From: an uncultured delta proteobacterium | GTDB lineage: Bacteria; Desulfobacterota; Desulfobacteria; Desulfobacterales; UBA2156 | Assembly: GCA_963698465.1 (NCBI GenBank) | Contig: CAVOQY010000013.1 | Location: 228,559-292,558, forward strand | Direction of reading: 5' to 3' | DNA: 64,000 nt | Shown here: piece by piece, positions 1 through 64,000 of the stretch | How positions within the stretch are numbered: the stretch's first letter is position 1 | How the letters are laid out: each line of letters begins with the position of its first letter | Notes under the pieces: generated by a model | Databases searched by the model: none | Told to the model about the DNA's origin: nothing | Seen by the model: only the letters and a program-made list of their open reading frames with translations | Made by a program: the position numbers and the translations under genes

Positions 1-2464
1 ACCGTTTCCCGACATGCCAGTTTTTTCTCCTTGAAGTCATGCTCCCGATTCCGGCGGCAAACAGCAGGGTAAAAATGACGGTGGCAAAGGTGTGTGTCGG
101 AAAACCGATGAGTTTTGTGAAGATCTGGATAAATGTCAGCTCGATGATAATGAACCCGGCCCCGAGGCACGAGAAGTATACCAGATATACGGGCATCCCT
201 TCCCATCGCGTGCGTCCCAGAGGTGTGCTGGTGAAAGGGATGAGGATGAAAATAAAAGAAAAAAGAATAGACATCCCGCCCACGACGAAGAGGCTGATCC
301 AGTCATAGGGGAGAAATTGTCTGAGCTGGTTGTTGAGAAAATACGCGGTCCCCCCATCGAGGTATTTTGACGTTCCGACGGAGAGGCTGCTGTTGGACTT
401 TCGGATCATGTTGAAATGCGGCTTGTCGTCGGTTGCCGGCCGAATGACGTAATCGGCCTGGGCAGCGGTTTCTTCGGGAAATGGATGCGCGAGGAATTCT
501 GCCGGAATCAGGTTGTCTTCAGGGCGCAGCGGATTAAATGCAATTTGATAGGCGGGCATGGGCGGTCTCGGAGAGGTGAGCATCGCCGGGGTCCCGTTTC
601 GGGTGAGCCACACGGAAAACCCTTTTTCCGGGTGTGGGTTATCCGAGGAAATTTCGATTTCGAAATTCCGGCCCATTGTTCCGGTGACCGTCTCGAATTT
701 AAATTCAACAGTGTTGTTGTCGCCGATTCCCTCTCCGGGTAAAGAGCCCGACCCGACCAGCGCTCCATTGGAGTCGAATATTTTCAAGGTAATCGGGTAA
801 TCCAGTTTTTCTTGGTGGTAGGTCCCGATGATCAGGGAAACGCCGTTGATTTCATTTGCGTCGGCTATAAAACCGGCCCTGAAGGGGTTGTTTTTGACCA
901 CTTTTCTCGAGGGCTTTGCCGCCGGGGGGCGCTCCTGGAGACGCCCCGTTTTTTCCCGGTTCATGTACTGGTAAAGCCGTTCCACCTCTTCCTGAGTCCA
1001 GGGCGTCATTTTAATCAAAAGCGTCGGGAGGTTGTCCGGAATAAAGCGTTCGAAAACCAGCACGTGCCGCGCAAAGTGGGTGCGCCCGAGTTTGTGCCAT
1101 CCAAGGCCCGCCGTGGTGATCATCCGCGGATAAAGGTGATGGTTGATCTGAAGTACGCCGTCTTCCTTCAGGTGCTCGAAATATTCCATATAGGCTTCCG
1201 CGGTCTGGAGATAGACAGAGCTCAAGACCCCTGAACCGCTTGCCAGACTGCAGCTGGTGTGGTTGCTGAACATCTGGATGATGTCATATCTTTTTGGGGA
1301 GGAGCGCAGGAAGGTCCTTCCTTCTCCCACGGGGTAATTCACCTTCGGGTGAACAAAAACCCCCCCGGAAAACTCAACGTATCTCGTTTTCACCGCTTCC
1401 ACCATCGCTCCCACAAGATCGATGGCATCCACGTGCGATGCACCGAAGATCAGCGCGGTTTTGGTTTCGCTTCCCACCGCAGCCCCGATGATCAGGACTT
1501 CCGCATCCTTTCCCTGCTTGAGATAATGGACCGCGGAGCTAATCCCGTAGAAATAGTCCTCGGGCTGTTCCCGGATCTGCCTGGTGAAAACTTCGTAATT
1601 TCCGTCAAATTTCTGAAGCCAGGACCCCTGCTGGCCCCCGTCGAGAGAAAAATTCTTGGAGTTCGGGCCGGCACTGATCACGTCGAGCTTGGACACCGGA
1701 TCCCATCGGACATATTCCCTAAACCCCATCTGGATGAGATCGTCCACCCCCCTTTTGTTTCCATGGCCCCTGAAATCCATGTAGTCATTCAAGGACAGCG
1801 GATAGAGGACAAGAGCTAAAAACACCGGAACCAGGAAATAAAGCCTCTTGATTTTCCACGAGGTAAACAAATAGCCTGCAATGAGGAGAAGCCCCGAAAT
1901 CAGAAACAGCAGACCCCCCGGCCCATAGTGGGGAATGAGCGGGACTAGAATCAGGCATCCCATGCCCGCGCCGGTGAGGTCGAAAAAATACAGTCCGTGA
2001 CTCTCCGAGGAGAAATTTGAAAACAGGATGGAGATGATGATGCCTCCGATGAAAAACGGGGCGGTCAGGACGAGATACATCCCTGCCCACGACAGCAGTT
2101 GAAGGATCAGGGAGGTTCCCCCGAAATCGAGGTTGAACGGCAGCCAATTGAAAGCGGGCAGGATCGAGAGCGCCAGCAGGGCATACAAGCAAGCCAAAGC
2201 GGGAAGCGAGCGGACTTCGTATCCCGTTTTGCTCTTGAAAACGAACAGGTAGATGCCGCCCAGGCCCAGGGCAAACATGGAAACAGTGATCACCATGTAT
2301 CCCATGACCGGGTTGAGAATCACGTCGAGCGTCCGGATCAGGCTCAATTGAAGCAGAAGGGTCGACATCGTGACAAGCCCCAATCCAAATTTGATCCTCA
2401 AAAGATGCGGGCGGTTGGCACCGGCAACCTCCGGCTGGTCTTGTTTCGTCTCTAACGAATTCAT
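1..2464 (-). CDS. Polytopic membrane protein with a spermidine-synthase-like (class I SAM-fold) domain; C-terminus runs off the window start
   Basis: Absent from the ORF track because it has no in-window stop. Reverse-complement reading from ATG 2464..2462 (AAGGA upstream) gives MNSLETKQDQPEV..., then several hydrophobic helices (DLTGAGMGCLILVPL). This is followed by 'AEVLIIGAAVGSETKTALIFGASHVDAIDLVGAMVEAVKTRY' and 'YDIIQMFSNHT', a beta-rich insert, and more TM helices. Spot checks at ~nt 300 and ~nt 1000 confirm the frame stays open. Confidence 0.75.
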   Translation of the reverse strand, partial: MNSLETKQDQPEVAGANRPHLLRIKFGLGLVTMSTLLLQLSLIRTLDVILNPVMGYMVITVSMFALGLGGIYLFVFKSKTGYEVRSLPALACLYALLALSILPAFNWLPFNLDFGGTSLILQLLSWAGMYLVLTAPFFIGGIIISILFSNFSSESHGLYFFDLTGAGMGCLILVPLIPHYGPGGLLFLISGLLLIAGYLFTSWKIKRLYFLVPVFLALVLYPLSLNDYMDFRGHGNKRGVDDLIQMGFREYVRWDPVSKLDVISAGPNSKNFSLDGGQQGSWLQKFDGNYEVFTRQIREQPEDYFYGISSAVHYLKQGKDAEVLIIGAAVGSETKTALIFGASHVDAIDLVGAMVEAVKTRYVEFSGGVFVHPKVNYPVGEGRTFLRSSPKRYDIIQMFSNHTSCSLASGSGVLSSVYLQTAEAYMEYFEHLKEDGVLQINHHLYPRMITTAGLGWHKLGRTHFARHVLVFERFIPDNLPTLLIKMTPWTQEEVERLYQYMNREKTGRLQERPPAAKPSRKVVKNNPFRAGFIADANEINGVSLIIGTYHQEKLDYPITLKIFDSNGALVGSGSLPGEGIGDNNTVEFKFETVTGTMGRNFEIEISSDNPHPEKGFSVWLTRNGTPAMLTSPRPPMPAYQIAFNPLRPEDNLIPAEFLAHPFPEETAAQADYVIRPATDDKPHFNMIRKSNSSLSVGTSKYLDGGTAYFLNNQLRQFLPYDWISLFVVGGMSILFSFIFILIPFTSTPLGRTRWEGMPVYLVYFSCLGAGFIIIELTFIQIFTKLIGFPTHTFATVIFTLLFAAGIGSMTSRRKNWHVGKR

Positions 2465-2763
2465 CTGTAAAGGATTCCTTTCGTTGTATTTTCAGACAGG
2501 CCGAGCATGGCGGATAGATTTTGCTGCATTTTCCCACGCTATTTCAGCCCGTGCGCGCCTTATATATGGACCCCGCCCGGGCGGCAATAATAAAACTAAG
2601 CCAGAAAGCTCTTGGGGTAGCTTTTTCCGCGTAAAGCGAACCCTCCAAATTGAGCCCGGCGCCTTTCGCCCTTCTCCCGGTTCCCGCACACATTTCTGCA
2701 GGCGCTGTTTCTCTGCATCGCTTTGTTCAATTGAACGTGGTGCGTGACAACAACTATCTACAA

Positions 2764-4287
2764 TTATTTCATGATGTTCTTTTTCATTTCCGCATATTCA
2801 AGTTGAAGTCCGTTCGGAAAAATGTATTTCAGGATGTCAGTCCGGACATAACCGGCATGTGAAAAAAAGTTGACCATGTCTAATGTGGTAAACAGCTGTA
2901 GCTCTTCGATTCTGTTTTCAAGGGCGATTTGTTCGAGAAACGCCAAAATCTTCGTCTTGGTCTGTCCGGCCAGCACTGGTGTCGCCACGTGGAATGAATC
3001 AATCGCTCCCTTTTGGAGGTCGATCTGGCCGAAACCGATGATCACGCCGTTGAGTTCGGCCACGACCATTTCCCTTTCGAAAATCAGCTTGTCGTAGGTT
3101 CTCGGCGAAAGAGTTTCCATCCAGGTGTCGATGACCGCTTCCGAGTAAAAGGGGTTCTGGCTAAGCTTTTCCACCGACAGAGAGTGAACATCGTAAATCC
3201 CGATCTTGTCCCCCACCGTCGCCCGCCTTAGGAAAATCTGTCCGCTGCTCGGAGCAGGAGGGAATTCTCGTTTCGTTGGGTCCAAAGGCCCGCGCTCAGC
3301 AGCGAGGAACTTCGGAATGTCTTCGGCCAAAACGCGCGACATGGCCCTTGCCGAATCCGGCAAGAGATGGGATTGATCGGTGGCGAGGCTGCCAGTCCTG
3401 GGATCCGAATCATAGTCGATGAAGGGTACCTGGAGGGCGCTTGCGATTTTTTCGGGATGCATATCGTGAGGGAGCCTGGATTCGATATTCCTCATTTCAG
3501 ACCCGATGGGCAGGCGGATGAGAACGACCTCCCAGCCCAGCATCCGGGCCTCGCGGAGAACCTGGAGGAGCTTCTCCTTCTGTCCCTCATAGTGCTCGCT
3601 GTGCTCACCGATTTTATTTAAAACCGCCGTATAGTACCCGGCATCGGGGATGTTCACGGTTCCATCGTTGTTTCCACCTTTAGCGTTGAAAAAGCCTTCC
3701 TCGAAATGCGTTCTGGAAAACCATCCGAACCGTAAGGTGTACCCGTTTTCCCGATAGTGCTGGAAATGGAGGAATAGATTTTTCAAACCGCGGCCGTAAG
3801 TGTAGAATTTTTCGACGGCCCAGTTGGCGATCCGGTGGTCAAGGTAGTCCTGGAGTTTGATGCCCGGGACAGGCGATCCTGGGGATGTATTGAAGTGGTA
3901 GAACCCGGCAGAACTGAAATTGATCACCAGAATGCCGGGGATTTTACGGGGATGATTCTCCAGGAGAAACTCCGCAATCTTCCTTGCGGATCCGGCCGAA
4001 AGCCCCGCATTGACTACCTTCACATCCAGCCCCTTCTCGTCCTGAATCAACGAGGTGACCAGTTTGTCTCCGAATCCCCAATCGACCCGGCTGTCCCCCA
4101 CCACGTAGACAACCTTCTCGGCATCGGCGTTTTGGATTTTCCACTGGAACTCGAAAGCGGTCTTGCCTGGAACAACGGCGGGCATTCCGCCGGTGCGTCT
4201 AAAGCCGAACTCGACCCCTCCAATGATCAGGGTTACGAGTATGAGCGATGACCAGAGAAAGCGCAGGTTAGGGTTCGAGGGTGTCAT
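2764..4287 (-). CDS. Membrane-anchored SGNH/DltD-AlgJ-like O-acyl transfer protein fused to a C-terminal GNAT-like domain
   Basis: 507 aa with a TM anchor (LWSSLILVTLIIGGV). SGNH-like blocks 'VVYVVGDSRVDWG', 'VVNAGLSAGS' and 'ATDQSHLL'. C-terminal GNAT-like region 'VVAELNGVIIGFGQIDL', 'LFTTLDMVNFFSHAGY'. GGAAGGGA precedes ATG 4287. Lies immediately downstream of the MBOAT gene. Confidence 0.7.
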   Translation of the reverse strand: MTPSNPNLRFLWSSLILVTLIIGGVEFGFRRTGGMPAVVPGKTAFEFQWKIQNADAEKVVYVVGDSRVDWGFGDKLVTSLIQDEKGLDVKVVNAGLSAGSARKIAEFLLENHPRKIPGILVINFSSAGFYHFNTSPGSPVPGIKLQDYLDHRIANWAVEKFYTYGRGLKNLFLHFQHYRENGYTLRFGWFSRTHFEEGFFNAKGGNNDGTVNIPDAGYYTAVLNKIGEHSEHYEGQKEKLLQVLREARMLGWEVVLIRLPIGSEMRNIESRLPHDMHPEKIASALQVPFIDYDSDPRTGSLATDQSHLLPDSARAMSRVLAEDIPKFLAAERGPLDPTKREFPPAPSSGQIFLRRATVGDKIGIYDVHSLSVEKLSQNPFYSEAVIDTWMETLSPRTYDKLIFEREMVVAELNGVIIGFGQIDLQKGAIDSFHVATPVLAGQTKTKILAFLEQIALENRIEELQLFTTLDMVNFFSHAGYVRTDILKYIFPNGLQLEYAEMKKNIMK

Positions 4288-4345
4288 TTTCGGTTCCCTT
4301 CCGGAACCGAGGCTTCTTTATAAGAATTCGTCATCCGGGTGCCTG

Positions 4346-5755
4346 TTAGAACTGGAAATAGATGAAGTCGCTTCTTTCGCCGCCAAGATAATACAGGGAT
4401 AGAAGGACTCCGCAGGTCACCGCGAAACGTAGCCCTTCATGTTTTTCGATTAGAGCGAAGACATCGTGCTTTCGGGTCATGCCATGCAAAAGAAATACGG
4501 ACAGGATCACCGCGTAATCCGAAGCCCACTCTTCGTAAACCTTTAAATCACCGAAAAAAAGACCACTCAGCATCCCGATTCCCTGTTCAAGAGTTTGGGA
4601 TCGGAACGGGATCCATGCCATGGAAACCATGAGATAAGTGAAAACGATCGCTCCCGCCACGGCCAAGTTTCTGCTCCAACCGTTTTTGAAGCGGATTTTC
4701 TCCATGCGCTCTTTCAGGAGGCGTTCCGCGCACAGATAGATGCCGTGCAGGGCTCCCCATAGGATAAACAGAAAGCTTGCGCCATGCCAAAGCCCTCCCA
4801 GCAGCATGGTGGCCATGAGGTTCAGATAAGTTCGGCCCGGGCCTTTCCGATTCCCTCCCAGTGGAATGTAAAGGTAGTCTCTCAGCCAGGTGGAAAGGGA
4901 AATGTGCCATCTGCGCCAGAAATCGGAAAACCCGGCCGCCGTATAGGGGGAATTGAAATTCCGATGAATATGAAACCCCATCATCCTCGCAATTCCTATG
5001 GCGATGAGGGAATAACCGCTGAAATCCCCGTAAATTTGAACGCCGAAGAGCATGGCCGCTGCCCAGTTTTCAAGGATACCGTTGAACTCCCACCTGAAAA
5101 ACAGGAGATTTACTCTCGGGGCAACGTTGTCGGCCAGGACGACCTTGAGAAAAAGCCCGATCAGGACGAAAGCAATGCCGCCGGCGATGTGCCCGTTTGA
5201 AATAATGCGCCTGCCCGACAGCTGGGGAAGGAAGTCTTTCGCCCGGACAATGGGCCCGGCCACCAATTGTGGAAAGAAAGCCACAAAGAAGGCGATGTCC
5301 AGCAGTCTCCGCTCTGCCTTGATTTTCCCGCGATAAACATCGATGGTGTAGCTCATGGTCTGAAACGTGTAAAAGGAGATTCCAACGGGCAAGGCCACCT
5401 GTATCAAAATCGGAGGCCAGTCGATCCCAACCCATTGGAGCATGGCGGAAGCGCTCGCGTTGAAAAAATTGAAGTACTTAAAAAAGCCTAAAACTCCCAG
5501 GTTGACGGACAGACTCCCTATGAGCAGCGCCTTCTTTCGTTTCGGGTACCCCTCCATTAATCTCGCTGCCGTGAAGTCCACAAGCGTCGATAAAATCAAA
5601 AGCGATAAAAAGGCAGGGTTCCACACGGCATAGAAAAAATAGCTGTAAAGAAGCGTCCAGACCTTCACGATACGGAGGTCGGCACTCCTTAGGATGAAAT
5701 AAATTGCCAAGAAGAAGATGAACGTTAATAGGAAAAAGACGGAATTGAAGACCAT
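4346..5755 (-). CDS. MBOAT-family membrane O-acyltransferase (AlgI/DltB/PatA type)
   Basis: 469 aa and multi-TM. Hallmarks 'FWRRWHISLSTWLRDYLYIPLGGNRKG' and 'GGLWHGASF'. Confidence 0.9.
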   Translation of the reverse strand: MVFNSVFFLLTFIFFLAIYFILRSADLRIVKVWTLLYSYFFYAVWNPAFLSLLILSTLVDFTAARLMEGYPKRKKALLIGSLSVNLGVLGFFKYFNFFNASASAMLQWVGIDWPPILIQVALPVGISFYTFQTMSYTIDVYRGKIKAERRLLDIAFFVAFFPQLVAGPIVRAKDFLPQLSGRRIISNGHIAGGIAFVLIGLFLKVVLADNVAPRVNLLFFRWEFNGILENWAAAMLFGVQIYGDFSGYSLIAIGIARMMGFHIHRNFNSPYTAAGFSDFWRRWHISLSTWLRDYLYIPLGGNRKGPGRTYLNLMATMLLGGLWHGASFLFILWGALHGIYLCAERLLKERMEKIRFKNGWSRNLAVAGAIVFTYLMVSMAWIPFRSQTLEQGIGMLSGLFFGDLKVYEEWASDYAVILSVFLLHGMTRKHDVFALIEKHEGLRFAVTCGVLLSLYYLGGERSDFIYFQF

Positions 5756-5826
5756 AATTCAGGATGCGGCTAAAAATTTTTTTCCAAAGACGATGGGGGC
5801 GTCAATTCGGACAGCGGCGTTTTGTT

Positions 5827-6502
5827 TCATCCGGTTTCACCGGCCCTGATGATTCTTAAGATACAATATAAAGATATGGATCGCGGCAGATACGTCGGAA
5901 AAAAGGAAGTGCACACGGACTTGAAATGGCTCTGGGCTGCAGCCAAGATCTGACGATGGTCGGAAACGTGTTCTTCGTCAAGCTTCGCGTCGGGCAAAAG
6001 GAGATAAGCCAGCTTCAGAATGAGGTCGGTCGCCGCGTTTTTCACGGGAAACCCCAGGATGAGGGTTGCGTCCTTTCGGCAGACTCTTTGGAGCTCTCGG
6101 AATGCTCCATCTAAGTCCCTGACATGCTCGATGACACTCATGGAAACAACGCAGTTGAAGGTTTTAGATGCAAACGGGATGTGCGTCAGGATCCCTCCAC
6201 CAGGGATGCCCGGATGTTCTCTTTTCAACCATCGACTTGACGAAATCCATTTTCCGGTGGATGTCGATGGCAAACAGACGGTCGCACTTCGTTTCGAGTT
6301 CCTTTAGAAAAATCCCCGAACCGCACCCGATATCCAGCAGGGACTCGGCTCTACCCTTCCCAAGCATCGAAGAAACGACGGCCAGCCGCCTGGTGTAAAA
6401 CCCCCTGGAAAAAGGAAGATAGTAAAATTTCAGGGGGTCCGCGACTTCAGTGGGCCGGATATTTTCTCTTTCAGGGAGCAGTATTTTAGCGGACGGGCGC
6501 AT
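5827..6502 (-). pseudogene. Class I SAM-dependent methyltransferase interrupted by a 1-nt frameshift (or an assembly error)
   Basis: ORF 6164..6502 carries motif I 'LLDIGCGSGIFL'. The overlapping ORF 5827..6273, in another frame, carries 'FNCVVSMSVIEHVRDLDGAFRELQRVCRKDATLILGFP'. The two join as ..FVKSMVEK|REHPGIPGG.. at the T4 run near 6219-6226. Confidence 0.75.
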
Positions 6503-8195
6503 TGTCTTTCGGGATCTCGATCAATCTCACCGGAAGGTTTTTGATGGGGAAAGTTTTAAGCAGTACGGCCTTTTCCATGATTTTCGGGTATGCACTCTGA
6601 AAAAAGCGCAATTCCTCCTTGCTGTTCCCGTCCCAAAGAAACAGATGGGTGACGGGGAACCGGTTGAAAGTGTCCTTAAAATTAAACCAGTTGTTTCCGA
6701 CGTAAAGGCAGCGGTGTTTGTTTTCGATGGTGCCCAGCGGCGACCACAGCCCCGCGATGAAAGCCTGATCTAGACTTCTGCCGAGTTCCCGGGAGGTTTC
6801 CACGACGGTGTATTGTGGCTGCCTGAGCCATGCCGTGTAAAATCTGCCGTTGATAAGGAAACTGACGGCAACGATGGATGCAACCAAGGCCCGGGAGGCC
6901 CCTCGAACGGTTCTTCCCCAGTCTATTTTATCCCTGCGTTTGAATTTCTGGAATAAGAATAAACTCATGGAAAGTACCAGGGCAGTGCCCAGGATGGGGT
7001 AGCCGCTTTTGGAAATCGTCTCAAGGCTGATGCATTTTTTAAAAAACAGCCTGAGCCAAAACAGAAGTGCGGGGGTCAGCAGCAGCGCCCCGAGAAGAAG
7101 AGCCCTCATCTCCGGAAACTCGGGCTTCAAATCCGCTTCCCAATTCCATAGCCGGTTTAAAATCAGGGCGGCCAGAAGGCACATTGCGGGGATCAGCGGG
7201 ACGAAATACCTTAGCGGCCGGTAGTTCAGGCCGCTGAGGGCAAAGTATCCGCCGACGAGCCATAGGAAGGCAAAGAGCTCCAGAGGATTCACTTTTTTCC
7301 AGTGTCGAATCCCCGAAAAAAGGAAGAAAGGGACATAGACCCAGCAGAGGAGTAGCTCCACTGGGGTATTGGTCATGTATTTCGTGAAGGTGAAAAAGGA
7401 AAGGTTGTACATGGCCCTTGCCAAAGTCCCCGGCATGGCAAGCCTGAGCCAGCTCTCCCCTACCCTGCCGAATTCCTCCTGGAGCGGCGTGAAGAAAAGG
7501 AGATACCATAGGATATAGGAAACGAAGAGGCCTCCGACAAAAAGAGCTATGGACAAGGCAGCGCTTTTAAACCTTTCTCCAGGGTTCTCCCGTTGGAACG
7601 ATGCGAATGCGAGGGAGAAAAAGCACGCGAGGACGAAGTACAGGGCCGAGGCCTTGGTGATGTAGCAGGCAAAGGCGCTGATTCCGGATAGAATGAGATA
7701 GGGTCGCTGAACGAGCCCTTTGCTCCAGAAATAAAGCGTCATGGCCATGGGAAGAAAGAGAAAGGTGTCGTTCAGGCCCAGCCTGTTGTACATGGCGAAA
7801 ACATAATTGAATCCCAGAATAAAAATGGCAAAAGACGCCGCGCGAAGTCCGTGGCTTGTTTGCACGACCCTGAATAGGAGGAAAAAACCGATGGAAACGG
7901 CAGTCACGTTGACCAGCCGAAGTGGAATAAGTCCCACCCCGAGGAGCGTAAAGGACAGGTATTCCAAGACGGACAGAATCGGGTTGTAGACAAGGGGGTT
8001 AAACTCGTCGGTGATCCAGTTTCCGAAAAGCGCCTTGTTTCTCGCGTTGTGTGCAAGGGCCGCTTCATCCCCGAAAAGCCCCCCGCTGGAGCTCAGATAA
8101 ACCGGGGGATCCGCATCCAGGTAGATGGCCCGGCTGCCTATGAGGACCAGAAACATCAAAATGACGAGGCCGTAATTTCTCAAAAAGAGTTTCAC
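6486..8195 (-). CDS. GT-C fold polytopic glycosyltransferase (ArnT/PMT-like)
   Basis: 569 aa with many TM helices. First-loop acidic motif 'LFGDEAALAHNARN'. The GTG start directly abuts the upstream TAA. Confidence 0.75.
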   Translation of the reverse strand: MKLFLRNYGLVILMFLVLIGSRAIYLDADPPVYLSSSGGLFGDEAALAHNARNKALFGNWITDEFNPLVYNPILSVLEYLSFTLLGVGLIPLRLVNVTAVSIGFFLLFRVVQTSHGLRAASFAIFILGFNYVFAMYNRLGLNDTFLFLPMAMTLYFWSKGLVQRPYLILSGISAFACYITKASALYFVLACFFSLAFASFQRENPGERFKSAALSIALFVGGLFVSYILWYLLFFTPLQEEFGRVGESWLRLAMPGTLARAMYNLSFFTFTKYMTNTPVELLLCWVYVPFFLFSGIRHWKKVNPLELFAFLWLVGGYFALSGLNYRPLRYFVPLIPAMCLLAALILNRLWNWEADLKPEFPEMRALLLGALLLTPALLFWLRLFFKKCISLETISKSGYPILGTALVLSMSLFLFQKFKRRDKIDWGRTVRGASRALVASIVAVSFLINGRFYTAWLRQPQYTVVETSRELGRSLDQAFIAGLWSPLGTIENKHRCLYVGNNWFNFKDTFNRFPVTHLFLWDGNSKEELRFFQSAYPKIMEKAVLLKTFPIKNLPVRLIEIPKDNAPVR

Positions 8196-9155
8196 TTATC
8201 GCCTCGCCGCATAGAGGACTCCGCCAATAACGGCATAAGCCAAAACCATCGCGAATGAGATCAGGGCCAGGGCGATGGACTCTGCGGAATCGACGCCGAT
8301 TTTGGCCAAAAAGAAGATGAACGCGTTCTCCCTCACCCCGATGCCGTTGATGGAGACCGGAAACATCAGGACGACATGAATCAGCGGAACGATCAGGAGG
8401 AAGTAATAGAAAGGAGCGCTGATTTTCAAGGCGCATGAAATGATGAAAAAAAAGACAATGACGTTGAGCTGCAGGAGGAAAGCCAGCAGGATCGCCTGGG
8501 AAAGTCTTTCCTTGTGGTCCTTGTAGAAATAGAAGGTGTTCAAAATGCGGTGGATTTTAATTTTTGCTTTTTCGAGCAGACTCGGGCTCGACGGCTCAAG
8601 GTGTATCCCCTGGAAATTCTTGATCAAAAAAGCGGCGGCGGCGAGGAATATGAAGAAGATTCCCCCCGCGTACCACACCATGGGAACGTTGCCGAATTTG
8701 GAATACCCGAGAACCAGGCCGGAAAAGGAATAGCAGATGAGCGCAAAGACTCCCGTAAGCCGCTCCACGACGATAACGGCCAAGGATTGTCCCAGGGACC
8801 GCGTCTTTTTGGAGACATCATACGTGCGAACGATGTCCCCTCCGATGGTGGTCGGCATGAAATTGTTGAAGAAGGTGCCGATGAGATACATTCGGACCAG
8901 CTCTTTGAGGGGGATGACCGCTCCGTGCGCTTTCAAAAGAACCTGCCAACGCAGCGCGCTGATGAGAAACCCTCCGGCGATCAACAGAAAGGCGGCGGCC
9001 AAAAAGAAAAAATCCGCTGATCTAACGGCTTCCCATATCTCAAAAAGATTGGTGGAACGCAGCGCAAAAATCATGAGCCCGGCGCTGAGACCCACCTTCC
9101 CGGTTATGATGAGGGTTTTTTTCATCAACGCTTCAAAACCACCCGTTTTTTTCAT
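8196..9155 (-). CDS. UPF0104 / LPG-synthase-TM 'flippase-like' membrane protein
   Basis: 319 aa with about 8 TM helices; 'LRWQVLL', 'YLIGTFFNNFMPTTIGGDIVR'. An alternative ATG at 9125 would remove the 23-nt overlap with the upstream gene. Confidence 0.75.
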   Translation of the reverse strand: MKKTGGFEALMKKTLIITGKVGLSAGLMIFALRSTNLFEIWEAVRSADFFFLAAAFLLIAGGFLISALRWQVLLKAHGAVIPLKELVRMYLIGTFFNNFMPTTIGGDIVRTYDVSKKTRSLGQSLAVIVVERLTGVFALICYSFSGLVLGYSKFGNVPMVWYAGGIFFIFLAAAAFLIKNFQGIHLEPSSPSLLEKAKIKIHRILNTFYFYKDHKERLSQAILLAFLLQLNVIVFFFIISCALKISAPFYYFLLIVPLIHVVLMFPVSINGIGVRENAFIFFLAKIGVDSAESIALALISFAMVLAYAVIGGVLYAARR

Positions 9156-10110
9156 ACCACCGGGAAGTCTTCACCAAACCCTGCCAAAGTGGCGTTTCCG
9201 GACGGTACCCGATTTCCCTTTTTGCCTTGGAAATGTCAAATGCCTGGTTCTTGGTGAAAAAAAGCAGCCTTCTCCGCGACAGGGGCGGAACCCTGCCGAT
9301 GGGTTCATAAAACCGCTCCAAGATTCGAGCCGCGGGCATGGCCAGGAAGAGCGGGAGGCGCACCCGCGCGATCCTGCAGCCCAGGCATTGCGCGATCATC
9401 CGCGTCAGATTCTGCAGCGTCGTTACCTCTTCTCCTGCCGCGATGTAAGTTTTTCCGGCGGCGTTTGGGTGGAAAGCGCACCGGATCAGCGCCTGGACGA
9501 CATCCTGGACGTAAACCGGGTGAATGAGCGTCCGGCCGCTTCCAATCATCACAAAGCGTTTCTTCTTTATCGCTTCGAACAATTTGAAGGTGCGCCTGTC
9601 CCCCGGGCCGTAGCCCCAGCTTGGCCTCAGGATCGCGTATGGAATTTTTAACTTTGTGCATTCGGAGCGGACCACCTTTTCAGCTTCATGTTTTGTTTTC
9701 TCGTAGGCATTCTGTGGCCTGCAGTCTTGATCCTCGTCTGCCGGCATCTTTTCCAGGGGCCCCAGGACGCCGACGCTGCTGCAGTATACGAACCTCCTGA
9801 TTTTATGCTTGTTCAGGGACTTCAGGAGGTTATAGGTGCCCAGGACATTGCTTTTCCAGTAGGTTTCATAGGCTTCTGGAACGGCGTTGATGATGGAGGC
9901 CAGGTGGAACACAATTTCGACATCGTCTGCGATGCTTCTCAGAGAGTCGGGGTTGGCCAGGTCGCCCATCGTTGCCTGGATCAAAGGCGATTCCCGAATC
10001 GATCCTGTTTTTTCGTTTCTCACCAAAACCCGGTTGGGAAGCCCGTTTTCGACGAGTGTATTCAAAAGGTGGCTTCCGATAAATCCAGTGGCGCCGGTGA
10101 GCAGGATCAT
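9133..10110 (-). CDS. NAD-dependent epimerase/dehydratase (extended SDR)
   Basis: 325 aa; 'LLTGATGFIGSHL' Rossmann motif and 'YEKTKHEAE' (YxxxK). Confidence 0.9.
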   Translation of the reverse strand: MILLTGATGFIGSHLLNTLVENGLPNRVLVRNEKTGSIRESPLIQATMGDLANPDSLRSIADDVEIVFHLASIINAVPEAYETYWKSNVLGTYNLLKSLNKHKIRRFVYCSSVGVLGPLEKMPADEDQDCRPQNAYEKTKHEAEKVVRSECTKLKIPYAILRPSWGYGPGDRRTFKLFEAIKKKRFVMIGSGRTLIHPVYVQDVVQALIRCAFHPNAAGKTYIAAGEEVTTLQNLTRMIAQCLGCRIARVRLPLFLAMPAARILERFYEPIGRVPPLSRRRLLFFTKNQAFDISKAKREIGYRPETPLWQGLVKTSRWYEKNGWF

Positions 10111-10144
10111 GGCATGCAGTGTCTCAAGTTGTCCGCGTCATCTG

Positions 10145-10963
10145 TTAAACAGCATCAGTTTCTGGAAACTGTTTGGCGGGTTCCTGGAATTTGGTTGCCG
10201 CCAGAATGCATGCATAGCCTCTGGTAAACGGAATCAGCCGGTCCATCCCGGCAATGATTTTCAAAACAGGATGGATTTTTCCGTAGAGCCTGAAAGCATC
10301 GGAGTGCTCGTTGAAATCATTTTGGTTCGATGGTGCAATGCTACCCTTGATTCCCTCCTGTTTTTTCCCCCTGTTCAGAATGAAGATATAGGAAAAGTTG
10401 ATCAGCAACTCGATGAATTCCGTGAAAAATCTTGAAAAATATTCGAATTTTTCAATTCGAAAACCGGTCTTGGACAGCTTTTCACGCAAGCCTTTCCGGG
10501 TATACCCGGTTCTCTTGTGTCCGTAGTATTCAAGCGTCATGCCGGCTTTTTGCGCAAGGGTGTTTAAAAACAGGACCTTGTCGCTGCAGGGCACGGAAAC
10601 GTAGAGCGTCCCGTCTGGCTTCAGGATCCGGCCCACATCCTTGAGAAAGGTTTCGTCGTCATCGATGTGCTCAAGGGTGTCGATGGCGATGATCAAATCG
10701 AAGGCTTGTTTCTTGAATGGAAGGGCGTTTTCGCCGAAATACAAAACCCGATCATGGACGAGCTTCCGGGTCGTAAGGGCGTTGTTCCAATCGATGTCGG
10801 CGCTGATCCAGACTCCACCGGTTTGTCTCAAAAAAAAACTCGTCACGCCTTTTTCGCATCCGATTTCAAGGCATTTTCTGCCTTCGGCAGGATGTAAAAA
10901 GTTGAGAATCGTTTTGACCTTCTCTTTTTCTTCAAGGCTTTTTCGAATATTTGAAGCTGCCAT
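10145..10963 (-). CDS. Class I SAM-dependent methyltransferase
   Basis: 272 aa; 'CLEIGCEKGVTSFFL' and 'FDLIIAIDTLEHIDDDETFLKDVGRILKPDGTLYVSVP'. Confidence 0.85.
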   Translation of the reverse strand: MAASNIRKSLEEKEKVKTILNFLHPAEGRKCLEIGCEKGVTSFFLRQTGGVWISADIDWNNALTTRKLVHDRVLYFGENALPFKKQAFDLIIAIDTLEHIDDDETFLKDVGRILKPDGTLYVSVPCSDKVLFLNTLAQKAGMTLEYYGHKRTGYTRKGLREKLSKTGFRIEKFEYFSRFFTEFIELLINFSYIFILNRGKKQEGIKGSIAPSNQNDFNEHSDAFRLYGKIHPVLKIIAGMDRLIPFTRGYACILAATKFQEPAKQFPETDAV

Positions 10964-11219
10964 GGCCTCTTTCCCGTATCCTGGCTCGAAGAACTTCCCT
11001 TTGCTTTTGAATGAATGCTTCTTCTTTCGATAGGAGTCATTTCAAAACCTCCTGACAAGCCGTGCTTGGGATCTTTTGATAAAAGCGCTTGACGAAGCGT
11101 AGCGTTTGAAACTTGAATTGTTTGAGGGCGTTACGCTCGAGTTTTCAAGATTCAGCGAAGCGAGTTTAGCGCTATTAAATAGGCCCAACAGGCGGGGAAG
11201 GAGGGTTTCGAAACCGCTT

Positions 11220-12281
11220 CTACCCTTTTTCATTTGAAAGCCTTGCCGATTTCCATGCGGGAAGATACAAGATGAGCATGCCGAGGATGCCGAGAGAGTA
11301 TTCGAACATCTGGGTGACCAAGTGAACTCCGAAACCGGAAACAATGGCGATCTGAGTATCGAAATGCCCTAAGAACCGAAACGTCAGAGCCCATGCCGAT
11401 TCCCATGTCCCGATTCCGGCGAGGCCCTGAATGGGAAAAAGGGCCGAAAGTTCGGCTCCTAGAATTCCTAGAAACACCTTCCAGAAATTAAGATCTTCTA
11501 TTGAGAAGTTGAGGTTCGCCACTACTGCATGCAACAGAAAATAGAGCGATCCGTATTTGAAGGCCCGAACGAGAAAAGAGCTTGCAACGACTTTGAGATA
11601 TCTTCCTTTTTGTGCCTGTATGCGTTCGATGTCTTTGGCGGTCAGAAAGAGTTTGTCCAATGCGACGCCCGCCCTTGGAAAATTGCTCTTGTAACGCTTC
11701 AGCAACATCGCCAGTAAATTTCCCGCAACCTTCAAAAGGGTGCTCAGCCAGATAAGAATGGATGCCACGACGGCAAAGAGGATGGCGGAAAGGGTCAAAA
11801 AGATTGGGAGGGGAAAGATCGCCGAATCGATCCGTGTGAACAGGATGGCCAGGAAAAAAATGGGAAAAAGAACGACCAGGTCGAAGACAAAAGCAAGCAG
11901 AAACGAGGAAGCCGCGGTTTCTAAAGGAACGCCCAGCCGCCTGTTGGTCAAATAGACATAAGAGAGGGACCCGATCTTGGCTGGAAGAAGGTCGACAAAA
12001 AGGTTCCTCACCACGGTGACCAGCATCAACGGATAGAAACCCAGTTTATCGGAAGCGACAAGCAGCTGGTAGCGGTAGGTGCGCGCGAGTATACCCAGCG
12101 ATGCCAGAAAAAAATAGATAAAAAGTGAAGTCAGGTGAAGACTGGAAAACGTTTTTAGAATAAGGGCGGGTTCGATATGGGACAAGAGATAGCCGGCAAG
12201 AAGAACGGAGGTGCAGACGCTCAACCCGAAATACAGATATTTCTTGGGTTTCCTCTCCCGCCGAGGATCAAAGGCGTTCAT
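11220..12281 (-). CDS. Second UPF0104 flippase-like membrane protein
   Basis: 353 aa with about 8 TM helices; 'RTYRYQLL', 'VVRNLFVDLLPAKIGSLSYV'. Confidence 0.7.
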   Translation of the reverse strand: MNAFDPRRERKPKKYLYFGLSVCTSVLLAGYLLSHIEPALILKTFSSLHLTSLFIYFFLASLGILARTYRYQLLVASDKLGFYPLMLVTVVRNLFVDLLPAKIGSLSYVYLTNRRLGVPLETAASSFLLAFVFDLVVLFPIFFLAILFTRIDSAIFPLPIFLTLSAILFAVVASILIWLSTLLKVAGNLLAMLLKRYKSNFPRAGVALDKLFLTAKDIERIQAQKGRYLKVVASSFLVRAFKYGSLYFLLHAVVANLNFSIEDLNFWKVFLGILGAELSALFPIQGLAGIGTWESAWALTFRFLGHFDTQIAIVSGFGVHLVTQMFEYSLGILGMLILYLPAWKSARLSNEKG

Positions 12282-12293
12282 CGCTTCCCCTGT

Positions 12294-13370
12294 TCAGTGC
12301 CAATCCGGGTACATATCCTGGGCAGGATGGTTCGTAATCTGCTTGGAGGCGCCTGTCTCGACGTGTATTATCCAGAGTTCCCAGTTCCCTCTTTCTTTAT
12401 GGGAGGTCTTGGAATAGACGATCCATTGCCCGTCGGAAGACCACGACGGGAAATAGTCGTAGTTTGCCGAGTCCGTGGTGAGCCTTTTCTTGTCCGAGCC
12501 GTCCCGCTTCATGACCCACACGTCTCCCTTGTTGTCCGCCTTTTGAGAGACATAGGCGATTTTCGAACCGTCCTTTTTCCATTTCGGCCTGCAGCTCCCA
12601 CCCTCCGTGTCCAGGGCCTGAATGTTGGAACCATCATGTCCCATGATGTAGACGCCCCATCCCAGGAGCTTGTTGGCCGTGAACGCGATGGATCTCCCGT
12701 CAGGCGCCCAACTCGGTAGGCCGCTCTTGTGCCAGGTGCGGGTGACGCTCCGCTCCTTTTTGCTTTCTATGTCCATGGCGTAAATCTGCAGGCCGTTGTC
12801 TCTTTTTGATTGGTACGCGACGTGCTTCCCATCCGGGGACCAGGAAGGAAATCTGTTTTCGAAGGGACCTTCCGTGATTCGCACGGGATTGGCCCCGTCG
12901 CTGCCCATCACGTAAATCTGAAAAAACCCTCCCCGATTGGATTCGAAGGCGATCTTGGTTCCGTCCGGGGACCATGCAGGATAGCCGTCGTAGGAGGCAT
13001 TTCGAGTCAGCCTGAGAAGTCCGGTTCCGTCCGGGTTGATCACGTAAATCTCGTTGTTCCCGTCCCTGTCCGTCTGGAAAACGATTTTTCCTGTGGCCCG
13101 GCTGAAATCGGGTGTAGTCGTTGCGCCCCTTTTCTCGGGCGCCGCTGCGACGTCGTCCGAACGGTTTCGTGAATACCCTATCCAGACTGCCGCAAGGGCC
13201 ACCGTCGCCGCCAGGAGCATTGCCGCAATCTTCCTTTTTAGGATCTTTCTCAATGGGATTCCAATTTTTTGGGGCTGGCTGGGTTCAGCGGCTAAAACCC
13301 TTTTTTTGGGTGATCGCTTCCGCCCAGTTTTCGGCCATGATACGGTAGCCTTCTTCCGTCGGATGGACAT
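12294..13370 (-). CDS. TolB-like PD40 beta-propeller protein with an N-terminal membrane anchor
   Basis: 358 aa with repeated 'P(A/S)WSPDG..IA(F/Y)' blades ('PAWSPDGTKIAFESNRGG', 'PSWSPDGKHVAY', 'PSWAPDGRSIAF', 'PSWSSDGQWIVY'). The start is uncertain: 13370 gives an 86-nt overlap with the upstream gene. Confidence 0.8.
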   Translation of the reverse strand: MSIRRKKATVSWPKTGRKRSPKKRVLAAEPSQPQKIGIPLRKILKRKIAAMLLAATVALAAVWIGYSRNRSDDVAAAPEKRGATTTPDFSRATGKIVFQTDRDGNNEIYVINPDGTGLLRLTRNASYDGYPAWSPDGTKIAFESNRGGFFQIYVMGSDGANPVRITEGPFENRFPSWSPDGKHVAYQSKRDNGLQIYAMDIESKKERSVTRTWHKSGLPSWAPDGRSIAFTANKLLGWGVYIMGHDGSNIQALDTEGGSCRPKWKKDGSKIAYVSQKADNKGDVWVMKRDGSDKKRLTTDSANYDYFPSWSSDGQWIVYSKTSHKERGNWELWIIHVETGASKQITNHPAQDMYPDWH

Positions 13371-13986
13371 CCGGGATCAGTTCCATTCGGCCGTAAAAAA
13401 GGCCGTGGTTGTCCACCAACGTCAGGGCGTATTTCTTTGCGATGGTTTTAATCGCAGGATTGATCTCTTCCTTGACTCTCCGGATGGAGTCTTTATTAAA
13501 AGTGGGCAGGAGGGCGTCTCCGTTGATAGGAGGAATCGTGGCGATCATAAACCTGAAATGCGGCCTGTCGGCAAACGCCTGGGCCTGTATTTCCACAACG
13601 ATTTGTTCCATATTTTCGATGAAACGTTTTGCGGGGGTTCGATCGGCGTCGATTCGGACATCGTTGGTCCCAAGCATCAGGAGTACTGCGTCCGGCGTGA
13701 CGTCCTTCAGGAAGTCTGATCGTTTCAAGAAATGAAGATACTCCCCAGAAGTGTGCCCGTTTATCCCTTTGTTGAGGACCCTGGCCCTGATCCCTTTTCC
13801 CTTGAGCACTGTCTGTAGATGGTCGGGATACCCCGACGCTGTAAGGCTGTCTCCCAGGCAGAGGATGACCTGCCCGCTCCTAAACCCCCAAAAAGATCCA
13901 GCAAGACCTGCTGCTCCCAACGCGATAAGCAAGGTGAAAATCAGGGTTTTTCTCTGGAGGCCCTTGAATGTTCGCTGTTCCGGCAT
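13285..13986 (-). CDS. SGNH/GDSL hydrolase-type esterase
   Basis: 233 aa with an N-terminal hydrophobic segment. Blocks 'LCLGDSLT', 'NKGINGHTS', 'LLMLGTNDV' and 'PDVHPT'. Confidence 0.85.
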   Translation of the reverse strand: MPEQRTFKGLQRKTLIFTLLIALGAAGLAGSFWGFRSGQVILCLGDSLTASGYPDHLQTVLKGKGIRARVLNKGINGHTSGEYLHFLKRSDFLKDVTPDAVLLMLGTNDVRIDADRTPAKRFIENMEQIVVEIQAQAFADRPHFRFMIATIPPINGDALLPTFNKDSIRRVKEEINPAIKTIAKKYALTLVDNHGLFYGRMELIPDVHPTEEGYRIMAENWAEAITQKKGFSR

Positions 13987-14022
13987 GTGCCATTCGTTGA
14001 AGTAAAATGTCTTGATCGGCTC

Positions 14023-15006
14023 CTATAGGATCTGCAGAAGTTCCCTCAAAAACGGCTTCAGTTCCCGTACGGGAATCCCGAGATGCCCTTTTCTTCCAGG
14101 CCTGTCGCACTTGGAGCACGGGGGACTCAGGTTTCCTCTTTTCAGTTTTCTGCGCAATTCGACCTGCACGGAACTGTTCCATAGGTGGCTCAGGGTGCTG
14201 TCGCTGACATTTCCCATGACCGTCCGGCCGAAAAAGTCCTGAGGACAGGCCGCGGCGGAACCATCCCACAGGAGCGTGAGCGCGTACCATGGAAAGGTGC
14301 AGGCCGGCCAGAGGGACAGGAAACGTCTGCGGTCTTTCTCCCCGCCTCCTGGATCATAGCCCCCTCCCCAGTTGTGAGCCGGCTTTAAAACCCATCGGTC
14401 CGGCTGGAGCTTTTGGACCTGCTCCCGGATTTTTTCCATTTGGTCGTGATCGCCCTGGAAGAAATCGATGGTTTCCAGTACCGTATACGGTTTTTTCCTG
14501 CTCATTTTTCTCCGCATTTCAAGGAAGATTCGAATATTTTCCATTGTCTCTTCAAAAACGGCACCGACACGGATTGCTTCATAAGACGCTTTGTCGAAAC
14601 CATCCACGGAAAACGAGATGAAATCGAGACCCGATTCGATAATTTCACGGGATTTGGCCTCGGTCAGGAGCGTGGCATTGGTGTGGATCTGGGTGTAAAT
14701 CCCCCGATGCCTGCAATACCGGATCATTCGGGGAAGCTCTTCATGCAGCAGAGGCTCCCCCCTGTGGTGCAGATTGATGCTTCGCGTCCAGCCTGAGGCC
14801 TCGTCGACGATCTTTTGAAACAGATCGTAGGCCATGAACCCCTTCCTGGTATTTCCAGTTCGATTCAGGCACATGACGCACCGAAGGTTGCAGCAATTCG
14901 TGGTTTCGACCCAAAGTTTCACCGGACCTGCAGGCAGCCTGGATTTTCCCAGCCAGTAGCCGCCCAGATTCCGGGCGAGTTCGCGGTGAAGGCGGATAGC
15001 AGACAT
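14023..15006 (-). CDS. Radical SAM enzyme with a SPASM-like Cys-rich C-terminus
   Basis: 327 aa; 'TNCCNLRCVMCLN' (CX3CX2C). C-terminal Cys motifs 'CTFPW..AAACPQD' and 'PPCSKCD'. Confidence 0.85.
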   Translation of the reverse strand: MSAIRLHRELARNLGGYWLGKSRLPAGPVKLWVETTNCCNLRCVMCLNRTGNTRKGFMAYDLFQKIVDEASGWTRSINLHHRGEPLLHEELPRMIRYCRHRGIYTQIHTNATLLTEAKSREIIESGLDFISFSVDGFDKASYEAIRVGAVFEETMENIRIFLEMRRKMSRKKPYTVLETIDFFQGDHDQMEKIREQVQKLQPDRWVLKPAHNWGGGYDPGGGEKDRRRFLSLWPACTFPWYALTLLWDGSAAACPQDFFGRTVMGNVSDSTLSHLWNSSVQVELRRKLKRGNLSPPCSKCDRPGRKGHLGIPVRELKPFLRELLQIL

Positions 15007-15009
15007 GGT

Positions 15010-16497
15010 TCAGATGTCAGGCCCCAACCGCCCCAACTCAGCTTCCCACTCCCCTTCATCAAACGAAAAAAGATCACGGATCATGGGAACGAGGGTGGCA
15101 AGCCGCTTCCTGTTCTCCCCCAGGCTGGTCCTTCTGTAAATCAGGTCGTCGACGTGAACGACGGACTCCTCTTCGAGGATGCGTTTCAGGGGCGCTTTCC
15201 ACCCGTCATCTTTTTCATCGGGGATCCAATCGAAGGGATACGTGGCGCGCAGGCTGTTCGCCTCTTCTGGCGGTTTCTTCATCCAGCTTTGCGTTTCCCG
15301 GGCTGAAGGAAAAACCGAGTCCAGCGTCTTTTGGGCGACCCGGTGCGATGTGGTGAATTTAACCCCGGAAACGCTGAAGAACCCCTGGGGCCCGCCCATG
15401 CGTCCATGATCGAGGATGACTTCCCGCTTCGTCAGTTCTCCTGTGGGCGTGGCCGGCAGCAGGCCGTGATAGACATGTTCGATTTCGTTTTTTTTAAGAG
15501 ACAAGCCTGGAACGGCCATGCCGAGGTCATCTAAAAACGCAGCCACGTCGGCCTCGCAGGGACTTCCTCTCTTGTCCATGCCGTCCGCCAGCGTTTCCCC
15601 GGTGCCGACCAGCATCCGGTTTTTCCAGTTGTGGATGAAATAAGTATGTCCCTTGCCTTTTTGCGGGGAAACGGCCAGGGAATACTCCGACAGCGCTTCC
15701 CTGTCGAAAAGGACGTTGAACAAAAGGAGGTGAGCCGGGAAGAGAGGGGGAAAATCCCGGTGGAACTGTTCGGCAAGATTTCTGCTCCATGGCCCCGCGG
15801 CATTGATCACCAAAGGCGCCCTGAAGACTTTTTCTGCGCCGGATCTCGAATCTGTGGCCCGAACCCCTTCGACCCGGTTTTTTGTCACAATCAGTTGGTT
15901 CGCCCTGACGTAGTTTAAAAAGCAGCCTCCCATCGCACACGACCACAGGATCAGCTCCATGAGAAGCCTTTCGGGCTCCATGATCATCCCGTCGTGCCAG
16001 AGGGCGCCTCCGGTCATCCCTGAGGCGTCTATCACAGGAAAAAGCACCCTCACCGCGCCCGGAGAAAGAATTTTACCTTTTCCCAGGTGCTTTTCCGGGA
16101 TCACATCATTGTTCCTCGAAAAGGACAAACTGTCGTTGAGGTTCAAGGCGATTTTTAAAAACGATTTTCTCCGAACGCCCTTGTCGTACAGAGGCATCAG
16201 GCAGGGGAGGACTTTGATCAGCCTGGGAAAATGGACGAAAAACCACTGCCGCTCCCTCACCGACTCGAAGAAGCGAGGAAGATCCAGAGTCTGAAGATAC
16301 CTCAGGCCCCCATGCAATGTCCTGAGGTGATTCCAACTTGTGGCCGAACCGAAATCATTTTGTTCCAACAAAAGCGCCCGTTTCCCGCGAAATCCGGCTT
16401 CGAGGGAAAGCATGATGCCGTATATCCCTCCCCCGATGACGACGAGGTCGAAAGGTTCACCCGAGAAGCGCTCAACATCTCTGACCAGGGACGCCAT
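15010..16497 (-). CDS. FAD-dependent oxidoreductase, glycerol-3-phosphate dehydrogenase/oxidase (GlpD/GlpA) family
   Basis: 495 aa; 'DLVVIGGGIYGIMLSLEAGFRG' and 'GSATSWNHLRTLHGGLRYL'. ATG 16497 abuts the upstream TGA at 16498-16500. Confidence 0.8.
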   Translation of the reverse strand: MASLVRDVERFSGEPFDLVVIGGGIYGIMLSLEAGFRGKRALLLEQNDFGSATSWNHLRTLHGGLRYLQTLDLPRFFESVRERQWFFVHFPRLIKVLPCLMPLYDKGVRRKSFLKIALNLNDSLSFSRNNDVIPEKHLGKGKILSPGAVRVLFPVIDASGMTGGALWHDGMIMEPERLLMELILWSCAMGGCFLNYVRANQLIVTKNRVEGVRATDSRSGAEKVFRAPLVINAAGPWSRNLAEQFHRDFPPLFPAHLLLFNVLFDREALSEYSLAVSPQKGKGHTYFIHNWKNRMLVGTGETLADGMDKRGSPCEADVAAFLDDLGMAVPGLSLKKNEIEHVYHGLLPATPTGELTKREVILDHGRMGGPQGFFSVSGVKFTTSHRVAQKTLDSVFPSARETQSWMKKPPEEANSLRATYPFDWIPDEKDDGWKAPLKRILEEESVVHVDDLIYRRTSLGENRKRLATLVPMIRDLFSFDEGEWEAELGRLGPDI

Positions 16498-17991
16498 TCA
16501 AATCCACCCAAGCTTGCCGAACCATTTCCTGACACGGTGCTTCACAAACACCAGGAAGAAGATGAAATGGATCCACAGTTCTTTCAAGCTCTTCAGGTTC
16601 AGGACCGATTTTTTTATTTTTTGCCCGGATATCTTTTTTTCGCTCGCAGACGACCATCCCATCACGAGCTCGGCGATTTGCCACCATGTCAGTCTGTCTT
16701 TGAACAAAGGAACATGCCCCTGGGCGGCGGGAAGAGCGAAAACGCGCCGCATGTCTTTCTCCCTCGCCCATGAAAAGTCTTTCGGAAGAATTCCCTCCTC
16801 TTTGGCGATGATTTCCAACCGGGTTCCCGGGTAAATGTGCAAAATGGCGCTTGATATATCCGCAAGCGGATTGATGGATTTGACTTTTTCTATGATCTCC
16901 AAAGTTTCCTGGGCTTCTTTCCACGTCTCGGAATGATGGGAAAAGATAAAAAAGGGACCGGGAATGAAATCAAGCTCTTTGGACCATTTCAGGAATTGGA
17001 AGGCCCGGTCGATGTCGAATTTCTTCCGGACGACATCCTGCCTGATCCTCGAGTTTCCCGCCTCGATGCCGAAGGAACCGAGTTCGAGGCCGGCGCGTTT
17101 CATTTTCTCGAGAAGCGGTTTGTCGATGATGTCGATCCTCAGTTCGCAGGTGAACTTGATGTCCAAACGCCGTTCGAGGATCATGTCCATGATCTTGTGG
17201 AGACGGGCAGGCTGGTAGTTCAGGGTGTCGTCGTAAAACCAGATGTACTCCGCTCCGTAACGGTCCATCAGGAGCTCGATCTCCTGGAGCACGCGCTCGG
17301 GGGAGTGCCCCCTCATCCTCCTGCCCCAGTTCACCGGCGTGGAACAGAAGTAGCAGTTGAAAGGGCATCCCCTGGAGGTGATTATATTCTGGGCTTTTCG
17401 TTTCTTTCCGTCCCTTGTGGTGATTTCAAAGTTGTACTTCTCCATGGGAATCAGGTGCCTCGCCGGAAAAGGAAGCGTATCCAGGTCCTCTATGGCTTCC
17501 CGGTTGCCTGTAAAAACAGCGGTCCCGGAATCTTCCCTGTAAAAAATCCCCTTCACGTCCGAAAGGCTTTTTCCGCCCTCCAGGGCCGCAACCAGGTCGA
17601 GAAGCGTCTTTTCCCCTTCTCCTATGCAAAGAATGTCGACATCAGGGACATGATCTAGGGTGTCCTCCTTGGCCATGGAGATATGGGGACCCCCCAAAAC
17701 CGTGACGATTTCACGGTTGATTTGCTTGGCGATCCGGACAAGCTCGAAGCTTCCGAATCGGTTTTCGGTGGTGGTCGTTACTCCGACGATATCGGGTTTG
17801 AAAGTTTCAATCCGCTTTGCAATATCTCCAGATCCGTATCTCAGAATATCCGCAGGCACCACCTCAACATCGATTCCCGATCTCTCGAGTACGCCGGCCA
17901 GGTACAAGATGCCGAGGGAAGGCATCATGTTCCCCTCTGCCCAGCGCTGGGCGACATATCCCTGCGGCGGAACAAACAGCTGGATTTTCAT
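16498..17991 (-). CDS. B12-binding-domain radical SAM enzyme (class B-like)
   Basis: 497 aa. N-terminal cobalamin-binding-like region ('MPSLGILYLAGVLERSGIDVEVV', 'VLGGPHISM') followed by 'ITSRGCPFNCYFCSTP'. Confidence 0.8.
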   Translation of the reverse strand: MKIQLFVPPQGYVAQRWAEGNMMPSLGILYLAGVLERSGIDVEVVPADILRYGSGDIAKRIETFKPDIVGVTTTTENRFGSFELVRIAKQINREIVTVLGGPHISMAKEDTLDHVPDVDILCIGEGEKTLLDLVAALEGGKSLSDVKGIFYREDSGTAVFTGNREAIEDLDTLPFPARHLIPMEKYNFEITTRDGKKRKAQNIITSRGCPFNCYFCSTPVNWGRRMRGHSPERVLQEIELLMDRYGAEYIWFYDDTLNYQPARLHKIMDMILERRLDIKFTCELRIDIIDKPLLEKMKRAGLELGSFGIEAGNSRIRQDVVRKKFDIDRAFQFLKWSKELDFIPGPFFIFSHHSETWKEAQETLEIIEKVKSINPLADISSAILHIYPGTRLEIIAKEEGILPKDFSWAREKDMRRVFALPAAQGHVPLFKDRLTWWQIAELVMGWSSASEKKISGQKIKKSVLNLKSLKELWIHFIFFLVFVKHRVRKWFGKLGWI

Positions 17992-18108
17992 TTGGGTTGG
18001 ACCTTTCTAAAGTTTGGCAGTAGGGTGGCAACAGACACGCTGCCCCTAATCTGCCGGGCCGGTCTTGCTGGACTTAACCCGCGTTTTATAACGGGGCCTT
18101 TTTAAAGT

Positions 18109-18240
18109 GAGACCTTTAAAAACGGCAATTTCCGTCATGCCGGACTTGATCCGGCATCCAGAAGTGATTGAAATTACTGGATCCCGGCTTTTGCCTGGAT
18201 GACGAATATGGAATTCTTCAAAGATCTCAGAGTCTCAAAC
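18109..18240 (+). repeat. REP/MITE-like double-hairpin element, copy A
   Basis: gagacctttaaaaacggcaatttccgtcatgccggacttgatccggcatccag...actggatcccggcttttgcctggatgacgaatatggaattcttcaaag. My by-eye alignment puts it at about 92% identity to the reverse complement of 26820..26951. It contains two GC-rich stem-loops. Confidence 0.85.
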
Positions 18241-18329
18241 ATTTTACCCGATGCGGTTTTACGGAAACGGAGGATCAGGTTGATTTCTTTAAGATACGAG
18301 GTTGATTTGACGATGCGAATCCGAAAGCA

Positions 18330-19055
18330 TCAAAGGGAAGCGGGACTCGACCGGTATCTCTTATTCTTAAGGTATTCTTTGAATATTCGAAGAAAAAATT
18401 GAGTGCCGTGCTGAATGATTTTGGCTTTCGCTTCTCCGGCAAGCCGCGCCCTTTCGTGACTGGCAACCTCCCGGACTTTGAAACCCCTTCGCATCGTGTT
18501 CGCGATGAGTTCGATCTCCAGATCGAAGGAATAGGAATCGAACTCGGACAGGTCGAAGATCTCCCTTCTGAAGGCTTTGAAGCCGTTGATCGCATCGGAG
18601 AGATACCGCTTCAAGAAAAGACCGGTGAAATAGGTTAAAAAAACGTTTCCGAGGGCCTTGATCGGAGTGTACTCATCGCTTCCCCCCATGATCCTGGATG
18701 CGATGACCAATCCCACTTCCGAATCCTCTTTTAATACTTCCAAAAGTTTCGGGGCGTCCTTCGCTCTGTGGGAGCCATCGCCGTCCATCATGACCAAATA
18801 TTTCCCATGGCTTTTCGAAAAGCCATAAAGAAGGCTCGACCCCTTTCCCTTTCGATTCGGGTTGATTAAAACGCGGGCTCCTTTTTCCGCAGCAATTTCC
18901 CGGGTTTTATCTTCAGAACGGTCATCAACGACGATGACTTCCATGTGATGCTCTGACCTGAGCGCATTGACTTCATCCAGAACGATGCCGATGGTTTGTT
19001 CTTCCCGATAGGTGGGGATCACAACGCTGAAATCCAATTGACTGCTCGTCATCAA
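18330..19055 (-). CDS. GT2 glycosyltransferase, Dpm1/GtrB/ArnC-like (polyprenyl-phosphate sugar synthase type)
   Basis: 241 aa; 'FSVVIPTYREEQTI', 'VIVVDDRSEDKTREI', 'LVMMDGDGSH'. Confidence 0.85.
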   Translation of the reverse strand: MMTSSQLDFSVVIPTYREEQTIGIVLDEVNALRSEHHMEVIVVDDRSEDKTREIAAEKGARVLINPNRKGKGSSLLYGFSKSHGKYLVMMDGDGSHRAKDAPKLLEVLKEDSEVGLVIASRIMGGSDEYTPIKALGNVFLTYFTGLFLKRYLSDAINGFKAFRREIFDLSEFDSYSFDLEIELIANTMRRGFKVREVASHERARLAGEAKAKIIQHGTQFFLRIFKEYLKNKRYRSSPASL

Positions 19056-19094
19056 AACCTCGAATTCATTAAAGTTTAAAACAGGAGAAAGGTT

Positions 19095-20096
19095 TCACCG
19101 GCGGGCAATTTCTTTCTCGATCCATGCATACGTTTGGGTCAGCCCGTCCTTAAAGGTCGTCCTGGGAGACCATTGAAGTATTTTCTTGGCTTTCGTCCAA
19201 TCCGCGGCCCTGTCTTTGTCGCCTTCCCGTTTCGTTGTGTCGTAAACGATGGGAATCGCTTTTCCGGAGATCTCCACGACGGTCTCGGCGATCTTTCTGA
19301 TGGAAGTGCTGTGATCCGGACCTATCTGGATAGGGCCTCGGCCCATCCCTTTCTCAGCCGAAAGAAGCAGCGCTTCGACGACATCCCCGACATAGACGAA
19401 AGCCCTTCTCTGCTCGCCGGATCCCCAGACGATGAATTCCTCAGAGGGATGGTTCACGGCCTTGCGGATCAGGGATGGAATGACCTGGGATCTTTCCGTG
19501 GAGAAATCGGTCTTCGGACCGTAGACGTTGTGTAAGCGCAATATCCCGACATCGATCAGGTGTTCCTCTTCAGCCAGGCAGCACTCGTATTCCCCCATCA
19601 GCTTGCTCCATCCGTAAGAGGATTCGGGATTTGCAGGGTAGGCGTCTTCTTCTTTTAAAAGCGGCAGGTTCAGCCTGTCCTGCTTTTCCTTCGGATAGCT
19701 GCAGGCCGTCCCGACATAGACATATCGTTTCACACCAGCCTCGATGGAAGCTTTAAGCATATTCGTATTGATCAAAAGGTTCGAATTGAACAGCGAAAGC
19801 TCGTTTCCAAAGACATAATTGATCCCCGCCACGACGTCCGCGAGGTGGAAGACCAGGTCTATCCCTTCGGCAGCCCTGCGGCAGTTCTCGTATCGGGTCA
19901 GGTCCGTTTCGAAGAAGGCCTCCTGTAGGTCGATAATCCCGTGCCCGTCATCGCGTTTCAGGTTTTCGATCCTTCCCCTCCACAGGTTATCGGCGACCGT
20001 GACTGTCGCGCCTTTTACTGCAAGGGATTCCACCAGGTGCGAGCCGATGAAACCGGCACCGCCCGTGACCAGTATGTGTTTGTTTTTCCAATTCAT
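19095..20096 (-). CDS. NAD-dependent epimerase/dehydratase (extended SDR)
   Basis: 333 aa; 'ILVTGGAGFIGSHLVE' and 'SSYGWSKLMGE' (YxxxK). Confidence 0.9.
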   Translation of the reverse strand: MNWKNKHILVTGGAGFIGSHLVESLAVKGATVTVADNLWRGRIENLKRDDGHGIIDLQEAFFETDLTRYENCRRAAEGIDLVFHLADVVAGINYVFGNELSLFNSNLLINTNMLKASIEAGVKRYVYVGTACSYPKEKQDRLNLPLLKEEDAYPANPESSYGWSKLMGEYECCLAEEEHLIDVGILRLHNVYGPKTDFSTERSQVIPSLIRKAVNHPSEEFIVWGSGEQRRAFVYVGDVVEALLLSAEKGMGRGPIQIGPDHSTSIRKIAETVVEISGKAIPIVYDTTKREGDKDRAADWTKAKKILQWSPRTTFKDGLTQTYAWIEKEIARR

Positions 20097-20161
20097 GATT
20101 TTATAAGTCGGTCCTCCCTACAGGATGGGTGGAGCCTTGTCAAGGATCGATGCTCCGGTCT

Positions 20162-22057
20162 TCAGCCCGCGGAGAGATATTTCTCTTTCCAGATTTCGAA
20201 CACCATCAGCGCCCAGAGTCTGTGGCTGTGATTGTGGCTCCCGTTTAGGTGTTCGGATTTCAGGCGCTCGACATAGCCGGAGTTGAAAAAACCGCCCCCT
20301 CTGATCTGCTCCGGAGAGAGCACGTCCATCATCATCGGTTTCAGCTCTTTCTGCAGCCAGTTTTTAATCGGGATGCTGAAGCCTTCCTTGCCTCTTGCCA
20401 AGATTTCCCTGGGGATGAGGTCTTTGAGAGCTTGCTTCAGGATCCATTTCGTTTTCATCCCTTTCAACTTGAAACGGCCCGGCAGGGATGCGATCAGCTC
20501 CACGAACCGGTAGTCCAGGTAAGGCGCCCTGGCCTCGAGCGACTCTGCCATGCTCATTCGATCCACTTTGACGAGGATGTCATCCACAAGGTAGGTTTTT
20601 AGATCCACGAAGAGTTGCTGATTCAGCGCGTCTTCGGGGTCATAGCGTCTTGCGTCATCGAAATAGTTGAATAGAAATCTGTACGAATCCGACCCGGACA
20701 GGGATTCCTTCAAGCCTTCGCCATAAAGAAGATCCTTTTCATTCGGCTGCAGGAACACCATCCAACGTGCGTGTCTCAGCTGTTTCGGCAGTAAGGTGCC
20801 CTCGATGAAACGCTTGGAACGGTTCACCAGTCCCTTTTTCTTTGTTGACGGGGGAAGCCTGTCGACAACATTGCCGATCACGCCCTTTCGAATGAAACCC
20901 GGTACCCGCTCGAATCCGGTAGCGATTCTATCGGCAATGTAGGTGTCGTATCCGGCAAACAGTTCGTCGCCGCCGTCTCCGGACAGAGCGACAGTCACGT
21001 ACTCCCGCGCCATCTTTGAAACCAGATAGGTCGGGAAAATGGAGAAGTCCCCCATGGGCTCGTCCATGAAGCCCAGCAACTTTTCGGTCAGGGCAACCGC
21101 ATCGGGCTTGATGATGAATTCGTGGTGATCTGTGTTGAACCGCTTTGCAACGATTCGCGTGTAGTCCAGTTCATTGTACGTAGATTCCTCAAAGCCGATT
21201 GAAAACGTTTTCACGGGCCTGTCCATGACCTGAGCCATGAGAGCGACGATAATGCTCGAATCGATTCCTCCGGAAAGAAAAGCTCCCAAAGGAACGTCGC
21301 TCATCAGCCGGATCCTGACGGCGTCCTGAAGCAGGTCCCGGATCCTTTCCTTCAATTCGGGCAAAGCAAGATCCTCGTCGTTCCTTTTCAGCGACCAGTA
21401 AGGCCGGATCCGGATGCTCCCTTTTTCCAGAACGAGAGTATGACCGGGCAGCACTTTCTTGATATCTTTAAAGATTGTCAGGGGTCCGGGGATGTACTCA
21501 AAAGTCAAAAAATGATCCAGCGCATTGAAATCGATCCGCCTGGGAACCCGGCTTGCCTGGAGGAGGGTCTTGAGTTCGGAACCCCACAGGAACTGATTGT
21601 CGTCGGCAAAATAATACAGCGGTTTCTTCCCCATCCTGTCCCGTGAAAGAACCAGGAGTTTTTTGTTCGAATCCCACAAAGCGAAGGCGAACATGCCGTT
21701 GAGAAGCCTCGAGCATTCCGCCCCGTATTCCTCGTAGGCGTGAAGGATGGATTCAACGTCCGAACGGGTGCGAAAAACGTGACCCCGATCCTCGAGGTCT
21801 CTTCGAAGCTCTTCATGGTTGTAAATCTCCCCGTTGCACACGATCCAAATCGATCCGTCCTCATTGGCAATGGGCTGATTTCCGGTCACCAGGTCGATGA
21901 TGCTCAAACGGCGCATCCCTAACCCGACGTTTCCATTAATCCAAGTCCCTTCGTCATCGGGCCCGCGATGGATCATGGCGCGGCACATTCTCTGAATCTC
22001 TTCGAGTGCCACAGGACGGTCTTTATCCGAATTGACGATGCCGCAGATTCCGCACAT
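20162..22057 (-). CDS. asnB: Asparagine synthase (glutamine-hydrolysing) family amidotransferase
   Basis: 631 aa; N-terminal 'MCGICG' nucleophile and 'SGGIDSS' PP-loop. In this context it is more likely a sugar or uronate amidotransferase than a housekeeping AsnB. Confidence 0.9.
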   Translation of the reverse strand: MCGICGIVNSDKDRPVALEEIQRMCRAMIHRGPDDEGTWINGNVGLGMRRLSIIDLVTGNQPIANEDGSIWIVCNGEIYNHEELRRDLEDRGHVFRTRSDVESILHAYEEYGAECSRLLNGMFAFALWDSNKKLLVLSRDRMGKKPLYYFADDNQFLWGSELKTLLQASRVPRRIDFNALDHFLTFEYIPGPLTIFKDIKKVLPGHTLVLEKGSIRIRPYWSLKRNDEDLALPELKERIRDLLQDAVRIRLMSDVPLGAFLSGGIDSSIIVALMAQVMDRPVKTFSIGFEESTYNELDYTRIVAKRFNTDHHEFIIKPDAVALTEKLLGFMDEPMGDFSIFPTYLVSKMAREYVTVALSGDGGDELFAGYDTYIADRIATGFERVPGFIRKGVIGNVVDRLPPSTKKKGLVNRSKRFIEGTLLPKQLRHARWMVFLQPNEKDLLYGEGLKESLSGSDSYRFLFNYFDDARRYDPEDALNQQLFVDLKTYLVDDILVKVDRMSMAESLEARAPYLDYRFVELIASLPGRFKLKGMKTKWILKQALKDLIPREILARGKEGFSIPIKNWLQKELKPMMMDVLSPEQIRGGGFFNSGYVERLKSEHLNGSHNHSHRLWALMVFEIWKEKYLSAG

Positions 22058-22062
22058 TCGCT

Positions 22063-23244
22063 TCAGGTTCCCGATCGGTTCTCGAGGGTTGCGTAGATCT
22101 TTTCCGTTTTTTGAAGGTAGCTTTCCAGGCTGTATTTGGTCTCCGCAACGCCGACGGCGTTCTTCACTATCTTTATTCTGAGAGAATCATCGCGGAGCAA
22201 CCTTATAATGCCTTCCGCAAAGGCTTGAGGGGTAGCCTCCGTCAGCACGGCGATGTCCTCATCAAGCACCTGGGTGTGGGTGGGATGCCGTGTTGCCACG
22301 ATCGGTCTTCCGGAACGCAAATACGAATAGATCTTCAACGGGGTATTGGTTCCGTGGATCCGTGGCGAAACCAGCATGTCCGACAGCTCGACAAACAGAG
22401 GGATCAGGTTCGGCCAAACTTGCCCTGTAAATACGAAATGGTCCCTCAAGCCCAGTCCCTCAGTCTGTTTGCGGTAGGATTCGATCTGTTCCGGGCTACC
22501 CCCCACGAGAATGAAAATTGCCTCGGGATGCTCCTGAAGCACGAGCCCGGCCGATTCGACAAGGAGCCCTATGCCTTGATAGGACTCGAAGGTCCCCGTA
22601 TAGAGGATCTTAATCTTACCGTCGATTCCGAATTTTTTCACCAGATCTGCAGCTGTTTCGCTGGCGGGGTCCAGCACCCAGGTATTGTCCACCACGTTTT
22701 CGATGAGCACCTGATTTTTCCCGGGTATTAATTTCTTCACGTGGTCAAGAAGCGCGGGGCAGATGGTGATTACCGCGTCGGCCTCCTTCAAGGTCTTTCT
22801 TTCAAGGCGCTCAAAAGCGCGAATGAGAAATCTGGAGGTCGTGAATTTGAAATTTTCCAGCTGCTGGGGAAGGGAGGAGTGCATGTCGTAAAGATGCTTC
22901 ACTTTGAAGATTTTCGACAATCCTGTCGAAAAGAACCCGGCTTCCTCGTGGGAGTGAATAACGTCGTACCGGTTTTTCAATAAGAGCTGGATGGTCTTCA
23001 GGAGGACGAAGAAATCAAGCACCACCTTTGTCTTGGAAGGCCCAATGTCGATGCGGCGGACAAAAGGAATCCTTGGGGTACGTACGATGGACACGTTTTT
23101 GATGGCGACATCCTCTCCGAGCGGATAAGTGACCAGATCCACCTCGTGACCCAATCTTGACAAGGCGTACAGGCGGTAAAGGACGCTGAAGGGTGTTCCT
23201 CTGGGTGAAAAAAAGGGCTGGGGCGCGATCATCAGGACCTTCAT
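22063..23244 (-). CDS. GT4 (GT-B fold) glycosyltransferase
   Basis: 393 aa; 'MKVLMIAPQPFFSPRGTPFSV' N-terminus and a C-terminal Glycos_transf_1-like region ('ILVGGSPEQ', 'SPRIHGTNTPLKIYSYLRSGRPIVAT'). Its ATG overlaps the CotH stop (ATGA). Confidence 0.85.
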   Translation of the reverse strand: MKVLMIAPQPFFSPRGTPFSVLYRLYALSRLGHEVDLVTYPLGEDVAIKNVSIVRTPRIPFVRRIDIGPSKTKVVLDFFVLLKTIQLLLKNRYDVIHSHEEAGFFSTGLSKIFKVKHLYDMHSSLPQQLENFKFTTSRFLIRAFERLERKTLKEADAVITICPALLDHVKKLIPGKNQVLIENVVDNTWVLDPASETAADLVKKFGIDGKIKILYTGTFESYQGIGLLVESAGLVLQEHPEAIFILVGGSPEQIESYRKQTEGLGLRDHFVFTGQVWPNLIPLFVELSDMLVSPRIHGTNTPLKIYSYLRSGRPIVATRHPTHTQVLDEDIAVLTEATPQAFAEGIIRLLRDDSLRIKIVKNAVGVAETKYSLESYLQKTEKIYATLENRSGT

Positions 23245-25385
23245 GTCTTCAGGCCTCTTTCCGTATCCAATGCCGCATGTACGCCATCGAAAAAAACGGC
23301 TTCGACGAAAGTTTCCGTTTGGATACCCAGGGCAAGGCTTATTCCATGACGTTTCTCCCCGTTCACAATCCAGTGGGAAAAATTTTCCTCGTTCGGGGTT
23401 TCAAGACGGATATCCACCTGCTGGCCTTCGAAATACCAGCCCTGGTATCCGGCCTTTTCGGGATAGCCGTCAATCACAAATTCAACGCCGGACGGACCCG
23501 TCACCGAACACTTCAAGCTTTTTCCCACCGGGTTCGGCTGTCCATAAAACTGTTCGAGTTCATTCCGAAGGTGGCCCGGCCTTTTTTTGAAAAATTCGCG
23601 GACTGTTTTCCCGTTGAAGTAAGGAACCTGGCCGAACATTTCGCGGGAGAGCGCTTCGTAGTGATCGACTCTGGAATCCAGCCAGGAGGCGTTGATACCG
23701 TGATTCAGCATATCGGTGAACAGGCGGAGGAAATATCGATGATATTCAGGAGATTCCGTCATCAACCGCTTGAACAGTTCCATCCGGAAGAAAGGCTGGA
23801 ATGTCAGCGGAAAACCCCGCTGCTGCCACAATTCTCCGGGAAAACCCCATCCTGGGTAGTCAATGAAGGAGACATCAAGATCCCAGAGGATCCAGGACCA
23901 TTTGGGCTTCGTTTCCCGGTGGTCGAGAAGCGCTGCCCCCTGCTCGTTGTCCCAGTTTCCCAAAAAGACCGTCGCGATAATGAAGCGGGAAAAATTTTCG
24001 ATATCGATCCACCGGTTGACTTCTTCCCAGGAGAGCTTTTCCATCTTTTTGAAGCGCTCCTCCAATCGGTCGTAGCGCTGTTGGTCTTCAACTGCGTTGT
24101 TGGTGTTGTTGAGACGTACGAACGAAAAATCCCTGTGCCTAAGGCGGTATTCCCACTGTTGTTTGTCAAGATGTTCTGCAGCAAAATAGGCGCTGTCGGA
24201 GGGCGGTTTGCCGTTGAGCAGAAAGATCACCGGCCGGATTTCCGGGGTGATGCACCCGATCTTTCTCGCGATGTCAAAAGCAAGCAGGTTGTTAAAGCCA
24301 TGGTTTGCCCTGTCGGCCTCAAGCACGATTTTCTTGACGGGCGTTTTTCCCGAATCAAAGAGCACCCCCGGAGCGGTCTCCCTGAACCCGTACTTTCTTC
24401 GAAAGCAAAGCCGGAAGCTTTCCCTCAGGTGCCGGGTGCTCGACCCCTGGAGCCTCAGGCCAGCGCTGCTCGAAAATTGCAGTGCCCCGTTTTCGAAATA
24501 CGAGACATATGCCAACCTTTCCCATCTTTGCCCCCGCTGCCACCAGTTGTGGGCGATGCCCCAATTTTCGTGATCCAAGGCGTCCTTATCGATCGCCACC
24601 GAAAGGGTCGGAACTTTTTTTAAAAGATATTCCTTTGTAACGATGGTGCTGCTGGGAAAGGCTGCGGTGCCACCGGGATTGGCGGCATAGGCGTATTCCG
24701 AAACTCCCCGTTTCCTGGGAAAAAGCGGCTCGGAGATATATCTTTTCTCGACGACGGCCGATTTTGCGGCTTCAACAGGCATTTCCAATTGAGAGTCGTC
24801 TCCAGATGTCCGCAGAAGAATGCCTTCGGGGCCGGATTCCATCTTAAGGATCCCGTTTTTCGGAGCGATCTTTTTCAGGGATTTTTCGTCTTCCATCCGG
24901 ATCGTCTCATATCCCGCCTGCTCGATTCGGATGCCCTTGAGCGTCATCTCGGAAGGTCTGTCCGAAGGATCGATCCTCAGCCATCGAATGGCGTTCAATC
25001 CGGAAAGGATGAAATAATAGATTTCCTGTTCGGGCCTGGTCAACACGATGTACGAACGCGATTCGGAATAGCTGCGGTCGTCTCCCGCCCAGTAGACCTG
25101 GATCTTTCCCTCGCCCCGGGTGTGCAGCTTAACCTGCATCAGGGCGCTTTGTTGGATTATCCTCGATGGTTCGTCTCCCGGAATGACGTGAATCACGGAC
25201 AGGTCCTTCAAGAGACTTCCCAGGGCCCCGTAATCGAAAATCCCCATCGGGACGGTCTGTTCTCTGAACCGATCCAGCATCGCGCTGAAATGGGGCGAAT
25301 GCTCCAGGACTCCTCCTGCAATGATGAAAAAAAGGAGACCGGCAAGGGTCCACAGAAAAACGGAGCGTTTACCGAGGGTTTTCAC
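23241..25385 (-). CDS. CotH-family (atypical kinase) protein with an N-terminal signal-anchor and an N-terminal beta-rich module
   Basis: 714 aa. TM segment 'VFLWTLAGLLFFIIAGGV'. CotH-like blocks 'LRLQGSSTRHLRESFRLCFRRKYG', 'NLLAFDIARKIGCITPEIRPVIFLLNG', 'FSRFIIATVFLGNWDNEQGAALLD' and 'WSWILWDLDVSF'. GTG start lies 3 nt after the upstream TGA. Confidence 0.8.
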   Translation of the reverse strand: MKTLGKRSVFLWTLAGLLFFIIAGGVLEHSPHFSAMLDRFREQTVPMGIFDYGALGSLLKDLSVIHVIPGDEPSRIIQQSALMQVKLHTRGEGKIQVYWAGDDRSYSESRSYIVLTRPEQEIYYFILSGLNAIRWLRIDPSDRPSEMTLKGIRIEQAGYETIRMEDEKSLKKIAPKNGILKMESGPEGILLRTSGDDSQLEMPVEAAKSAVVEKRYISEPLFPRKRGVSEYAYAANPGGTAAFPSSTIVTKEYLLKKVPTLSVAIDKDALDHENWGIAHNWWQRGQRWERLAYVSYFENGALQFSSSAGLRLQGSSTRHLRESFRLCFRRKYGFRETAPGVLFDSGKTPVKKIVLEADRANHGFNNLLAFDIARKIGCITPEIRPVIFLLNGKPPSDSAYFAAEHLDKQQWEYRLRHRDFSFVRLNNTNNAVEDQQRYDRLEERFKKMEKLSWEEVNRWIDIENFSRFIIATVFLGNWDNEQGAALLDHRETKPKWSWILWDLDVSFIDYPGWGFPGELWQQRGFPLTFQPFFRMELFKRLMTESPEYHRYFLRLFTDMLNHGINASWLDSRVDHYEALSREMFGQVPYFNGKTVREFFKKRPGHLRNELEQFYGQPNPVGKSLKCSVTGPSGVEFVIDGYPEKAGYQGWYFEGQQVDIRLETPNEENFSHWIVNGEKRHGISLALGIQTETFVEAVFFDGVHAALDTERGLKT

Positions 25386-25388
25386 GCC

Positions 25389-26093
25389 TCATAATTCCCC
25401 GGGGTTGCTGGAAAACAGATTCACCCTGGAATTGTTCACGATACCCTTGAGCTTCTTTTCAAGCTCCAAATAGAGATCCACATTGATCTTGGAAAGGGAG
25501 CAAGACAGAATCGTCTCCGAGTCATTCACCGTGATCCCGTCGATTTTTCCCTTCGGCAAAAGCGACCGGATCGCCGCCACGAGCTGTGGGCTTTTTGCTT
25601 CATATTCCGAAGTGGGGACCTTGATGATCAACATCCCCTTATCCGATTTTCCGGCCAGAAGGCTGCTGCTGAAGTGAATCAGACAAATGGCGGCAACCGC
25701 AACGAGAAGGATGATCGACAGAAAAAGGATATTGAAAATGGCGCAGCTGATGGATGACGCGATGATGAGCATGATAAAACCGATTTCCTCGGGTTCTTTA
25801 ACCGGGGTTCTGAACCTCACGATGGACAGTGCGCCAAGAAGGCCCAGGGAAAGGGGAAGCGAGAACTGGATGCAGATAAAGATGGCCGTGATGGAAACGG
25901 AAAGCAGCGGAAAGCTTCGATGGATCTTGCTCCCGGTGGCCCCCGCCCTTGAAAAATGAACGTAAAGAAAGGAAATAAAAAAAGCGCAAAGCAGCGATAT
26001 CAATAACACGAAAAAGAACGGAAAAAAACCGATGTCGGCCATTTTGGGATTCGAAAAACTGTTCAGCAGTTTCGACAGATCAATCTTTTCCAT
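25389..26093 (-). CDS. DUF4956-family membrane protein
   Basis: 234 aa with 4-5 TM helices; signature-like 'LGALSIVRFRTPVKEPEEIGFIM'. Confidence 0.75.
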   Translation of the reverse strand: MEKIDLSKLLNSFSNPKMADIGFFPFFFVLLISLLCAFFISFLYVHFSRAGATGSKIHRSFPLLSVSITAIFICIQFSLPLSLGLLGALSIVRFRTPVKEPEEIGFIMLIIASSISCAIFNILFLSIILLVAVAAICLIHFSSSLLAGKSDKGMLIIKVPTSEYEAKSPQLVAAIRSLLPKGKIDGITVNDSETILSCSLSKINVDLYLELEKKLKGIVNNSRVNLFSSNPGEL

Positions 26094-26150
26094 TGATTTT
26101 TCCTAATGTCGGCAGGTTTGGAGAAGAAGCCCGAAGCTCCTTGAAAGGGC

Positions 26151-26861
26151 TCAGCCTCTTTTCATCCGTTCGAAGCAGGTTTTGTACTTTGAAAACGACT
26201 CTTTCCTGCAGCCCAGGCCCAAGACCGGGGTGAGAGCCCGTGGAAGTTCGTCGAATGGCCCTTTGATCTCGAAGACTCCGTTTTCCAGAAAAAGGGATGG
26301 GGGCTGCGCAAAGAAGAGTGTATTTGCCTTCGGCGCCGAGATGTCGCAGTCCACGCAAATACGAGCGCCGGAAACCGGTTCGACAAACCGCCACCGCTTG
26401 TAGGTGATCTGGATCGTGGGGAAAAGGCTCTCCCCGAAAAGCTCCCCTTCTGCCCTTAAAAGAAGCGAAATTTCAAAAAAAGCGTCCGCGGTCAGCTCCG
26501 CCCGATCCAGGAACCATCCCGGAATTTCGCATTTTTTCTTTCTCTTTTTCCGAGCGGTGCCTGTTTTTCGCTTGACCTCGAGAAATGAAACCTCTCCATG
26601 CCCCTCGAGCTCGCTTTCAGAGTACCACCGGATCCTGTATTTCGACTTGAGGTGATCGCTGTTGACCTTTTCATTGAGCGACCGCAGGTCCACCGTATCG
26701 AAATAAATGCTGGAAACGACATTGTACGGAAAAAGAGGGTCCGGCAGGCAGCAGTATTGGACATAGCCCAAAACACTGGGAAGACGTCCATTTGAAAAGA
26801 CGTACTTCTGTTCATAGTCCAATGATTCTATGAGGCCTTTGAATAATTCCATATTCGTCAT
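26151..26861 (-). CDS. VTC-domain (polyphosphate-polymerase-like, CYTH/triphosphate-tunnel) protein
   Basis: 236 aa; 'YEQKYVF', 'SIYFDT', 'KYRIRWY', 'FLEVKRK', 'ITYKRWRF', 'RICVDCDI', 'VFEIKG', 'SKYK'. These are the alternating charged strands expected of a tunnel fold. The start codons (26861 or 26852) lie inside repeat copy B. Confidence 0.75.
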   Translation of the reverse strand: MTNMELFKGLIESLDYEQKYVFSNGRLPSVLGYVQYCCLPDPLFPYNVVSSIYFDTVDLRSLNEKVNSDHLKSKYRIRWYSESELEGHGEVSFLEVKRKTGTARKKRKKKCEIPGWFLDRAELTADAFFEISLLLRAEGELFGESLFPTIQITYKRWRFVEPVSGARICVDCDISAPKANTLFFAQPPSLFLENGVFEIKGPFDELPRALTPVLGLGCRKESFSKYKTCFERMKRG

Positions 26862-26951
26862 CCCGGCAAAAGCCGGGATCCAGTCATTTCAAATAGTTCT
26901 GGATGCCGGATCAAGCCCGGCATGACGGAAATTGCCGTTTTCAAAGGTCTC
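26820..26951 (-). repeat. REP/MITE-like double-hairpin element, copy B (inverted relative to copy A)
   Basis: ...cctttgaataattccatattcgtcatcccggcaaaagccgggatccagtcatttcaaatagttctggatgccggatcaagcccggcatgacggaaattgccgttttcaaaggtctc. Hairpin 1 is atcccggc/aaaa/gccgggat; hairpin 2 is atgccgg/atcaagc/ccggcat. Confidence 0.85.
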
Positions 26952-27038
26952 TCTGTCTTCGGTTTGCTTTCGGAATTCTTTTCCATGGGAAAGGTGCTCT
27001 CATTGCTGAAAGCGTAAAAGCCGTTGAGTCGATCATCT

Positions 27039-27069
27039 TCGTGATGCCGGATTCAATCCGGCATCACGA
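27039..27069. repeat. Solitary perfect 13-bp stem-loop related to hairpin 2 of the REP family
   Basis: tcgtgatgccgga-ttcaa-tccggcatcacga. No flanking T-tract on either strand. Confidence 0.8.
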
Positions 27070-27140
27070 ACCTATTGAAATCGCAGAATTAGCGCTGAAG
27101 TTTCACTGCGCTTCGGGATTTTACCTAACGCAAAGAGGAT

Positions 27141-29222
27141 CTAACGGCCTTTCGTTTTTCTTGCTCTCAGGAAAGCGGCAACCAGGAGAAGCGGCACAAA
27201 GAGAAAGATTCCCACGATCGAGGCGGCACTCCAAAGGCCGGCACTGACGGCGAGGCCACAGACCCATGCCACCGGGTAAAGGGCGCTCCGGACGACCGAT
27301 TTGAGCGCATCGCTGTTCGCTATCTGTCGAGCAAGGGCGGGCGAATGGTGATAGTACCATCGAACGAGCTTTTTTCCTATTGCATTTTCAACTAAAAAAC
27401 GATCCCGGAACTTCCGAAGTGTGACCACATGTCCTTCAAGAGGCGACCCGAAAGCCGCCGTGGCGATAAAGCAGCCTTTGGAAGGACTTTCCAGGGTTTT
27501 CAAGGCGAGGACATTCCCCTTTACAGTGAGATAATTATTGGAGGCCACCAGTCGAAAGTAGTAGGTGCTGTTTTCTGAAAGGTCGTCTTTGCCGATGCTG
27601 ACCGGGATTTCCGCGTTCCCCGGTCTCACCTCCACCACCGTTGTCTTCCCCCCGAAGTTCGTGTCATATCCGAATTCGAAGAAACATCGTACGGGATAAC
27701 CCCGGGGTTTCACGCGACCGTTAAACACGACCGAACTTTCGGCTACATCCGTGGCATCGAGCGTCACGGCTGAAAGCTCCGGGAGCGCCTTGAACCACGT
27801 AGATGCCATCACTTTGTAGCCGTCCATGTTGGGGTGGATGCCATCGTAGTTCAAAGCATACCATGAGGGCGACATGGCGGCATATTGATCCGCCAGCGGG
27901 ATCTTCTCCTGGGAGGCAAGATTTACAATTTCGGGATAATAGGCCGCGATGTTTTTTTCCGGGCTCTTCGTATCCGGCGTGAGCGTTGCGATAACCGGGA
28001 TGGCGTTGTAGAACCGGCTCCAGTTGATCATGGCGCGAAGATTGTAAATGGTGGAAGGCAGCGAAATCCCGAAATAGAGAAAATCGTTGGTTCCCTCCAG
28101 GATGAGAACGTACTTGGACCTGTGCCTTGCCAGGACGCTGCTGATCCTGCTGACACCGACTCGCGTCGACTCTCCCCCAACCCCGTAATTTAGGACCTGG
28201 ATCGGCCAACCGGTCCCCTTGCCAAGGGCCTCGAGAAATGGCTCATATCCGCCGATGCGTCTCCCTTCCCCGCTGAAACTGACATAAGGTTCGCCCACGG
28301 TGATGCTGTCCCCGAAGCCGATGATAACGTTTTGCCCCACCTGATCGGGAGATGTCGACAATTGCAACGGTGATCCAGATTCTCCTCGGGTCGCCTCCAT
28401 CGTCTCTTGAATGCGAAATGCCCATTTCTTATCATCCATTTTCACGTGCATCGAAGCCAGAGTCGGATTTTTCACAAATTCAGGAAGGTTTGGAGACACT
28501 TGGGCAACCTGTTCCATGAGTGAACGGTAATCCTTCCCACCCAGCTCCCCCTCTTGCGACCATCCGGTTCCGGACCAAAATGCCCCATAATCGAGGTATT
28601 CGGCTTCTTGATAGCTTGACCATTTGACCCGAATGGACCCGTCGGCGCTCACCCACAATACGGGGAGGATATCGGGTTCACCGTCATTTCTGTTGACCCT
28701 CGCAGGGGTTTCCCAGTCTGAACCGTTCCATCGGGAGAAAAAGATATCGTCGTCCTGGCCGTCGAAACCGGCCCAAACGACCCACGGGAGGTTCTCCCCG
28801 TCCACCAGGATCGAGGGCGAGGTGTTTGACAAAAGAGGGCTTTGGATCTGCTTGGGTCTGGACCACCCTCTTTCGTCGAAAACGCAATAATACAGGTGGC
28901 TGGACTTGCCTGAGGCTGAGGACCACACCGCCCAGATCACCCCGTCGGTTCCGGCGTCGATAACCGGCATGGTGTTCATCTGGCCCCCGCCTTCCGTCAA
29001 AGCCTGCCTCGCCGTCCATCCGTCTCCATCGAAGCTGCTGTGGTAGATGGGAAAATTGTACCCATCAGGCTCCGCCCACACGATTTCCGCCGTCACAGCG
29101 CCTCCCGCAGTTGCCGCCTGGGCGCTTGCCACATGAAACCCGGCCAAAATGAGGGCCATGAGAACAAATAGGATCTTCTGCATCTTCAGTCGGTAGTTGG
29201 TCATCTGTTTCATTGTTTCCAA
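27141..29222 (-). CDS. Secreted multidomain protein: W-rich beta-propeller-like repeats + SGNH esterase + FN3-like domain + 'CFIATAAFGS' C-terminal membrane-anchor module
   Basis: 693 aa with a signal peptide (KILFVLMALILAGFHVASAQA). Four units of about 50 aa ('VIWAVWSS..', 'PWVVWAGFDGQDDDIFFSRWNGSDW'). SGNH blocks 'IIGFGDSITVG', 'NYGVGGEST', 'LILEGTNDF', 'DGIHPN'. C-terminus 'CFIATAAFGSPLEGHVVTLRKFRDRFL' plus 2 TM helices. Confidence 0.75.
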   Translation of the reverse strand: METMKQMTNYRLKMQKILFVLMALILAGFHVASAQAATAGGAVTAEIVWAEPDGYNFPIYHSSFDGDGWTARQALTEGGGQMNTMPVIDAGTDGVIWAVWSSASGKSSHLYYCVFDERGWSRPKQIQSPLLSNTSPSILVDGENLPWVVWAGFDGQDDDIFFSRWNGSDWETPARVNRNDGEPDILPVLWVSADGSIRVKWSSYQEAEYLDYGAFWSGTGWSQEGELGGKDYRSLMEQVAQVSPNLPEFVKNPTLASMHVKMDDKKWAFRIQETMEATRGESGSPLQLSTSPDQVGQNVIIGFGDSITVGEPYVSFSGEGRRIGGYEPFLEALGKGTGWPIQVLNYGVGGESTRVGVSRISSVLARHRSKYVLILEGTNDFLYFGISLPSTIYNLRAMINWSRFYNAIPVIATLTPDTKSPEKNIAAYYPEIVNLASQEKIPLADQYAAMSPSWYALNYDGIHPNMDGYKVMASTWFKALPELSAVTLDATDVAESSVVFNGRVKPRGYPVRCFFEFGYDTNFGGKTTVVEVRPGNAEIPVSIGKDDLSENSTYYFRLVASNNYLTVKGNVLALKTLESPSKGCFIATAAFGSPLEGHVVTLRKFRDRFLVENAIGKKLVRWYYHHSPALARQIANSDALKSVVRSALYPVAWVCGLAVSAGLWSAASIVGIFLFVPLLLVAAFLRARKTKGR

Positions 29223-29288
29223 TTCTCCTTTTTCGTCAAAACAGGAAAAATCGCGCTTAAATCTTAAAGGGCCTGTCGATCTTTCCCC

Positions 29289-32200
29289 TCAAGGTACCCG
29301 ATTCACTTTGAGCGAGAAATCTTCGTGTTCTAGCGTCAAGTTCGGGTTGTAACAAGGATCTCCTTGGGCAAGGACTTTGTTCCATTGTCTTTGGAAGTGC
29401 CTGATTTCTTTTTGAAACCGAAATTTTTGTTCAGGGGTTTCTTCGTATCCTCTCGACGCGGACTCGTGATGAACCGCTTCGCAATAAGGTGTAAAAATAT
29501 TAAAAAGGTCTTTTTGCCGCAAACGCAAACAAAAATCAATATCATTTAATGAAACGGCCAGGTTGTCCTCGTCGAGCCCCCCCGTTTCGAGGAAGGCTTT
29601 TCTCTTCACCATCATCATGGCCCCTGAAACCGCACTGACATTTTGAATGCACATCAACCGGTTCCCATAGCCCTTGTCGTCCCCTGGTGCATGCCGATGG
29701 GAATGGCCGGCAAAGCCGGCGATACCGACAATGACCCCGGCATGCTGAATCGTCCGGTTTGGGTAATAGAGTTTTCCTCCAACCGCGCCAACCTCTTCCC
29801 GTTGGGCGTGTTCGAGGAGCGCCTCTATCCAGTCGCAACTGAGGATCTCTACATCATTGTTCAGCAGGAGAAGCATCTCCCCCGAAGCCAAGGAAACCCC
29901 GTAGTTGTTGATTTTCGAGTAATTAAAGGGCACAGGGTACTCGAAAAAGCGGACCCGTGAATCGGCCCCTTCCAACTGCTTCATCAGCCCGAGCGTTTCC
30001 GGCATCCGGCTCCCGTTGTCGATCCCGAGGATTTCGAAGTGGGTCCAGGTCGACTTGGACAAGATGGCCTCGACGCACTTTTTCAGGAAAACGGGCTGGT
30101 CTTTAAAAGGCACAACGATGCTGACCTTCGGGTTCCCCGAAATTTTCCTTTTGACCCGATAGAAAAAGGGCATGTTCGCCTTTTCCACCGATCCTGGGAT
30201 GCTCCGCCGACCAAGAGCGGCTTCCAGCGCCCGTTTCCCGGATTCGTGGGCGTAGCTCTTGTTGGCGGGGTTAAAACTCGTGGAGGATGCGCTTTTTCGC
30301 CAGAAATACGTCACTTTGGGGATATGATGGATTTTAGGTGTTTTTTCGGAAAGCTTCAATATCAGGTCGTAGTCCTGCGCTCCGTCGCATCCCGGATCAA
30401 ACCCTCCTATCGCATCGAAGAGCGTTCTTTTGAATACCAGGAAGTGGGTGATGTAATTGTGCGACAGAAGCAAGTCCGGAGAAAAATCAGGCTTGAAAAT
30501 TGAATCGTGGGCCCTTCCAGCTTCATCGATGAGGGCCTCGTCCGAGTAAATGACATCCGGGTCTTTTTCGTTGATGGCTTTCACCACTTCGATCAGCGCA
30601 TCCATCGTCAACAGGTCGTCGTGGTCCAGAAGCGCGAGGTATTCGCCTGTCGCCATGGCGGCCGCTTCGTTGGTGGCCTGGGAGATGCCTCGGTTTCCAT
30701 CCAGCAGCCTTGTTTTTATCTTTTCGGAATGCATCGCGCATTTCTTTAAAATCTCGCGCACGTGTTTCGTTTCGCTTCCGTCGTCGACAAGGCAAAGCTC
30801 CCAGTTTTTATAGATCTGCCGCCGGACGGACAGGATCATTTCTTCCAGATGTTTTTCGCCGGTGTTGTACACGGGCACAAGGATGCTGATTTTTGGTTTT
30901 TTATTAAGGGCTTCTAAGAACAGATTAGGCTCCCTTTCCTCGAAAATACCGAATTCGAGATAGTGCCCTAAAGGATCCACGCCCGAGCGCGCTACATCGG
31001 AATATTTTCCAAGATAATAGCCGCCGTCGAAAAGGGGGCTCGTCGCTTTTTTTGTCCTCACCCCTCGGATCAGATAGTGCTCAAGAAGGGTTCTGTCCCA
31101 GCGTTTTGCGTCCGGGTGTTGCGCCGTATAGAAGCTGTACGTAAAAAGCGGGTTAGGGTCCCGTCCCTCCTTTGAACCGGACTGGACGTAGTGCTCCAGG
31201 GCGTTTATTCCTGCAGCATGCACGTCCGGGTTGCTTCTCCAATAATAGTAGGTGTCGAACAAGGGGTGAGGGTTGAAGCCCTCCCGGGCTCCCCGGGTAA
31301 GGTAATGTATTAAAGGATTCGTTTGGGTTTCCCGGGCCTGCCGGCAGTATTTAAGATAATAAACGGGATCAAACAGTAAGTGCGGGGTACAACCGTTTTT
31401 CCACCCGGTTTCCAGGTAGTGCGCAAGGGGGTTCACATCGCTCTCAGCCGCCTCAGGGTTTTGACTTTTATAGTACGCCGTGTCGAAAAGCGGATGCGGA
31501 TCAAAGCCTTGCTCTGCGCCCTTCTCCATGTAATGCCTCAGGGGGTTCATCCCGCTCTGGGACACTTCCGGGTTGCGCATCGCGTAATAGTTCGTGCTGA
31601 ACAAAGGGTGCGGATTAAGACCTTCCGCAGCCCCCGCACGTAAAAAGTGCACCAGGGGATTCACACCGCTCTCAGCCGCCCCCGGGTTCTGACTTTTATA
31701 GTACGCCGTGTCGAAAAGCGGATGCGGATCAAAGCCTTGCTCTGCGCCCTTCTCCATGTAATGCCTCAGGGGGTTCATCCCGCTCTGGGACACTTCCGGG
31801 TTGCGCATCGCGTAATAGTTCGTGCTGAACAAAGGGTGCGGATTAAGACCTTCCGCAGCCCCCGCACGTAAAAAGTGCACCAGGGGATTCACACCGCTCT
31901 CAGCCGCCCCCGGGTTCTGACTTTTATAATACGCCATGTCGAACAGGGGATGCGGGTCCCGACCCTCCGCCGCGCCGCTTGTAAGGTAGTGCGTGATGGG
32001 ATCGATCCTCATCGCTTTGACGTCCGGGTTTCTGTTCAGGTAATCAGCCTCGTCGAAAAGGCCTGATTGACGGATGAGCGGGTACTCCCCCCGGACTCTG
32101 AACACCGCGGTTTTCCAGCGGCTCGAATGAACCCTTGCGCCCTTTGAAAATTTCCTCACCGGCGCCGTCAATTTCCACGATGACGATTCCAGCAGGCTTT

Positions 32201-32777
32201 CCCTGATCCTTCGTTCAGCCTCAAGCGTTTCTTTCAGAAATATCGTCTCGCGCCCAAGCTTCTCCAGTTCGGCTTTGATCCCCTGGACCGTTTTTTCGAG
32301 TGCCTCCCCTTTTTCGGCGCCGCGGTCAATCTTTCCGATATATTCCAAAACTTTCTCTCGGTAATCCGTCTGAGTTTCTTGACAAGCCTTCCAAAGATAC
32401 GGAATGGTTTCCTTGCCGACAGCTTCGAACCGTGTCCAGAACGTGACACTCTCGATGGGGGCGTTGAAGACGTGAACGTAAATCTCGGGGGAATCTGTTG
32501 CAAAAATGAGGCGGCGGTCTTGCCTGAACATGGCGTTACTGCTGAAATTGCCGACCTCGAAAACGTGGCCTCCTGGGTTCTGAATTTCGATCTTCATCAG
32601 ATCCAACACCAGGTAATCTTCCGCAGGCCGCAGACAAAGGCTTCGGATGAGCTGTCCTTCTTTGCCCGGTATGAAGGTTATTCTTTCCTCTTTTCGGACA
32701 ATTTCCACCACCAGGTTTCCTTTTTCGGAAAAACCGGAACCCGTGTCCAAAAGAAGTCTGGCGTTGGCAAGCGGCAT
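29289..32777 (-). CDS. Giant glycosyltransferase: N-terminal beta-rich module + coiled coil + 10 x 38-aa repeats + two GT2 domains
   Basis: 1162 aa. Repeats run aa ~241-618 (nt ~30924-32057). GT2-1: 'ISILVPVYNTGEKHL', 'LCLVDDGS', 'GEYLALLDHDD'. GT2-2: 'VSIVVPFKDQ', 'ILGIDNGS', 'LLLLNNDVE'. The ATG shares one base with the upstream TAA (TAATG). Confidence 0.85.
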   Translation of the reverse strand: MPLANARLLLDTGSGFSEKGNLVVEIVRKEERITFIPGKEGQLIRSLCLRPAEDYLVLDLMKIEIQNPGGHVFEVGNFSSNAMFRQDRRLIFATDSPEIYVHVFNAPIESVTFWTRFEAVGKETIPYLWKACQETQTDYREKVLEYIGKIDRGAEKGEALEKTVQGIKAELEKLGRETIFLKETLEAERRIRESLLESSSWKLTAPVRKFSKGARVHSSRWKTAVFRVRGEYPLIRQSGLFDEADYLNRNPDVKAMRIDPITHYLTSGAAEGRDPHPLFDMAYYKSQNPGAAESGVNPLVHFLRAGAAEGLNPHPLFSTNYYAMRNPEVSQSGMNPLRHYMEKGAEQGFDPHPLFDTAYYKSQNPGAAESGVNPLVHFLRAGAAEGLNPHPLFSTNYYAMRNPEVSQSGMNPLRHYMEKGAEQGFDPHPLFDTAYYKSQNPEAAESDVNPLAHYLETGWKNGCTPHLLFDPVYYLKYCRQARETQTNPLIHYLTRGAREGFNPHPLFDTYYYWRSNPDVHAAGINALEHYVQSGSKEGRDPNPLFTYSFYTAQHPDAKRWDRTLLEHYLIRGVRTKKATSPLFDGGYYLGKYSDVARSGVDPLGHYLEFGIFEEREPNLFLEALNKKPKISILVPVYNTGEKHLEEMILSVRRQIYKNWELCLVDDGSETKHVREILKKCAMHSEKIKTRLLDGNRGISQATNEAAAMATGEYLALLDHDDLLTMDALIEVVKAINEKDPDVIYSDEALIDEAGRAHDSIFKPDFSPDLLLSHNYITHFLVFKRTLFDAIGGFDPGCDGAQDYDLILKLSEKTPKIHHIPKVTYFWRKSASSTSFNPANKSYAHESGKRALEAALGRRSIPGSVEKANMPFFYRVKRKISGNPKVSIVVPFKDQPVFLKKCVEAILSKSTWTHFEILGIDNGSRMPETLGLMKQLEGADSRVRFFEYPVPFNYSKINNYGVSLASGEMLLLLNNDVEILSCDWIEALLEHAQREEVGAVGGKLYYPNRTIQHAGVIVGIAGFAGHSHRHAPGDDKGYGNRLMCIQNVSAVSGAMMMVKRKAFLETGGLDEDNLAVSLNDIDFCLRLRQKDLFNIFTPYCEAVHHESASRGYEETPEQKFRFQKEIRHFQRQWNKVLAQGDPCYNPNLTLEHEDFSLKVNRVP
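31441..31945 (-). repeat. Tandem 228-bp coding repeat, about 2.2 copies, near-perfect
   Basis: 31441-31668 and 31669-31896 are identical except for a few bases at the unit starts. A partial third unit begins at 31897. This is also visible as identical antisense ORFs at 31380/31647/31875. Confidence 0.9.
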
Positions 32778-35700
32778 TAATAAACCCTATCGAAAAGCTT
32801 CATCGAAAGGCGCGGAAATTTTCCGTGAAAACTTGTGCGGATGCAATTCAGCAGGAAATCGAAATCCCAGGGTCCCGTGTGTTCTCTTTTCAATCCGCCG
32901 ACACGATCTGCGACCGCCTTTCTGAAAAGAATGAACGGCCCTACCTCGTGGTTGACCTCGAGCATCGGTTCGGCGAAAAGGCTATCCTCCACGCGCACCC
33001 CCTCGACACCTGGAATTTGCTGGTCACAGAAAAGCAGATCTACATCGGGATATCGATTTACCAGACGTACATATTCGAACAGGGCCTCCATACGGGGTGC
33101 AACCTGCTTCAAGAAAAGAAGGAACTCGCCCGAAGCAGTGGAAAGGGCCCTGTTCAGCGCCTCGGGCAGCGGTTCACCTTTTTCTGCGGGGCATCCTCGT
33201 ATGCGTGCATCCTTCTCTTGAGCGCTTTCCGCGACCGGTCCCAGTTCCTCACGGTCCTCTGCATCAAATACCAGGATTGACTCCCAGTTCCGGTAAATCT
33301 GAAGGCAAAGGGAGTCCAGGAATTCCTGCGCCTGGGCTCTGGAAAGTCCGCGGAAATCAACGATCAGGGTGATCAGTGGCTGGTGGATGAATCGATCCAG
33401 CAAGGGATTCGGCTTCTTCTTGGCCGGGATGCCATATTGAAGATAGTGGGCCAGGGGATTGCTCGGGGGACTCGCGGCTTCCGGGTTTTGACTCATATAA
33501 TATAAGGTGTCGAAGAAGGAACAAGGGTTTTTCCCCTGCCCTGCCCCGACTTCGATAAAATGGACAAGGGGGTTTTGCCCTTCCATCAGCGCCTCCAGGG
33601 CTTCCCTCAGGTAATAGTCACTTCGAAATGCCGGGTTGGGGTCCCTGGCTTCTTTCCAGCCGTGTTCCAGGTAGTGCGCCAGAGGGTTGACGCCTGATTC
33701 GCGCACGTCGGGGTTTTGCCGGAGGTAGTACCGGGTGTCGAAAAGGGGGCCGGGGTTGAGCCCTTCTGCCTCGCCTTTCTCCAGGTAATGCACCAGGGGG
33801 TTTTCCCCGGCTTGGAGCGCTTCAGGGCTTTGCGCCAGATAATAGGCCGTGTCGAACACCGGGTTGGGGTTTTTCCCCTCCCGCGCCCCTTCGGTAAGGT
33901 AGTGCACCAGGGGGTTTTGCGCCGACGCCGCTACCTCCGGGTTGCTCCGGAGGTAATAGGCCGCATCGAACACCGGACTGGGGCTCTTGCCTTCCCTTCC
34001 CCCCTTTTCCAGGTAGTGAACCAAAGGGTTCTGCCCTGACCTTGAAACCTCTGGATTTTTTGAAAAATAATAGGAGGAATCGAAAAGGGAACACGGGTTG
34101 CGTCCCTCCCTCCCTCCAGCTTGGAGGAAGTGCGCCAGGGGGTTGACGCCCGACTCCGCCACGTCGGGGTTTTGCCGGAGGTAGTACCGGGTGCCGAAAA
34201 GGGGGCCGGGGTTGAGCCCTTCTGCCTCGCCTTTCTCCAGGTAGTGCACCAGGGGGTTGGCGCCAGATTCCAGCGTCCCGGAGCATTGCGCCAGGTAATA
34301 GGCCGTGTCGAACACCGGGTTGGGGTTTTTCCCCTCCCGCGCCCCTTCGGTAAGGTAGTGCACCAGGGGGTTTTGCGCCGACGCCGCTACCTCCGGGTTG
34401 CTCCGGAGGTAATAGGCCGCATCGAACACCGGACTGGGGCTCTTGCCTTCCCTTCCCCCCTTTTCCAGGTAGTGAACCAAAGGGTTCTGCCCCGCCTCGA
34501 GGCTTTCCGGACCGTTGGAAAGGTACCAGGACGTTTCAAACAGGGGATGCGGGTTTCTCTCTTCTAAGGCACCTGTCTCCAAAAAGTGAACGAGGGGGTT
34601 GATTCCCGACAGGGCGACATCCGGGTTTTTCTCCCGATAGTACCGGGGATCGAAGAGCGGGTTCGGGCGAAACCCTCCGGGTGCGCCTTTTTGCAGGAAA
34701 TGCTCCAGGGAATTTTCCTTCTCTCCCATCTGCTCCCCGACGGCGGACCGGTAATAGCGGGGGTCGAACAGCGGGCTGGGCTTCCGGTTTTCACGGTCCC
34801 CATTTTCCAGGAAGTGCTGGAGAGGATCGATGCCGGACTCTTTCACGTCGCTGTTGTGCTGAAGGTAATAACTTGCATCGAACAGGGGGTGCGTATTCCT
34901 CCCCTCCGTTGCACCGTGCCTGATATAGTCCCAGAGAGGGTCCTTTTTCAAAAAGCCCACTTCCGGGTACCGCAGCCGGTAATAGGAGGGATCGAACAGG
35001 GGGCTTTTTTTCAATTTACGGTAGGCCCGGCAACCGGGGATCGCGCCGGTGAACCCCGCAACCGCAAGGAGATGCAACACGGCAAGCATGCCCTTCCTGA
35101 AAGCCCTGAGCCCCCTCCACCATGGATGGGTTTTGAGGCTTTCCAGTGTCTCTGCCAGTTTCTGGTTTTCGGCTTCCAGGCGAATTATATGGCTTTCTTC
35201 CTGAAATACCTGGGCCTGAAACTGGTGCAGTATCTGATCTTTTACCTGGATTTTTTTGGCTTCCTTTACGATTTCCGAGGCCTCTTCCTGAATGAGATCT
35301 TCCTTTTCCTTCAGGGTTGACAGGTATTTTTCCCTTTCGCGGCTGAAGGCATCCAGGGACTGCGCCAGCGCCTTTTGGGCCAGAATAAAATCCGGCGTTT
35401 TCGGCCAGTCCATTTCAGCTTCCAGGATGAAAAATCCTTCGAGACTCGGCCTGGAAATTGTTTCCGTCACCTTGAACAGGAGATAGGGCTCGGGATTTAG
35501 CGCCGAAAAGATCTCTCCCTGGTCATTTCGGGTAAAAAGAACGTTTTCAAGGATTGCAGAGTCGGCGATCTGCTTGGGGTTTTCCAGTCGCAGGAGGGTT
35601 TCTTCTACGATCCCCGTTTCGGGGACTCTTTTCACCGTGAGCGAGTAAAGCGTGAAAAACCCCAGTCGGTTTGCCGGCTTCAGTTTCAGCCACGCGAGGG

Positions 35701-37507
35701 GAGCCCCATGCACGTTGAAGGGAAAAGCGAGGACCTGCCTGGAAACCCCGGTCTGTCCCGAGACGTAAACGCTTCTTTCCTCCGAAAAATCTTTTCGGCT
35801 CCCGGACCAGAAGAGCTGGGCGGAAAAGGATGCGGCAGCTGCGCCGGCGTCCGGAAAGAAAAGGGACGCTTCCACCATTTTTCGGATGTTGTTCAGGCCC
35901 CTCTGAAAATTGATACCGGATTGCAGCCTCTCTTCTCTTTCTATGAAATCCTCCATGTCGAGTCGGTGCTCCAGGGACAGCGTCCTGAAACCATAAGCGA
36001 CAAACCCCCTGAGATTTGTTATTCCCTTCAGGTCGAAAATTGGCTTCAGCAGCTTTTCGCTGCTCTTGCCGAACCACAGCAAAGCCCGGAAGAGAAGAAA
36101 TTCCGGTGATACCGGTTCTTCGAGGATCCATTCGTCATCGATGACGCGCCAGTTCCCGTCTTCTCCAACGACGATGTTGAAGGGCAACAGATCGACGTTT
36201 TTGCCGCCTCCGTTCGAACGGACCAACCCGGCGACGAAATCATGGTAGCTTTTCAGTTGAACTTCGAAAGGGGCCGACTCGCGGCACTGAAAAACGGCCT
36301 CCAGCCATTTTTCCGAAAGAAGGATTCCCCGGTAGTACGGCTTTTCGTGAAGGGAGTGCTTCAAGCCCGACCCCTTGCACTGGAAGACAGCCTGGGGGAC
36401 CGTGGCCTGCTTGACCACCCTGTCTAAGCCCGACGGCTTCCGGGTCAGAGTCCGGTAAGCCGGCCTCCTTCCCGAATCCGAGAAAAAGACGAAATCGTCC
36501 TGGATTACTTTACCGAGGATCTCATCGGAGGCCCCGGCTGCGATGAGAAATGAATTGGCGTAATGTGCCAGCCGACCCGAACGGTGAAGGGCCTTCCACA
36601 CGAAAAATTCATAAGCGTCCGTGCTCCAGGGACCGAGATAGTCCCTGGATTCCACCCGGTAAAGCATCGAATAGGCGAAGGGGTCGCTCTCGAGAAAGGC
36701 ATCGGACAGTATGGCCTTGGGGAGGCAGTAGTCTGGAAAAGGAAAAAGGAAGCGGCGTTTTTGAAATCCGGCTTTTTTCAAAATGCTGCCCCATTGGTCC
36801 AGGTCAAACGTTTCGCGGCCTTCTTTCTTGGGGTAGCCGTAAAGACCCGTGTAAGGGGTCCCGGAGTGCCCTTCAGCAGCTCCAAGCCAGAACTTGAGAC
36901 CGAAGCGGTTGTCTGCGGCGACGACCAGCAGACCTTTCTCCTCGAGCGCCGGTCTCACCCTGGAGAAAAATTCTACCGCAGCCGTCTCCGCATCGCCCAG
37001 GCGAAGGAAACGCCGGTTGAGGTCGTCCGCAAGGCCGAGAACAAAAATTGCACGGTAGGCCTTTTCGGGCATTTCCAGTTCCGGAAAGGGAATGCTGACG
37101 ACATTCACGTTTTCAAGGCCCCGGCACCGAAGCGCCGCGAGCCCCGCCTTGCGCGGGCAGTCCTCCACCGCGTCCACTTGGAACCCCGCCTCCCCCAGAT
37201 ACCGGGTCACCGCTCCGCATCCGCAACCCAGCTCCAGGACCGCACCCGCCCCCTTTAGATTGAGCCCCCTCACAATATTGGCTCGGCGGGGATCGAGCTG
37301 CAATCGAAGTACGGTTTCATGCTCCGGGATCCTTCTTTCCATCTCCACGGAGGAAGAACTCAGGTCCTGGACGGATTCGAGGATCTCCCGTATTTTTTCA
37401 TAAGGAAAAGCTCCGTCAGCGACCTTTTCTTCCCGTCTTTCCTCGGACATCCAGACACCGGATTCGTTTTTCACCAGGCGATGGGTTTTTAGAAGCGGAA
37501 ACGTCAC
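32777..37507 (-). CDS. Giant multidomain protein: SAM-methyltransferase + kinase-like domain (WbdD-like head) + beta-rich module + coiled coil + hydrophobic helix + 14 x 38-aa repeats + degenerate GT2-like tail
   Basis: 1576 aa. 'VLELGCGCGAVTRYL' (MTase motif I); 'VDLLPFNIVVGEDGNWRVIDDEW' (kinase-like DxxxxN..IDxE). Coiled coil at aa ~705-795; repeats at aa 838-1369 (nt ~33401-34996). The tail 'LITLIVDF..ILVFDAEDRE..GEFLLFLKQVAP' lacks the DxD motif. The GTG start overlaps the upstream stop (GTGA). Confidence 0.8.
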   Translation of the reverse strand: MTFPLLKTHRLVKNESGVWMSEERREEKVADGAFPYEKIREILESVQDLSSSSVEMERRIPEHETVLRLQLDPRRANIVRGLNLKGAGAVLELGCGCGAVTRYLGEAGFQVDAVEDCPRKAGLAALRCRGLENVNVVSIPFPELEMPEKAYRAIFVLGLADDLNRRFLRLGDAETAAVEFFSRVRPALEEKGLLVVAADNRFGLKFWLGAAEGHSGTPYTGLYGYPKKEGRETFDLDQWGSILKKAGFQKRRFLFPFPDYCLPKAILSDAFLESDPFAYSMLYRVESRDYLGPWSTDAYEFFVWKALHRSGRLAHYANSFLIAAGASDEILGKVIQDDFVFFSDSGRRPAYRTLTRKPSGLDRVVKQATVPQAVFQCKGSGLKHSLHEKPYYRGILLSEKWLEAVFQCRESAPFEVQLKSYHDFVAGLVRSNGGGKNVDLLPFNIVVGEDGNWRVIDDEWILEEPVSPEFLLFRALLWFGKSSEKLLKPIFDLKGITNLRGFVAYGFRTLSLEHRLDMEDFIEREERLQSGINFQRGLNNIRKMVEASLFFPDAGAAAASFSAQLFWSGSRKDFSEERSVYVSGQTGVSRQVLAFPFNVHGAPLAWLKLKPANRLGFFTLYSLTVKRVPETGIVEETLLRLENPKQIADSAILENVLFTRNDQGEIFSALNPEPYLLFKVTETISRPSLEGFFILEAEMDWPKTPDFILAQKALAQSLDAFSREREKYLSTLKEKEDLIQEEASEIVKEAKKIQVKDQILHQFQAQVFQEESHIIRLEAENQKLAETLESLKTHPWWRGLRAFRKGMLAVLHLLAVAGFTGAIPGCRAYRKLKKSPLFDPSYYRLRYPEVGFLKKDPLWDYIRHGATEGRNTHPLFDASYYLQHNSDVKESGIDPLQHFLENGDRENRKPSPLFDPRYYRSAVGEQMGEKENSLEHFLQKGAPGGFRPNPLFDPRYYREKNPDVALSGINPLVHFLETGALEERNPHPLFETSWYLSNGPESLEAGQNPLVHYLEKGGREGKSPSPVFDAAYYLRSNPEVAASAQNPLVHYLTEGAREGKNPNPVFDTAYYLAQCSGTLESGANPLVHYLEKGEAEGLNPGPLFGTRYYLRQNPDVAESGVNPLAHFLQAGGREGRNPCSLFDSSYYFSKNPEVSRSGQNPLVHYLEKGGREGKSPSPVFDAAYYLRSNPEVAASAQNPLVHYLTEGAREGKNPNPVFDTAYYLAQSPEALQAGENPLVHYLEKGEAEGLNPGPLFDTRYYLRQNPDVRESGVNPLAHYLEHGWKEARDPNPAFRSDYYLREALEALMEGQNPLVHFIEVGAGQGKNPCSFFDTLYYMSQNPEAASPPSNPLAHYLQYGIPAKKKPNPLLDRFIHQPLITLIVDFRGLSRAQAQEFLDSLCLQIYRNWESILVFDAEDREELGPVAESAQEKDARIRGCPAEKGEPLPEALNRALSTASGEFLLFLKQVAPRMEALFEYVRLVNRYPDVDLLFCDQQIPGVEGVRVEDSLFAEPMLEVNHEVGPFILFRKAVADRVGGLKREHTGPWDFDFLLNCIRTSFHGKFPRLSMKLFDRVY
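33672..34491 (-). repeat. Tandem 456-bp coding repeat (four 38-aa units), about 1.8 copies
   Basis: 33841-34035 is identical to 34297-34491 (195 nt), with high similarity across the rest of the unit. Also visible as shared antisense ORF text at 33716..34039 and 34121..34567. Confidence 0.9.
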
Positions 37508-38394
37508 GCAACCATCCTTCCGGTCTTTCCCGCCATCCCGTCAAATACGCCCTTGAGGATGACTTGCGTCACGTCGAGGCGGTTTTGGAGAAGCGTCGAC
37601 AGCGCATGCCTGAAGTGGCGGTAAACCCAGACCGGGTAAAGCAGCAGTCTTAAGCCCTTGTAAAATTTTCTCACATAGAGGTACCGGTTCCGGATGGTGT
37701 AGTAGGCATAGAGTTTTTCCCGGTCCTTGGACGGGTTGTGCAGATGATGCGCCGCTTTTGATAGAGGGTCGATGACGACACGCGAGTTTCTTTTCCCGTC
37801 CGTATTTTCCGACCGGATTCTCTTGCAGAAATCGGCGATTTCCCCGCTGAAAAAATACCGCTCGTCGAGCATCCCTACGCTGCTGAAAACATCGGACTTG
37901 ACCAGCATCGCCGTCCCCGAAACATAGTCCACATCATAGATTTCCTGAGGGTCCTGGGGCTCCTGCAAATGGGTATGGTAATGCCAGGCGATATCCCTGC
38001 CGCCGGCATTCACGAGCCGGCCGGTGTCCCCGTCGTAAAGCAGAGGCCCGATGACGGCAATGTCCGGGTTATCTGCAAGGCTTCCGGTCATCTGCGAGAC
38101 GTCTTTTTCCTCGATGACGGCGTCGTTGTTCAAAAGCAAAACCGCCTCCGCCTTTTTCTTCAAGGCCGCCCGGATGCCGACGTTGCTTCCCCCGGAAAAA
38201 CCGAGGTTTTCACCATTTTGAATCAGTAAAACCTCGCCTGGAAGGCTTCTCAATTTGCGCCGCTCCTCTTCCCTGGAGTTGTTGTCCACCACCACGAGGA
38301 TCGGCTGAAGGCCGGACCACCGGCGTAGATTCGCGACGCAGGAGAGGGTCTCCTCCGAAGCGTTCCAGTTGAGGATGACGACGGCAAGCTTCAT
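37504..38394 (-). CDS. GT2 glycosyltransferase (rhamnosyltransferase-like)
   Basis: 296 aa; 'LAVVILNWNASEETL', 'LVVVDNNSREE', 'NLGFSGGSNVG', 'LLLNNDAV'. ATGA overlap with the upstream gene. Confidence 0.85.
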   Translation of the reverse strand: MKLAVVILNWNASEETLSCVANLRRWSGLQPILVVVDNNSREEERRKLRSLPGEVLLIQNGENLGFSGGSNVGIRAALKKKAEAVLLLNNDAVIEEKDVSQMTGSLADNPDIAVIGPLLYDGDTGRLVNAGGRDIAWHYHTHLQEPQDPQEIYDVDYVSGTAMLVKSDVFSSVGMLDERYFFSGEIADFCKRIRSENTDGKRNSRVVIDPLSKAAHHLHNPSKDREKLYAYYTIRNRYLYVRKFYKGLRLLLYPVWVYRHFRHALSTLLQNRLDVTQVILKGVFDGMAGKTGRMVA

Positions 38395-40484
38395 GCCTTC
38401 TCCAGGATAAGGATGTCCTGGCCATGAATTTCCGAAGCCCGGGTGCTCCAGTTCCCGAAATGGATGGGACCCGCGATCCTGAGACGTGCCTGTCCGATCA
38501 TTTCTTTCAGATAGGCTTCCTCGTAGGCGATGGCCGCTTCGGGGTTTTCCTCCACCATGACGCCGTACCTGTCGTCGGTTTTCTTGAAATCAAACGCTCC
38601 GTTTGCCATGTTCTTCCGCGAATCCTCGTTGAGCACGAAAGCCGACACCAAAGCCCTGCCGGTCCCGTTTTTAAGAACCCGGCGGATTTCATGCAGGTAG
38701 TTGAGGCAGGCTTCGGGCAGCATGTGGGTGAACACGGAGGTGGCGAAGGCAACGTCGAACGCTTCGTCGGGATAGGGAAACTTGAAATCCACGGCCAAGA
38801 GGGTTCCCTTGGGGTTGTATTCCTTACTGTAGATGTCTGCGTGTTTGAAGGTGAAACTGGGGTGAAGCCTGGATATCTTGTGGCGGCACCACCGGATTCC
38901 TTTGTTCACGATGTCGAATCCCTCGTACCGGCCCTTTCCTTTTATAAAGCCCGTGAAATGGATGGCCACCCTCCCGATCCCGCAGCCGATATCGAGCAGC
39001 GCCTCGTCGCCCTTGAGTATGCAGAACCGGAGAATGAGGTCGTGATACATTTTACCGGTTGCAAAAAATTCGGCGCTTCCCACAAAATTGAAGCGCGGCG
39101 GCGGGACCAGGCTCTTCTTGGCATAACAGTGGTAGAGAAACAGGAGCTCGTTAAGCATGCTGGACTCCTGGTTTCTCAGGACCGCGGCCGAGGTCCGGTT
39201 CATCCGGCCGAATACCCACCTCAGGGGATAGGAGAGTTTCCATGACGTGGAGCGGACGACCTCTTCGTACCTCGCTTCGCTCTTTTCGAGGTCTCTGCGA
39301 AGCCCGGCGAGCTGCTGCTCTGCAAGGCGAATCCTCCCGATTTCATTTTTCAATCGCTCGAGCTCTCCCCTGTTCCGGGCGATCGCTTCTGCCTGAAAAT
39401 CGAGGATCCGCTCGAAAGCGTTTTTCCCAATGGCGATGTAATCGAGGTCCACGCAAAGGCCCTGAATCTCGCCTTCCGGAACCTCCAGATGAATCTGGGG
39501 GTCACGCGTGGAAAAGATGAAATCCGGCCCTTCCCGGTGGATGGCATTGTCGCCCAGGGGTTTCACCCGGACCCTGGACCCGTCCCGAAGCGTCGCTTCG
39601 ATGCGGCCGATGCGCACCAGGCAGGCGTCGTTGATGGGGTCGAACCTCAGGCCTCTAATTTGTTCGAAGTCGGAAACATCGAACTCCACGCGCTTTTCTT
39701 CCCTGAACACGACCCGGGATATCACCTGCCTGTCGTTGAATCCCGAACCGGTGTCCACATAAAGCTGGGACACTTTCGGGACGATATAGATTTCCGCGCA
39801 GTCCCTGAACAGGGACCTGTGGTTGAAAATGACGTTTTTGATCATGAAAAACTGGTTTTCTTCCGAGATGGTGCTGAGCATGGAGGCCTTCCGGATCCGG
39901 TAGAAAAAAAGGGTCTTGGGGATCCGGTGGACCTTCAGCCCCATTTCGAGCAGGGAAAGCCAGAAATCCCAGTCCTCCAGGCCGTAGACCATGTTTTCGT
40001 TGTACCCGCCGACCTGCTCCCAGTGCTTTTTTCGAAACAGGGCCGAACAGAAGATGATGTTTTTTTTCAGGATGCGCTCCATGGAAAAAACCGGCAGATC
40101 CACGAGCCCGTCCCGTTCCCCGAAGTAAGCGGCCTGGCAGTAGACGACGCCGATCCCGGCGTTTCTGTCCAGGATGGGGACGGCTTCTTCCAGATACTCC
40201 TTCCCGATCTTGTCGTCCGCGTCCAGGGGAAGAATGTATTCCCCCGCCGACGCCCGGATCCCGTTGTTTCTGGCACTGGCGAGCCCGGCGTTTTCGGTGT
40301 GGATGACTTTCGTTTTTGGCCTGTCGAGTTGCGCCAGGAGGTTTTTCGTTTCCGGATCGTCGGAGCCGTCGTCGACAATGACGATTTCAAAGTCCGCGAA
40401 GGTCTGGTTCAAGACGGAATCCACCGCCTCTCCAAGGTACTTTCCGTGGTTGTAGCAGGGAATGACGACGCTGACTTTCGGCAT
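38391..40484 (-). CDS. Bifunctional GT2 glycosyltransferase / SAM-methyltransferase with a central beta-rich module and coiled coil
   Basis: 697 aa; 'VSVVIPCYNHGKYL', 'IVIVDDGSDD', 'LPLDADD', 'EDWDFW'. Module at aa ~238-352, coiled coil at ~355-410, then 'STSWKLSYPLR'. C-terminal 'LLDIGCGIGRVAIHF'. Confidence 0.85.
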   Translation of the reverse strand: MPKVSVVIPCYNHGKYLGEAVDSVLNQTFADFEIVIVDDGSDDPETKNLLAQLDRPKTKVIHTENAGLASARNNGIRASAGEYILPLDADDKIGKEYLEEAVPILDRNAGIGVVYCQAAYFGERDGLVDLPVFSMERILKKNIIFCSALFRKKHWEQVGGYNENMVYGLEDWDFWLSLLEMGLKVHRIPKTLFFYRIRKASMLSTISEENQFFMIKNVIFNHRSLFRDCAEIYIVPKVSQLYVDTGSGFNDRQVISRVVFREEKRVEFDVSDFEQIRGLRFDPINDACLVRIGRIEATLRDGSRVRVKPLGDNAIHREGPDFIFSTRDPQIHLEVPEGEIQGLCVDLDYIAIGKNAFERILDFQAEAIARNRGELERLKNEIGRIRLAEQQLAGLRRDLEKSEARYEEVVRSTSWKLSYPLRWVFGRMNRTSAAVLRNQESSMLNELLFLYHCYAKKSLVPPPRFNFVGSAEFFATGKMYHDLILRFCILKGDEALLDIGCGIGRVAIHFTGFIKGKGRYEGFDIVNKGIRWCRHKISRLHPSFTFKHADIYSKEYNPKGTLLAVDFKFPYPDEAFDVAFATSVFTHMLPEACLNYLHEIRRVLKNGTGRALVSAFVLNEDSRKNMANGAFDFKKTDDRYGVMVEENPEAAIAYEEAYLKEMIGQARLRIAGPIHFGNWSTRASEIHGQDILILEKA

Positions 40485-40493
40485 TCGGAAGCC

Positions 40494-43400
40494 CTACCCT
40501 TTCAAGGCCCGATCTCTTTCGGTAGAAACCGTTTCGCAGGCCCGTAAATCGGCAAGAATTTCGTCCAGAGCCTTTTTGTGGGGAATGAACTTCAGGTCGA
40601 TCTCCACTCGGATTTCAGCCGGCAGCGAGTGGGAGCCATCGATTTGGACGAGTGGGACCAGGATCTGCGGGTCGGCTCCCGTGGATTCGATTGCAAAAAA
40701 GCGCCCCGCATGGATTGCCGAGGCGGTACCGCCGGAGGTCAGCCCGTTCCATCCCGAATCCGGGCCGAACCGGGCGAGCGCCCGCTCATGGGAGCCATCG
40801 GCGACCTCGATCCGCCCCACGAAGACGACTCCGTCCCACATGCACGGGTCCACGCGCAGATGCAGGCTCCCCGCATCGGCGTGCAGTTTGACACCAATGG
40901 AAACCCACTCGCCGCTTCGGTATTCGTTTTTCAGGGACTTTGCTTCCGAATAACCGTCTCCCTGGTGCCAGTAAACCTGGCAGCTTTGCAGAGTGGGTGC
41001 GTTTTCCATTTCGAAGAAAAGCCGGATGTCGTTTTCGCAATTTCGGTAAAGATAAGCCGAGGCCTCCGAGAGGTAGGCGCGGTTCGGCCATCGGCGTCCT
41101 TTGATCTTTCGAAGAGCTTTTTCGAACCGGTCCGATGCGCGGTCCCAGTCCGGCCATCCGGACGCGGTGGCCCTGGCCCCTTCTTTGAGGCGCTCCAGGA
41201 TGTCCGGGCTGCGCTTGAGCAGGTTCAGGTGATGCACCACCCCCGCCTCGTCCCCGGCGGGCAGAACGAAGCTGTTGACGTTGTGACGGATGTACTCTTC
41301 GTGGCCGGTGACGTCGTAAACGATGGCCGTCCCGCCGCAGTGAAACATCTCCAGCGGGGGCCCGAACATCCCCTCCACGGTGCTCAGTTTCAGGAGCACG
41401 TCGCAGGAACGGTAGACAGGCGCCGTCTCGCGAATGGGAACCCTTGAAAAAATCCGGCTGACGCCTTCGATGGGGCCGGTCTCGGTCGGCGTGAGGAGCC
41501 ACACGTCGTCTGCCTCGGACTCCCTGGCCAGGGCTAACGCCTTTTCCACGTTCTTGAAGGGAACTCCCATCGGGCCTTCCACAAGGACCCTGAGCTTCCC
41601 CTTTTCCCTGGGCCTGATCGCGTCCCCAGCTTCCGTGTAAAGATCCTTCCGGACCCCATTTCGGACGACGAAAGGCTCGATGCCGAATTTTTCGTTGAGG
41701 TAATCCCGGATCCATCCGGCCTCGGTGATCACCGGAAGCGGCAAGAGATAAGTGCTTTCCACCAGGCGGCGGTAGGCCCTTTCCTCGGCAGTGGCGGTTT
41801 CTTGGCCGGGAAAAAACCGGGACTCGACGCTCTGGACGAAATAGAGATAGGTCTGCGCCCGCACCCGGTTCAGCAGAAGGGCACTCTGCCACCAAGTGGC
41901 GATAGCGAAGTCAAAACGCTCCTGAACCGCTTCGTCCAGGGTAAGCCACTCGAGGGTGCCGGCTTCCGGGTGCCATGAATAGCGTTCAGGCTGGACCTGC
42001 TCCCGGGTCAAGATGAAAACCTTGTAACCCTTTTTATTCAGCCGCACGGCATGTTCGAAGATCACGTAGGTCCCGCCGCTGATTTCGGGCACCCCCAGGA
42101 AAAAGGCGATTTTAATGCCTCTTTTGAAATTCAACCGGCTCAGCGCCCTGAAAAGCCTTTCCCCCGTGAAACGGAATACGGGCGGGCTTTCGGGAAACGC
42201 CTTTCGGTGGCGGTTTTCCCCGAAGAAACGCGCCGCGAACCCGATGCCGAGCCTATCCAGGAGGACCGGGTGCCAGATTCCTTTTTCCGATAACAACTTG
42301 GGCTCCTGGAGGACCTGCTTAAAATGGCTCCATCGCCTTTCTAGGGAAAGCGGATTGCGGCCCTCGAACCGCGTGAACTCGAAGACCCCGAAATTTTCCC
42401 GATGGTAAAGCCCCTTGAAAAACAGGGTTTCCCCGCGCGTCGGGCGGAACACCATCCGCGCGTGCTGCTGGGCATACCAACGGTCATCGGGCTCGAGGCA
42501 CTGCGTTACGCACGCCATGCGGTTGATTTCTCCGAAGACCTCTGCGATACGGGCCTGGACAGGCTGAATCTTTTCCCGGTAAAGCGCCCTTTCCTCGGGG
42601 GTATCCGAAAGCAGGACCCTCACCTCACTGCCCGCCCGGCCGTCTCCTGCCCCCTCCTCGTAGCCGTCCGCGCTTCCGTGGGTAGCGCCGAGGAGCATCT
42701 CGAAAAGGGACGTGTTGCTCCTGTAAACCTCGAAAAAGGGCGTCGGCCGCGGCGCGTTGGCAAACAGGATTCCCTTCTTGCTGTTGAGCGGCGTTACGGA
42801 TGTCGGGTTGAGAAGTCCGATGTAGTATCCCCGGATCCTCACCTTTCCGTCCAGAATGTGAAAAAGGTTGTCCTGGATGGACCCCTTCCATCCCACGTCC
42901 ACAATGGTGAGGCATTTTTCATAAAAATCCGTGCCGAAGGATTCCAGGTATCTCAAAAAAACATTCTTCTGCCGGGTCCGCTTCGACTCGTAAAGGCGCC
43001 GGAAGGGTCCGTATTCGAGGAGGGATTGGAACTGAGGGCTGTTTTGAAAATCCGGTACCCTGTCGCCTGGCCCGATGGAAAGTCCCCCGCAGATGCCCTC
43101 GGCCTCTTCATCGGTGAAACTGAGGCTTAGCATGAATTCCCGGGGGGATATGTGCCGGTACTGCTGAAAGATCCCGTTGAAGCTTTCTTGGGCAAGCGGC
43201 TTCAATGAGCAAAGATAGGTGGATTTCCGGGAAACCAGAAGATAATGGGACGCGATGACGCTTTTGCCAAACCTTTCTTCCTGGAACCGGTCGAACAGGG
43301 CCTTTAAAAACTCCCCTTCCTTGGAAAAAAAACAGATCCGGTCAATTTTCTCGCGGGCAAGTTCCCGAAACAGGAGAAAGACGAACCGGTAAAGGGTGAG

Positions 43401-44255
43401 CCCCATTTCGGGGAAAATGCTTCCGCCCAGCCTGGAGGCAAAGGAAGACATTTTCTCGGCGATTTCTTGAGGCGAAAGCGGTTCTACCTTTCGTGCGGGT
43501 GCATCGGTGCCGCGGGTTTCCACCCGTTTCGGGGGGACCTGAAAGGTCAGGATCCCTTTTTCCCGGGCCATCCGGATATCCGAGTGCGCGTTGTCCCCTA
43601 CCATGAGCATCTTCTCGGGCGGACACCCGTAATGCTCTATCATCTTGTCGTAGAGCCGCCCCGATGATTTTTTCAGCCCAAAGTCCGCGGAAATGAAGAG
43701 CTGTTCCACATGGCCCGACATCCCGTGACAATCCAAAAATGAACCGAAATGGGCTGCAGGAACGTAGAAATCCGAAACAACCGCGATGCGGGCCTTGTTT
43801 TGGGATACAAAGACCAGCAGGTTTTTCACCTCCGGGTTGACCCGCTGAAGCAGTTTCTCGGTTGCAAGCTCTATGTCCAAGATCCGTCTGGAAAAATCAT
43901 TTTCCTGAAGGTCCCCTGGGAAATGGGGATATTCTTCCTTCATAAGGGCATGAAAGGCTAAAGCAAATTCCAGGAAGTTGAATTCCGGGTCGTTTCCTTT
44001 TTCGGCGTTTTCACGGCAAAGTTTTGCTTCCAGGTCCCTTCTGAGTTGGTAAATCATCTCCCCCGCGATTTCCCGGCCCAGAAGCGTCCCGAGCTGCCTG
44101 GAGGCGATCTTTTTGGTGGTCTCGGGTTCTACGGTCCGGGTCACCAGGGTGTCGAAAAAATCGAAGCAAAAAACTTCGATTCCCGGATATGCACTGACGA
44201 ACCGGGAAAAGGCGTCTATGAGTTTTGAGGAATCGATGGGGCTATCTGTTTCCAA
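40494..44255 (-). CDS. Giant protein: HAD-superfamily hydrolase domain + uncharacterised region + GT4-like (GT-B) domain + C-terminal beta-rich module
   Basis: 1253 aa. HAD motifs 'VFCFDFFDTLVTR', 'VVSDFY', 'LMVGDNAHSDI'. 'TIVDVGWKGSIQDN'. GT-B part 'GVPEISGGTYVIFEHAVRLNKKGYKV', 'STVEGMFGPPLEMFHCGGTAIV'. TTG start gives a 14-nt overlap with the upstream gene. Confidence 0.75.
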   Translation of the reverse strand: METDSPIDSSKLIDAFSRFVSAYPGIEVFCFDFFDTLVTRTVEPETTKKIASRQLGTLLGREIAGEMIYQLRRDLEAKLCRENAEKGNDPEFNFLEFALAFHALMKEEYPHFPGDLQENDFSRRILDIELATEKLLQRVNPEVKNLLVFVSQNKARIAVVSDFYVPAAHFGSFLDCHGMSGHVEQLFISADFGLKKSSGRLYDKMIEHYGCPPEKMLMVGDNAHSDIRMAREKGILTFQVPPKRVETRGTDAPARKVEPLSPQEIAEKMSSFASRLGGSIFPEMGLTLYRFVFLLFRELAREKIDRICFFSKEGEFLKALFDRFQEERFGKSVIASHYLLVSRKSTYLCSLKPLAQESFNGIFQQYRHISPREFMLSLSFTDEEAEGICGGLSIGPGDRVPDFQNSPQFQSLLEYGPFRRLYESKRTRQKNVFLRYLESFGTDFYEKCLTIVDVGWKGSIQDNLFHILDGKVRIRGYYIGLLNPTSVTPLNSKKGILFANAPRPTPFFEVYRSNTSLFEMLLGATHGSADGYEEGAGDGRAGSEVRVLLSDTPEERALYREKIQPVQARIAEVFGEINRMACVTQCLEPDDRWYAQQHARMVFRPTRGETLFFKGLYHRENFGVFEFTRFEGRNPLSLERRWSHFKQVLQEPKLLSEKGIWHPVLLDRLGIGFAARFFGENRHRKAFPESPPVFRFTGERLFRALSRLNFKRGIKIAFFLGVPEISGGTYVIFEHAVRLNKKGYKVFILTREQVQPERYSWHPEAGTLEWLTLDEAVQERFDFAIATWWQSALLLNRVRAQTYLYFVQSVESRFFPGQETATAEERAYRRLVESTYLLPLPVITEAGWIRDYLNEKFGIEPFVVRNGVRKDLYTEAGDAIRPREKGKLRVLVEGPMGVPFKNVEKALALARESEADDVWLLTPTETGPIEGVSRIFSRVPIRETAPVYRSCDVLLKLSTVEGMFGPPLEMFHCGGTAIVYDVTGHEEYIRHNVNSFVLPAGDEAGVVHHLNLLKRSPDILERLKEGARATASGWPDWDRASDRFEKALRKIKGRRWPNRAYLSEASAYLYRNCENDIRLFFEMENAPTLQSCQVYWHQGDGYSEAKSLKNEYRSGEWVSIGVKLHADAGSLHLRVDPCMWDGVVFVGRIEVADGSHERALARFGPDSGWNGLTSGGTASAIHAGRFFAIESTGADPQILVPLVQIDGSHSLPAEIRVEIDLKFIPHKKALDEILADLRACETVSTERDRALKG

Positions 44256-45135
44256 AGATTCGGTTGAAGTGCTTTTTCAGGCAAAACACCGGGGAAGACT
44301 CGTAGCGGCGAATCGCTTCCGCCGCAGTTTCGTTTGTCCGTTGAAGCGATTCGACGGTTTTTTTCAGCGAATCGATCTCGTTTTCTTTTTCGGCGACGGC
44401 CATTTTTTCGCCCGCCGTGATTTTTTTCAAAATATCGATCCTGACCAGCGCGTAGTCCAGCTCGGACCGGTACTCGTAAAGTTTCAGCTTGTCTTCGAAG
44501 TTGCAGTTTTTCATCTGCCTGAAGTAAAGGTCCCCCTTGGGAAACAGCACGCCCAGGCCCCACGAGTGGGGAAAAGAAAATCCGGGCGCCTTTGCGGAGA
44601 TCTCTTTCCAGAAGCGCACCGACTCATATTCCACCCCGTCGGCCACGTCATGAAACAGGACCACCCCGTTTTCTGCAAGCTTCGGGAGCCAGGAGAGGTA
44701 ATCGCTTCTGACGGCCTGGTACTCGTGGCATCCGTCGATGTGAAGGATGTCCACGGATCCTTCCTCCACGAGCGGGAGCGCTTTTTCGAATGTCGTCTTC
44801 AGCACACGGACACGGAGGCCGGCGAAAACCTCCCGGACCACCCTCTCGAAGGTCTCGAAGGCGTCTTTCTCGTAGGGCCCGGTGTGTTCGTCGCCTTCCC
44901 AGGTGTCGACAGCGATGCATTCCGGTTGAATCCCGAAGTCCTTGACCGCCTGGCAGAAGGCAAAAAAAGAGGTGCCCCAGTAGGCGCCCAGCTCGACGAA
45001 CCGCTTCGGGCGCACAAGGCGCACCAAATCGTAGGCGAACCTTCGGTGGCCGTTCCACGGCCAGATCCGGTAGTTCGGGCAGACCCCGTCTGCTTCGAAC
45101 GCGGGATCGCTGACGACCCACTTGCCCCGGTCCAA
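44242..45135 (-). CDS. Class I SAM-dependent methyltransferase (Methyltransf_24/CmcI-like) with a C-terminal coiled coil
   Basis: 297 aa; 'RFVELGAYWGTSFFAFCQA', 'AVDTWEGDEHTG', 'VDILHIDGCHEYQAV', 'GVVLFHD'. The TTG start abuts the fcl stop. Confidence 0.75.
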   Translation of the reverse strand: MDRGKWVVSDPAFEADGVCPNYRIWPWNGHRRFAYDLVRLVRPKRFVELGAYWGTSFFAFCQAVKDFGIQPECIAVDTWEGDEHTGPYEKDAFETFERVVREVFAGLRVRVLKTTFEKALPLVEEGSVDILHIDGCHEYQAVRSDYLSWLPKLAENGVVLFHDVADGVEYESVRFWKEISAKAPGFSFPHSWGLGVLFPKGDLYFRQMKNCNFEDKLKLYEYRSELDYALVRIDILKKITAGEKMAVAEKENEIDSLKKTVESLQRTNETAAEAIRRYESSPVFCLKKHFNRIFGNR

Positions 45136-46278
45136 CTACGCCTGTCCCTTCAGGGTTTGCGAAACGTACCAGTCCAGGGTTTTCCGGATCCCTTTCTCAA
45201 GCGGCGTCTTCGGCCGCCACCCCAACGCGTTGATGCGGGAGCTGTCCAGAAGCTTTTTGGGCGTGCCCTCTGGCTTGGAAACGTCGAAACGGATCTGACC
45301 TTCGTACCCTACGATTCCTCGGGTGGTTTCTGCCAGATCCTTTATCCGGATGTCTTTCCCTGCTCCGATGTTGATAAGTTCTCCGATGTCAGCGTAGCCG
45401 AAGCGTTCCATGAGGAACATACAGGCGTCCGCAAGGTCGTCCACATACAAAAACTCCCGAAAAACCTCTCCGCGCCCCCAAAGGGTCACGGCCTCGGCGG
45501 TGACGCCGATTTCCCCCAAGGCCCTCTCGACGGATTCGACGTCGCGGGGTTCCCGATCGAAATTAATGTTATACCCTAGTTTATTTATTTTAATATCTTG
45601 AATTAACTTGTTATTATTTAACTTGTTTTCCCGGATCTCTCTGAGGAGGCGGGCAAGGTAAAATTTCCGAATCAGGGCGGGGAGCACATGGGAGGTTTCT
45701 AGGTTGAAGTTGTCGCCGGGGCCGTAAAGGTTGGTCGGCATGGCTGAGATGAAGTCGGTCCGGTACTGCTGGTTGAAGTAGCGACACAGCTTGATGGCAG
45801 AGATTTTAGCAACAGCGTAGGCTTCGTTGGTGGGTTCAAGGGCGCCCGTCAAGAGGGATTCCTCTTTTATCGGCTGGGCGGCAAATTTCGGATAGATGCA
45901 CGAAGAACCCAGGTTGAGAAGTTTCTTCACGCGGTGCTCGAAGGCCGCCCGGATGACGTTGGCCGCTATCATCATGTTTTCGTAGATGAAATCGGCCGGA
46001 TAGGTGCTGTTGGCCAATATTCCCCCGACCTTTGCAGCCGCCAAAAAGACATACTCGGGCTTTTCTTCTTCAAAAAAAGCGCTCACCACCCCCTGACGCG
46101 TCAGGTCGATTTCGACCCGGCGGATGGACCCGAAGCCGTAACCGTCTTCCAAATCGGGCCTGCGCGTGTGGATGCTTCCAGTGATATTCAGATACCCGGC
46201 ATCCGTCAGCTTCCGGCAGATGGCGCTTCCCACCATGCCGGCGGCGCCTGCCACAAATATTTTGGAGGCCTTATCCAT
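45136..46278 (-). CDS. fcl: GDP-L-fucose synthase (GDP-4-keto-6-deoxymannose 3,5-epimerase/4-reductase), long-insert variant
   Basis: The track ORF extends to 46584, but the N-terminal 102 aa are R/G/P-rich and overlap gmd. The real start is ATG 46278 ('MDKASKIFVAGAAGMVGSAICRKL'). 'YAVAKISAIKLC' (YxxxK) and 'VTLWGRGEVFREFLYVDDLA'. 381 aa. Confidence 0.9.
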   Translation of the reverse strand: MDKASKIFVAGAAGMVGSAICRKLTDAGYLNITGSIHTRRPDLEDGYGFGSIRRVEIDLTRQGVVSAFFEEEKPEYVFLAAAKVGGILANSTYPADFIYENMMIAANVIRAAFEHRVKKLLNLGSSCIYPKFAAQPIKEESLLTGALEPTNEAYAVAKISAIKLCRYFNQQYRTDFISAMPTNLYGPGDNFNLETSHVLPALIRKFYLARLLREIRENKLNNNKLIQDIKINKLGYNINFDREPRDVESVERALGEIGVTAEAVTLWGRGEVFREFLYVDDLADACMFLMERFGYADIGELINIGAGKDIRIKDLAETTRGIVGYEGQIRFDVSKPEGTPKKLLDSSRINALGWRPKTPLEKGIRKTLDWYVSQTLKGQA

Positions 46279-46286
46279 GTCTTTCT

Positions 46287-47411
46287 CTAAGCATCGTTTC
46301 TTGAAAACGTCCGGAACCCTTCCATCTTGCAGAAACGGTCCCTTTCGGCTTCCCGGATGTCTTCGCTTACCATTTCGGACACCAGGGCATCGAAGGAGAT
46401 GCGCGGCTCCCAGCCCAGTTTCTTCTTCGCTTTCCCGGCGTCTCCCAAAAGGGTGTCCACCTCGGTGGGCCGGTGGTATTTCGGGTCGATCTCCACCACG
46501 GTGTCTCCGTTTTTCAGGCCCGACTCCTTTCCGCCCGAAAACGAAGCGACGATCCCTTTTTCGTGGATGCCCTTCCCTTCCCATCGGATTTCCACCCCGA
46601 TTTGGGCAAACGCTTTTTCTGCGAACTGCCGCACCGAGTACTGCTTCCCGGTAGCGATAACGTAATCGTCGGGCTCATCCTGCTGGAGCATCAGCCACAT
46701 GGCCTCCACGTAGTCCTTGGCATGACCCCAGTCCCTTTTGGCGTCGAGGTTGCCGAGAAAAAGCTCTTTCTGGAGCCCCAGGTGGATCCGGGCCACAGAC
46801 CGGGTGATCTTCCGGCTCACGAAGGTCTCCCCCCGTATGGGGGACTCGTGGTTGAAAAGAATCCCGTTGCAGGCAAAAAGGCCATAGGCCTCCCGGTAAT
46901 TGACCGTGATCCAAAAGGCGTAAAGCTTGGCCGCCCCGTAAGGACTGCGGGGGTAAAAGGGCGTTTTTTCCGTCTGTGGGATCTCCTGGGCCTTGCCGTA
47001 AAGCTCCGACGTCGAGGCCTGGTAGAACCGGACCCGGTCTCCCATGTTCAGTATCCGCATCGCCTCCAGGATCCGCAGGGTCCCTAATGCGTCCGAGTTC
47101 GCCGTGTACTCCGCCGTCTCGAAGGAAACCGCCACGTGGGACTGGGCCCCCAGGTTATAGATCTCGTCGGGCTGCACCTCCTGGATGACCCGGATCAGGT
47201 TCGTGCTGTCCGTCAGGTCTCCGTAATGCAGGAAAAACCGGCGCTGTTTCTCGTGGGGATCCTGGTACAGGTGGTCGATCCGGTCTGTGTTGAAAAGCGA
47301 ACTCCGCCTCTTGATGCCATGGACTTTGTACCCCTTGTTCAAGAGAAACTCTGCGAGATATGCCCCGTCCTGGCCGGTGATGCCTGTGATCAGTGCAGTT
47401 TTGTTTTCCAT
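46287..47411 (-). CDS. gmd: GDP-mannose 4,6-dehydratase
   Basis: Start taken at ATG 47411 ('[38 protein letters not shown]'), which overlaps the upstream TGA by 1 nt (TGATG). '[10 protein letters not shown]'. 374 aa. Confidence 0.95.
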
Positions 47412-49228
47412 CAACTGTCGCTCCATCTGTTTATGATTTGTTTCCGATTCATGGCCGAAATGATGAATAGCGGGATCGCCTGGACCGTCAGCCGGTTCCA
47501 TGACGCGCCGAACTGTTGCGCAGTGTGCCCATAGTACCCCAAATTGACGAGCAGGTACCCTATCAGCAGCCCTATCGGAAGCATCATGTCGATCTTACGG
47601 AACCTGTCCCCCTTGAAGAGATCCCACAAAACAGCCGCCGCAAGAAAGAACAAAACGATATTCCACTGCCGGATGTCTATCCACATCCTGCCGATTGCTA
47701 CCAGAGCCTCCGGGAGGCGTCCCAGCATGAGTGAAACCATGTTCGCATCCCAGGACATCCCCGCTAGTGCATCCGACCCCAGGTTCAAAACGACTTTAGT
47801 CCAGTAAAACCATGGGGCATAGAGGGCAGCAAAAGGGACGGCAAAAAGAAAGACCGCATCCTTCCACCTTCTGCAATTGGAGGCTAACAGCCACAGAAAG
47901 CACAAACAAGCGAAAAGGATCCCCTCGTTTTTTGTATACGCTGCCGCAGCGGCAAAAACGGCCGCGGCCAGCAAGTGGCTTCCTTTCTGACCGGTTCTCC
48001 ACCGTATCATGGCCCCGAAACAGCAGGTGATCATCAGCCACAAGGGGGCTTCTGCGTAGCTCCAGGAGGCGATCAAGGGCACCATGGGAACCGAGAGAAA
48101 GACGGCAGCGGCCAGGAGCGCCTTTTCGTGGGTCCCGCCGTTTTCTTTCAAAATCGTGCAGATCTGCCAGGCAGCAAGCAGCATGAAGATCGGTCCCCAC
48201 CCCCTGCTCCAGTGTTCTTCCCATCCCCCGGCCAACCAGCCGGAAAATGCCCACACGGCCGGCCACAGGAGGGGATAATCCGGATGCCCGAAACGGGTGA
48301 CGTCTTCCAGGGGACCGTGACCAAGGGCCATTACCTTCGCCTTAGCACCCCAAATCGCCCAAGCGTCCCAGTCATCCGGCACGACGACTACAGACATGGC
48401 CATCGACCAGATGAAAACCGAAACCAAAACCAAGCCGAGCAACGCCGGACTGATATGAACTGTAATTGCTTCCAATCTTCGAACAATTCCACGCCCGTCA
48501 TTCCGGCAAAAACCGGAATCCAAAAATTTCAAGAAGTTTTGAATGGCACTTCCATTCCACCATGCCCTAAAATGTCCTTTTCTAAAATTGAGTACAGCAA
48601 CGCTTAATCTCACAGGCCAACCCAAAGAACCTGCAATGGAAAACAATAGAAACCCCTTTCGGGGATTGCCATTCCAAAAAACAGAAAGAATCGCGCATGC
48701 CATCAGCAGGAAAGAAGAAACGGCTACAAGTTCGGGGATACTTGCCTGCGACCCACGAAGAAGCGTCCCCACCAGTATCCCGACCCCCAAAATGCATGCG
48801 AGCGAAAAAAATAAACCTTGTAACCTGGGCGAGTCTGGATAGTTGCGTTTGACGTCAACGGAAGTAGGTTTCCCATGAAATTCTAACTGATCCCCTTTGG
48901 CTTCAATCCAATAGCTGCTTTCTTCGGAAGGAATTCTGGGAATCAGCAAATATTTGAGATAGGAAAGTAGGTTATGGTCCCCGGAATGACGGTAATACGA
49001 ACCCAAAGGCCATTTGGATTCGATCTTTTCGTATGCGAAAAGAACCGATCTGGGTATTCCTGCCCTCCTGAATACCTCCTCCCTCTGAGTTTGGACCTCT
49101 TTGCCCAGGTACAAGGCCCGCTCCCTTTCCCACCAGAGGCGGTACATCATGGCAATCGACGCGACCGTGACCAAACCCCATGCCGCAATCGCAACCCAGG
49201 TGATGTCCATTATCTTCTTCTTGGCCAA
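47411..49228 (-). CDS. Polytopic membrane protein, probable GT-C-like glycosyltransferase, with a REP half-element embedded in-frame
   Basis: 605 aa; '[18 protein letters not shown]', '[10 protein letters not shown]', '[12 protein letters not shown]'. Many TM helices. TTG start at 49228, with an alternative ATG at 49210. Confidence 0.6.
48496..48548 (-). repeat. REP-family half element (hairpin 1 + spacer) inside a CDS, copy D
   Basis: ccgtcattccggcaaaaaccggaatccaaaaatttcaagaagttttgaatgg aligns with tcgtcatcccggcaaaagccgggatccagtcatttcaaatagttctggatgcc of copy B. It is translated as ..[15 protein letters not shown].. Confidence 0.75.
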
Positions 49229-49230
49229 CT

Positions 49231-51522
49231 TTAGTAAGCAGCCGGAACTCTGAAAATGATGATGCCGTCGTTTTCGAAAACCTTTTCGAAACGGGAATCG
49301 GAACGCAGATCTTTAACAAAATAGGTGGGATACACGCCGAGGTTGAGGATTTCCGGATAAACTTCTGCGATGAGGTGCTTCTTAACCACCACTGCACCAA
49401 TCCCGAATTCGTTGAGCATCCGGATCCGGTCGTCATTGTCAGCGTGCCAGAATTCCCTGAGTTTGTAACCGAGGTACCAATTGTGGGGAACCGGGAAAAG
49501 CCGGTAATTGCCCTCAGGGTACATGAACACCGTTTTTGGCGTTGTTCGGTTCTCTTTCAGGAATGATATTGCTTCCTGCGTTTCCGGAGTTACCCTCCTT
49601 AGATGGTATGTTTTTGCAAAAACATAACCCGCCTGTAGCACTGCAAGAGCTGCCAGGACGGCGATGATCATTTTCGCCCTGGGAAGCCGCACGGTTTGTT
49701 CGGCAAAAGGTAAGATCAAAAAAGGTAAACCCGGAAGAAAGAACCTCGCATCCGGCGCGGTACGCAAGAAAAGCGCAGCAATGACAGTATACGACAGCCC
49801 GACGAAAAAAAGCCACGGGCTCGAAGAAGCCGAAATCGCTGAGCGTAGGATTTTCAGCCGGATGAAAACATAAGAAATAGCTCCCGCCAAAACGAGCAAC
49901 CAGAGAACGAGTCCTCCGTAAATGAACCAATTTTCAGCGATCCTGAGATCCCCCGGGTGGTTTGCGATGATTTCGACTTCGTAAGGTGTCACCGCTTTTG
50001 GCTCTTTGGAGATATTCAGATCGTATTCAGGTCTTGATTTTTTAGAAAGTCGGCTTGCCGTCAAAAGCTCTTTTTCTTCGTGCTTTGTGAAAGCTGCCAG
50101 TATTTCCCTCGCCTTTTGAACTGGATAAAATTCGGCTTCTGCATGCTTCTTGAGGATTTGTTCCATAGACAGCAGAAAGGTAAAAAGGATAACCACCGCA
50201 CAGGAAATCCGAAAGGCACCTTTAAACCGTTGTTTCGCTTTCAGCTCGGTAATGGCGAACAGGAAAAAAAAGGCGGGTAGAAACAACAATGCAGTTATTT
50301 TGAACCCCACGGCAAAACATAGGAACAAAGTGCTTACGAGCCACCTCCTCTTTTGTAAAAAATAAAACGCTGTCACCGCCTGCGCAGTCATCGGGACGTC
50401 TTGGTAGAAGGTAACCGAAAAAATGATCCCCAGGGGGAGAGAAGCGATGACCATCAAAAATAAGAGGGCGGACCTGTCCTGGACACCTCCTCTGGATTTC
50501 GAAAGAAGATAGCAAAACGTGAGCAACTGTGCCCAGAAGATAGACTGGTAGAGCTGAACCGCTGAAAACCGTTCCCCTGAAACCCGGTAGAAGAGAGCCC
50601 CTAAGTAATGCCAGATGAAAGGATGCGGGTACCGACGAATTTCAGTTTCCCCATATTCCGTGGGCACGGCGGCGTAGAAGTTGGGTTTGGAGAGGTACGC
50701 CGCCTGTTTTTTCAGCATGAAAAAATGGGTGACCTCATCGCCCACCATCGGTTCCGGCGTTTTCAGCCCGACATAGAGCACCGCAATGACGGAAAGCGGA
50801 ATTAAAAAATATGCGGTGGCCTGTGATCCTCTGACTTTACGGGATGCGAGAACTGAAGTATTTTGTCTTTTTTCGCTTTCCAGAGTGTGCGAGTTTCTGA
50901 AAACGGCAACGCTTTTATCAATTTCAACCGGCTCTTTTGGTCTTTCTAAATGCTTGGCCAATCGTTCGATTCTTTGTTCCAGCAAAACGATGCGCTGTGC
51001 GATCTGGGTTTGGTTCTTCCGAAAGGTTGAAAACGATATGGAAAAATGGAACGCAATAAGAAGCAAAAAGGTAAAGAGGATCCCGACGACTGCGGTATCG
51101 TAGTCCGTCCCGAGAAGCGCCTTGAAAATGCTCAAGATTCCGGGGAAAAAAGCTGCTGTCAGAATGATGACGCCGGTTGCAATCCACAAGATTGCGTAAC
51201 GTTCCTGGAGGTGGGACCGCCTGATCGCTTCCAGGGCGATCACCATAACGATGAAGCTCAAAAGGATCATCAGGATTCGGACGCGCGCGAGGTAGCTGGT
51301 ATTTGCTAAATAGTGCGCGATTGCCGGGTCGAGGGCAACGATTACCATCAAAATCCCTGCAGACAGCCCAAGAGCGCCGGTCAGCGCCCGTATTCGGCGT
51401 TCCCACAACCCGGCTGCCGAAACAATGGATATCAAAAGGCCTAGAAAGGCTGCGACAACCCGCGGGACCGTCACCCCAACCCATTTGGCGATAAACAGCA
51501 ATATTGAATCGTAAAGGGTCAT
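49231..51522 (-). CDS. Fusion of a DUF2304-like N-terminal membrane domain with a GT-C (ArnT/PMT-like) glycosyltransferase
   Basis: 763 aa. The N-terminal ~190 aa are a 4-TM unit ending in 'IAQRIVLLEQRIERLAKHLE'. Then 'VGDEVTHFFMLKKQA' (acidic first loop) and at least 9 TM helices, followed by a C-terminal soluble domain. Confidence 0.7.
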   Translation of the reverse strand: MTLYDSILLFIAKWVGVTVPRVVAAFLGLLISIVSAAGLWERRIRALTGALGLSAGILMVIVALDPAIAHYLANTSYLARVRILMILLSFIVMVIALEAIRRSHLQERYAILWIATGVIILTAAFFPGILSIFKALLGTDYDTAVVGILFTFLLLIAFHFSISFSTFRKNQTQIAQRIVLLEQRIERLAKHLERPKEPVEIDKSVAVFRNSHTLESEKRQNTSVLASRKVRGSQATAYFLIPLSVIAVLYVGLKTPEPMVGDEVTHFFMLKKQAAYLSKPNFYAAVPTEYGETEIRRYPHPFIWHYLGALFYRVSGERFSAVQLYQSIFWAQLLTFCYLLSKSRGGVQDRSALLFLMVIASLPLGIIFSVTFYQDVPMTAQAVTAFYFLQKRRWLVSTLFLCFAVGFKITALLFLPAFFFLFAITELKAKQRFKGAFRISCAVVILFTFLLSMEQILKKHAEAEFYPVQKAREILAAFTKHEEKELLTASRLSKKSRPEYDLNISKEPKAVTPYEVEIIANHPGDLRIAENWFIYGGLVLWLLVLAGAISYVFIRLKILRSAISASSSPWLFFVGLSYTVIAALFLRTAPDARFFLPGLPFLILPFAEQTVRLPRAKMIIAVLAALAVLQAGYVFAKTYHLRRVTPETQEAISFLKENRTTPKTVFMYPEGNYRLFPVPHNWYLGYKLREFWHADNDDRIRMLNEFGIGAVVVKKHLIAEVYPEILNLGVYPTYFVKDLRSDSRFEKVFENDGIIIFRVPAAY

Positions 51523-51604
51523 GAAATCACTGATGAATTTCGATCTGAAGCATGTTTAGAGTCTTTTAAAATTATCAATCTTTCATTTCTATGAGAATCT
51601 GTGA

Positions 51605-51720
51605 CCTTTAGTAATTCGACGTCCGTCACCCCGGCGAAAGCTGGGGTCCAGGAATTTCAACTGCTTCTGGATGCAGGATCAAGGCCGGCATGACTGAAAT
51701 AGCCGTTTTTAAATGATCTC
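51605..51720 (-). repeat. REP/MITE-like double-hairpin element, copy C (more diverged)
   Basis: cctttagtaattcgacgtccgtcaccccggcgaaagctggggtccaggaatttcaactgcttctggatgcaggatcaaggccggcatgactgaaatagccgtttttaaatgatctc. Its right end overlaps the last codons and TAA of the GT2 gene (51709-51711). Confidence 0.8.
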
Positions 51721-52467
51721 TCTTTCTTTGATATCCTTCAATCTTTCTTTAACGAACCGGGCATTCAGTGGCCGGATTCGATCAATCAACAGAGCCAATC
51801 CTACCTTTAGCATGTAGTAAATCGCACCGAATCCATGAATTGTCGATTTTCCCCGCGTTCGGGGACGGAAAATAACCGGAACCTCGACATACCGGAAACC
51901 GTGTCTTCTCAGAAGTGCGATCGCTTCCGGTTCAGGGTATTCTGAGGGATAGTCGTTGGAAAAATAATACAGAAGTTTTCGGTTGACGGCCCAGAAACCG
52001 GATGTCGGATCCGTCACCTTGCTCCTGCAAATCGTCGAAAGAAAAAACGCCAGAACTTTGATCCCGATTGATCGAAGGGCCGTGTTTTCGTAGGATCTTC
52101 TGCCGACATAACGTGATCCGATGACAAGATCAGCATCCGCGCTTTGAATCTTTTCAACCAAGATGGGAATCTCTGATGGTGGGTGCTGTCCGTCCCCGTC
52201 GACACGAATGACTATGCTATACCCATTCTCGTATGCGTATTTGAACCCCGCCTGAACGGCACATCCAACGCCGAGATTGCATGGCAGATCCAATACGACC
52301 ACGTTTTTAGAATGCGCGATATTTGAGGTATCATCTTTCGAGCCATCATTGACGACGATGATCTGCCCGATTTGCTCGACGACTTTGACTTCATCAATGA
52401 TTGCTCCGATACTTTCCTCTTCATTGTATGCGGGAATTATAACCGCAATTTTCTCTTTGCACATCAT
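51709..52467 (-). CDS. GT2 glycosyltransferase, Dpm1/GtrB-like (polyprenyl-phosphate sugar synthase type)
   Basis: 252 aa; 'IAVIIPAYNEEESI', 'IIVVNDGSKDDT', 'VIRVDGDGQHPP'. Confidence 0.85.
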   Translation of the reverse strand: MMCKEKIAVIIPAYNEEESIGAIIDEVKVVEQIGQIIVVNDGSKDDTSNIAHSKNVVVLDLPCNLGVGCAVQAGFKYAYENGYSIVIRVDGDGQHPPSEIPILVEKIQSADADLVIGSRYVGRRSYENTALRSIGIKVLAFFLSTICRSKVTDPTSGFWAVNRKLLYYFSNDYPSEYPEPEAIALLRRHGFRYVEVPVIFRPRTRGKSTIHGFGAIYYMLKVGLALLIDRIRPLNARFVKERLKDIKEREII

Positions 52468-52510
52468 TGCATCTGATCTTTATTAAATGATTCTCTAAGA
52501 CAGGGATTAT

Positions 52511-53284
52511 TCAACGACAAGTGTCGAATGGCTTTAGATACAACCACGGGGTGGGATAACTTCTTTCCAGAATAAGCTGCAGCTTCCATTTGTCAGGCAC
52601 CATCCTGCCGCCTATTTTATTTCTACGATAATAGTCAATATCTCGAGCCTGATTGGCTATGATCGCGTGGGAATGCGTATTTTGAAATCTTTGGATTATT
52701 TGTTCGAGCAAATTTCTTCGATCATTGTTGTGAATCTCGACGATACAGGTGACGTACTTCAACGGAGGTATTTTTTCCACATCCAGAAGCTCACTTTCGT
52801 ATCCTTCCACATCGATCAATAATAATTTCTTGCCATTATGTGTCTCCAAATCCCGCTTGAAAATCAATGGATCGCACTTCCCTCTAATCTGAATTCTACT
52901 GTTAATCTTATTAATTTTCGCCAGTTCTTTGATTTGTTTTGAATAGGATTCATTCATTTCATAGGCCAAGATTTCAATATTCGGGTTTATAAATGCTGCT
53001 CCTATTGCATAGTAACCTTCCGCTGCACCTATATTCATAAAGCATTTAATACCGCTCTTGATTTCCGAGGAGAATACGCCGGCTATTTCCTTTTCATACG
53101 AGCCCAATATTTTCGGATAAAAAGCGCTGCCGACATCGATCGACCAGATGTATTTTAAGCCCTTAAAAAGGCCATCGACGACTCGAGGCGTTAAAATTCC
53201 AAAAAAGCAGAACAGCACCAATCTGCGCTTTAACTCTATTGGCAATCTGCTAAGCATGTAAGCATTTAAGGTGATGATAAACAA
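52511..53284 (-). CDS. FkbM-family methyltransferase
   Basis: 257 aa; 'FMNIGAAEGYYAIGAAF', 'ILAYEMNE', 'LLLIDVEGYESELL'. Low-GC gene. Confidence 0.75.
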   Translation of the reverse strand: MFIITLNAYMLSRLPIELKRRLVLFCFFGILTPRVVDGLFKGLKYIWSIDVGSAFYPKILGSYEKEIAGVFSSEIKSGIKCFMNIGAAEGYYAIGAAFINPNIEILAYEMNESYSKQIKELAKINKINSRIQIRGKCDPLIFKRDLETHNGKKLLLIDVEGYESELLDVEKIPPLKYVTCIVEIHNNDRRNLLEQIIQRFQNTHSHAIIANQARDIDYYRRNKIGGRMVPDKWKLQLILERSYPTPWLYLKPFDTCR

Positions 53285-53321
53285 TTCCGCTGTGGGCGTT
53301 TTCTCAAGAATTGTTTAAAAG

Positions 53322-54710
53322 TTATCTTAAGAAGTGTTTAAGATTCATAAATTCATCATTTGCCTCTAGTTCTTGATTATCTAACACGTATCTTGCGTGA
53401 GGAACATTTTTTTTAAAATAAATGTCTTTTGTCCAATTTTCTTCATTTTTAATTGCCAGATCTTTTAATAGATGATTTAATCTTTGAGTGGATTTTTCGT
53501 AACCGGTATTCTTAATCGCCCAGTTTCGAGGATTGAATTGATTCAAATTTTCAAGCATATATATCATGACCTGTGCCAGTTCTTTATCGCTTGATAACAT
53601 GCCGGTTTCTTTATTGATATGGTCACGATTCACACCGCGGTTCTCTTTGGTCATAATAACGGGGATGTTTGAAAAAAAGCATTCATAGATTCCACGGTTT
53701 GCCCCTTCTTCTTTGCTCAGCAGGATGCCTATTTTTGATTTCTTCAATATTCGACTCACTTCGCAATATGGAATGCTTTCGTATATATCGATTTTATTTT
53801 CAATGCCAAACTTCCGGCTTATTTTCTTGATATTCTCTATAGTCGCCCCTTCAGTCGGATACCCTATTAAAGCAACTTTATTTATTTGAGATTCAATTTC
53901 TGATATGGCCTTGAATAGTAATAAATGGCGTTTCCATGGGAGCCAGTTTGCAATCATAACACAATCATATTGTTTTTCGATATTTTCATCAGGATAAAAT
54001 AGTCGAGGATCAATCCAATCTCCGGCACCCACGCGTATGGGAATGAAATTCATCCCCAAGTTTCTAATATATTGAAAATCAGGTTTAAATTGAGATTGAA
54101 ATACAATTTCGGTATTTAACCCGTATAACAAAAAAAACATCGGATTCTGATAATCGCATGTGCTCGGTTCAACTACTATCCTGTATGAACTTGAAATCAT
54201 CTCGACATCATATATCGAGACGAACTTTTTAATCCCTTCATTATATTGGATGAACAACACTCCTTTTTCTACATTGTTGATTTTCGGTTTAAGAACTAGA
54301 AGATCTCCCTGCCTTCTTGGATCATCATTTCTTCTGGGATATTTCATCCTGACCAGAAAAGAATACCCGTAATCTGAAAATATTTTTCGATACGACTTAG
54401 CTTCCTCTGAAAGAATAAAACTCGTTAATAAAGATTTTTTATTGACAATAAATTGTACTACAAATTTACGAAAAATATTATAGTATAAACTCGGGATTTT
54501 ATTTTTTTGTGAAAATGGTTCTATATCACGCCTAAATCGTAGAAGCGACTTTAATGCCATATAATGGTTGTTTAAAAGTTTAAGATAATAAAAATAGAAA
54601 ATTATCATGACCCAAAAAAAAATAATTCTTATGACATAAATTTTAAGGAATACCTTCTTTCTTTCAAAGATAAAATATCTGAATTTTTCAAAAGCCATTG
54701 AAAGGTTCAT
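53322..54710 (-). CDS. Membrane-anchored GT-B fold glycosyltransferase (GT4-like C-terminal domain)
   Basis: 462 aa with an N-terminal TM. 'YDCVMIANWLPWKRH', 'ILLSKEEGANRGIYECFFSNIPVIMT' (EX7E-like). Roughly 33% GC by eye. Confidence 0.55.
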   Translation of the reverse strand: MNLSMAFEKFRYFIFERKKVFLKIYVIRIIFFWVMIIFYFYYLKLLNNHYMALKSLLRFRRDIEPFSQKNKIPSLYYNIFRKFVVQFIVNKKSLLTSFILSEEAKSYRKIFSDYGYSFLVRMKYPRRNDDPRRQGDLLVLKPKINNVEKGVLFIQYNEGIKKFVSIYDVEMISSSYRIVVEPSTCDYQNPMFFLLYGLNTEIVFQSQFKPDFQYIRNLGMNFIPIRVGAGDWIDPRLFYPDENIEKQYDCVMIANWLPWKRHLLLFKAISEIESQINKVALIGYPTEGATIENIKKISRKFGIENKIDIYESIPYCEVSRILKKSKIGILLSKEEGANRGIYECFFSNIPVIMTKENRGVNRDHINKETGMLSSDKELAQVMIYMLENLNQFNPRNWAIKNTGYEKSTQRLNHLLKDLAIKNEENWTKDIYFKKNVPHARYVLDNQELEANDEFMNLKHFLR

Positions 54711-54717
54711 AAATCTG

Positions 54718-57117
54718 CTATTCTTTCGCTTTTATACCTCTAATTTGGCAATCAGATATCTTATAAATTCCGGGGACGTTTCCTGGATCGAATCGAATTT
54801 GGCCTATAACTTCGTCCGTCGGCAGGAAAAAATATAACTCATTTATGCCTTTTTTGATCCTTTTTTTAATGCTCGTTTTTTCATTAAAATAAGAAGCATC
54901 TTTTGTTTTGTAAAAAAGTTGTGCCGTCGTCTCAACGGGACTAGAAAGCACAACTTTCAAAATACTCGAAGAAAAATTTCCAACTTCAAGTTTTGGAAAT
55001 AGGAGTTGCGGATCCTCACCGAAAACTGCAAGTGTTAACAAATTATTATTAAAAGACATTACAATATGGTTGGAAGGCGTTACTTCTTTGGATGCGCTTA
55101 ATGACATAAGTATCTTATCGGACGAATCAAAGTGCCATTTTAAATTTCGATGAAATATGTGGCGGTTTCCGCCTGAAAGCCATTGTTTATCAGGCTCTGG
55201 GACATGCTCATAAACACCTTCACAGGCATAAATCATACAAGGCCAATTCAAGTTTTGAAAATTCGTATTATAAATTGGTTTTCCGAGATTTTGTTTTGTA
55301 TAACGCAAATGTCGAAATCGTTTTCCAGACATCATCAGGCGCCAAGTCAATGGATATTCAGGACTATCTCCTCCCATGATTAGCCCTATCCGATTACAAT
55401 TTAGCTCCTTAGCTTTGTCTATGAACGAGTCGTGTATGTCTTTCAGCCCGGCATTATTGTAATATTCTGGTATACGACTCGGTATCTCTCCCCAGAAATA
55501 ATGAGGAATTAGAGTCCTTGCGGGCACTTTGCAGGCGATAAGGGCAGCATAGGCAAGTGATGGAAAAGCGGTGCATGCCAGTCCGATAGTCAATGTGCGT
55601 TTAAATGCCCGTCGATATCGGGACAGCACAGCGGCAAATGAAAAACTAAAGGGTAGAATATAGAAAAGCGGTATGTTGAGCCGCGTGATCCACCCTTGGT
55701 CTTTAACCACAATTCCAAAAAGTGCCCAGGCCGCAACCGGCGTCAGCGATAGCAGGAAATGGGGCCATGCCGCCGGAAATAAAAACAGAAAAATTGAAGA
55801 CAAGAGGGATAAGAAAGCAAGAGCCAGAAAGGCTAAAACCTGATAAGGGTTTCCAATCATGTCTTCTTGGAGATGAAATATATCTTTGGTGATGAGGCTG
55901 CCTTTGTAGCCGATGATTTTCAAGACTTCCCGGAGTTGATCCGGGAAGGGAATATTATGGGCGAGTATCCTAACCGGATTCCACATTCGGTCTGTTTCGT
56001 ATCTTGAAAAAAGTGGATAGGTGACCTGCGTGTTGAAATGATGCGCGTGTTTTCGATATACATCTGGCCCTGCTGTTATCCCGAAGGCGGTAAAAACGCA
56101 CAATGAGCCGGCAGCGAGCTTTTTCGGGACTCTGGTTTTCAGAATGGACTTCAGCTGAAAAAGCGCTCCGGAAAAAAGAATCGGCGCTGAAACAATCAAA
56201 GACGTCGGCTTGACTAAAAATCCACTGGCAACGCATATACCTATCAGGACGAATTCCGACAACTTCATCCTCCTGAAACTTCCGGAATAGAGCCGAGCGC
56301 CAGCAATCAATATGGCGGAGGTCATCAAAGCTGCCACCAGATCGTTTTTTGTGTTGGATGCCTCCATGACGGCTATCGGAGCTGTCGATGCAATAACGGC
56401 AATGAAAGGGATCCAGGGTCTAGGAAGCCTTAAAATCCTGCCGATATATGCCGTGGAAACAATTAAGGCGATATAGGCACTGAATTGGATAAAGTTGGCA
56501 CATGAGTCCGATTGCGTCATGATTTGGAAAAAAAGGATAAGGTATTCCGCGCCTGGGCCCATGACATTCTGACGGTCGATAGGCGTCGGATAGTATTCAA
56601 TGCTTTTGTTTTGCATCCAATGAACAATCCTCGCCATATGGTACGTCAGACTGTCGTAATTATTCGGCGGATAGATCCAAGCAGCCAAACCGATGAGAAT
56701 CAATAGCGGCAGGAAAAGGTTGAGCCTCGGATTCTTCAAACCTTTTTTAATAAGACGATATAATTTTCTTAAATGATTGCCGATCGAGACCGGATTGGAA
56801 ATCAATATCCATAGCATCCACAAGATCAGGAGGCTAACATGACATCGAATCAGCCAATTTTTCTCTACCGCACCAAAAAGGCTCAAAATGTTTAACAATA
56901 CAGCCTCAACCGCAATCCATGCCGCAAAGGCAACAGCTACCGCGCCGCTCAGCGGAATTGGGCGTATCCGGATGATCATCTCCGAAAGTGCAAAAATAAT
57001 GGCCCCGGACAGGATGAGCGCTAAAAGGACTTCCAATTCTTCTCTTCCATTCGCTTTACGGGGCAGGATCCCGAACAAGGGAATGCCAGACGCCAAATTG
57101 AAAACAGCATTTGGCAA
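54718..57117 (-). CDS. GT-C fold polytopic glycosyltransferase with a C-terminal beta-rich module
   Basis: 799 aa; 'PPNNYDSLTYHMARIVHWMQNKSIEYY' first-loop motif and at least 11 TM helices. The C-terminal ~130 aa carry 'AQLFYKTKDASYFNEKTS' and 'IGQIRFDPGN'. The TTG start at 57117 is doubtful (62-nt overlap with the upstream gene). Confidence 0.7.
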   Translation of the reverse strand: MPNAVFNLASGIPLFGILPRKANGREELEVLLALILSGAIIFALSEMIIRIRPIPLSGAVAVAFAAWIAVEAVLLNILSLFGAVEKNWLIRCHVSLLILWMLWILISNPVSIGNHLRKLYRLIKKGLKNPRLNLFLPLLILIGLAAWIYPPNNYDSLTYHMARIVHWMQNKSIEYYPTPIDRQNVMGPGAEYLILFFQIMTQSDSCANFIQFSAYIALIVSTAYIGRILRLPRPWIPFIAVIASTAPIAVMEASNTKNDLVAALMTSAILIAGARLYSGSFRRMKLSEFVLIGICVASGFLVKPTSLIVSAPILFSGALFQLKSILKTRVPKKLAAGSLCVFTAFGITAGPDVYRKHAHHFNTQVTYPLFSRYETDRMWNPVRILAHNIPFPDQLREVLKIIGYKGSLITKDIFHLQEDMIGNPYQVLAFLALAFLSLLSSIFLFLFPAAWPHFLLSLTPVAAWALFGIVVKDQGWITRLNIPLFYILPFSFSFAAVLSRYRRAFKRTLTIGLACTAFPSLAYAALIACKVPARTLIPHYFWGEIPSRIPEYYNNAGLKDIHDSFIDKAKELNCNRIGLIMGGDSPEYPLTWRLMMSGKRFRHLRYTKQNLGKPIYNTNFQNLNWPCMIYACEGVYEHVPEPDKQWLSGGNRHIFHRNLKWHFDSSDKILMSLSASKEVTPSNHIVMSFNNNLLTLAVFGEDPQLLFPKLEVGNFSSSILKVVLSSPVETTAQLFYKTKDASYFNEKTSIKKRIKKGINELYFFLPTDEVIGQIRFDPGNVPGIYKISDCQIRGIKAKE

Positions 57118-57970
57118 TGAATATCATCGGGATAAACAGCAAAAATTTCATAACCGAATCTCTTTGCTCGATCATCTGTAAAAAGGATACTGCAAAAGCA
57201 TAGAAGGGAATGAGAAGCCAGTATCGCCATGGAGAGCCCATCTTCACGGAGATCTTTGCCAGGAATGACAGCCGCTCAAAGTGGGCTCTTTGGACAGCCA
57301 GACTGCTATAAAACCCAGATCGATAGGCTTGTTTTAAAATGCCCTGGATCGATCCCCTCCGATGATCGTGCAACACTTCTACATCGGGATTAAAGGCGCA
57401 TTTCCATCCGTTTCGTTGAAGCCGAAAATTAAAATCCCAGTCTTCCGATGCAAATAAAACCTCATTGAAACCGCCGGACCCCTCGAATGCCTTTCGTCGA
57501 ATAACCAGTGCCGCCGATCCGATGTCTCGATAGGAAAACCTGCTATGCTGGTACGTTCCGAACAACGCATAGTCGGCGCATCGATGCCAGAAGCCGGGAT
57601 TTGCGCTGACCACCCGGCATCCGACAGCGCCTATCGCCTCCTCGTAATAGAACACCTCGAGAGCCTTTTCCATCCATTTTACAGGAGGCAGGCAATCATC
57701 ATCAATGAAAAACAGGAATTCCCCCCGGCTCTCTCCTGCTCCGATATTCCGCATTTTTCCGGGAGGAAACACTTTTTTTGTTGGAACGACTTTAAGAGGT
57801 ATCAGCGGATATATATTGAAATCATCAAACTCCGGTGTGACTAATATTATTTCATAATGCTTTAGGTCTAAGGTTTGTAAAGCCAAAGAGGAAATCGTAC
57901 GATATACACAGTCTTTCCTTGCTGATGGAATAACAATACTGGCAAGAATTCTTTCATTCTCATTTTTCAT
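57056..57970 (-). CDS. GT2 glycosyltransferase
   Basis: Start taken at ATG 57970 ('MKNENERILASIVIPSARKD'), forming an ATGA overlap with the upstream stop. 'EIILVTPE', 'FLFFIDDDCLPP'. 304 aa. Confidence 0.8.
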   Translation of the reverse strand: MKNENERILASIVIPSARKDCVYRTISSLALQTLDLKHYEIILVTPEFDDFNIYPLIPLKVVPTKKVFPPGKMRNIGAGESRGEFLFFIDDDCLPPVKWMEKALEVFYYEEAIGAVGCRVVSANPGFWHRCADYALFGTYQHSRFSYRDIGSAALVIRRKAFEGSGGFNEVLFASEDWDFNFRLQRNGWKCAFNPDVEVLHDHRRGSIQGILKQAYRSGFYSSLAVQRAHFERLSFLAKISVKMGSPWRYWLLIPFYAFAVSFLQMIEQRDSVMKFLLFIPMIFIAKCCFQFGVWHSLVRDPAP

Positions 57971-58926
57971 CGGCCATCCTTGCGGTTCATTGACCAATAA
58001 AAAAACCCCGATAAAAATCCAATAACATAGCACCAGTATATCCTTCCACGGATGATCTTGTCTTTATTTGACGCTATGCCAAATGCATCGATCACATTAC
58101 GGATCATGCGTTCTGTCATGCCATACTCACTGTATTGGACGGCTTGCTCCCTTCTGTTTCTTTTGCGGTTCGGACGGTTTTTCAGGGCACTGCGTTTTTG
58201 TATATAGTCTGAGACCCCTCCCCAAAAATAACGCCTAAAAAACCAGGCCGGCTGGTTTCGTTCCCGAGGAACAAAATGACGGATAGCTGCGTGAGGATTG
58301 TAATATAAGCTATATCCTTTAGCTTCAGCCCGCTGTTTAAGTTCCGTTTCCTCACCGGAGAGTAGAAAATCCTTACGCCCTAGTTGTTCATTGAATCCTT
58401 TCATTTCAGATAAAAAAGCCTTCGTGAAAAAACAATTTGCGCCGACCACTCGTTCGGATCCAGATATGAATCTTGGAGTATCCCCCAGATACAGCCTTCC
58501 TAAAGGTTTTGTAAGTTCTTCGTTCATCCATGAAGCAGGTTCTGACTCCCATTCCAAATGGATCGCCCCAGCTATCCATACCGGTTGCGGATGCACATTC
58601 GTAAAACAATCAAGGGCAATTTCAAGCCACTCTGGGGCAGCTGTGGCATCATCGTCAATATACCCTAAATAATCTGTTCGAACATTCTTCCACGCCAAGT
58701 TTCTAGAACGGGATAACCCAGTAACCGGTTCATGAAGCCAGTTAATTACATATTTTGTCTGATATTCCAATAGAATATCTTTAGTTTTGTCGGTGGATCC
58801 GTTGTCGATGACCAATATCTCATAATCTTTCCTCGGAAGCGACTGGTTCAAGAGACTGTCTAAGCATTTAGTAAGAAATCGGTCCCTGTTTCGGGTACAG
58901 ACAATCGCCGTGATGCTTGGTAACAT
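57967..58926 (-). CDS. GT2 glycosyltransferase
   Basis: 319 aa; 'ITAIVCTRNRDRFL', 'ILVIDNGSTDKT', 'YLGYIDDDA'. Confidence 0.85.
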   Translation of the reverse strand: MLPSITAIVCTRNRDRFLTKCLDSLLNQSLPRKDYEILVIDNGSTDKTKDILLEYQTKYVINWLHEPVTGLSRSRNLAWKNVRTDYLGYIDDDATAAPEWLEIALDCFTNVHPQPVWIAGAIHLEWESEPASWMNEELTKPLGRLYLGDTPRFISGSERVVGANCFFTKAFLSEMKGFNEQLGRKDFLLSGEETELKQRAEAKGYSLYYNPHAAIRHFVPRERNQPAWFFRRYFWGGVSDYIQKRSALKNRPNRKRNRREQAVQYSEYGMTERMIRNVIDAFGIASNKDKIIRGRIYWCYVIGFLSGFFYWSMNRKDGR

Positions 58927-58979
58927 GATGGTCTTAGCTGAGTTATTAACTATTGTTTGGGGAAGGTTGTTTTTTCTGT

Positions 58980-60155
58980 TTAAAGTTTAAGTGTGGATTG
59001 TTCAGATTTCTTCCAATCCAGCACATGAGCTTCTAAAGCACCCGCCCCTTTCCAGTAGACGGCGTTTCCACAACAAAGGCATTCGGGAACGATTTCCTCT
59101 CTTTCCCGACCACTGTTAGTGCGGCGAAGGGCCTGCCAGAAAGAATTATTCCAGAATTCCATCACCGGCTGTTCCAGTATATTTCCGCTTATGTACTGGC
59201 ACGAGTTTATTTTGTTCATAAATTGAATTTCGCTTGCCGGACAAGGATACACATCCCCATTGAAGTTGATGAAAAGCGAACGCCATGGCTCGATGCAGTC
59301 TCGATTAAAAGATTTTGAATCTGAAAAAAGAGGGCTATGTTTAAATTCAATTCCAAGCCTCTGTGATAGAACTTTGGCTTCCTTCAGAATTTGATCGCTA
59401 TGCTCCTGACAATAAAACAAGGAGTCTTCGCGTTGTATCTGGGCTGCGACGTTCGACCGCCTACGATAAGCATCCGGATAAATGCGAACATACAAGGCCT
59501 TAACGCCATCAATCCCTACCTTCGAGGCTAGTTTTATAAAATCACTAAGCTCATCAATGTTTTGACGCATCAAAATCATGGATATGGAAATGTTGACAGT
59601 GGCTCTCACCCTCTTTCTTAGCCGAACAATAAGCCGCAGGTTATCCATAACCTGTTCAAAACGATTCATGCCTGATATGACCCGAAATGTCTCCGGAAAT
59701 GCTGCATTTATTGAACATAGAAAATGAGATCGAGATTTGAGTAGTCTCATATAGGTTGTTTCATCGCCATGGAGAGCGTTGGTGATAACGGTATGCTGAA
59801 TGATTGGATCCAGAGCCCTGGTGTATTCGGAAATTTCAGCCAACTCTGGATTCATAAAAGGCTCCCCGCCACCTCCGTAAATTACATCCACGACCTCATG
59901 GATATTCAAGTGGTCATAGATTGTTTTAACTTTCTCGAGGGTTAGCATATCGCATGAGCCTTTGGCCTTGTAATCATGACCGCACATGATGCATTGGGAA
60001 TTGCAGGTATCAGCCATCATTAAATTGAGGGAACTCGGACCAAAAGACAAATTCGTCTCGCCATTCATAGCCGCTTTTTTTACTCGCGTGTAGTTTTTAC
60101 GCAACCGCATTAGAGAGGCTATGCGAACATAATAATCTTTAAGCATGTTTATCAT
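58980..60155 (-). CDS. Radical SAM enzyme with a SPASM/twitch-like Cys-rich C-terminus
   Basis: 391 aa; 'MADTCNSQCIMCGH' (CX3CX2C), 'VIYGGGGEPFMNP'. C-terminal 'CIEPW..GDVYPCP' and 'CLCCGN'. Confidence 0.8.
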   Translation of the reverse strand: MINMLKDYYVRIASLMRLRKNYTRVKKAAMNGETNLSFGPSSLNLMMADTCNSQCIMCGHDYKAKGSCDMLTLEKVKTIYDHLNIHEVVDVIYGGGGEPFMNPELAEISEYTRALDPIIQHTVITNALHGDETTYMRLLKSRSHFLCSINAAFPETFRVISGMNRFEQVMDNLRLIVRLRKRVRATVNISISMILMRQNIDELSDFIKLASKVGIDGVKALYVRIYPDAYRRRSNVAAQIQREDSLFYCQEHSDQILKEAKVLSQRLGIEFKHSPLFSDSKSFNRDCIEPWRSLFINFNGDVYPCPASEIQFMNKINSCQYISGNILEQPVMEFWNNSFWQALRRTNSGREREEIVPECLCCGNAVYWKGAGALEAHVLDWKKSEQSTLKL

Positions 60156-61182
60156 GATAGCATATTTTTTTATGCCGCAGCATATGCCAGATTATACTGA
60201 GAAGCCAGCGACGGTACTCATCCAAAGCTGGGACGTATCCTTTTGAAAGAGGTGATTTTCTCCAGGCATGCCATATCTCTATTCCCAAGTTGCTGCTGTT
60301 TCGGCAAAGCCTAAACCATACCATGCCAGCGGCTAGAGCCATACCTTTTAGGCAATATATCCCAGAATCAATGCCTGCTTTGACAACAGTTTTAATCCAG
60401 ATTTCGGCGTGATTAATTTCATTCAGACAACGCATACGTCGGCCACGTCCTATATGATGATGAAAGCGAGTTCCCTCATCATTGACTAAAATTCCGATAC
60501 GTTTCAAATGGCCTTTCAATATTTCTAAGGTCTGACGGGTCATGGTCTCTTGTTTCGTTGTGGTTATGCTTCCGCCATGAATACGCATATTCAGCAAAAC
60601 TATCGGAAGGTTGTCTATCCTGCAGCATTCCGCCGCTCGACTCCAAAGCTCATAGTCTTCTGCCCTGTCGAATGCCGTGTCATACCGGAGACTATTTCTT
60701 TCCAGTACGGATTTTCTCAGCATGACCGTGGGATGAAACAAGGTGTTATCAAAAACAAGACCTGCCCTCACGGCTTCATGTCCCACAGGCTTACGTTCGA
60801 TTACGCCAGGCTGGTCACCAAAGAGGCGAATCCATGTTCCAAGAATGCCGGTTTCCGTGTTTTTTTCTAAATAAGCTACCTGCTTGGCCAATCTCTCTGG
60901 GTGGGCTTTATCATCAGCATCCATACGTGCGATGTACGTTCCCCTAGCTATTTCTAACCCTCGATTCAAGGTTAGAGCAACGCCTAGATGATGTGGATTA
61001 TGTATTAAGCGAATGCGTTGATCAAAGAAACTTTTAACTATTTCAACACTGTTATCGTTAGAACCATCATTAATAATGAGCAGTTCATAATCCCTAAATC
61101 CCTGTTCTAAAATGCTTTGAATACTTCGCGTTAAAAATTCTGCAGAATTTCGAACCGGCATAAGAACTGTCACTTTGGGCAT
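60139..61182 (-). CDS. GT2 glycosyltransferase
   Basis: 347 aa; 'VTVLMPVRNSAEFL', 'LLIINDGSNDNS', 'IARMDADDKAHPERL'. Confidence 0.85.
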   Translation of the reverse strand: MPKVTVLMPVRNSAEFLTRSIQSILEQGFRDYELLIINDGSNDNSVEIVKSFFDQRIRLIHNPHHLGVALTLNRGLEIARGTYIARMDADDKAHPERLAKQVAYLEKNTETGILGTWIRLFGDQPGVIERKPVGHEAVRAGLVFDNTLFHPTVMLRKSVLERNSLRYDTAFDRAEDYELWSRAAECCRIDNLPIVLLNMRIHGGSITTTKQETMTRQTLEILKGHLKRIGILVNDEGTRFHHHIGRGRRMRCLNEINHAEIWIKTVVKAGIDSGIYCLKGMALAAGMVWFRLCRNSSNLGIEIWHAWRKSPLSKGYVPALDEYRRWLLSIIWHMLRHKKICYHDKHA

Positions 61183-61233
61183 GCAATCATCCTACAGAAA
61201 GAAACAGAATCTCTAAATAAGTTCTTAGCCATT

Positions 61234-62430
61234 TCATACACTTTTTAACGGATTATTTTGCTCTTCTTCTAACAATTTATTAAAAACATCTTTATGCCTA
61301 ATAAGCCATTTATCAACACCAAAAAACCTTACCGCTCTCTTCCTGGCAGCCTCTATAAAGAATTCCTTTCTCTGTAGGACCGTACCTACTGCATTTGCCA
61401 TGGCTTCTGGATCTGGTGGAAAGATTTTATCCCAATCAGAGGCATTCGGAATGCCGATGCCTCCGTCCTCACCGACAAGTTCTTTTGTCCCTCCGCTGTC
61501 GGAGTAGACCACGGGGAGGCCACATGCCATGGCTTCGATGACAACTGATGGACAAACGTCGTTGCTTTGAGTATGTATTAAGATATCAGCTTGATGATAT
61601 AAACCGACAGCATCTTCCTGCGAATAGGGCCCTTTGATTTCAAGGGCCTTTTCATCCAGATTGAGGGCTTGACATTCCTCGTGAATATCTTTTAGCATTT
61701 GATTGCTTTCCCTGCCCCAGCGTAGAACACCAGCTAATACAAGTCGAGCATTGTCCCATCGACGTTTCACGAGCGATAGAATTTTTAGTGCGGTTTCCAC
61801 ACGATAATACTCGCTATGGTAACCTGCTAACAATAGAACAGGCAAGCTGTCATTTCTTTTCTGATTCGCGGGTTTATACCGACGAGTGTCTACAGCATTA
61901 TAGAGAATCTCATAGTTTTTATCTCTAGCAATTAGAAATCTATCTGCACTTATTTTTGCAAATCGACTCTGATAGAATACGTAATCTGCCAAAGACAGGA
62001 CTTCAGATAATCTATCGTTGTGCTTTTGCCACCCATTAGGAAGCCAGGCTGGATAGCCAACACCATTCTGATTTAGCACTATCTTTATGCCTGCTCTTGT
62101 AGCCTCTTTTGCCAAAATTGTCGCATGGAATGGCAGTGCGCTGCTGATCAGATAGAGGATATTAGCACTGGCGGGGTTGTTCGGGTAACGTTCGTGCAGT
62201 AACTGAGTTTTAACGAGTCCGCCTGAAACTGTTTCAATATTTTTTGGTATAGTACTGAACCCATAACTAAGGCGAGGAAAGTCGTAAATTGTTTGTGAAT
62301 TCACATAAAAACGGCGCTGATTATACCATACAATTATTCCTATGAATTTTTGACATATACTATAAATAAAACTTTTTATAAGATATAATTTTTCGGATTT
62401 TTTAAAAGCGTCTTGAAATTGGTATTTCAT
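61234..62430 (-). CDS. GT4 (GT-B fold) glycosyltransferase
   Basis: 398 aa; 'DVCPSVVIEAMACGLPVVYSDSGGTKELV' (EX7E region). Confidence 0.85.
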   Translation of the reverse strand: MKYQFQDAFKKSEKLYLIKSFIYSICQKFIGIIVWYNQRRFYVNSQTIYDFPRLSYGFSTIPKNIETVSGGLVKTQLLHERYPNNPASANILYLISSALPFHATILAKEATRAGIKIVLNQNGVGYPAWLPNGWQKHNDRLSEVLSLADYVFYQSRFAKISADRFLIARDKNYEILYNAVDTRRYKPANQKRNDSLPVLLLAGYHSEYYRVETALKILSLVKRRWDNARLVLAGVLRWGRESNQMLKDIHEECQALNLDEKALEIKGPYSQEDAVGLYHQADILIHTQSNDVCPSVVIEAMACGLPVVYSDSGGTKELVGEDGGIGIPNASDWDKIFPPDPEAMANAVGTVLQRKEFFIEAARKRAVRFFGVDKWLIRHKDVFNKLLEEEQNNPLKSV

Positions 62431-62479
62431 GTAAACTAAATGTATTTTGTCTATTTTATAAGGGCTACCACAACTATAA

Positions 62480-63268
62480 CTACTTGAAATTTATCGGCTT
62501 TAAAGACACATTGACATGATATAGCATCATCTCTCTTAAAATTGGAATATATCGCAATAATTTTAAACTCATAAAGTAAATGTACCTTTCATAGCTAATA
62601 TCGAATTTACTCATTTCAATAATACGATTAAATTTTTTTAATGACATAAAATTAAGTCCACCTTTGACTTCTATGTATTTTATAGCCCTGTCAGATGTAA
62701 ATAAAGATCGAACTTTCATAACGGTGCTTTCTCTAAAAAATAAATGAATCCAAGGAACTTTGCAAAACATTCCGGTATGCGCGCCATAAAATGAATACCA
62801 AGGCGGTCCAAAGGAAATATATACTGTTCCATTTTTATCGATTAAATCGTAAAAAGTTTGTAAAATTGACTCAGGTTCTGCAAAATGTTCGAAACTATTA
62901 TGAGAAATAATGATATCGAATTTATTATAAATCAGCTTTTCGATATTAGAACAAAAACTGACATTGTTAATCCCCAACCTGTTAGATTCACTCTTAGCTT
63001 TGGCAATCTGATCCTTATCAATATCAATACCAACCACATGCTTACTACCGCTTTTAGCCAAGGCTATTGCCTGAAAACCTTCACCACAGCCATAATCTAA
63101 AACATTTTTATCATGAATATTAACAAGAAAATTTGGATAAAAATCAATTAACTGTGATAACGATTCATCAATATTTCTAGCGATATTAATTCTACCTATA
63201 TCTGTATATCTGCCTAATTCTGGTTTACGAGAAATCCTTTTTAAAATGTTATATCCAATTGATGTCAT
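62480..63268 (-). CDS. Class I SAM-dependent methyltransferase; first gene of the array within the window
   Basis: 262 aa; 'VLDYGCGEGFQAIALAKSG', 'FDIIISHNSFEHF'. Roughly 31% GC by eye. Confidence 0.8.
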   Translation of the reverse strand: MTSIGYNILKRISRKPELGRYTDIGRINIARNIDESLSQLIDFYPNFLVNIHDKNVLDYGCGEGFQAIALAKSGSKHVVGIDIDKDQIAKAKSESNRLGINNVSFCSNIEKLIYNKFDIIISHNSFEHFAEPESILQTFYDLIDKNGTVYISFGPPWYSFYGAHTGMFCKVPWIHLFFRESTVMKVRSLFTSDRAIKYIEVKGGLNFMSLKKFNRIIEMSKFDISYERYIYFMSLKLLRYIPILREMMLYHVNVSLKPINFK

Positions 63269-63397
63269 TCGCTAAACATTTCAAGAAATCAATTTTTGTG
63301 GTTCATCCGGTTTTAGCGTACTTTTAGGTTTGAAAAAAAGTGGACAATCCGGTTTCCTTCTTGGTGAACGCCAATTCAATCAAGGAGGAAAACCCTC

Positions 63398-64000
63398 ATG
63401 TCCACGAGTCTTTTGTATCATGCTTTCGGGATTCACGGCTACCAGTATGTTCGAACGTACTATGAGAAGGGCGCAGTGATCTTCAAGATTCGCCAAGAAA
63501 TCAGCAGGATGCGCTGCCCTGAATGCAACTCCAGGTATTTGATTCGGAAAGGCTATGTCTGGCGACGTTTTCGTACCACTCCCATCGGGAAAAAGACGGT
63601 TTGGATCCTTCTGGCCGTGCAGCGGGTCTATTGCCGGGCTTGTGCCACGTTGCGGCAGGTTCCCATCGGATTCGCCGACCCGCGTCGTACGTATACCCAG
63701 GCTTTCGAGCGTTATGCTTTGGAACTCTCCCGGCACATGACCATCCTGGATACGGCCAAGCATCTGAATGTGAGCTGGGATGTGATCAAAGAGATCCAAA
63801 AACGAAACCTCCAAAAGCGATTTTCAAGGCCCTGCCTGAAAAACCTCAGGCAAATCGCCATCGATGAAATCACCATCGGCAAGGGCCATCGTTACCTCAC
63901 TGTGGTCTTGGACCTGATCAGCGGCGCTGTGTCTTTGTCGGTGAAGGAAGGGGCGTGAAGATGCTGTTGCCCTTCTTTAAACGGCTTCGCCGGTTCAAGT
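63398..64000 (+). mobile_element. ISL3-family transposase gene, 5' part; frameshifted near 63928-63932 and truncated by the window end
   Basis: 'CPECNS..RFRTTPIGKKTVWILLAVQRVYCRAC' (zf-ISL3-like), 'LNVSWDVIKEI' (HTH), 'IAIDEITIGKGHRYLTVVLDLISGAV'. The listed frame stops at 63958. The expected continuation 'VFVGEGRGVKMLLPFFKRL' reads on in another frame. GGAGG RBS upstream. The IS ends are not determinable from this window. Confidence 0.8.

Follow-up and report, generated by a model that had tools for sequence, protein, structure and literature searches.

A VTC, DUF4956 and CotH gene triad in a glycan cluster is one instance of a widespread, self-contained cell-envelope module

What do a candidate polyphosphate (polyP) polymerase, a membrane protein, and an atypical kinase do together when their genes lie side by side inside a roughly 60-kb glycan cluster? 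In the window (the whole 64-kb stretch of DNA analyzed here), the ORF list places the three genes on the reverse strand in the order VTC (26151-26861, 236 aa, or 233 aa in the public annotation, which starts the protein at Met4), DUF4956 (25389-26093, 234 aa), and CotH (23241-25385, 714 aa, with a GTG start). By these ORF coordinates, VTC and DUF4956 are separated by 57 nt and DUF4956 and CotH by 3 nt, and the CotH stop overlaps by 4 nt, at an ATGA, the ATG of a GT4-type glycosyltransferase gene (22063-23244, reverse strand; Pfam Glycos_transf_1 and Glyco_transf_4, GT4/GT1). The initial annotation had described this arrangement and quoted peptide motifs, all of which were located in the ORF translations; its observation is confirmed and its interpretation partly supported. 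Its proposal that the triad is co-translated with glycan enzymes is borne out downstream by the overlap with the GT4 gene and is not borne out upstream, where there is a 279-nt gap with REP-like palindromes. Because this gap parts the triad from the upstream gene, tight coupling is seen only on its downstream side.

The three family assignments hold, all with scores above the Pfam curated cut-offs. The VTC protein matches PF09359 (E=5.4e-15, 56 bits against a cut-off of 23), and the family profile finds the catalytic domain of yeast Vtc4 (3g3q, E=6.3e-11). In the profile alignment, the full set of nine Vtc4 triphosphate/Mn ligands is kept in the window's protein (K19=K200, R76=R264, R78=R266, K97=K281, Y154=Y359, R156=R361, E198=E426, S224=S457, and K225=K458), and these positions are kept in 66-71 of 71 loci. 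A hydropathy scan found no transmembrane (TM) segment. The VTC protein is therefore predicted to be a soluble, cytoplasmic triphosphate-tunnel enzyme of the Vtc4 type, and a candidate polyP polymerase. Like the eukaryotic VTC complex (Vtc4/Vtc3 or Vtc2/Vtc1), the window has a tunnel domain homologous to the Vtc4 central domain, encoded by a gene that adjoins a membrane-protein gene, an adjacency that invites the analogy of synthesis coupled to translocation. Unlike that complex, the window's VTC has neither an SPX domain nor a TM region fused to the polymerase.

DUF4956, an inner-membrane protein, is the best conserved of the three module members, with more than 4791 relatives and about 50% identity across phyla; the window's copy matches PF16316 at E=4.2e-12 (46.6 bits, cut-off 30.6). 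Its core, I75-M108, is invariant, and R93, R95, P97, K99, E100, P101, E102, and E103 are identical in 71 of 71 loci, giving an invariant RFRTPxKEPEE loop that is a DUF4956-specific signature. The four to five TM segments claimed initially agree with an AF2 model of low confidence (pLDDT 64.7), which gives five membrane helices; with five TM segments and the C-terminus inside, the invariant basic/acidic loop would lie on the cytoplasmic side. The same low-confidence model gives the C-terminal domain a beta-alpha-beta-beta-alpha-beta, ACT/ferredoxin-like order, and its best Foldseek match is the MgtC C-terminal domain 2lqj, a weak hit at E=5e-3. In the model, the protein looks MgtC-like in architecture: as in the MgtC/SapB family, a multi-helix membrane domain is followed by a small, putatively cytoplasmic ACT-like domain. 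That family, by comparison, is without the RFRTPxKEPEE loop, and neither Pfam nor profile searches matched DUF4956 to MgtC. There was also no detectable sequence similarity between DUF4956 and the Vtc1 polyP channel, or the TM regions of Vtc1/3/4. Vtc1 is a three-TM protein of the Vtc1/DUF202 fold, whereas DUF4956 has about five predicted helices and an ACT-like domain, so the "minimal VTC-like machine" of the initial annotation can be read only as an analogy.

The CotH protein matches PF08757 over aa 310-589 (E=1.2e-22, 81.3 bits, cut-off 23.8). Its AF2 model (pLDDT 90.4, pTM 0.82) has B. cereus CotH (5jd9/5jda) as best Foldseek match (E=3.5e-12, target TM 0.73), and the profile matches 5jd9_A at E=2.5e-9. 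From the N-terminus, the protein comprises a predicted signal-anchor helix (25299-25370, aa 6-29, after the basic MKTLGKR; hydropathy scan and AF2 helix), a beta-sandwich (24777-25193, aa 65-203), the kinase-like core (23544-24695, aa 231-614), and a second beta-sandwich (23292-23519, aa 623-698), all on the reverse strand and the sandwiches defined by AF2 strands. The hydrophobic segment and helix agree with the claim that the bulk of CotH is extracytoplasmic, a topology predicted from hydropathy alone, and a basic N-terminus with a hydrophobic segment occurs in 120 of 139 full-length representatives of the family. The catalytic residues are present: D224 and D247 of 5jd9_A align with D479 (NWDNEQG) and D502 (WDLD, with D504), 23 residues apart in both proteins, and the counterparts D228 and D251 of B. 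subtilis CotH are validated catalytic residues (PMC7821199). D479, D502, and D504 are kept in 69, 67, and 68 of 71 loci, respectively, and R311, R325, R329, and R602 are among the invariant basic residues in this set. The catalytic-loop Asn at D+5 (DGFVHN in B. cereus) is lost in the window's CotH (DNEQGA), where an invariant Gln-Gly of the subfamily takes its place, and the window's copy has Gln313 where 64 of 71 relatives have His; this copy might therefore be impaired or work by a different chemistry.

The window's CotH and Bacillus CotH (5JD9/5JDA) share the atypical kinase fold and the aspartate spacing, yet they are just 14% identical, and sequence comparison did not detect the N-lobe. 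Bacillus CotH belongs to the mother-cell cytoplasm or the spore coat, whereas the window's protein is predicted to be membrane-anchored and outward-facing. The latter also has two additional beta-sandwich domains, and its relatives come from phyla in which sporulation is not known and are linked to VTC and DUF4956 genes. The C-terminal sandwich is common to most of the subfamily (family matches reach about residue 700 of the query), and the N-terminal one is found in a minority of relatives only. The initial annotation had also reported a CotH module shared with other cluster proteins. BLASTP of the N-terminal module against the cluster proteins returned nothing, while an iterated profile search did recover this N-terminal beta-sandwich in the ORFs at 54718-57117 (aa 717-793), 32777-37507 (aa 562-653), and 38391-40484 (aa 246-298).

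Across genomes, the three families co-occur far above chance. Among 80 DUF4956-baited loci, VTC was present in 77, CotH in 75, and both within 10 kb in 73, with the canonical same-strand order in 66. VTC baits recovered the triad in 5/5 loci, and of the metagenome loci found with CotH as bait, 36 extended 1.6 kb or more upstream; DUF4956 was found in 34 of these and both partners in 32. Divergence is also correlated among the three proteins (Mantel r 0.75-0.84, p=0.001). The claim that the triad is hard-wired into a glycan operon fits the window and two close relatives (L001 and L006, the former with the same GT4 gene after CotH) and does not extend to the module in general. Only about half of the loci have a co-oriented neighbor within 300 nt on a given side, glycosyltransferase families are a minority among these neighbors, and many loci have no glycosyltransferase neighbor; since this linkage is not general, the module is autonomous. 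Its neighbors are envelope-related, including GDSL, MBOAT, AlgX-like, and alkaline phosphatase (AP)-superfamily proteins, the last directly upstream of VTC in several loci. The window's triad exemplifies a self-contained cell-envelope module of three genes that is widespread, usually forms its own small operon, and is inserted in varied surface-polymer contexts.

The combination had been noticed before: Whitfield et al. described cotH, a polyP polymerase gene, and DUF4956 in 2020 as accessory genes grouped together in the Pel loci of Gram-positive bacteria (PMC7112168), and deletion phenotypes followed in 2025 (PMC12345266). The window's triad is an additional instance of this gene combination. 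In both settings, the same three families are contiguous beside exopolysaccharide genes, and the predictions agree on a secreted or extracytoplasmic CotH, a cytoplasmic VTC, and a DUF4956 that has several TM segments and ends in an ACT-like domain. The settings differ in that no Pel genes were found anywhere in the 64-kb window, where the host is a GDP-sugar/GT2/GT4/radical-SAM glycan cluster of a probable Desulfobacterota genome. The S. intermedius genes are SIR_1594 (CotH), SIR_1593 (VTC), and SIR_1592 (DUF4956) (PMC12345266), locus tags that suggest the order CotH, VTC, DUF4956 rather than the VTC, DUF4956, CotH of the window, and SIR_1594 has a C-terminal FN3 domain in contrast to the signal anchor and N-terminal beta-sandwich described above. 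The 2025 paper found no synteny of the triad outside Pel loci (PMC12345266), whereas our genome scans place it in many non-Pel contexts and many phyla. In S. intermedius, deletion of DUF4956 increased Pel, deletion of CotH decreased it, both altered aggregation, and deletion of VTC had no aggregation or Pel phenotype (PMC12345266).

From the protein families present, their topology, the conserved residues, and the gene linkage, we infer a polymerase activity, a transport step, and a donor and substrate for CotH, in a scheme that we favor tentatively and regard as possible rather than probable. Where DUF4956 faces the cytoplasm, VTC would use NTP to build polyP. DUF4956 would carry the polymer, or phosphoryl groups taken from it, to the other side of the membrane, and the outward-facing CotH would use this donor in an ATP-free compartment to phosphorylate, or decorate with polyP, a surface glycan or envelope protein. 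In the window, the target would be a product of the surrounding glycan cluster, possibly recognized via the beta-sandwich common to CotH and the cluster's GT-C and GT2 proteins. The periplasm is without ATP and an outward-facing kinase therefore needs another donor; polyP export feeding a kinase outside is an attractive candidate. LpxT (from undecaprenyl-PP) and LtaS, EptA, and OpgB (from phospholipids) carry out extracytoplasmic phosphotransfer without ATP, a precedent for phosphorylating envelope molecules outside the cytoplasm from non-ATP donors, and in several loci the gene just upstream of the triad encodes an AP-superfamily protein. The folds differ (PAP2 and AP-superfamily in those systems, kinase-like in CotH), and polyP is, to our knowledge, not a donor in any of them; nor do we know of a kinase of protein-kinase-like fold that uses polyP. 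Also against the scheme, DUF4956 has no detectable similarity to Vtc1, and its own model is of low confidence. The silent VTC deletion in S. intermedius would be unexpected if VTC were the sole source of donor and, set beside the phenotypes of the other two deletions, speaks against a strictly linear donor pathway.

A rather doubtful alternative is regulatory: CotH would be a protein Ser/Thr kinase acting on polymer-synthesis or envelope machinery with a donor from another source, and VTC and DUF4956, the latter MgtC-like with an ACT sensor, would serve phosphate or polyP homeostasis or signaling on the cytoplasmic side, with no export. The opposite Pel effects of the DUF4956 and CotH deletions, and the lack of one for VTC, suggest regulation more than a single pathway, and the structural match of the DUF4956 C-terminal domain to MgtC points the same way, with the caveat that no MgtC match exists at the sequence level. 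An outward kinase domain would again have no ATP supply in the periplasm, and tight three-way linkage over phyla and contexts is hard to reconcile with unrelated tasks in separate compartments. Bacillus CotH is a protein kinase (PMC7821199), regulation through protein phosphorylation has been suggested for Pel-locus CotH (Whitfield et al., PMC7112168), and the authors of the 2025 mBio study likened DUF4956, with its ACT domain, to MgtC and suggested that polyP may not leave the cytoplasm (PMC12345266).

The same parts list and topology that underlie the donor scheme would also suit an unlikely variant in which polyP is the product, not merely the donor: made by VTC and exported via DUF4956, it would be transferred by CotH to a surface glycan or protein, by covalent attachment or by anchoring, and the envelope would bear a polyanionic coat. 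Consistent with this, the module can act alone, as judged from the many loci without glycosyltransferase neighbors, and is associated with enzymes that modify envelope polymers (GDSL, MBOAT, AlgX-like, and AP-superfamily), and the CotH subfamily is rich in invariant basic residues and has an altered catalytic loop. Against it, the VTC deletion in S. intermedius had no phenotype, and we are aware of no polyP transferase with a kinase fold.

Hydrolases and cyclases with the same basic and acidic tunnel residues also belong to the triphosphate-tunnel superfamily. It is conceivable, if improbable, that VTC is such an enzyme (a tripolyphosphatase/NTPase or a cyclase) and that the ACT-like domain of DUF4956 senses its small-molecule product or substrate. 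At the position of a Thr in Vtc4, the bacterial family carries an invariant Glu (E17, "ExK"), which is closer to the hydrolase-type ExExK motif, and the SPX and TM domains of Vtc4 are missing. Pfam, by contrast, places the protein in VTC and in no other family at E<=0.01, and in the PDB its profile matches Vtc4 catalytic domains best, with inactive Vtc2 ranked lower. Moreover, K225 corresponds to K458, the lysine that sets active Vtc4 apart from inactive Vtc2/3, which have Ile or Leu.

That three unrelated passenger genes adjoin fortuitously in a large glycan cluster is effectively refuted by co-divergence and by the linkage, which each of the three baits recovered and which holds in two independent collections and many phyla, largely independent of the flanks; the sole point in its favor is the 279-nt gap upstream of the triad. 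This intergenic leader (26862-27140, reverse strand) matched no family in an Rfam search, and no sigma-70 or terminator consensus was found in it. RNA folding indicates that it is structured (z=-6.0), and it holds the REP-like palindrome twice (26902-26924 and 27043-27065). In the window this palindrome, GATGCCGGAT..ATCCGGCATC, is present in four copies against 0.02 expected, all of them intergenic.

ORF calling placed the three genes of the triad on the minus strand where the initial annotation had put them, in the order VTC (26151-26861), DUF4956 (25389-26093) and CotH (23241-25385), separated by gaps of 57 nt and 3 nt as it had claimed, and all the peptide motifs that it had quoted were found in the translations. 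The assignment to the three families also held, as every protein exceeds its Pfam curated threshold. The VTC protein matches PF09359 with 56 bits (cut-off 23; E=5.4e-15) over profile positions 4-232 of 235, the DUF4956 protein matches PF16316 with 46.6 bits (cut-off 30.6; E=4.2e-12), and the CotH protein matches PF08757 with 81.3 bits (cut-off 23.8; E=1.2e-22); no NCBIfam model was found for any of the three. The CotH stop overlaps by 4 bases the ATG of a minus-strand gene for a GT4-type glycosyltransferase (22063-23244; Pfam), which couples the triad translationally to this downstream gene. Against NCBIfam, the closest models to the glycosyltransferase were PEP-CTERM/XrtA stp3 and WcaI-type enzymes, well under their cut-offs.

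Co-occurrence of the three families was recovered with each of them as bait. VTC homologues (33-56% identical) in public assemblies had adjacent DUF4956 and CotH genes in 5/5 cases. The DUF4956 bait retrieved at least 561 relatives in species-representative genomes across many phyla, and among the best 80 of these 561 a VTC gene was found in 77 loci, a CotH gene in 75, both within 10 kb in 73, and the order VTC, DUF4956, CotH on one strand in 66; in three of the incomplete ones, the contig ends within the locus. When a tight CotH alignment was used to query metagenome contigs, 36 loci had at least 1.6 kb upstream, and DUF4956 was present in 34 and both partners in 32 of them. The lineages represented among the 80 loci retrieved with DUF4956 are Desulfobacterota, Spirochaetota, Planctomycetota, Verrucomicrobiota, Kiritimatiellia, Acidobacteriota, Polyangiaceae, Parasphingorhabdus and Bifidobacteriaceae; Desulfopila and Verrucomicrobium are among the carriers of the module. 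Moreover, pairwise protein distances correlate between triad members (Mantel r = 0.75-0.84, p = 0.001), a correlation to which shared phylogeny alone would contribute.

The initial annotation had described the triad as hard-wired into a glycan operon. This description fits the window and two close relatives with the same arrangement (loci L001 and L006), but it does not hold as a general rule: a co-oriented gene lies within 300 nt downstream in 34/67 loci and upstream in 34/68, and no family dominates among the 128 neighbours of this kind. These include alkaline-phosphatase (AP) superfamily 'Sulfatase' (8 upstream), GT2 (6 upstream, 3 downstream), GDSL (5 upstream), LPG_synthase_TM (3 upstream, 1 downstream), GT1/GT4 (2 upstream) and PD40 proteins (3 downstream). 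The triad stands alone in loci L002 and L003, and in L004 it lies beside a subtilase, an AMP-binding enzyme, a PP-binding (carrier-type) protein and an MBOAT protein. The common theme of these predicted neighbours is the cell envelope and not glycosyltransferases as such, and on this comparison of genomes the triad is an autonomous module that is not Pel-specific.

The association itself is already in the literature, and what is new here is the non-Pel context of the module. Whitfield et al. 2020 (PMC7112168) described cotH, a polyphosphate (polyP) polymerase gene and DUF4956 as a conserved accessory group of Gram-positive pelDEADAFG loci, found also with DUF4832 or DGC/PDE genes. In S. intermedius, a predicted secreted CotH-FN3 protein, a cytoplasmic VTC-like polymerase and a 4-TM/ACT protein were reported; strains without the DUF4956 gene or the CotH gene aggregated >50% less in sputum medium, the two deletions shifted Pel levels in opposite directions, and deletion of the VTC gene had no detectable effect (PMC12345266). 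The literature adds streptococci, clostridia and bifidobacteria as hosts of the module, with an effect on Pel-dependent aggregation; VTC and CotH genes are also present in C. perfringens NELoc-2, and transcriptome papers on S. mutans and B. thetaiotaomicron merely list the DUF4956 gene. The three-gene synteny was reportedly not found outside Pel loci (PMC12345266), a statement contradicted by the many non-Pel loci in our scans. The window encodes the three families contiguously, as does the Pel-associated module, but its triad is not contiguous with pelDEADAFG, and no Pel families were found among its 42 ORFs scanned against Pfam.

Several loci carry variants of the arrangement. In Vicinamibacterales-type loci (L049, L050 and L059, about 7100-9230), an AP-superfamily protein of ~680 aa is encoded directly upstream of VTC on the same strand, with a 'Sulfatase' domain (PF00884) at about residues 173-505 behind an unassigned N-terminal region of ~170 residues; L064, L069 and L075 have similar-sized ORFs in this position. 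A protein of ~720 aa without Pfam match follows CotH in L049, where L059, L064 and L069 have ORFs of similar size, and such loci may hold an enlarged form of the module with five genes. In Desulfocapsaceae and Desulfobulbaceae, an additional protein of 281-301 aa without Pfam match lies between DUF4956 and CotH (10703-11548 in L018 and 9896-10801 in L015), and similar gaps occur in L016, L021, L027, L032, L033, L035, L044 and L057. The inserted protein matches the DUF4956 profile weakly in L015 and L057 (E about 1e-9) and may be a divergent second membrane subunit. Two loci on one contig of a Thermoanaerobaculia genome (L054 and L056, OY761158.1) hold two DUF4956 genes in split arrangements, one adjoining CotH without VTC and the other adjoining VTC without CotH; therefore, DUF4956 may work with either partner encoded elsewhere. 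An apparent VTC-DUF4956 fusion in L069 (one stop-to-stop ORF) was not counted, as part of VTC also lies in a second, overlapping ORF, which suggests a frameshifted assembly.

The VTC protein of the window is a stand-alone Vtc4-type tunnel domain, apparently with catalytic competence. Single-sequence searches of the PDB returned nothing usable, and a profile was needed; one built from 39 homologues matches the catalytic domain of yeast Vtc4 (3g3q, E = 6.3e-11), with the inactive Vtc2 domain ranking behind. Triphosphate ligands in Vtc4 are K200, R264, R266, K281, Y359, R361, S457 and K458, whereas E426 binds Mn, and K458 is replaced by Ile/Leu in the inactive Vtc2/3 (cryo-EM of the VTC complex, bioRxiv 10.1101/2023.01.27.525886). 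By profile alignment to 3g3q (chain offset +185), the window equivalents of these nine residues are K19, R76, R78, K97, Y154, R156, E198, S224 and K225, with K97 and K281 paired by motif similarity (FLEVK vs FVERK) and not by the HMMER alignment. Across a set of 71 independent loci, the ligand residues are kept in 66-71. Unlike the catalytic protein of the eukaryotic VTC complex, this 236-aa protein has neither an SPX domain nor a fused 3-TM (DUF202) domain, with Pfam assigning a VTC domain only, and a hydropathy scan found no TM segment in it.

The CotH model is confident (AF2 pLDDT 90.4, pTM 0.82) and comprises a TM helix (aa 6-29), a beta-sandwich (aa 65-203), a kinase-like core (aa 231-614) and a second beta-sandwich (aa 623-698). 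Its best Foldseek match is by far B. cereus CotH (5jd9/5jda, E = 3.5e-12, target TM 0.73), and other atypical kinases rank after it. As for VTC, single-sequence PDB searches gave nothing usable and a profile was needed; the alignment of this profile to 5jd9 (E = 2.5e-9) pairs chain D224 (NFDG) with window D479 and chain D247 (WDYD) with D502. These are the equivalents of B. subtilis D228 and D251, mutation of which inactivates the enzyme (PMC7821199), and thus the catalytic residues are present; the spacing of 23 residues is equal in the window, the B. cereus chain and B. subtilis, and we infer the numbering link between the two Bacillus proteins from this spacing and the motif. D479 is kept in 69, D502 in 67 and D504 in 68 of the 71 loci. 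The window protein differs from Bacillus CotH in its catalytic loop, which reads DNEQGA instead of DGFVHN; the Asn at D+5 is not conserved and is absent from the subfamily consensus, in which Gln482-Gly483 is invariant. We assume a role for this Asn in CotH by analogy with canonical kinases. The N-lobe is also unrecognisable by sequence, as a profile limited to it did not reach Bacillus CotH. Residue 313 (24447-24449) is Gln in the window and in three relatives, and His in 64/71 (consensus LRxHGG).

Most of the 2142 CotH relatives found by exhaustive HMMER search are 550-580 aa long and match query residues ~220-700; the N-terminal 215 residues are absent from all but a minority. The initial annotation had predicted an extracytoplasmic position for the bulk of CotH, which agrees with the modelled TM helix and with the basic N-terminus plus hydrophobic segment in 120/139 full-length family representatives. 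Because of this anchor, an outward-facing catalytic domain would be the rule of the family, as judged by hydropathy. The signal anchor and the occurrence of relatives in non-sporulating lineages argue for a substrate other than spore-coat proteins. Secondary Foldseek matches of ~100 columns align one CotH beta-sandwich (either of the two) with PLAT/LH2 proteins (5-lipoxygenase, pancreatic lipase-related protein 2), which hints at a possible membrane- or lipid-facing domain.

The initial annotation had also proposed that CotH shares a module with other proteins of the operon. BLASTP of CotH against the other proteins of the cluster detected no similarity, but an iterated search with a profile of CotH residues 56-220 found the domain in three of them: at the C-terminus of a PMT_2-like protein (54718-57117), in a 1576-aa protein (32777-37507) and in a GT2-methyltransferase (38391-40484). 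Given the small database and the iteration of the search, support for this common domain is moderate. We take the PMT_2-like protein to be of GT-C type.

DUF4956 is the most conserved member of the triad, with >4791 relatives at about 50% identity across phyla, all of them carrying PF16316. The core IQFSLPLSLGLLGALSIVRFRTPxKEPEEIGFIM is invariant in an alignment of 23 sequences, and R93, R95, P97, K99, E100, P101, E102 and E103 are identical in 71/71 loci; these eight loop residues place DUF4956 among the most conserved uncharacterised membrane proteins that we have seen. Provided that the C-terminal domain lies in the cytoplasm, the positive-inside rule would put this charged loop on the cytoplasmic face, and we infer that the soluble VTC protein could dock there. 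The AF2 model is poor (pLDDT 64.7), with clear secondary structure of five membrane helices followed by a beta-alpha-beta-beta-alpha-beta domain; it is too poor for comparison of the membrane domain, and only the match of the C-terminal domain is interpretable. The top Foldseek match of that domain, the MgtC C-terminal domain (2lqj), is weak (E=5e-3, target TM 0.54) and agrees with the MgtC-like/ACT description in PMC12345266. Searches of Pfam at E<=10 returned DUF4956 only, with no MgtC match, and a DUF4956 profile run against all PDB chains found no solved relative and, at E<=10, no VTC match, the cryo-EM structures 7ytj and 8i6v included. In contrast to the membrane part of the eukaryotic VTC complex, DUF4956 therefore shows no detectable homology to Vtc1, although the low-confidence model limits comparison of the folds. 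No DUF4956 copies were found on plasmids.

We regard as solid the parts list, the intact active-site residues and the very strong three-way linkage, together with the predicted topology of a cytoplasmic polymerase, a membrane protein and an outward-facing kinase fold. The module pairs what reads as a complete polyP-polymerase active site with a kinase fold predicted to face outward. The periplasm contains no ATP, so an outward-facing kinase needs another donor, for which polyP is the obvious candidate, given the polyP polymerase and the membrane protein that are always encoded next to it. To our knowledge, ATP-free phosphorylation outside the bacterial cytoplasm is understood for a few lipid-donor systems only. 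A Vtc4-like polymerase would make polyP at the cytoplasmic face of DUF4956, which would export it as a new kind of conduit unrelated to Vtc1, and the exported polyP would serve as phosphoryl donor, or as the attached group, for the CotH-fold enzyme, which would modify surface glycans or proteins. That polyP is made, exported and used by an outward-facing CotH, as the initial annotation had proposed, is the most likely single explanation, though a tentative one; its families, active-site residues, predicted topology and linkage stand, whereas a Vtc1-like DUF4956 and a general linkage to glycosyltransferases do not. The more specific statement, that the triad performs ATP-independent extracytoplasmic phosphorylation with polyP as donor or attached group through a non-Vtc1 DUF4956 conduit, seems to us rather doubtful. 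The silent VTC deletion in Streptococcus, the dissimilarity of DUF4956 to the Vtc1 channel, the altered CotH catalytic loop and the fact that we know of no precedent for a polyP-using kinase of protein-kinase-like fold all count against the polyP-donor mechanism. No paper that proposes or tests the export of polyP to an extracytoplasmic CotH turned up in our literature search.

Protein phosphorylation has been suggested as a means of regulation for the Pel-associated group (Whitfield et al. 2020, PMC7112168). A regulatory reading, in which CotH is a protein kinase and VTC and DUF4956 act in signalling or homeostasis on the cytoplasmic side, would involve no export, and it leaves the predicted outward-facing kinase in need of a donor; we consider it somewhat improbable. 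That polyP is itself the product on the envelope is clearly unlikely. A non-polymerase tunnel enzyme is very improbable given the retained Vtc4 ligands, even if an invariant Glu in bacterial VTC proteins (E17, two residues ahead of K19; Thr in Vtc4) would leave some room for hydrolase-type activity.

If polyP does serve as donor, this CotH subfamily would be the first polyP-using kinase of protein-kinase-like fold, and the module would be a convergent bacterial counterpart of the eukaryotic VTC machine. Finding the role of the module would give DUF4956 and bacterial VTC proteins a function and could reveal a new route of polyP export or of surface-polymer modification, with relevance to biofilms and virulence. 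Widely distributed and strikingly conserved, the module is now well delimited for experiments; as an autonomous unit without specificity for Pel loci, it lends itself to study as a cassette of three genes with defined residues to mutate.

From ~2.7 to 63.3 kb, the window is one minus-strand run of glycan-biosynthesis genes, in which Pfam identifies a GDP-mannose 4,6-dehydratase and several epimerases, >12 GT2 and GT4 domains, methyltransferases, B12-radical-SAM and SPASM radical-SAM enzymes, an AsnB-type amidotransferase, LPG_synthase_TM proteins and PMT_2/GT-C-like proteins; GDSL esterases, one with a CFI-box-CTERM sorting signal (NCBIfam), and an MBOAT protein lie on the same strand, and neither ppk nor ppx was found in the cluster. 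Directly upstream of the triad, 27141-29222 encodes a 693-aa protein with a GDSL esterase domain, the CFI-box-CTERM sorting domain (NF041770, E=2.4e-26) and, as read from the translation, a hydrophobic, signal-peptide-like N-terminal stretch; its product is likely a surface-attached polymer esterase.

The VTC gene and this GDSL gene are 279 nt apart, and the intervening leader folds strongly as RNA (z = -6.0) because it holds two copies of a palindrome, GATGCCGGAT..ATCCGGCATC. The window holds four copies of this palindrome (18136-18158, 26902-26924, 27043-27065 and 51670-51692), where 0.02 would be expected by chance, and each copy lies in an intergenic gap of the minus-strand cluster. A riboswitch upstream of VTC was rejected, as the leader matched no Rfam family and its fold comes from a palindrome dispersed over four gaps, which is a REP-like element rather than a dedicated regulator. 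The leader has no promoter or terminator consensus that stands out.

Two giant GT2-containing proteins, 29289-32777 (1162 aa) and 32777-37507 (1576 aa), share long tandem arrays of a ~50-aa repeat (NPLxHYxxxGxxEGxxPHPLFDxxYY...) that has no Pfam assignment; the arrays are 40-46% identical, and several offset BLASTP alignments between the proteins indicate internal repetition. In 52001-64000, GC falls to 0.38-0.46 from about 0.52-0.56, with the GT2, GT4, radical SAM-SPASM and methyltransferase genes there still on the same strand as the cluster, and this part may have been acquired separately.

What the first reader, a model, noticed from the sequence alone, without database searches (positions are those of the whole stretch)
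24768..55110. One ~120-aa beta-rich module recurs in six catalytically unrelated proteins of the operon
Reading the proteins side by side shows the same three-block pattern:
- Block 1: 'xQ(L/V)(Y/F)(W/Y/V)..G..(F/Y)(S/N)(E/D)..S'
- Block 2: '(I/L)R.L(R/K)(I/F/V/L)(D/K)P......(hydrophobic)...I(E/R)'
- Block 3: 'F(A/S).....(D/N)P(Q/E)(I/L/Y).(L/V)'

Occurrences:
- CotH N-terminus, nt ~24768-25142: IQVYWAGDDRSYSESRS .. IRWLRIDPSD .. SGDDSQLEM.
- 1162-aa GT N-terminus, ~32418-32765: ARLLLDTGSGFSEKGN .. IRSLCLRPAED .. FATDSPEIYVHV.
- 1576-aa protein, ~35408-35830: AQLFWSGSRKDFSEERS .. LAWLKLKPANR .. FSALNPEPYLLF.
- GT2-MTase, ~39429-39773: SQLYVDTGSGFNDRQV .. IRGLRFDPIND .. FSTRDPQIHLEV.
- HAD-GT4 giant C-terminus, ~40581-40982: CQVYWHQGDGYSEAKS .. 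LHLRVDPCMWD .. ESTGADPQILVPL.
- Low-GC GT-C C-terminus, ~54721-55110: AQLFYKTKDASYFNEKTS .. IGQIRFDPGN, with GEDPQLLFPK placed before the other blocks.

In the 1162-aa GT and the GT2-MTase the module is followed by a coiled coil and a shared 'S(S/T)SWKL(T/S)xP(V/L)R' motif.

Inference: a common module on a kinase, GT2s, a GT4, a GT-C and a methyltransferase protein suggests either a shared ligand (the growing glycan or its lipid carrier, CBM-like) or a shared docking surface that assembles the enzymes into one machine.
Basis: seen in the sequence. Interest (0 to 1): 0.65.

Follow-up and report, generated by a model that had tools for sequence, protein, structure and literature searches.

The report
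Unannotated sugar-binding-like module on six enzymes
Six different enzymes in one bacterial polysaccharide gene cluster carry the same small beta-sandwich domain, which is real, widespread, absent from domain databases, shaped like known carbohydrate-binding modules, and probably holds the enzymes onto the sugar chain they build.

Summary
All six segments lie on the minus strand at the stated coordinates. Profiles built without a given copy still recover it far above noise, and there is no seventh copy.

- **Family size:** an exhaustive search finds 1017 representative proteins with the module (E<=1e-3). It is often in tandem and is fused to GT2, GT4, methyltransferase, sulfotransferase, pyruvyltransferase, FkbM and AlgX-like enzymes.
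- **Annotation:** no Pfam, NCBIfam or PDB sequence family covers it.
- **Fold:** the AlphaFold model of the GT-C copy (pLDDT 92.8) matches CBM4, CBM29 and other beta-jelly-roll carbohydrate-binding modules (131 Foldseek hits, TM 0.55-0.68).
- **Strand order:** the other five copies are circular permutants of that fold, shown by swapped HMM pieces and hhalign.
- **Literature link:** the 1576-aa protein is a homologue of the Klebsiella pneumoniae O7 ORF6 methyltransferase-kinase chain terminator. The unexplored "CBM" seen in that protein's AlphaFold model is this module.
- **Origin of the six copies:** each resembles copies in other organisms far more than it resembles its neighbours, so they are not recent duplicates.

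The most likely role is glycan recruitment. Two copies are predicted to lie outside the cytoplasmic membrane, so one common docking complex is unlikely. No binding has been tested. I rate it a new member of a known kind, of moderate interest.

The parts
24741..25148 (-). Module copy in the CotH protein (aa 80-215). It follows the single N-terminal membrane anchor (aa 9-27) and precedes the CotH domain (aa 310-589). Blocks run in the order 1-2-3. An extra strand, 'MQVKLH', sits before block 1.
   Evidence: Leave-one-out E 8e-16. External profiles give 2e-8 (type A) and 2e-10 (type B). TM segment. Pfam CotH.
32403..32777 (-). Module copy at the N-terminus of the 1162-aa GT2-GT2 protein (aa 1-125), type A order.
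   Evidence: phmmer against the GT2-MTase copy gives 4e-10. Leave-one-out E 1e-6. External type A profile 2.5e-24.
32154..32186 (-). 'SSSWKLTAPVR' motif (aa 198-208) at the end of the charged, helix-like linker that follows the module in the 1162-aa protein.
   Evidence: Regex hit. The same motif occurs after the module and linker in external relatives such as P0003, P0006 and P0021.
35408..35860 (-). Module copy in the 1576-aa protein (aa 550-700), type A order. It lies between the methyltransferase plus kinase-like N-terminal part and the charged, helix-like linker.
   Evidence: Leave-one-out E 1e-6. External type B profile 1e-3. Its orthologue in L081 scores 2e-7 and 1.5e-7. The N-terminus is homologous to K. 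pneumoniae O7 ORF6-N, E 8e-29.
39405..39797 (-). Module copy in the GT2-methyltransferase (aa 230-360), type A order. This is the most canonical copy.
   Evidence: External type A profile 1.3e-39. AlphaFold model m00698dcc4294 has pLDDT 85.8, pTM 0.80 and is all-beta.
39219..39251 (-). 'STSWKLSYPLR' motif (aa 412-422) after the linker in the GT2-methyltransferase.
   Evidence: Regex hit.
40566..41018 (-). Module copy at the C-terminus of the HAD-GT4 protein (aa 1080-1230), type A order.
   Evidence: Leave-one-out E 2e-3. External type A profile 8e-8 over the full length. External type B profile 4e-11, as two pieces in swapped order.
54721..55092 (-). Module copy at the C-terminus of the GT-C protein (aa 676-799), type B order (block 3, then 1, then 2). 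This is the canonical CBM strand order.
   Evidence: External type B profile 1.4e-31. AlphaFold model m1275b7f4dd00 has pLDDT 92.8 and pTM 0.85. Foldseek against PDB gives 131 hits at E<=1e-3, led by CBM4 and CBM29.

Best explanation
The six segments are copies of one ancient domain of about 120 residues. It is currently unannotated and has the beta-jelly-roll (galactose-binding-domain-like) fold of CBM4/CBM29-type carbohydrate-binding modules.

**Two strand orders.**
- The GT-C copy keeps the canonical order.
- The other five copies are circular permutants.

**Proposed role (inferred).**
- The domain is an accessory that has long travelled with enzymes that build or decorate bacterial polysaccharides.
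- Each copy most likely binds the glycan chain on which its own enzyme acts, or the end of that chain. This would raise the local substrate concentration.
- In the proteins where the module is followed by a linker and the 'SWKLT' motif, it would hold the chain next to the catalytic or terminating domain.

**Shown versus inferred.**
- Shown: homology, fold, permutation, distribution, and identity with the putative CBM of the K. pneumoniae O7 terminator.
- Inferred: glycan binding and its purpose.
For: **One real family.**
- Leave-one-out and external-only profiles recover every copy.
- 1017 representative proteins match at E<=1e-3 and 108 at E<=1e-10.

**Fold.**
- The GT-C copy model has pLDDT 92.8.
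- It gives 131 PDB hits at E<=1e-3. The top hits are CBM4 (1gu3, 1gui), SGBP-B, CBM29, the BiXyn10A CBM, CBM11 and CBM16, all with probability 1.0.

**Circular permutation.**
- HMM pieces match in swapped order.
- hhalign of type A against type B gives 76 aligned columns and E 6e-15 in native order. After permuting type A it gives 99 collinear columns and E 4.6e-18.
- The strand sequences of the two models are cyclically identical.

**Context.**
- Of 63 relatives scanned, 16 carry GT2, 8 carry SAM methyltransferases and 6 carry GT4. Sulfotransferase and AlgX-type SGNH domains also occur. Pyruvyltransferase and FkbM were seen in a separate scan of nine top relatives.
- Tandem arrays of 2-4 copies are common, as they are for CBMs.

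**Literature.**
- The 1576-aa protein is its homologue, with 31% identity and E 8e-29.
- Orthologues 84-85% identical to ORF6 (Raoultella L001, Klebsiella L002) carry this module at aa about 558-688.
- A C-terminal CBM on the GT-C enzyme ORF12 binds its O-polysaccharide in vitro (PMC11127046).

**Conservation.**
- A syntenic cluster keeps all four modules that it covers.
Against: - No binding experiment exists for any member of the family.
- The residues conserved across the whole family (R-x-D-P in block 2, D-P in block 3) are shared by enzymes that must act on chemically different glycans. They are therefore probably structural and say nothing about a ligand.
- I could not inspect model coordinates for an aromatic platform or a binding cleft.
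- Galactose-binding-like domains also include lipid-binding and protein-binding members, such as discoidin and the Eph ligand-binding domain, which are among the hits.
- The module is absent from about two thirds of ORF6-like terminators (53 of 80). It is therefore dispensable for that chemistry.
- The CBM of ORF12 was dispensable for catalysis under the conditions tested (PMC11127046).
- The type A model alone found no structural neighbour.
Confidence: 0.55

Rival explanations
1. The module is a protein-protein docking or oligomerisation domain. It would assemble the enzymes of the pathway into one complex, working with the adjacent coiled coils.
For: - Three copies sit directly before a charged, helix-like linker. 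The linker is followed by the SWKLT motif in two of them.
- Coiled-coil terminator and polymerase proteins are known to form complexes (background in PMC11231755).
- Jelly-roll domains such as the Eph ligand-binding domain mediate protein binding.
- Several module-bearing proteins cluster together in the window, in L081, and in L025 and L027.
Against: - The CotH copy follows a signal anchor. The GT-C copy is the C-terminal domain that is periplasmic in known GT-C enzymes. The other four host proteins are cytoplasmic by their chemistry. All six cannot meet.
- The copies share only 15-29% identity, and each belongs to a different sub-lineage. No common surface is evident.
- Many relatives carry tandem arrays or are periplasmic AlgX-like proteins. 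This fits polymer binding better.
Confidence: 0.17
2. The module binds the membrane or the lipid carrier (undecaprenyl pyrophosphate or a phospholipid head group), as discoidin or C2-type beta-sandwiches do. It would position peripheral enzymes at the membrane.
For: - The family-wide invariant residues are charged (R and D), so they might recognise a common moiety such as pyrophosphate rather than variable sugars.
- The soluble GT2, GT4 and methyltransferase hosts have no TM segment, yet they act on lipid-linked substrates.
- Discoidin-type domains appear among the weak structural hits.
Against: - The GT-C and CotH proteins are already membrane-anchored.
- In ORF6-type proteins the module sits at the end of the coiled coil far from the GT2 modules, next to the terminator (PMC11231755).
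- The best structural neighbours are soluble-glycan CBMs, not discoidin or C2 domains.
- The 'SWKLT..PLR' segment and the following hydrophobic stretch are better candidates for membrane association.
Confidence: 0.1
3. The module is a passive structural spacer or folding scaffold with no ligand, for example part of the ruler architecture together with the coiled coil.
For: - It is absent from two thirds of ORF6-like terminators.
- It evolves faster than the catalytic parts: 27-53% identity against 46-66%.
- The related CBM of ORF12 is dispensable in vitro (PMC11127046).
Against: - The module is retained at the same position in a syntenic cluster and in distant taxa.
- It occurs at N-terminal, internal and C-terminal positions, in tandem arrays, and in small proteins that are little more than the module. 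A spacer role does not explain this.
Confidence: 0.1
4. The resemblance is chance similarity among beta-rich, low-information segments.
For: Most pairwise comparisons are not significant on their own.
Against: - Leave-one-out and external-only profiles give E-values from 1e-3 to 1e-39 against a noise floor of about 0.4.
- There are 1017 database relatives.
- Both AlphaFold models are confident.
Confidence: 0.01

Closest known systems
The putative CBM of the Klebsiella pneumoniae O7 ORF6 chain terminator-polymerase (Whitfield laboratory, J Biol Chem 2024, PMC11231755)
   Same: - This is the same domain family. Orthologues 84-85% identical to ORF6 carry the module at aa about 558-688, between the kinase-like domain and the coiled coil.
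- The window's 1576-aa protein has the same layout: methyltransferase, kinase-like domain, module, linker.
- Its N-terminus is homologous to ORF6-N, E 8e-29.
   Different: - In that paper the domain was seen only in an AlphaFold model of one protein. It was called immunoglobulin-like, its function was 'not pursued', and it was said to be unknown in other terminators.
- Here it proves to be a large family on many enzyme types, with two strand orders.
- The window splits ORF6's functions between two proteins: the 1576-aa protein and the 1162-aa GT2-GT2 protein.
- The ORF6 sequence itself was not available. The test used its close orthologues.
CBM4, CBM29 and related type B beta-jelly-roll carbohydrate-binding modules of glycoside hydrolases (for example PDB 1gu3, 1gui, 1gwm, 4mgs)
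   Same: The fold matches: Foldseek probability 1.0, TM 0.55-0.68, about 125 aligned residues. They are accessory domains appended to carbohydrate-active enzymes and are often found in tandem.
   Different: - Sequence identity is only 8-16%. No Pfam, CAZy-type or PDB sequence match exists.
- The hosts here are biosynthetic transferases, many of them cytoplasmic, not secreted hydrolases.
- Five of the six copies are circularly permuted.
- Binding is undemonstrated.
C-terminal CBMs of GT-C glycosyltransferases: Citrobacter youngae ORF12 (GT136; PMC11127046), and mycobacterial EmbC and AftD
   Same: Like the window's GT-C protein, these have a beta-rich domain after the last transmembrane helix. 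The ORF12 domain binds the unmodified O-polysaccharide in a pull-down assay. This is the best functional precedent for the GT-C copy.
   Different: - Homology to ORF12 aa 503-652 could not be tested, because the sequence is not held as text.
- EmbC and AftD were not among the top structural hits.
- The ORF12 CBM was dispensable for catalysis under the test conditions.
The C-terminal CBM of the O-antigen ABC-transporter subunit Wzt (Pfam PF14524)
   Same: It is a cytoplasmic beta-sandwich that recognises a nascent, lipid-linked polysaccharide (its terminal cap) in the same kind of pathway. It shows that cytoplasmic glycan reading exists.
   Different: There is no Pfam match. It is attached to a transporter ATPase rather than to transferases. 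No wzt gene was seen among the window ORFs scanned with Pfam.
Pfam PF21253, Mann_GBD_bact (mannanase galactose-binding-domain-like)
   Same: It is the only database family with any signal. The block 1-2 region of external relatives P0001 and P0013 matches profile positions 75-121 of 143 (E 1e-6 and 2e-5). This places blocks 1-2 in the C-terminal half, as in the GT-C order.
   Different: No single stretch passes on its own. None of the six window copies, and none of 31 type B units, hits it even at E<=1 or E<=10. The relation is at best a distant superfamily link.

Membership tests
Beta-jelly-roll CBMs (galactose-binding-domain-like superfamily; CBM4/CBM29 type) | A beta-sandwich jelly-roll fold with significant structural similarity to solved CBMs | tested here: met
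   The GT-C copy model (pLDDT 92.8) gives 131 PDB hits at E<=1e-3. CBM4, CBM29, CBM11 and CBM16 are at the top, with TM 0.55-0.68.
Beta-jelly-roll CBMs (galactose-binding-domain-like superfamily; CBM4/CBM29 type) | The canonical strand order along the sequence | tested here: not met
   Only the GT-C copy meets this. The other five are circular permutants: HMM pieces match in swapped order, hhalign needs permutation to align block 3, and the type A model finds no PDB neighbour.
Beta-jelly-roll CBMs (galactose-binding-domain-like superfamily; CBM4/CBM29 type) | Sequence membership in a curated CBM or Pfam family | tested here: not met
   No Pfam or NCBIfam hit on the modules. No PDB sequence-profile hit below E 0.18.
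Beta-jelly-roll CBMs (galactose-binding-domain-like superfamily; CBM4/CBM29 type) | Demonstrated carbohydrate binding, by an aromatic or polar binding face | not testable with these tools
   This needs purified protein, or at least model coordinates, which the tools do not expose.
The CBM-like domain of K. pneumoniae O7 ORF6-type terminators (PMC11231755) | The host protein is homologous to the ORF6 N-terminal methyltransferase-kinase | tested here: met
   The 1576-aa protein (aa 17-328) against ORF6-N rebuilt from SI Fig. 9 gives 31% identity and E 8e-29. The 'VDLLPFN' block is retained at aa 438.
The CBM-like domain of K. pneumoniae O7 ORF6-type terminators (PMC11231755) | A beta-rich domain lying between the kinase-like domain and the coiled coil | tested here: met
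   The module is at aa 550-700 of the 1576-aa protein, followed by a charged, helix-like linker. The same position is occupied in 27 of 80 ORF6-like proteins.
The CBM-like domain of K. pneumoniae O7 ORF6-type terminators (PMC11231755) | The ORF6 domain itself matches the module profile | tested here: met
   This was tested on orthologues 84-85% identical to ORF6 (L001 Raoultella, L002 Klebsiella), not on ORF6 itself. The external type A profile gives 4e-6 over the full length. Type B gives 1e-8 plus 4e-4 in swapped order.
C-terminal CBMs of GT-C enzymes (ORF12/GT136, EmbC, AftD) | A beta-rich soluble domain after the last TM helix of a GT-C enzyme | tested here: met
   The GT-C protein has a weak PMT_2 hit, 12-14 hydrophobic segments and a 270-aa C-terminal tail that ends in the module.
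C-terminal CBMs of GT-C enzymes (ORF12/GT136, EmbC, AftD) | Sequence or structural homology to ORF12 aa 503-652 or to the EmbC CBM | not tested
   The ORF12 sequence is not held as text. EmbC and AftD are absent from the top 50 structural hits.
Wzt C-terminal CBM (PF14524) | A match to the Pfam model and attachment to an ABC-transporter nucleotide-binding domain | tested here: not met
   No such Pfam hit. The hosts are transferases, a kinase-like protein and a GT-C enzyme.
Pfam PF21253 Mann_GBD_bact | A score above the gathering threshold | tested here: not met
   The window copies give no hit at E<=10. P0001 reaches 29.3 bits only as the sum of four copies, and no single stretch passes.

The most novel reading that the evidence does not exclude
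The module may be a pathway-wide 'glycan reader'. Different enzymes on both faces of the membrane would use it to recognise a common feature of one nascent polymer, such as its backbone or its capped end. Successive steps (polymerisation, methylation, termination, post-export decoration by GT-C, possibly phosphorylation by CotH) would then be ordered by handing over the same chain. In this reading, circular permutation is a way to fit the same binding face onto N-terminal, internal and C-terminal positions.
Probability: 0.12. Interest if true: 0.75.

Novelty: new member of a known kind. Interest (0 to 1): 0.45.

Why it matters
- **Rarity of accessory domains on these enzymes.** Accessory carbohydrate-binding modules are well known on enzymes that degrade polysaccharides. 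They are hardly charted on enzymes that build them.
- **Size of the gap.** This family has at least about a thousand 50%-identity clusters and no database entry. Proteins that consist mostly of the module are named 'hypothetical protein'. The linker-module regions of large O-antigen and exopolysaccharide enzymes go unannotated.
- **Practical gains from defining it:**
  - Annotation of these proteins would improve.
  - The single putative CBM noted in the K. pneumoniae O7 terminator would gain a family context.
  - A tractable test system would be available (O7 ORF6, or Pseudomonas syringae-group orthologues) for asking how chain length, termination and decoration are coupled to substrate capture.
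- **Protein evolution.** The two strand orders are a clean natural example of circular permutation within tandem-repeat-prone domains.

Tried and rejected
**Searches that returned nothing**
- Two word-index searches (search for homologous proteins with A1 and A2). The family is too divergent for shared 5-mers. The exhaustive HMMER search was needed.
- Pfam and NCBIfam on the modules and on the whole proteins. Nothing covers the module.
- A PDB sequence-profile search with 31 type B units. Nothing scored below E 0.18.
- Foldseek with the type A (GT2-MTase) model. The best hit was E 0.024, with TM <= 0.35 among the listed hits. I attribute this to circular permutation rather than a new fold, because the type B model matched CBMs strongly and hhalign links the two types.
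- A phmmer search of the 1576-aa N-terminus against PDB for WbdD. It returned only generic methyltransferases, so I do not claim WbdD homology.
- An attempt to fetch the Cyanobacterium stanieri ORF6 orthologue with a 56-aa fragment. It was replaced by a nine-sequence alignment rebuilt from the paper's supplement.
- The ORF12 (GT136) sequence could not be recovered from the supplement.
- The window's GT2-MTase is not on record in the contig index, so the source organism was not identified. The relatives are mostly Deltaproteobacteria/Desulfobacterota MAGs.

**Ideas rejected**
- Recent domain shuffling within the operon. Each copy's best external match scores 46-153 bits, against at most 34 bits internally.
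- A seventh copy. No other window ORF scores better than E about 0.2 with any profile.

**Unresolved**
- Crude hydropathy could not settle the number of TM helices in the GT-C protein (12-14). The periplasmic placement of its C-terminal domain rests on knowledge of the GT-C family.
Full report
**Setting.** The genes between about 1.8 kb and 63 kb that were examined lie on the minus strand. They form a large polysaccharide-biosynthesis island. It contains:
- many GT2 and GT4 glycosyltransferases;
- three GT-C-like membrane proteins;
- methyltransferases and radical-SAM enzymes;
- an MBOAT;
- GDP-sugar enzymes;
- a CotH-DUF4956-VTC triad.

GC content falls to 0.375-0.39 around 52-56 kb.

| Host protein | Module (aa) |
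|---|---|
| CotH | 80-215 |
| 1162-aa GT2-GT2 protein | 1-125 |
| 1576-aa protein | 550-700 |
| GT2-methyltransferase | 230-360 |
| HAD-GT4 | 1080-1230 |
| GT-C | 676-799 |

**Observation: pairwise comparison is weak.** Only two pairs are significant by phmmer:
- GT2x2 with GT2-MTase, 4e-10.
- CotH with the 1576-aa protein, about 1e-3.

**Observation: profiles settle it.** HMMs were built from five copies and searched against all 621 six-frame ORFs of the window. Each time the omitted copy was the best non-training hit, and noise began at E about 0.4.

| Omitted copy | E-value |
|---|---|
| CotH | 8e-16 |
| GT2-MTase | 6e-11 |
| GT-C (permuted) | 5e-10 |
| GT2x2 | 1e-6 |
| 1576-aa protein | 1e-6 |
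| HAD-GT4 | 2e-3 |

Profiles built only from sequences outside the window also detect all six copies. The weakest is the 1576-aa protein at 1e-3. Its orthologue in a syntenic contig scores 2e-7. No seventh copy exists.

**Observation: the linker motif.** The motif 'S[ST]SW[KR]..' follows the linker in the 1162-aa protein (aa 198) and in the GT2-MTase (aa 412). It recurs in external relatives.

**A large, unannotated family.**
- An exhaustive HMMER search of 1.84 billion representative proteins with the six-copy profile found 1017 proteins at E<=1e-3 and 108 at E<=1e-10.
- Half of the top 150 hold two to four copies.
- Pfam scans of 63 of them show the partners: GT2 (16), SAM methyltransferases (8), GT4 (6), sulfotransferase and AlgX-type SGNH acetyltransferase. 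Pyruvyltransferase and FkbM appeared in a separate scan of nine top relatives.
- Nothing in Pfam or NCBIfam covers the module.
- A profile search of PDB sequences is empty.
- Proteins that are little more than the module are named 'hypothetical protein'.
- The only database echo is a sub-threshold match of blocks 1-2 to the C-terminal half of PF21253, a mannanase galactose-binding-like domain.

**Fold.**
- The AlphaFold model of the GT2-MTase copy is a confident all-beta domain (pLDDT 85.8). It found no PDB neighbour.
- The GT-C copy was modelled with 30 relatives of the same block order and is better (pLDDT 92.8, pTM 0.85).
- That model gives 131 Foldseek hits at E<=1e-3. They are led by CBM4, SGBP-B, CBM29, the BiXyn10A CBM, CBM11 and CBM16, with TM 0.55-0.68.
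- The fold is therefore the beta-jelly-roll of galactose-binding-domain-like carbohydrate-binding modules.

**Circular permutation.** The family has two sequence orders.
- Type A runs block 1, 2, 3 and ends with a long strand.
- Type B runs block 3, that long strand, block 1, block 2.

GT-C is type B. The other five copies are type A. The CotH copy appears to be cut one strand earlier.

The evidence for permutation is as follows.
- HMM pieces match in swapped order.
- The strand lists of the two models are cyclically identical.
- hhalign of type A against type B aligns only blocks 1-2 in native order (76 columns, E 6e-15).
- After permuting type A, hhalign aligns 99 collinear columns including block 3 (E 4.6e-18).

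Type B has the order found in solved CBMs, so it is the canonical form. I infer that frequent tandem arrays offer an obvious route to permutation.

**Link to published work.**
- The authors did not pursue the CBM. They state that CBMs are unknown in other terminators (PMC11231755).
- I rebuilt the ORF6 N-terminus from the supplement. It matches the window's 1576-aa protein at 31% identity over 313 residues, E 8e-29.
- An alignment of nine published orthologues retrieved 571 relatives from reference genomes, of which 80 were kept.
- The two closest are Raoultella lignicola and Klebsiella sp. R390, 84-85% identical to ORF6 and 1405 aa long. Both carry the module at about aa 558-688 in type A order.
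- So do 27 of the 80 relatives, mostly Pseudomonas syringae-group species. The remainder lack it.
- The published 'CBM' is therefore this module.
- A second paper shows that the C-terminal CBM of a GT-C enzyme (C. youngae ORF12, GT136) binds its O-polysaccharide, although it is dispensable in the assays used (PMC11127046). This is a functional precedent for the GT-C copy. Homology between the two could not be tested.

**Why six copies in one cluster.**
- Each window copy matches external copies at 46-153 bits but its neighbours at 34 bits or less. The six are old lineages that travel with their host enzymes, not recent duplicates.
- A syntenic metagenomic contig (L081) keeps the order HAD-GT4, GT2-MTase, GT2, 1576-like, GT2x2-like, and keeps all four modules.
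- In that comparison the modules diverge faster (27-53% identity) than the rest of the proteins (46-66%).

**Mechanism.**
- The fold, the exclusive association with polysaccharide enzymes, the tandem arrays and the two literature precedents make glycan binding the best-supported role (confidence 0.55). Binding would recruit the substrate or capture the chain next to the catalytic or terminating domain.
- A single docking surface for all six enzymes is unlikely.
  - The CotH copy follows an N-terminal anchor.
  - The GT-C copy is the domain that is periplasmic in known GT-C enzymes.
  - The other four host proteins use cytoplasmic donors.
- Lipid-carrier binding and a passive spacer role remain possible.
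- The invariant R-x-D-P and D-P residues are probably structural.
- Nothing here tests binding.

**Verdict.** It is a new, large, circularly permuted member of the CBM-like jelly-roll class, attached to biosynthetic enzymes. It has been glimpsed once in the literature but never defined. Interest is moderate.

Noticed in passing
window 30900-32100 and 33400-35000 (minus strand; aa ~230-620 of the 1162-aa protein, aa ~830-1370 of the 1576-aa protein): Both proteins hold long arrays of a 38-residue (114-nt) repeat, 'NPL.HY..G..EGR.P.PLFD..YY'. There are recent higher-order duplications: 228 nt x2.4 at 96% identity (31418-31955) and 456 nt x1.8 at 94% (33669-34492). No Pfam family matches the repeat. 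The same repeats follow the module, linker and SW..T motif in many external proteins.
   Followed up: partly
window 35828-37507 (minus strand): The N-terminal 550 residues of the 1576-aa protein are homologous to the K. pneumoniae O7 ORF6 methyltransferase-kinase chain terminator (E 8e-29). They keep the 'VDLLPFN' block that aligns with the region of the catalytic D441. This suggests the cluster makes a capped polysaccharide, for example one with a methyl-phosphate end, by an ABC-transporter-type pathway. No wzm or wzt gene was seen in the window.
   Followed up: partly
L081 (ENA metagenome ERZ24794671), whole locus: This syntenic cluster has the same gene order (HAD-GT4, GT2-MTase, GT2, 1576-like, GT2x2-like) and keeps all four modules. 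The modules are less conserved (27-53% identity) than the rest of each protein (46-66%).
   Followed up: yes
L025 10526-12430 and L027 10482-12647 (Pseudomonas syringae / P. congelans): In these reference genomes a second module-bearing ORF lies immediately downstream of the ORF6-like terminator. Several module-bearing genes per cluster is therefore not unique to the window.
   Followed up: no
window 23241-26861 (minus strand): A CotH kinase-like protein with an N-terminal membrane anchor lies next to a DUF4956 membrane protein and a VTC-domain protein. This triad is embedded in the polysaccharide cluster, and its role there is unexplained.
   Followed up: no
window 52000-56000: GC content drops from about 0.55 to 0.375-0.39 over the GT-C gene, a GT4 gene and a 257-aa ORF with no Pfam match. 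This suggests a mosaic or horizontally acquired segment inside the island.
   Followed up: no
window 45136-46584 (minus strand): The listed 482-aa ORF (GDP-fucose-synthase-like by its sequence) has an arginine- and glycine-rich N-terminal extension of about 100 residues that overlaps the upstream GDP-mannose dehydratase-like gene (46287-47501). The real start is probably the internal 'MDKASKIFVAGAAG'.
   Followed up: no
window 27141-29222 (minus strand): The 693-aa GDSL/SGNH protein has an N-terminal signal-like segment. It ends with 'CFIATAAFGS', followed by a hydrophobic helix and a basic tail, which resembles a C-terminal sorting or anchor signal.
   Followed up: no
window 35000-35100 region (aa 808-826 of the 1576-aa protein): A single hydrophobic stretch follows the linker and the 'HPWWRGLRAFRKG' segment. 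Methyltransferase and GT2 Pfam domains lie on either side of it, so it is more likely a membrane-associating helix than a true transmembrane span. It may be the counterpart of the 'SWKLT..PVR' motif.
   Followed up: no

Follow-up and report, generated by a model that had tools for sequence, protein, structure and literature searches.

Gene organisation of the locus

The window, i.e., the whole stretch of 64,000 nucleotides that was analysed, contains on its minus strand an intact ORF of 1576 codons (Table 1). Its 5' end shares the sequence GTGA with the stop of an upstream GT2 gene, and its 3' end shares TAATG with the start codon of the downstream gene, N. All features ascribed to this ORF in an earlier note were found in place on the minus strand. 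In the AlphaFold model of the head (aa 1-800), a methyltransferase, an alpha/beta domain and a beta-sandwich are followed by one 75-residue helix; the order after the head domains is coiled coil, hydrophobic helix, 14 repeats, and GT2 tail.

Upstream, the 697-aa protein shares a common module-plus-coiled-coil unit with N (aa 239-422 and aa 6-208, respectively; E 1.3e-14). The N-terminal module of N gave no direct match to the beta-sandwich HMM (E 0.81) and is linked to it through intermediates only. The cluster encodes several further proteins with the beta-sandwich module of the 1576-aa protein, including a number of other decorating enzymes, namely a CotH kinase, methyltransferases, and GT-C enzymes.

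Table 1. Features of the 1576-aa ORF and of its neighbouring genes.
Feature	Residues	Position in window	Strand	Evidence or remarks
Whole ORF	1576 aa	32777..37507	-	GTG start; translationally coupled to both adjoining genes
Class I methyltransferase-fold domain	aa 85-300	36608..37255	-	Pfam, AlphaFold, Foldseek, family alignment
Atypical kinase domain	aa 319-550	35858..36553	-	K366, D439, N444, D457, E459, W460
Beta-sandwich module (Ig-like, CBM-like)	aa 558-704	35396..35836	-	AlphaFold (aa 560-701), HMM; PMC11231755
Coiled-coil helix	aa 718-792 (75 residues)	35132..35356	-	AlphaFold, heptad test
Hydrophobic helix (MLAVLHLLAVAGFTGAIPG)	aa 806-826	35030..35092	-	Hydropathy, model; flanked on either side by basic residues
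14 tandem 38-aa repeats	aa 836-1367	33407..35002	-	Consensus PLFDxxYYLxxNPEVxxSGxNPLxHYLExGAxEGxxPx
Four-repeat (456-nt) duplication in the array		33635..34546	-	Repeats 5-8 copied as 9-12
GT-A-fold pseudo-GT2 without DxD	aa 1376-1576	32780..33382	-	Pfam, alignment, AlphaFold, Foldseek
Partner gene N	1162 aa	29289..32777	-	N-terminal module, coiled coil, 10 x 38-aa repeats, two intact GT2
Upstream GT2 gene	296 aa	37504..38394	-	Same position in related loci L083 and L084 (49-51% identity)
GT2/beta-sandwich/coiled-coil/methyltransferase protein	697 aa	38391..40484	-	Methyltransferase intact

The head belongs to the ORF6-N family

More than 400 homologues of the head were found, none of them above 40% identity to the 1576-aa protein, and the family profile retrieved 596 genomic loci including P. 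cichorii L045. The characterised member is ORF6 of K. pneumoniae O7, a terminator needed for export; ORF6-N installs methylphosphate in vitro, and D441A abolishes phosphorylation (PMC11231755). Compared to an ORF6-N sequence rebuilt from the machine-read PDF text of SI Fig. 9, which has gaps and errors, the 1576-aa protein shows 31% identity across 313 aa (E 1e-30), and the same rebuilt sequence is 50% identical to P. cichorii L045. Both proteins display the order methyltransferase, atypical kinase of ~220 aa, Ig-like module, and coiled coil.

On inspection, all motif residues of the predicted kinase, including the catalytic Asp, are intact (D439-x4-N444-x12-D457-x-E459-W460). D439 (VDLLPFN) aligns with the catalytic D441 (FIDAVPQN) of ORF6, and the stretches KFID441AVP and RVLEIGAGCGAITRFLG, given by the ORF6 mutagenic primers of PMC11231755, align to VD439LLPFN and LELGCGCGAVTRYLG of the 1576-aa protein, respectively. 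Among 62 relatives, E459 and W460 are invariant, and D439, N444, and D457 are kept in 60. We infer that this kinase acts on the glycan of the cluster.

In case of the methyltransferase domain, which contains the motif LELGCGCGAV, all Pfam matches (spanning aa 85-249) remain below their gathering scores, and the class I fold is borne out by the AlphaFold model (pLDDT 88.7) and by Foldseek. The GxGxG loop (G94, G96, G98) and E115 are retained, with G94/G96 and E115 aligned to G91/G93 and E112 of ORF6. The SAM-binding Tyr28, Tyr66, and Tyr158 of ORF6 are replaced by V29, L69, and D162, and further positions conserved in the family are changed as well (N140P, D152R, E199D, D213G). Considering the columns conserved in at least 90% of the 62 relatives, the 1576-aa protein departs at 24 out of 105 (family median 2); 22 of these departures fall in the N-terminal segment and the methyltransferase domain, which hold 77 conserved columns. 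This methyltransferase domain is the most degenerate among the 62 relatives. Judged from its sequence, the domain is probably inactive or altered, and due to the retained GxGxG loop and E115 it may possess residual or altered activity.

The earlier note had proposed a methyl or phosphomethyl cap, which is doubtful due to the degenerate methyltransferase domain. With the kinase motifs intact, a phosphate-only cap is likely instead: the cap made by the 1576-aa protein may consist of phosphate alone or, alternatively, the phosphate may receive a methyl group from a different enzyme encoded in the cluster.

The degeneracy could also point to a decayed paralogue that has become a non-catalytic scaffold and organises an assembly complex via its coiled coil, repeats, and dead domains. 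Two of the three enzyme-like domains are degenerate and the protein is the most deviant of the 62 family members at the conserved columns, but the kinase departs at only two out of 25 conserved columns, both changes being conservative, with every motif residue kept, and confident models were obtained for both halves of an undisrupted reading frame. We therefore regard a mere scaffold as very unlikely.

The coiled coil, the hydrophobic helix and the repeat array

Hydrophobic residues occupy a fraction of 0.68 of the a/d heptad positions of the 75-residue helix, compared to 0.50 +/- 0.05 in shuffled sequences, of which two out of 2000 reach 0.68. The hydrophobic helix that follows scores 1.78 in mean Kyte-Doolittle hydropathy across 19 residues (aa 808-826) and is a probable membrane anchor. 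Since this anchor separates the repeats from the coiled coil, only the latter is likely to serve as the ruler, and we presume that it probably determines chain length as described for the coiled coil of WbdD (Hagelueken et al. 2015, as cited in PMC11231755).

The array is built of exactly 14 units of 38 aa, free of indels; in the model, every unit consists of a beta-bridge and three short helices. The four-repeat duplication within the array is recent: repeats 6 and 10 do not differ in a single nucleotide (100% identity), and the 378-nt core of the duplication is 92% identical. The repeat represents an unannotated family of more than 12,000 clusters (50% identity) with variable copy number, which accompanies GT2, GT4, RgpF, sulfotransferases, and other sugar enzymes that are not terminators. 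In many repeat-bearing enzymes a basic or hydrophobic helix immediately precedes the repeats, at the start of the protein.

According to the earlier note, the protein is WbdD-like, and its coiled coil and repeats would form a spacer. A head of terminator type, with methyltransferase and kinase followed by a coiled coil, is indeed evident from the models, the motifs, and the homology to ORF6, and the comparison with WbdD holds with respect to function. With respect to family it does not, and homology to WbdD is rejected: WbdD is absent from the PDB matches up to E 10 for the single sequence, the 62-sequence profile, and a Pseudomonas relative as queries. In the PDB fold search with the whole head, the methyltransferase domain dominates the matches; Foldseek lists WbdD (4azs, 4ax8) with 567-579 aligned columns, but globally the structures superpose poorly (TM 0.22/0.33, rmsd 18 A). 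Furthermore, the kinase of the ORF6 family differs from that of WbdD in sequence and structure (PMC11231755).

A WbdD homologue in which coiled coil and 14 repeats act as one spacer, so that the number of repeats sets the glycan chain length, is hence quite unlikely. It is in agreement with the WbdD-like order of methyltransferase, kinase, coiled coil, and membrane helix, with the appearance of 4azs and 4ax8 in the Foldseek results, with the recent growth of the array by four repeats, and with the different repeat numbers of the close orthologues P0006 (three) and P0008 (eight), which share 89.7% identity. However, due to the position of the anchor the repeats do not place the head any farther from the membrane, and the wide distribution of the repeat as an accessory of non-terminator enzymes leaves the joint spacer unsupported.

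The pseudo-GT2 tail

The Pfam GT2 profile matches the tail with 29.6 bits, and the match ends at profile position 85 of 168, ahead of the DxD. A GT-A fold is indicated by the best Foldseek matches PcManGT, TarP, TarS, and SpsA (~205-215 aligned columns, E 1e-7 to 1e-5). In the alignment with 37 homologues, PVYN is replaced by DFRG, DDGS by FDAED, and YSDED by FCDQQ, and the metal-binding DxD (DHDD in relatives) is absent from the tail, with LFL-KQVA in place of LLDHDDE in the 38-sequence alignment. The degenerate signatures that the earlier note had read from this tail, including the loss of the DxD, are thereby upheld. The same motif was mutated (D975A/D977A/D978A) in order to knock out a GT module of ORF6 (PMC11231755).

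Single GT2 tails with a degraded DxD also occur in four related terminators, P0002, P0005, P0078, and L016. The tail of the 1576-aa protein is nearest to those of P0005 and P0002 (115-120 bits), with N scoring lower (68 bits), and the pseudo-GT2 therefore is an old, retained feature.

If the hydrophobic helix were truly transmembrane, the repeats and the pseudo-GT2 would reside in the periplasm and bind exported glycan instead of nucleotide sugar. The hydropathy of the helix is within the transmembrane range, and loss of the DxD is expected where NDP-sugar is absent. Nevertheless, basic residues flank the helix on both sides, the homologues with the same tail (P0002 and P0005) as well as N carry only an amphipathic SWRLTAPLR-type segment at its position, and in thousands of proteins the same repeats precede active GT2 and GT4 domains, which are necessarily cytoplasmic. 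A periplasmic tail thus appears most improbable.

As the downstream gene N, a candidate polymerase, carries the same repeats and two intact GT2 domains, it is plausible that the pseudo-GT2 tail, as proposed in the earlier note, docks the terminator to the polymerase; the recurrence of such tails lends this idea indirect support. An exception is given by L016, where the tail is present but no N-like partner occurs downstream, which counts against docking.

Association of the family with cap-dependent export

An ABC ATPase of Wzt length is encoded on the strand of the match in approximately 46 out of 80 loci of the family, mostly ending just before the head gene, and the cap-reading domain Wzt_C was detected in all eight ATPases tested. 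In case of P0002, which has the same architecture as the 1576-aa protein, the gene order is wzt, terminator, N-like polymerase. These observations support a tie between the relatives of the 1576-aa protein and cap-dependent ABC export. An ABC-transporter cluster with an adjoining cap-binding Wzt, typical of the family, has no counterpart in the window of the 1576-aa protein: by motif search and tblastn, wzm/wzt were not found in the ~26 kb upstream and ~32 kb downstream that the window covers, and neither were they found in ~8.5 kb past its left end.

The lack of wzm/wzt in or near the window would be compatible with a glycan-decorating kinase which adds phosphate to sugars within the chain or on the side chains of a polymer exported without cap recognition. 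The other decorating enzymes share the beta-sandwich module with this protein, and of the capping pair it is the methyltransferase that has become degenerate. Even so, we consider this unlikely given the Wzt-type ATPases of the family loci, the role of ORF6 as a terminator required for export (PMC11231755), and the retention of the coiled coil that characterises terminators of the ruler type; the transporter genes may be situated elsewhere on the 556-kb contig.

Proposed mode of action and comparison to known systems

On balance, we lean towards reading the protein as a chain terminator that is associated with the membrane and belongs to the K. pneumoniae O7 ORF6-N type rather than to the WbdD type; it most likely provides a phosphate cap that halts the growth of a cell-surface sugar chain. 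In such a terminator, the hydrophobic helix would attach the coiled coil by its base to the cytoplasmic side of the membrane, and the head would be held at the far end of the ~75-residue coiled coil, where a lipid-linked glycan could reach it once it is long enough. The beta-sandwich may help to catch the non-reducing end of the glycan, the atypical kinase (D439) would phosphorylate the terminal sugar, and polymerisation would stop. The part behind the anchor, composed of 14 helical repeats and a GT-A domain without DxD, would be non-catalytic and most likely tether the terminator to the real polymerase, the translationally coupled N.

The first member of this terminator family was characterised in 2024 (J Biol Chem, PMC11231755); unusual here are the 14-repeat add-on and the inactivated sugar-transferase domain. 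ORF6 runs on into two active GT2 polymerase modules, whereas here the hydrophobic helix, the 14 repeats, and the DxD-less GT2 follow. Unlike ORF6, the dual-GT2 polymerase is encoded by a separate downstream gene and, in contrast to the ORF6 locus, wzm/wzt are not located nearby.

Like WbbB of K. pneumoniae O12/Raoultella terrigena, which unites terminator, ruler, and polymerase in a single polypeptide (Williams et al. 2017, as cited in PMC11231755), the protein joins a terminator head to a coiled coil and to membrane-proximal GT-fold domains. In WbbB, termination is carried out by a Kdo transferase and the C-terminal GT modules retain their activity, whereas the protein described here combines a kinase with a single inactive GT2; an active polymerase GT of the WbbB kind is not part of its polypeptide, and the two active GT2 domains reside in N.

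WbdD of E. coli O9a/K. pneumoniae O3 (PMC3482155) likewise consists of a methyltransferase-kinase head, an extended coiled coil, and a membrane-associating segment, but it contains a kinase domain of another type and lacks the Ig-like module, the 38-aa repeats, and the pseudo-GT2. In WbdD the membrane-associating segment comes with a region for polymerase recruitment (PMC3482155), and the polymerase is a separate protein in both systems, WbdA there and N here.

Domain architecture and gene context of the target protein

The 1576-codon target ORF, which has a GTG start, is translationally coupled to both of its neighbours, since its GTG shares bases with the stop codon of the 296-aa GT2 gene located upstream (GTGA) and its stop codon overlaps the ATG of the downstream gene encoding the 1162-aa protein N (TAATG). 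The surrounding minus-strand glycan-biosynthesis cluster occupies the whole 64-kb window and encodes GDP-mannose dehydratase, an epimerase, numerous enzymes of the GT2, GT4, and GT-C types, methyltransferases, radical-SAM enzymes, a CotH kinase, MBOAT, and GDSL esterases.

Positions of features in the window and in the encoded proteins
Feature	Window position	Residues (aa)	E-value
Target ORF	32777-37507, minus strand		
N gene	29289-32777, minus strand		
Target, class I methyltransferase matches (Pfam)		85-249	
Target, alpha/beta domain (model)		~320-550	
Target, beta-sandwich (model)		560-701	
Target, unbroken helix (model)		718-792	
Target, hydrophobic segment		808-826	
Target, 38-residue repeats		836-1367	
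Target, GT2-like tail		1376-1576	
Target, partial GT2 match (Pfam)		1394-1466	
CotH-kinase protein, beta-sandwich	23241-25385	96-209	2.8e-10
GT2-module-methyltransferase protein (697 aa), beta-sandwich	38391-40484	251-337	6e-4
HAD+GT1 protein, beta-sandwich	40494-44255	1090-1223	4.6e-5
GT-C/PMT_2 protein, beta-sandwich	54718-57117	653-796	5.6e-8
CotH kinase, DUF4956, and VTC-domain genes	23241-26861		
Three GT-C-type membrane proteins, two small polyprenyl-phosphate-type GT2 enzymes, DUF2304 segment	6486-8195, 18330-19055, 49231-51522, 51709-52467, 54718-57117		
Epimerase ORF (482 aa)	45136-46584		
GDP-mannose dehydratase gene	46287-47501		
Low-GC part of the cluster	~52000-64000		

Pfam yielded nothing for the target beyond sub-threshold matches to class I methyltransferases in the head and a partial GT2 match in the tail (29.6 bits, profile positions 14-85 of 168). 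The AlphaFold model of aa 1-716, built with 61 homologues (pLDDT 88.7), comprises a Rossmann methyltransferase domain, an alpha/beta domain, and a beta-sandwich. The model of aa 717-1576 (pLDDT 85.7, pTM 0.75) contains a single unbroken helix of 75 residues, a second helix in which the sole hydrophobic segment of the target is located (hydropathy 1.78), the repeat array, modelled with high confidence, and a terminal GT-A domain. Each 38-residue unit of the array, which has exactly 14 repeats and no indels, folds into a small beta-bridge and three short helices. The 75-residue helix shows a heptad pattern: the hydrophobic fraction at positions a/d is 0.68 versus 0.50 +/- 0.05 in shuffles, 2 of 2000 of which reach the observed value. 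All sequence elements listed in the earlier note were thus recovered in the sequence and model checks.

Relationship to terminators of the O7 type

The head had been taken for a relative of WbdD, the terminator of E. coli O9a. Homology to WbdD was rejected: PDB searches with the head, a 62-sequence profile, and a Pseudomonas relative returned generic methyltransferases only. With the whole head as Foldseek query, methyltransferase matches dominated the output; WbdD (4azs, 4ax8) was aligned over 567-579 columns at TM 0.22/0.33 and an rmsd of 18 A and was outranked by simple methyltransferases. The likeness to WbdD is kept as a functional analogy only.

ORF6, the terminator protein of Klebsiella pneumoniae O7, consists of an N-terminal methyltransferase, a kinase, an Ig-like putative CBM, a coiled coil, and two GT2 polymerase modules, and it puts methylphosphate on the terminal rhamnose (PMC11231755). 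Its previously unannotated kinase of 223 residues has AmiN as nearest structure and is, according to the authors, unlike the WbdD kinase in sequence and structure; exchange of the catalytic residue (D441A) abolishes phosphorylation (PMC11231755). The N-terminal part of ORF6 (ORF6-N, 442 aa) was rebuilt from SI Fig. 9. This approximate sequence, with gaps and errors from the machine-read PDF, is 31% identical to the target over 313 aa (E 1e-30) and 44-50% identical to Pseudomonas and Atlantibacter proteins obtained by a search with the target's family profile. Mutagenic primers in PMC11231755 encode KFID441AVP and RVLEIGAGCGAITRFLG, and in a profile-anchored alignment D441, G91/G93, and E112 of ORF6 correspond to D439, G94/G96, and E115 of the target. 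We regard the target as very probably a member of the ORF6-N type family. This family comprises more than 400 protein matches and 596 genomic loci, with the best relatives of the target in metagenome-assembled genomes of Desulfobacterota and marine Gammaproteobacteria. O7-type terminators thereby extend far outside the enterobacteria, here in a split format.

A 430-590-aa ABC ATPase is encoded on the match strand in approximately 46 of the 80 head-family loci fetched (of 596), and in most of these its gene ends just before the head gene. The Wzt_C cap-recognition domain is present in all eight scanned ABC ATPases of such loci, and a Wzt_C ATPase beside the head gene marks ABC export that depends on a terminator. 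The window departs from this family pattern, as neither motif scan nor tblastn revealed wzm/wzt or another ABC ATPase gene in it, nor is an ABC ATPase encoded among the genes in the approximately 8.5 kb beyond its left end. Among the close relatives, loci L083 and L084 share the local gene order of the window, with a ~296-aa GT2 gene, not wzt, upstream; in L082, wzt is situated directly upstream.

Divergence of the methyltransferase and conservation of the kinase

The alignment contains 105 columns with conservation of 90% or more among 61 relatives. At 24 of these the target differs, the maximum of the set (median 2), and 22 of the 24 deviations are located in the N-terminal segment and the methyltransferase domain. 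The SAM-contacting residues Y28, Y66, and Y158 of ORF6 are replaced by V29, L69, and D162, and the family motifs YSDGD, WPSEYHL, ANFN, YDAV, GVLEYA, and AIENR are all changed; GxGxG and E115 are retained. Judged from these replacements, the methyltransferase is probably inactive or changed. Kinase activity is expected, because the kinase domain deviates at two conserved columns only, both L-to-V, and it is likely that the target functions as a terminator kinase.

Decay in the opposite direction was found in the relatives P0111 and P0113, which carry D439N, N444H/R, and D457N together with an intact, consensus methyltransferase and are apparently kinase-dead, methyl-only terminators. They can be likened to the methyl-only variants of WbdD. 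Since the family, in a modular decay of cap chemistry, contains methyltransferase-degenerate as well as kinase-dead members, phosphate-only and methyl-only caps are predicted.

Coiled coil, probable membrane anchor, and pseudo-GT2 tail

To our knowledge, control of chain length in surface polysaccharides by a terminator with a ruler is known from very few characterised cases, namely WbdD, WbbB, and K. pneumoniae O4 and O7. As far as summarised in PMC11231755, the coiled coil of WbdD keeps the terminator at a distance from the membrane, and a chain must have attained a minimum length before it can be capped. The target shares with WbdD the order of head, coiled coil, and anchor. The earlier note, whose observation was confirmed and whose interpretation was supported in part, had treated coiled coil and repeat array as a joint spacer; since the hydrophobic helix, the probable anchor, lies between them, the role of ruler likely falls to the coiled coil alone. 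Its 75 residues are estimated to span approximately 11 nm, based on the standard rise per residue.

The suspected inactivation of the GT2 domain was borne out. In an alignment of the tail with the first GT2 domain of N and 36 other proteins, PVYN is replaced by DFRG, DDGS by FDAED, YSDED by FCDQQ, and LLDHDDE, at the DxD position, by LFL-KQVA, and the fold is still GT-A according to Foldseek. The DxD motif is likewise degraded in relatives that have a single GT2 tail, namely P0002 (RKDD), P0005 (SNYE), and P0078 (SQFD) and the terminator at locus L016 (GGFD); relatives with two GT2 domains retain DHDD or DNDD. With 120 bits against the P0005 tail, 115 bits against the P0002 tail, and 68 bits against N, the tail is closer to these two relatives than to N and hence represents an old, retained pseudo-domain and no fresh copy of N. 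The terminator has retained the first GT2 domain of the polymerase in inactivated form, a pattern shared by at least four relatives, and this retention suggests that the pseudoenzyme serves in docking.

Repeats and pseudo-GT2 of the target would be situated on the membrane-proximal side, which is where WbdD recruits its polymerase, and the tail would dock the terminator to the polymerase N. Docking is the reading of the tail that we prefer, if tentatively, because N is coupled to the target, carries the same repeats and two intact GT2 domains, and an N-like gene also follows the terminator gene in the loci L081, L083, and L084. The explanation of the target as a whole, docking included, we hold with slightly more confidence than doubt. 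An N-like partner behind every pseudo-GT2 terminator was rejected as a rule, given its failure for L016. Of main interest are the pseudo-GT2 tail, which recurs among relatives, the decay of cap enzymes module by module, and the repeat, whose large family lacks annotation.

A widespread 38-residue repeat

The repeats follow the consensus PLFDxxYYLxxNPEVxxSGxNPLxHYLExGAxEGxxPx. In the target, they are mostly 45-65% identical in DNA, except for repeats 5-8 and 9-12, which go back to a recent duplication of 456 nt; repeats 6 and 10 are identical. N contains ten repeats with duplications of its own. In detail, aa 277-428 of N comprise a recent two-repeat (228-nt) duplication, in which a 76-aa block, PLFDTAYYKSQNPGAAESG...EKGAEQGFDPH, is present twice, almost identical. 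Since N has its own recent duplication too, both arrays are considered dynamic. Collinear ancestry of the arrays of the target and N was rejected, as their repeat-by-repeat identity matrix is without a diagonal, which indicates independent reshuffling. Copy numbers also differ between the close orthologues P0006 (3) and P0008 (8), which are 89.7% identical. For the three pairs of terminator and N-like partner available, they amount to 1/3, 3/5, and 14/10.

The repeat is represented by no model in Pfam or NCBIfam, a sequence search of the PDB gave chance matches only (E 0.7), and no description was found in the literature searched. The top 50 Foldseek matches of the C-terminal half were all GT-A enzymes, with no solved relative of the repeat. 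The repeat is extremely common: representatives of 50%-identity clusters that contain it number 22,095 at E <= 1e-3, and 12,869 remain at E <= 1e-10. In these clusters of glycan enzymes, more than 12,000 in all, its partner domains are GT2, GT4, RgpF, GH99-like, Stf0 sulfotransferase, GT61, and methyltransferase. Many repeat proteins start with a basic or hydrophobic helix directly before the repeats, so that anchor helix, repeats, and catalytic domain form a generic unit.

It is tempting to speculate, though we consider it improbable, that cytoplasmic polysaccharide enzymes share, in this repeat, a very widespread helical-solenoid module which has gone unrecognised and whose copy number is readily changed by recombination. 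The 14 copies of the target (10 prior to the duplication), the ten of N, and the retained pseudo-GT2 would then serve as a docking platform that can be adjusted, or as a second ruler, setting the geometry or stoichiometry of the complex between terminator and polymerase and hence chain length. Such a platform of matched arrays would provide heritable, quickly tunable control of glycan length.

Beta-sandwich modules and further features of the cluster

The beta-sandwich of the target is also present in four further proteins encoded by the cluster and may serve in all of them to bind glycan or to form complexes. One of these, the 697-aa protein, is composed of GT2, beta-sandwich, coiled coil, a STSWKLSYPLRW motif, and an intact methyltransferase, in this order. 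The methyltransferase part has 55% identity with a methyltransferase that is encoded by a gene of its own at the equivalent position in L083, and the 697-aa protein could methylate in trans. Its aa 239-422 match aa 6-208 of N (E 1.3e-14). Direct homology between the N-terminus of N and the beta-sandwich of the target was rejected (BLASTP E 0.05, HMM E 0.81); the link holds only via the 697-aa protein and the L081/L083 orthologues.

Proteins of ~640-656 aa that have this beta-sandwich close to the N-terminus are encoded near terminator genes in the loci L007, L009, L010 (two copies), L011, L014, and L022, with several gammaproteobacterial metagenome-assembled genomes as hosts. Their assignment as CotH kinases was discarded, as they are without any Pfam match.

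Within the cluster, CotH kinase, DUF4956, and VTC-domain genes are adjacent. VTC domains are known in polyphosphate metabolism, and the trio may hint at further phosphorylation chemistry. The set of GT-C-type proteins, polyprenyl-phosphate-type GT2 enzymes, and DUF2304 segment resembles three-component systems for periplasmic glycan decoration (PMC11127046). At one end of the window, the GC content drops from approximately 0.55 to approximately 0.40 in a part encoding glycosyltransferases, a radical-SAM/SPASM enzyme, and methyltransferases, which may have been acquired separately. The epimerase ORF and the GDP-mannose dehydratase gene overlap by approximately 300 nt; since the Pfam domain of the epimerase begins only at aa 109, its true start probably lies downstream of the listed one.
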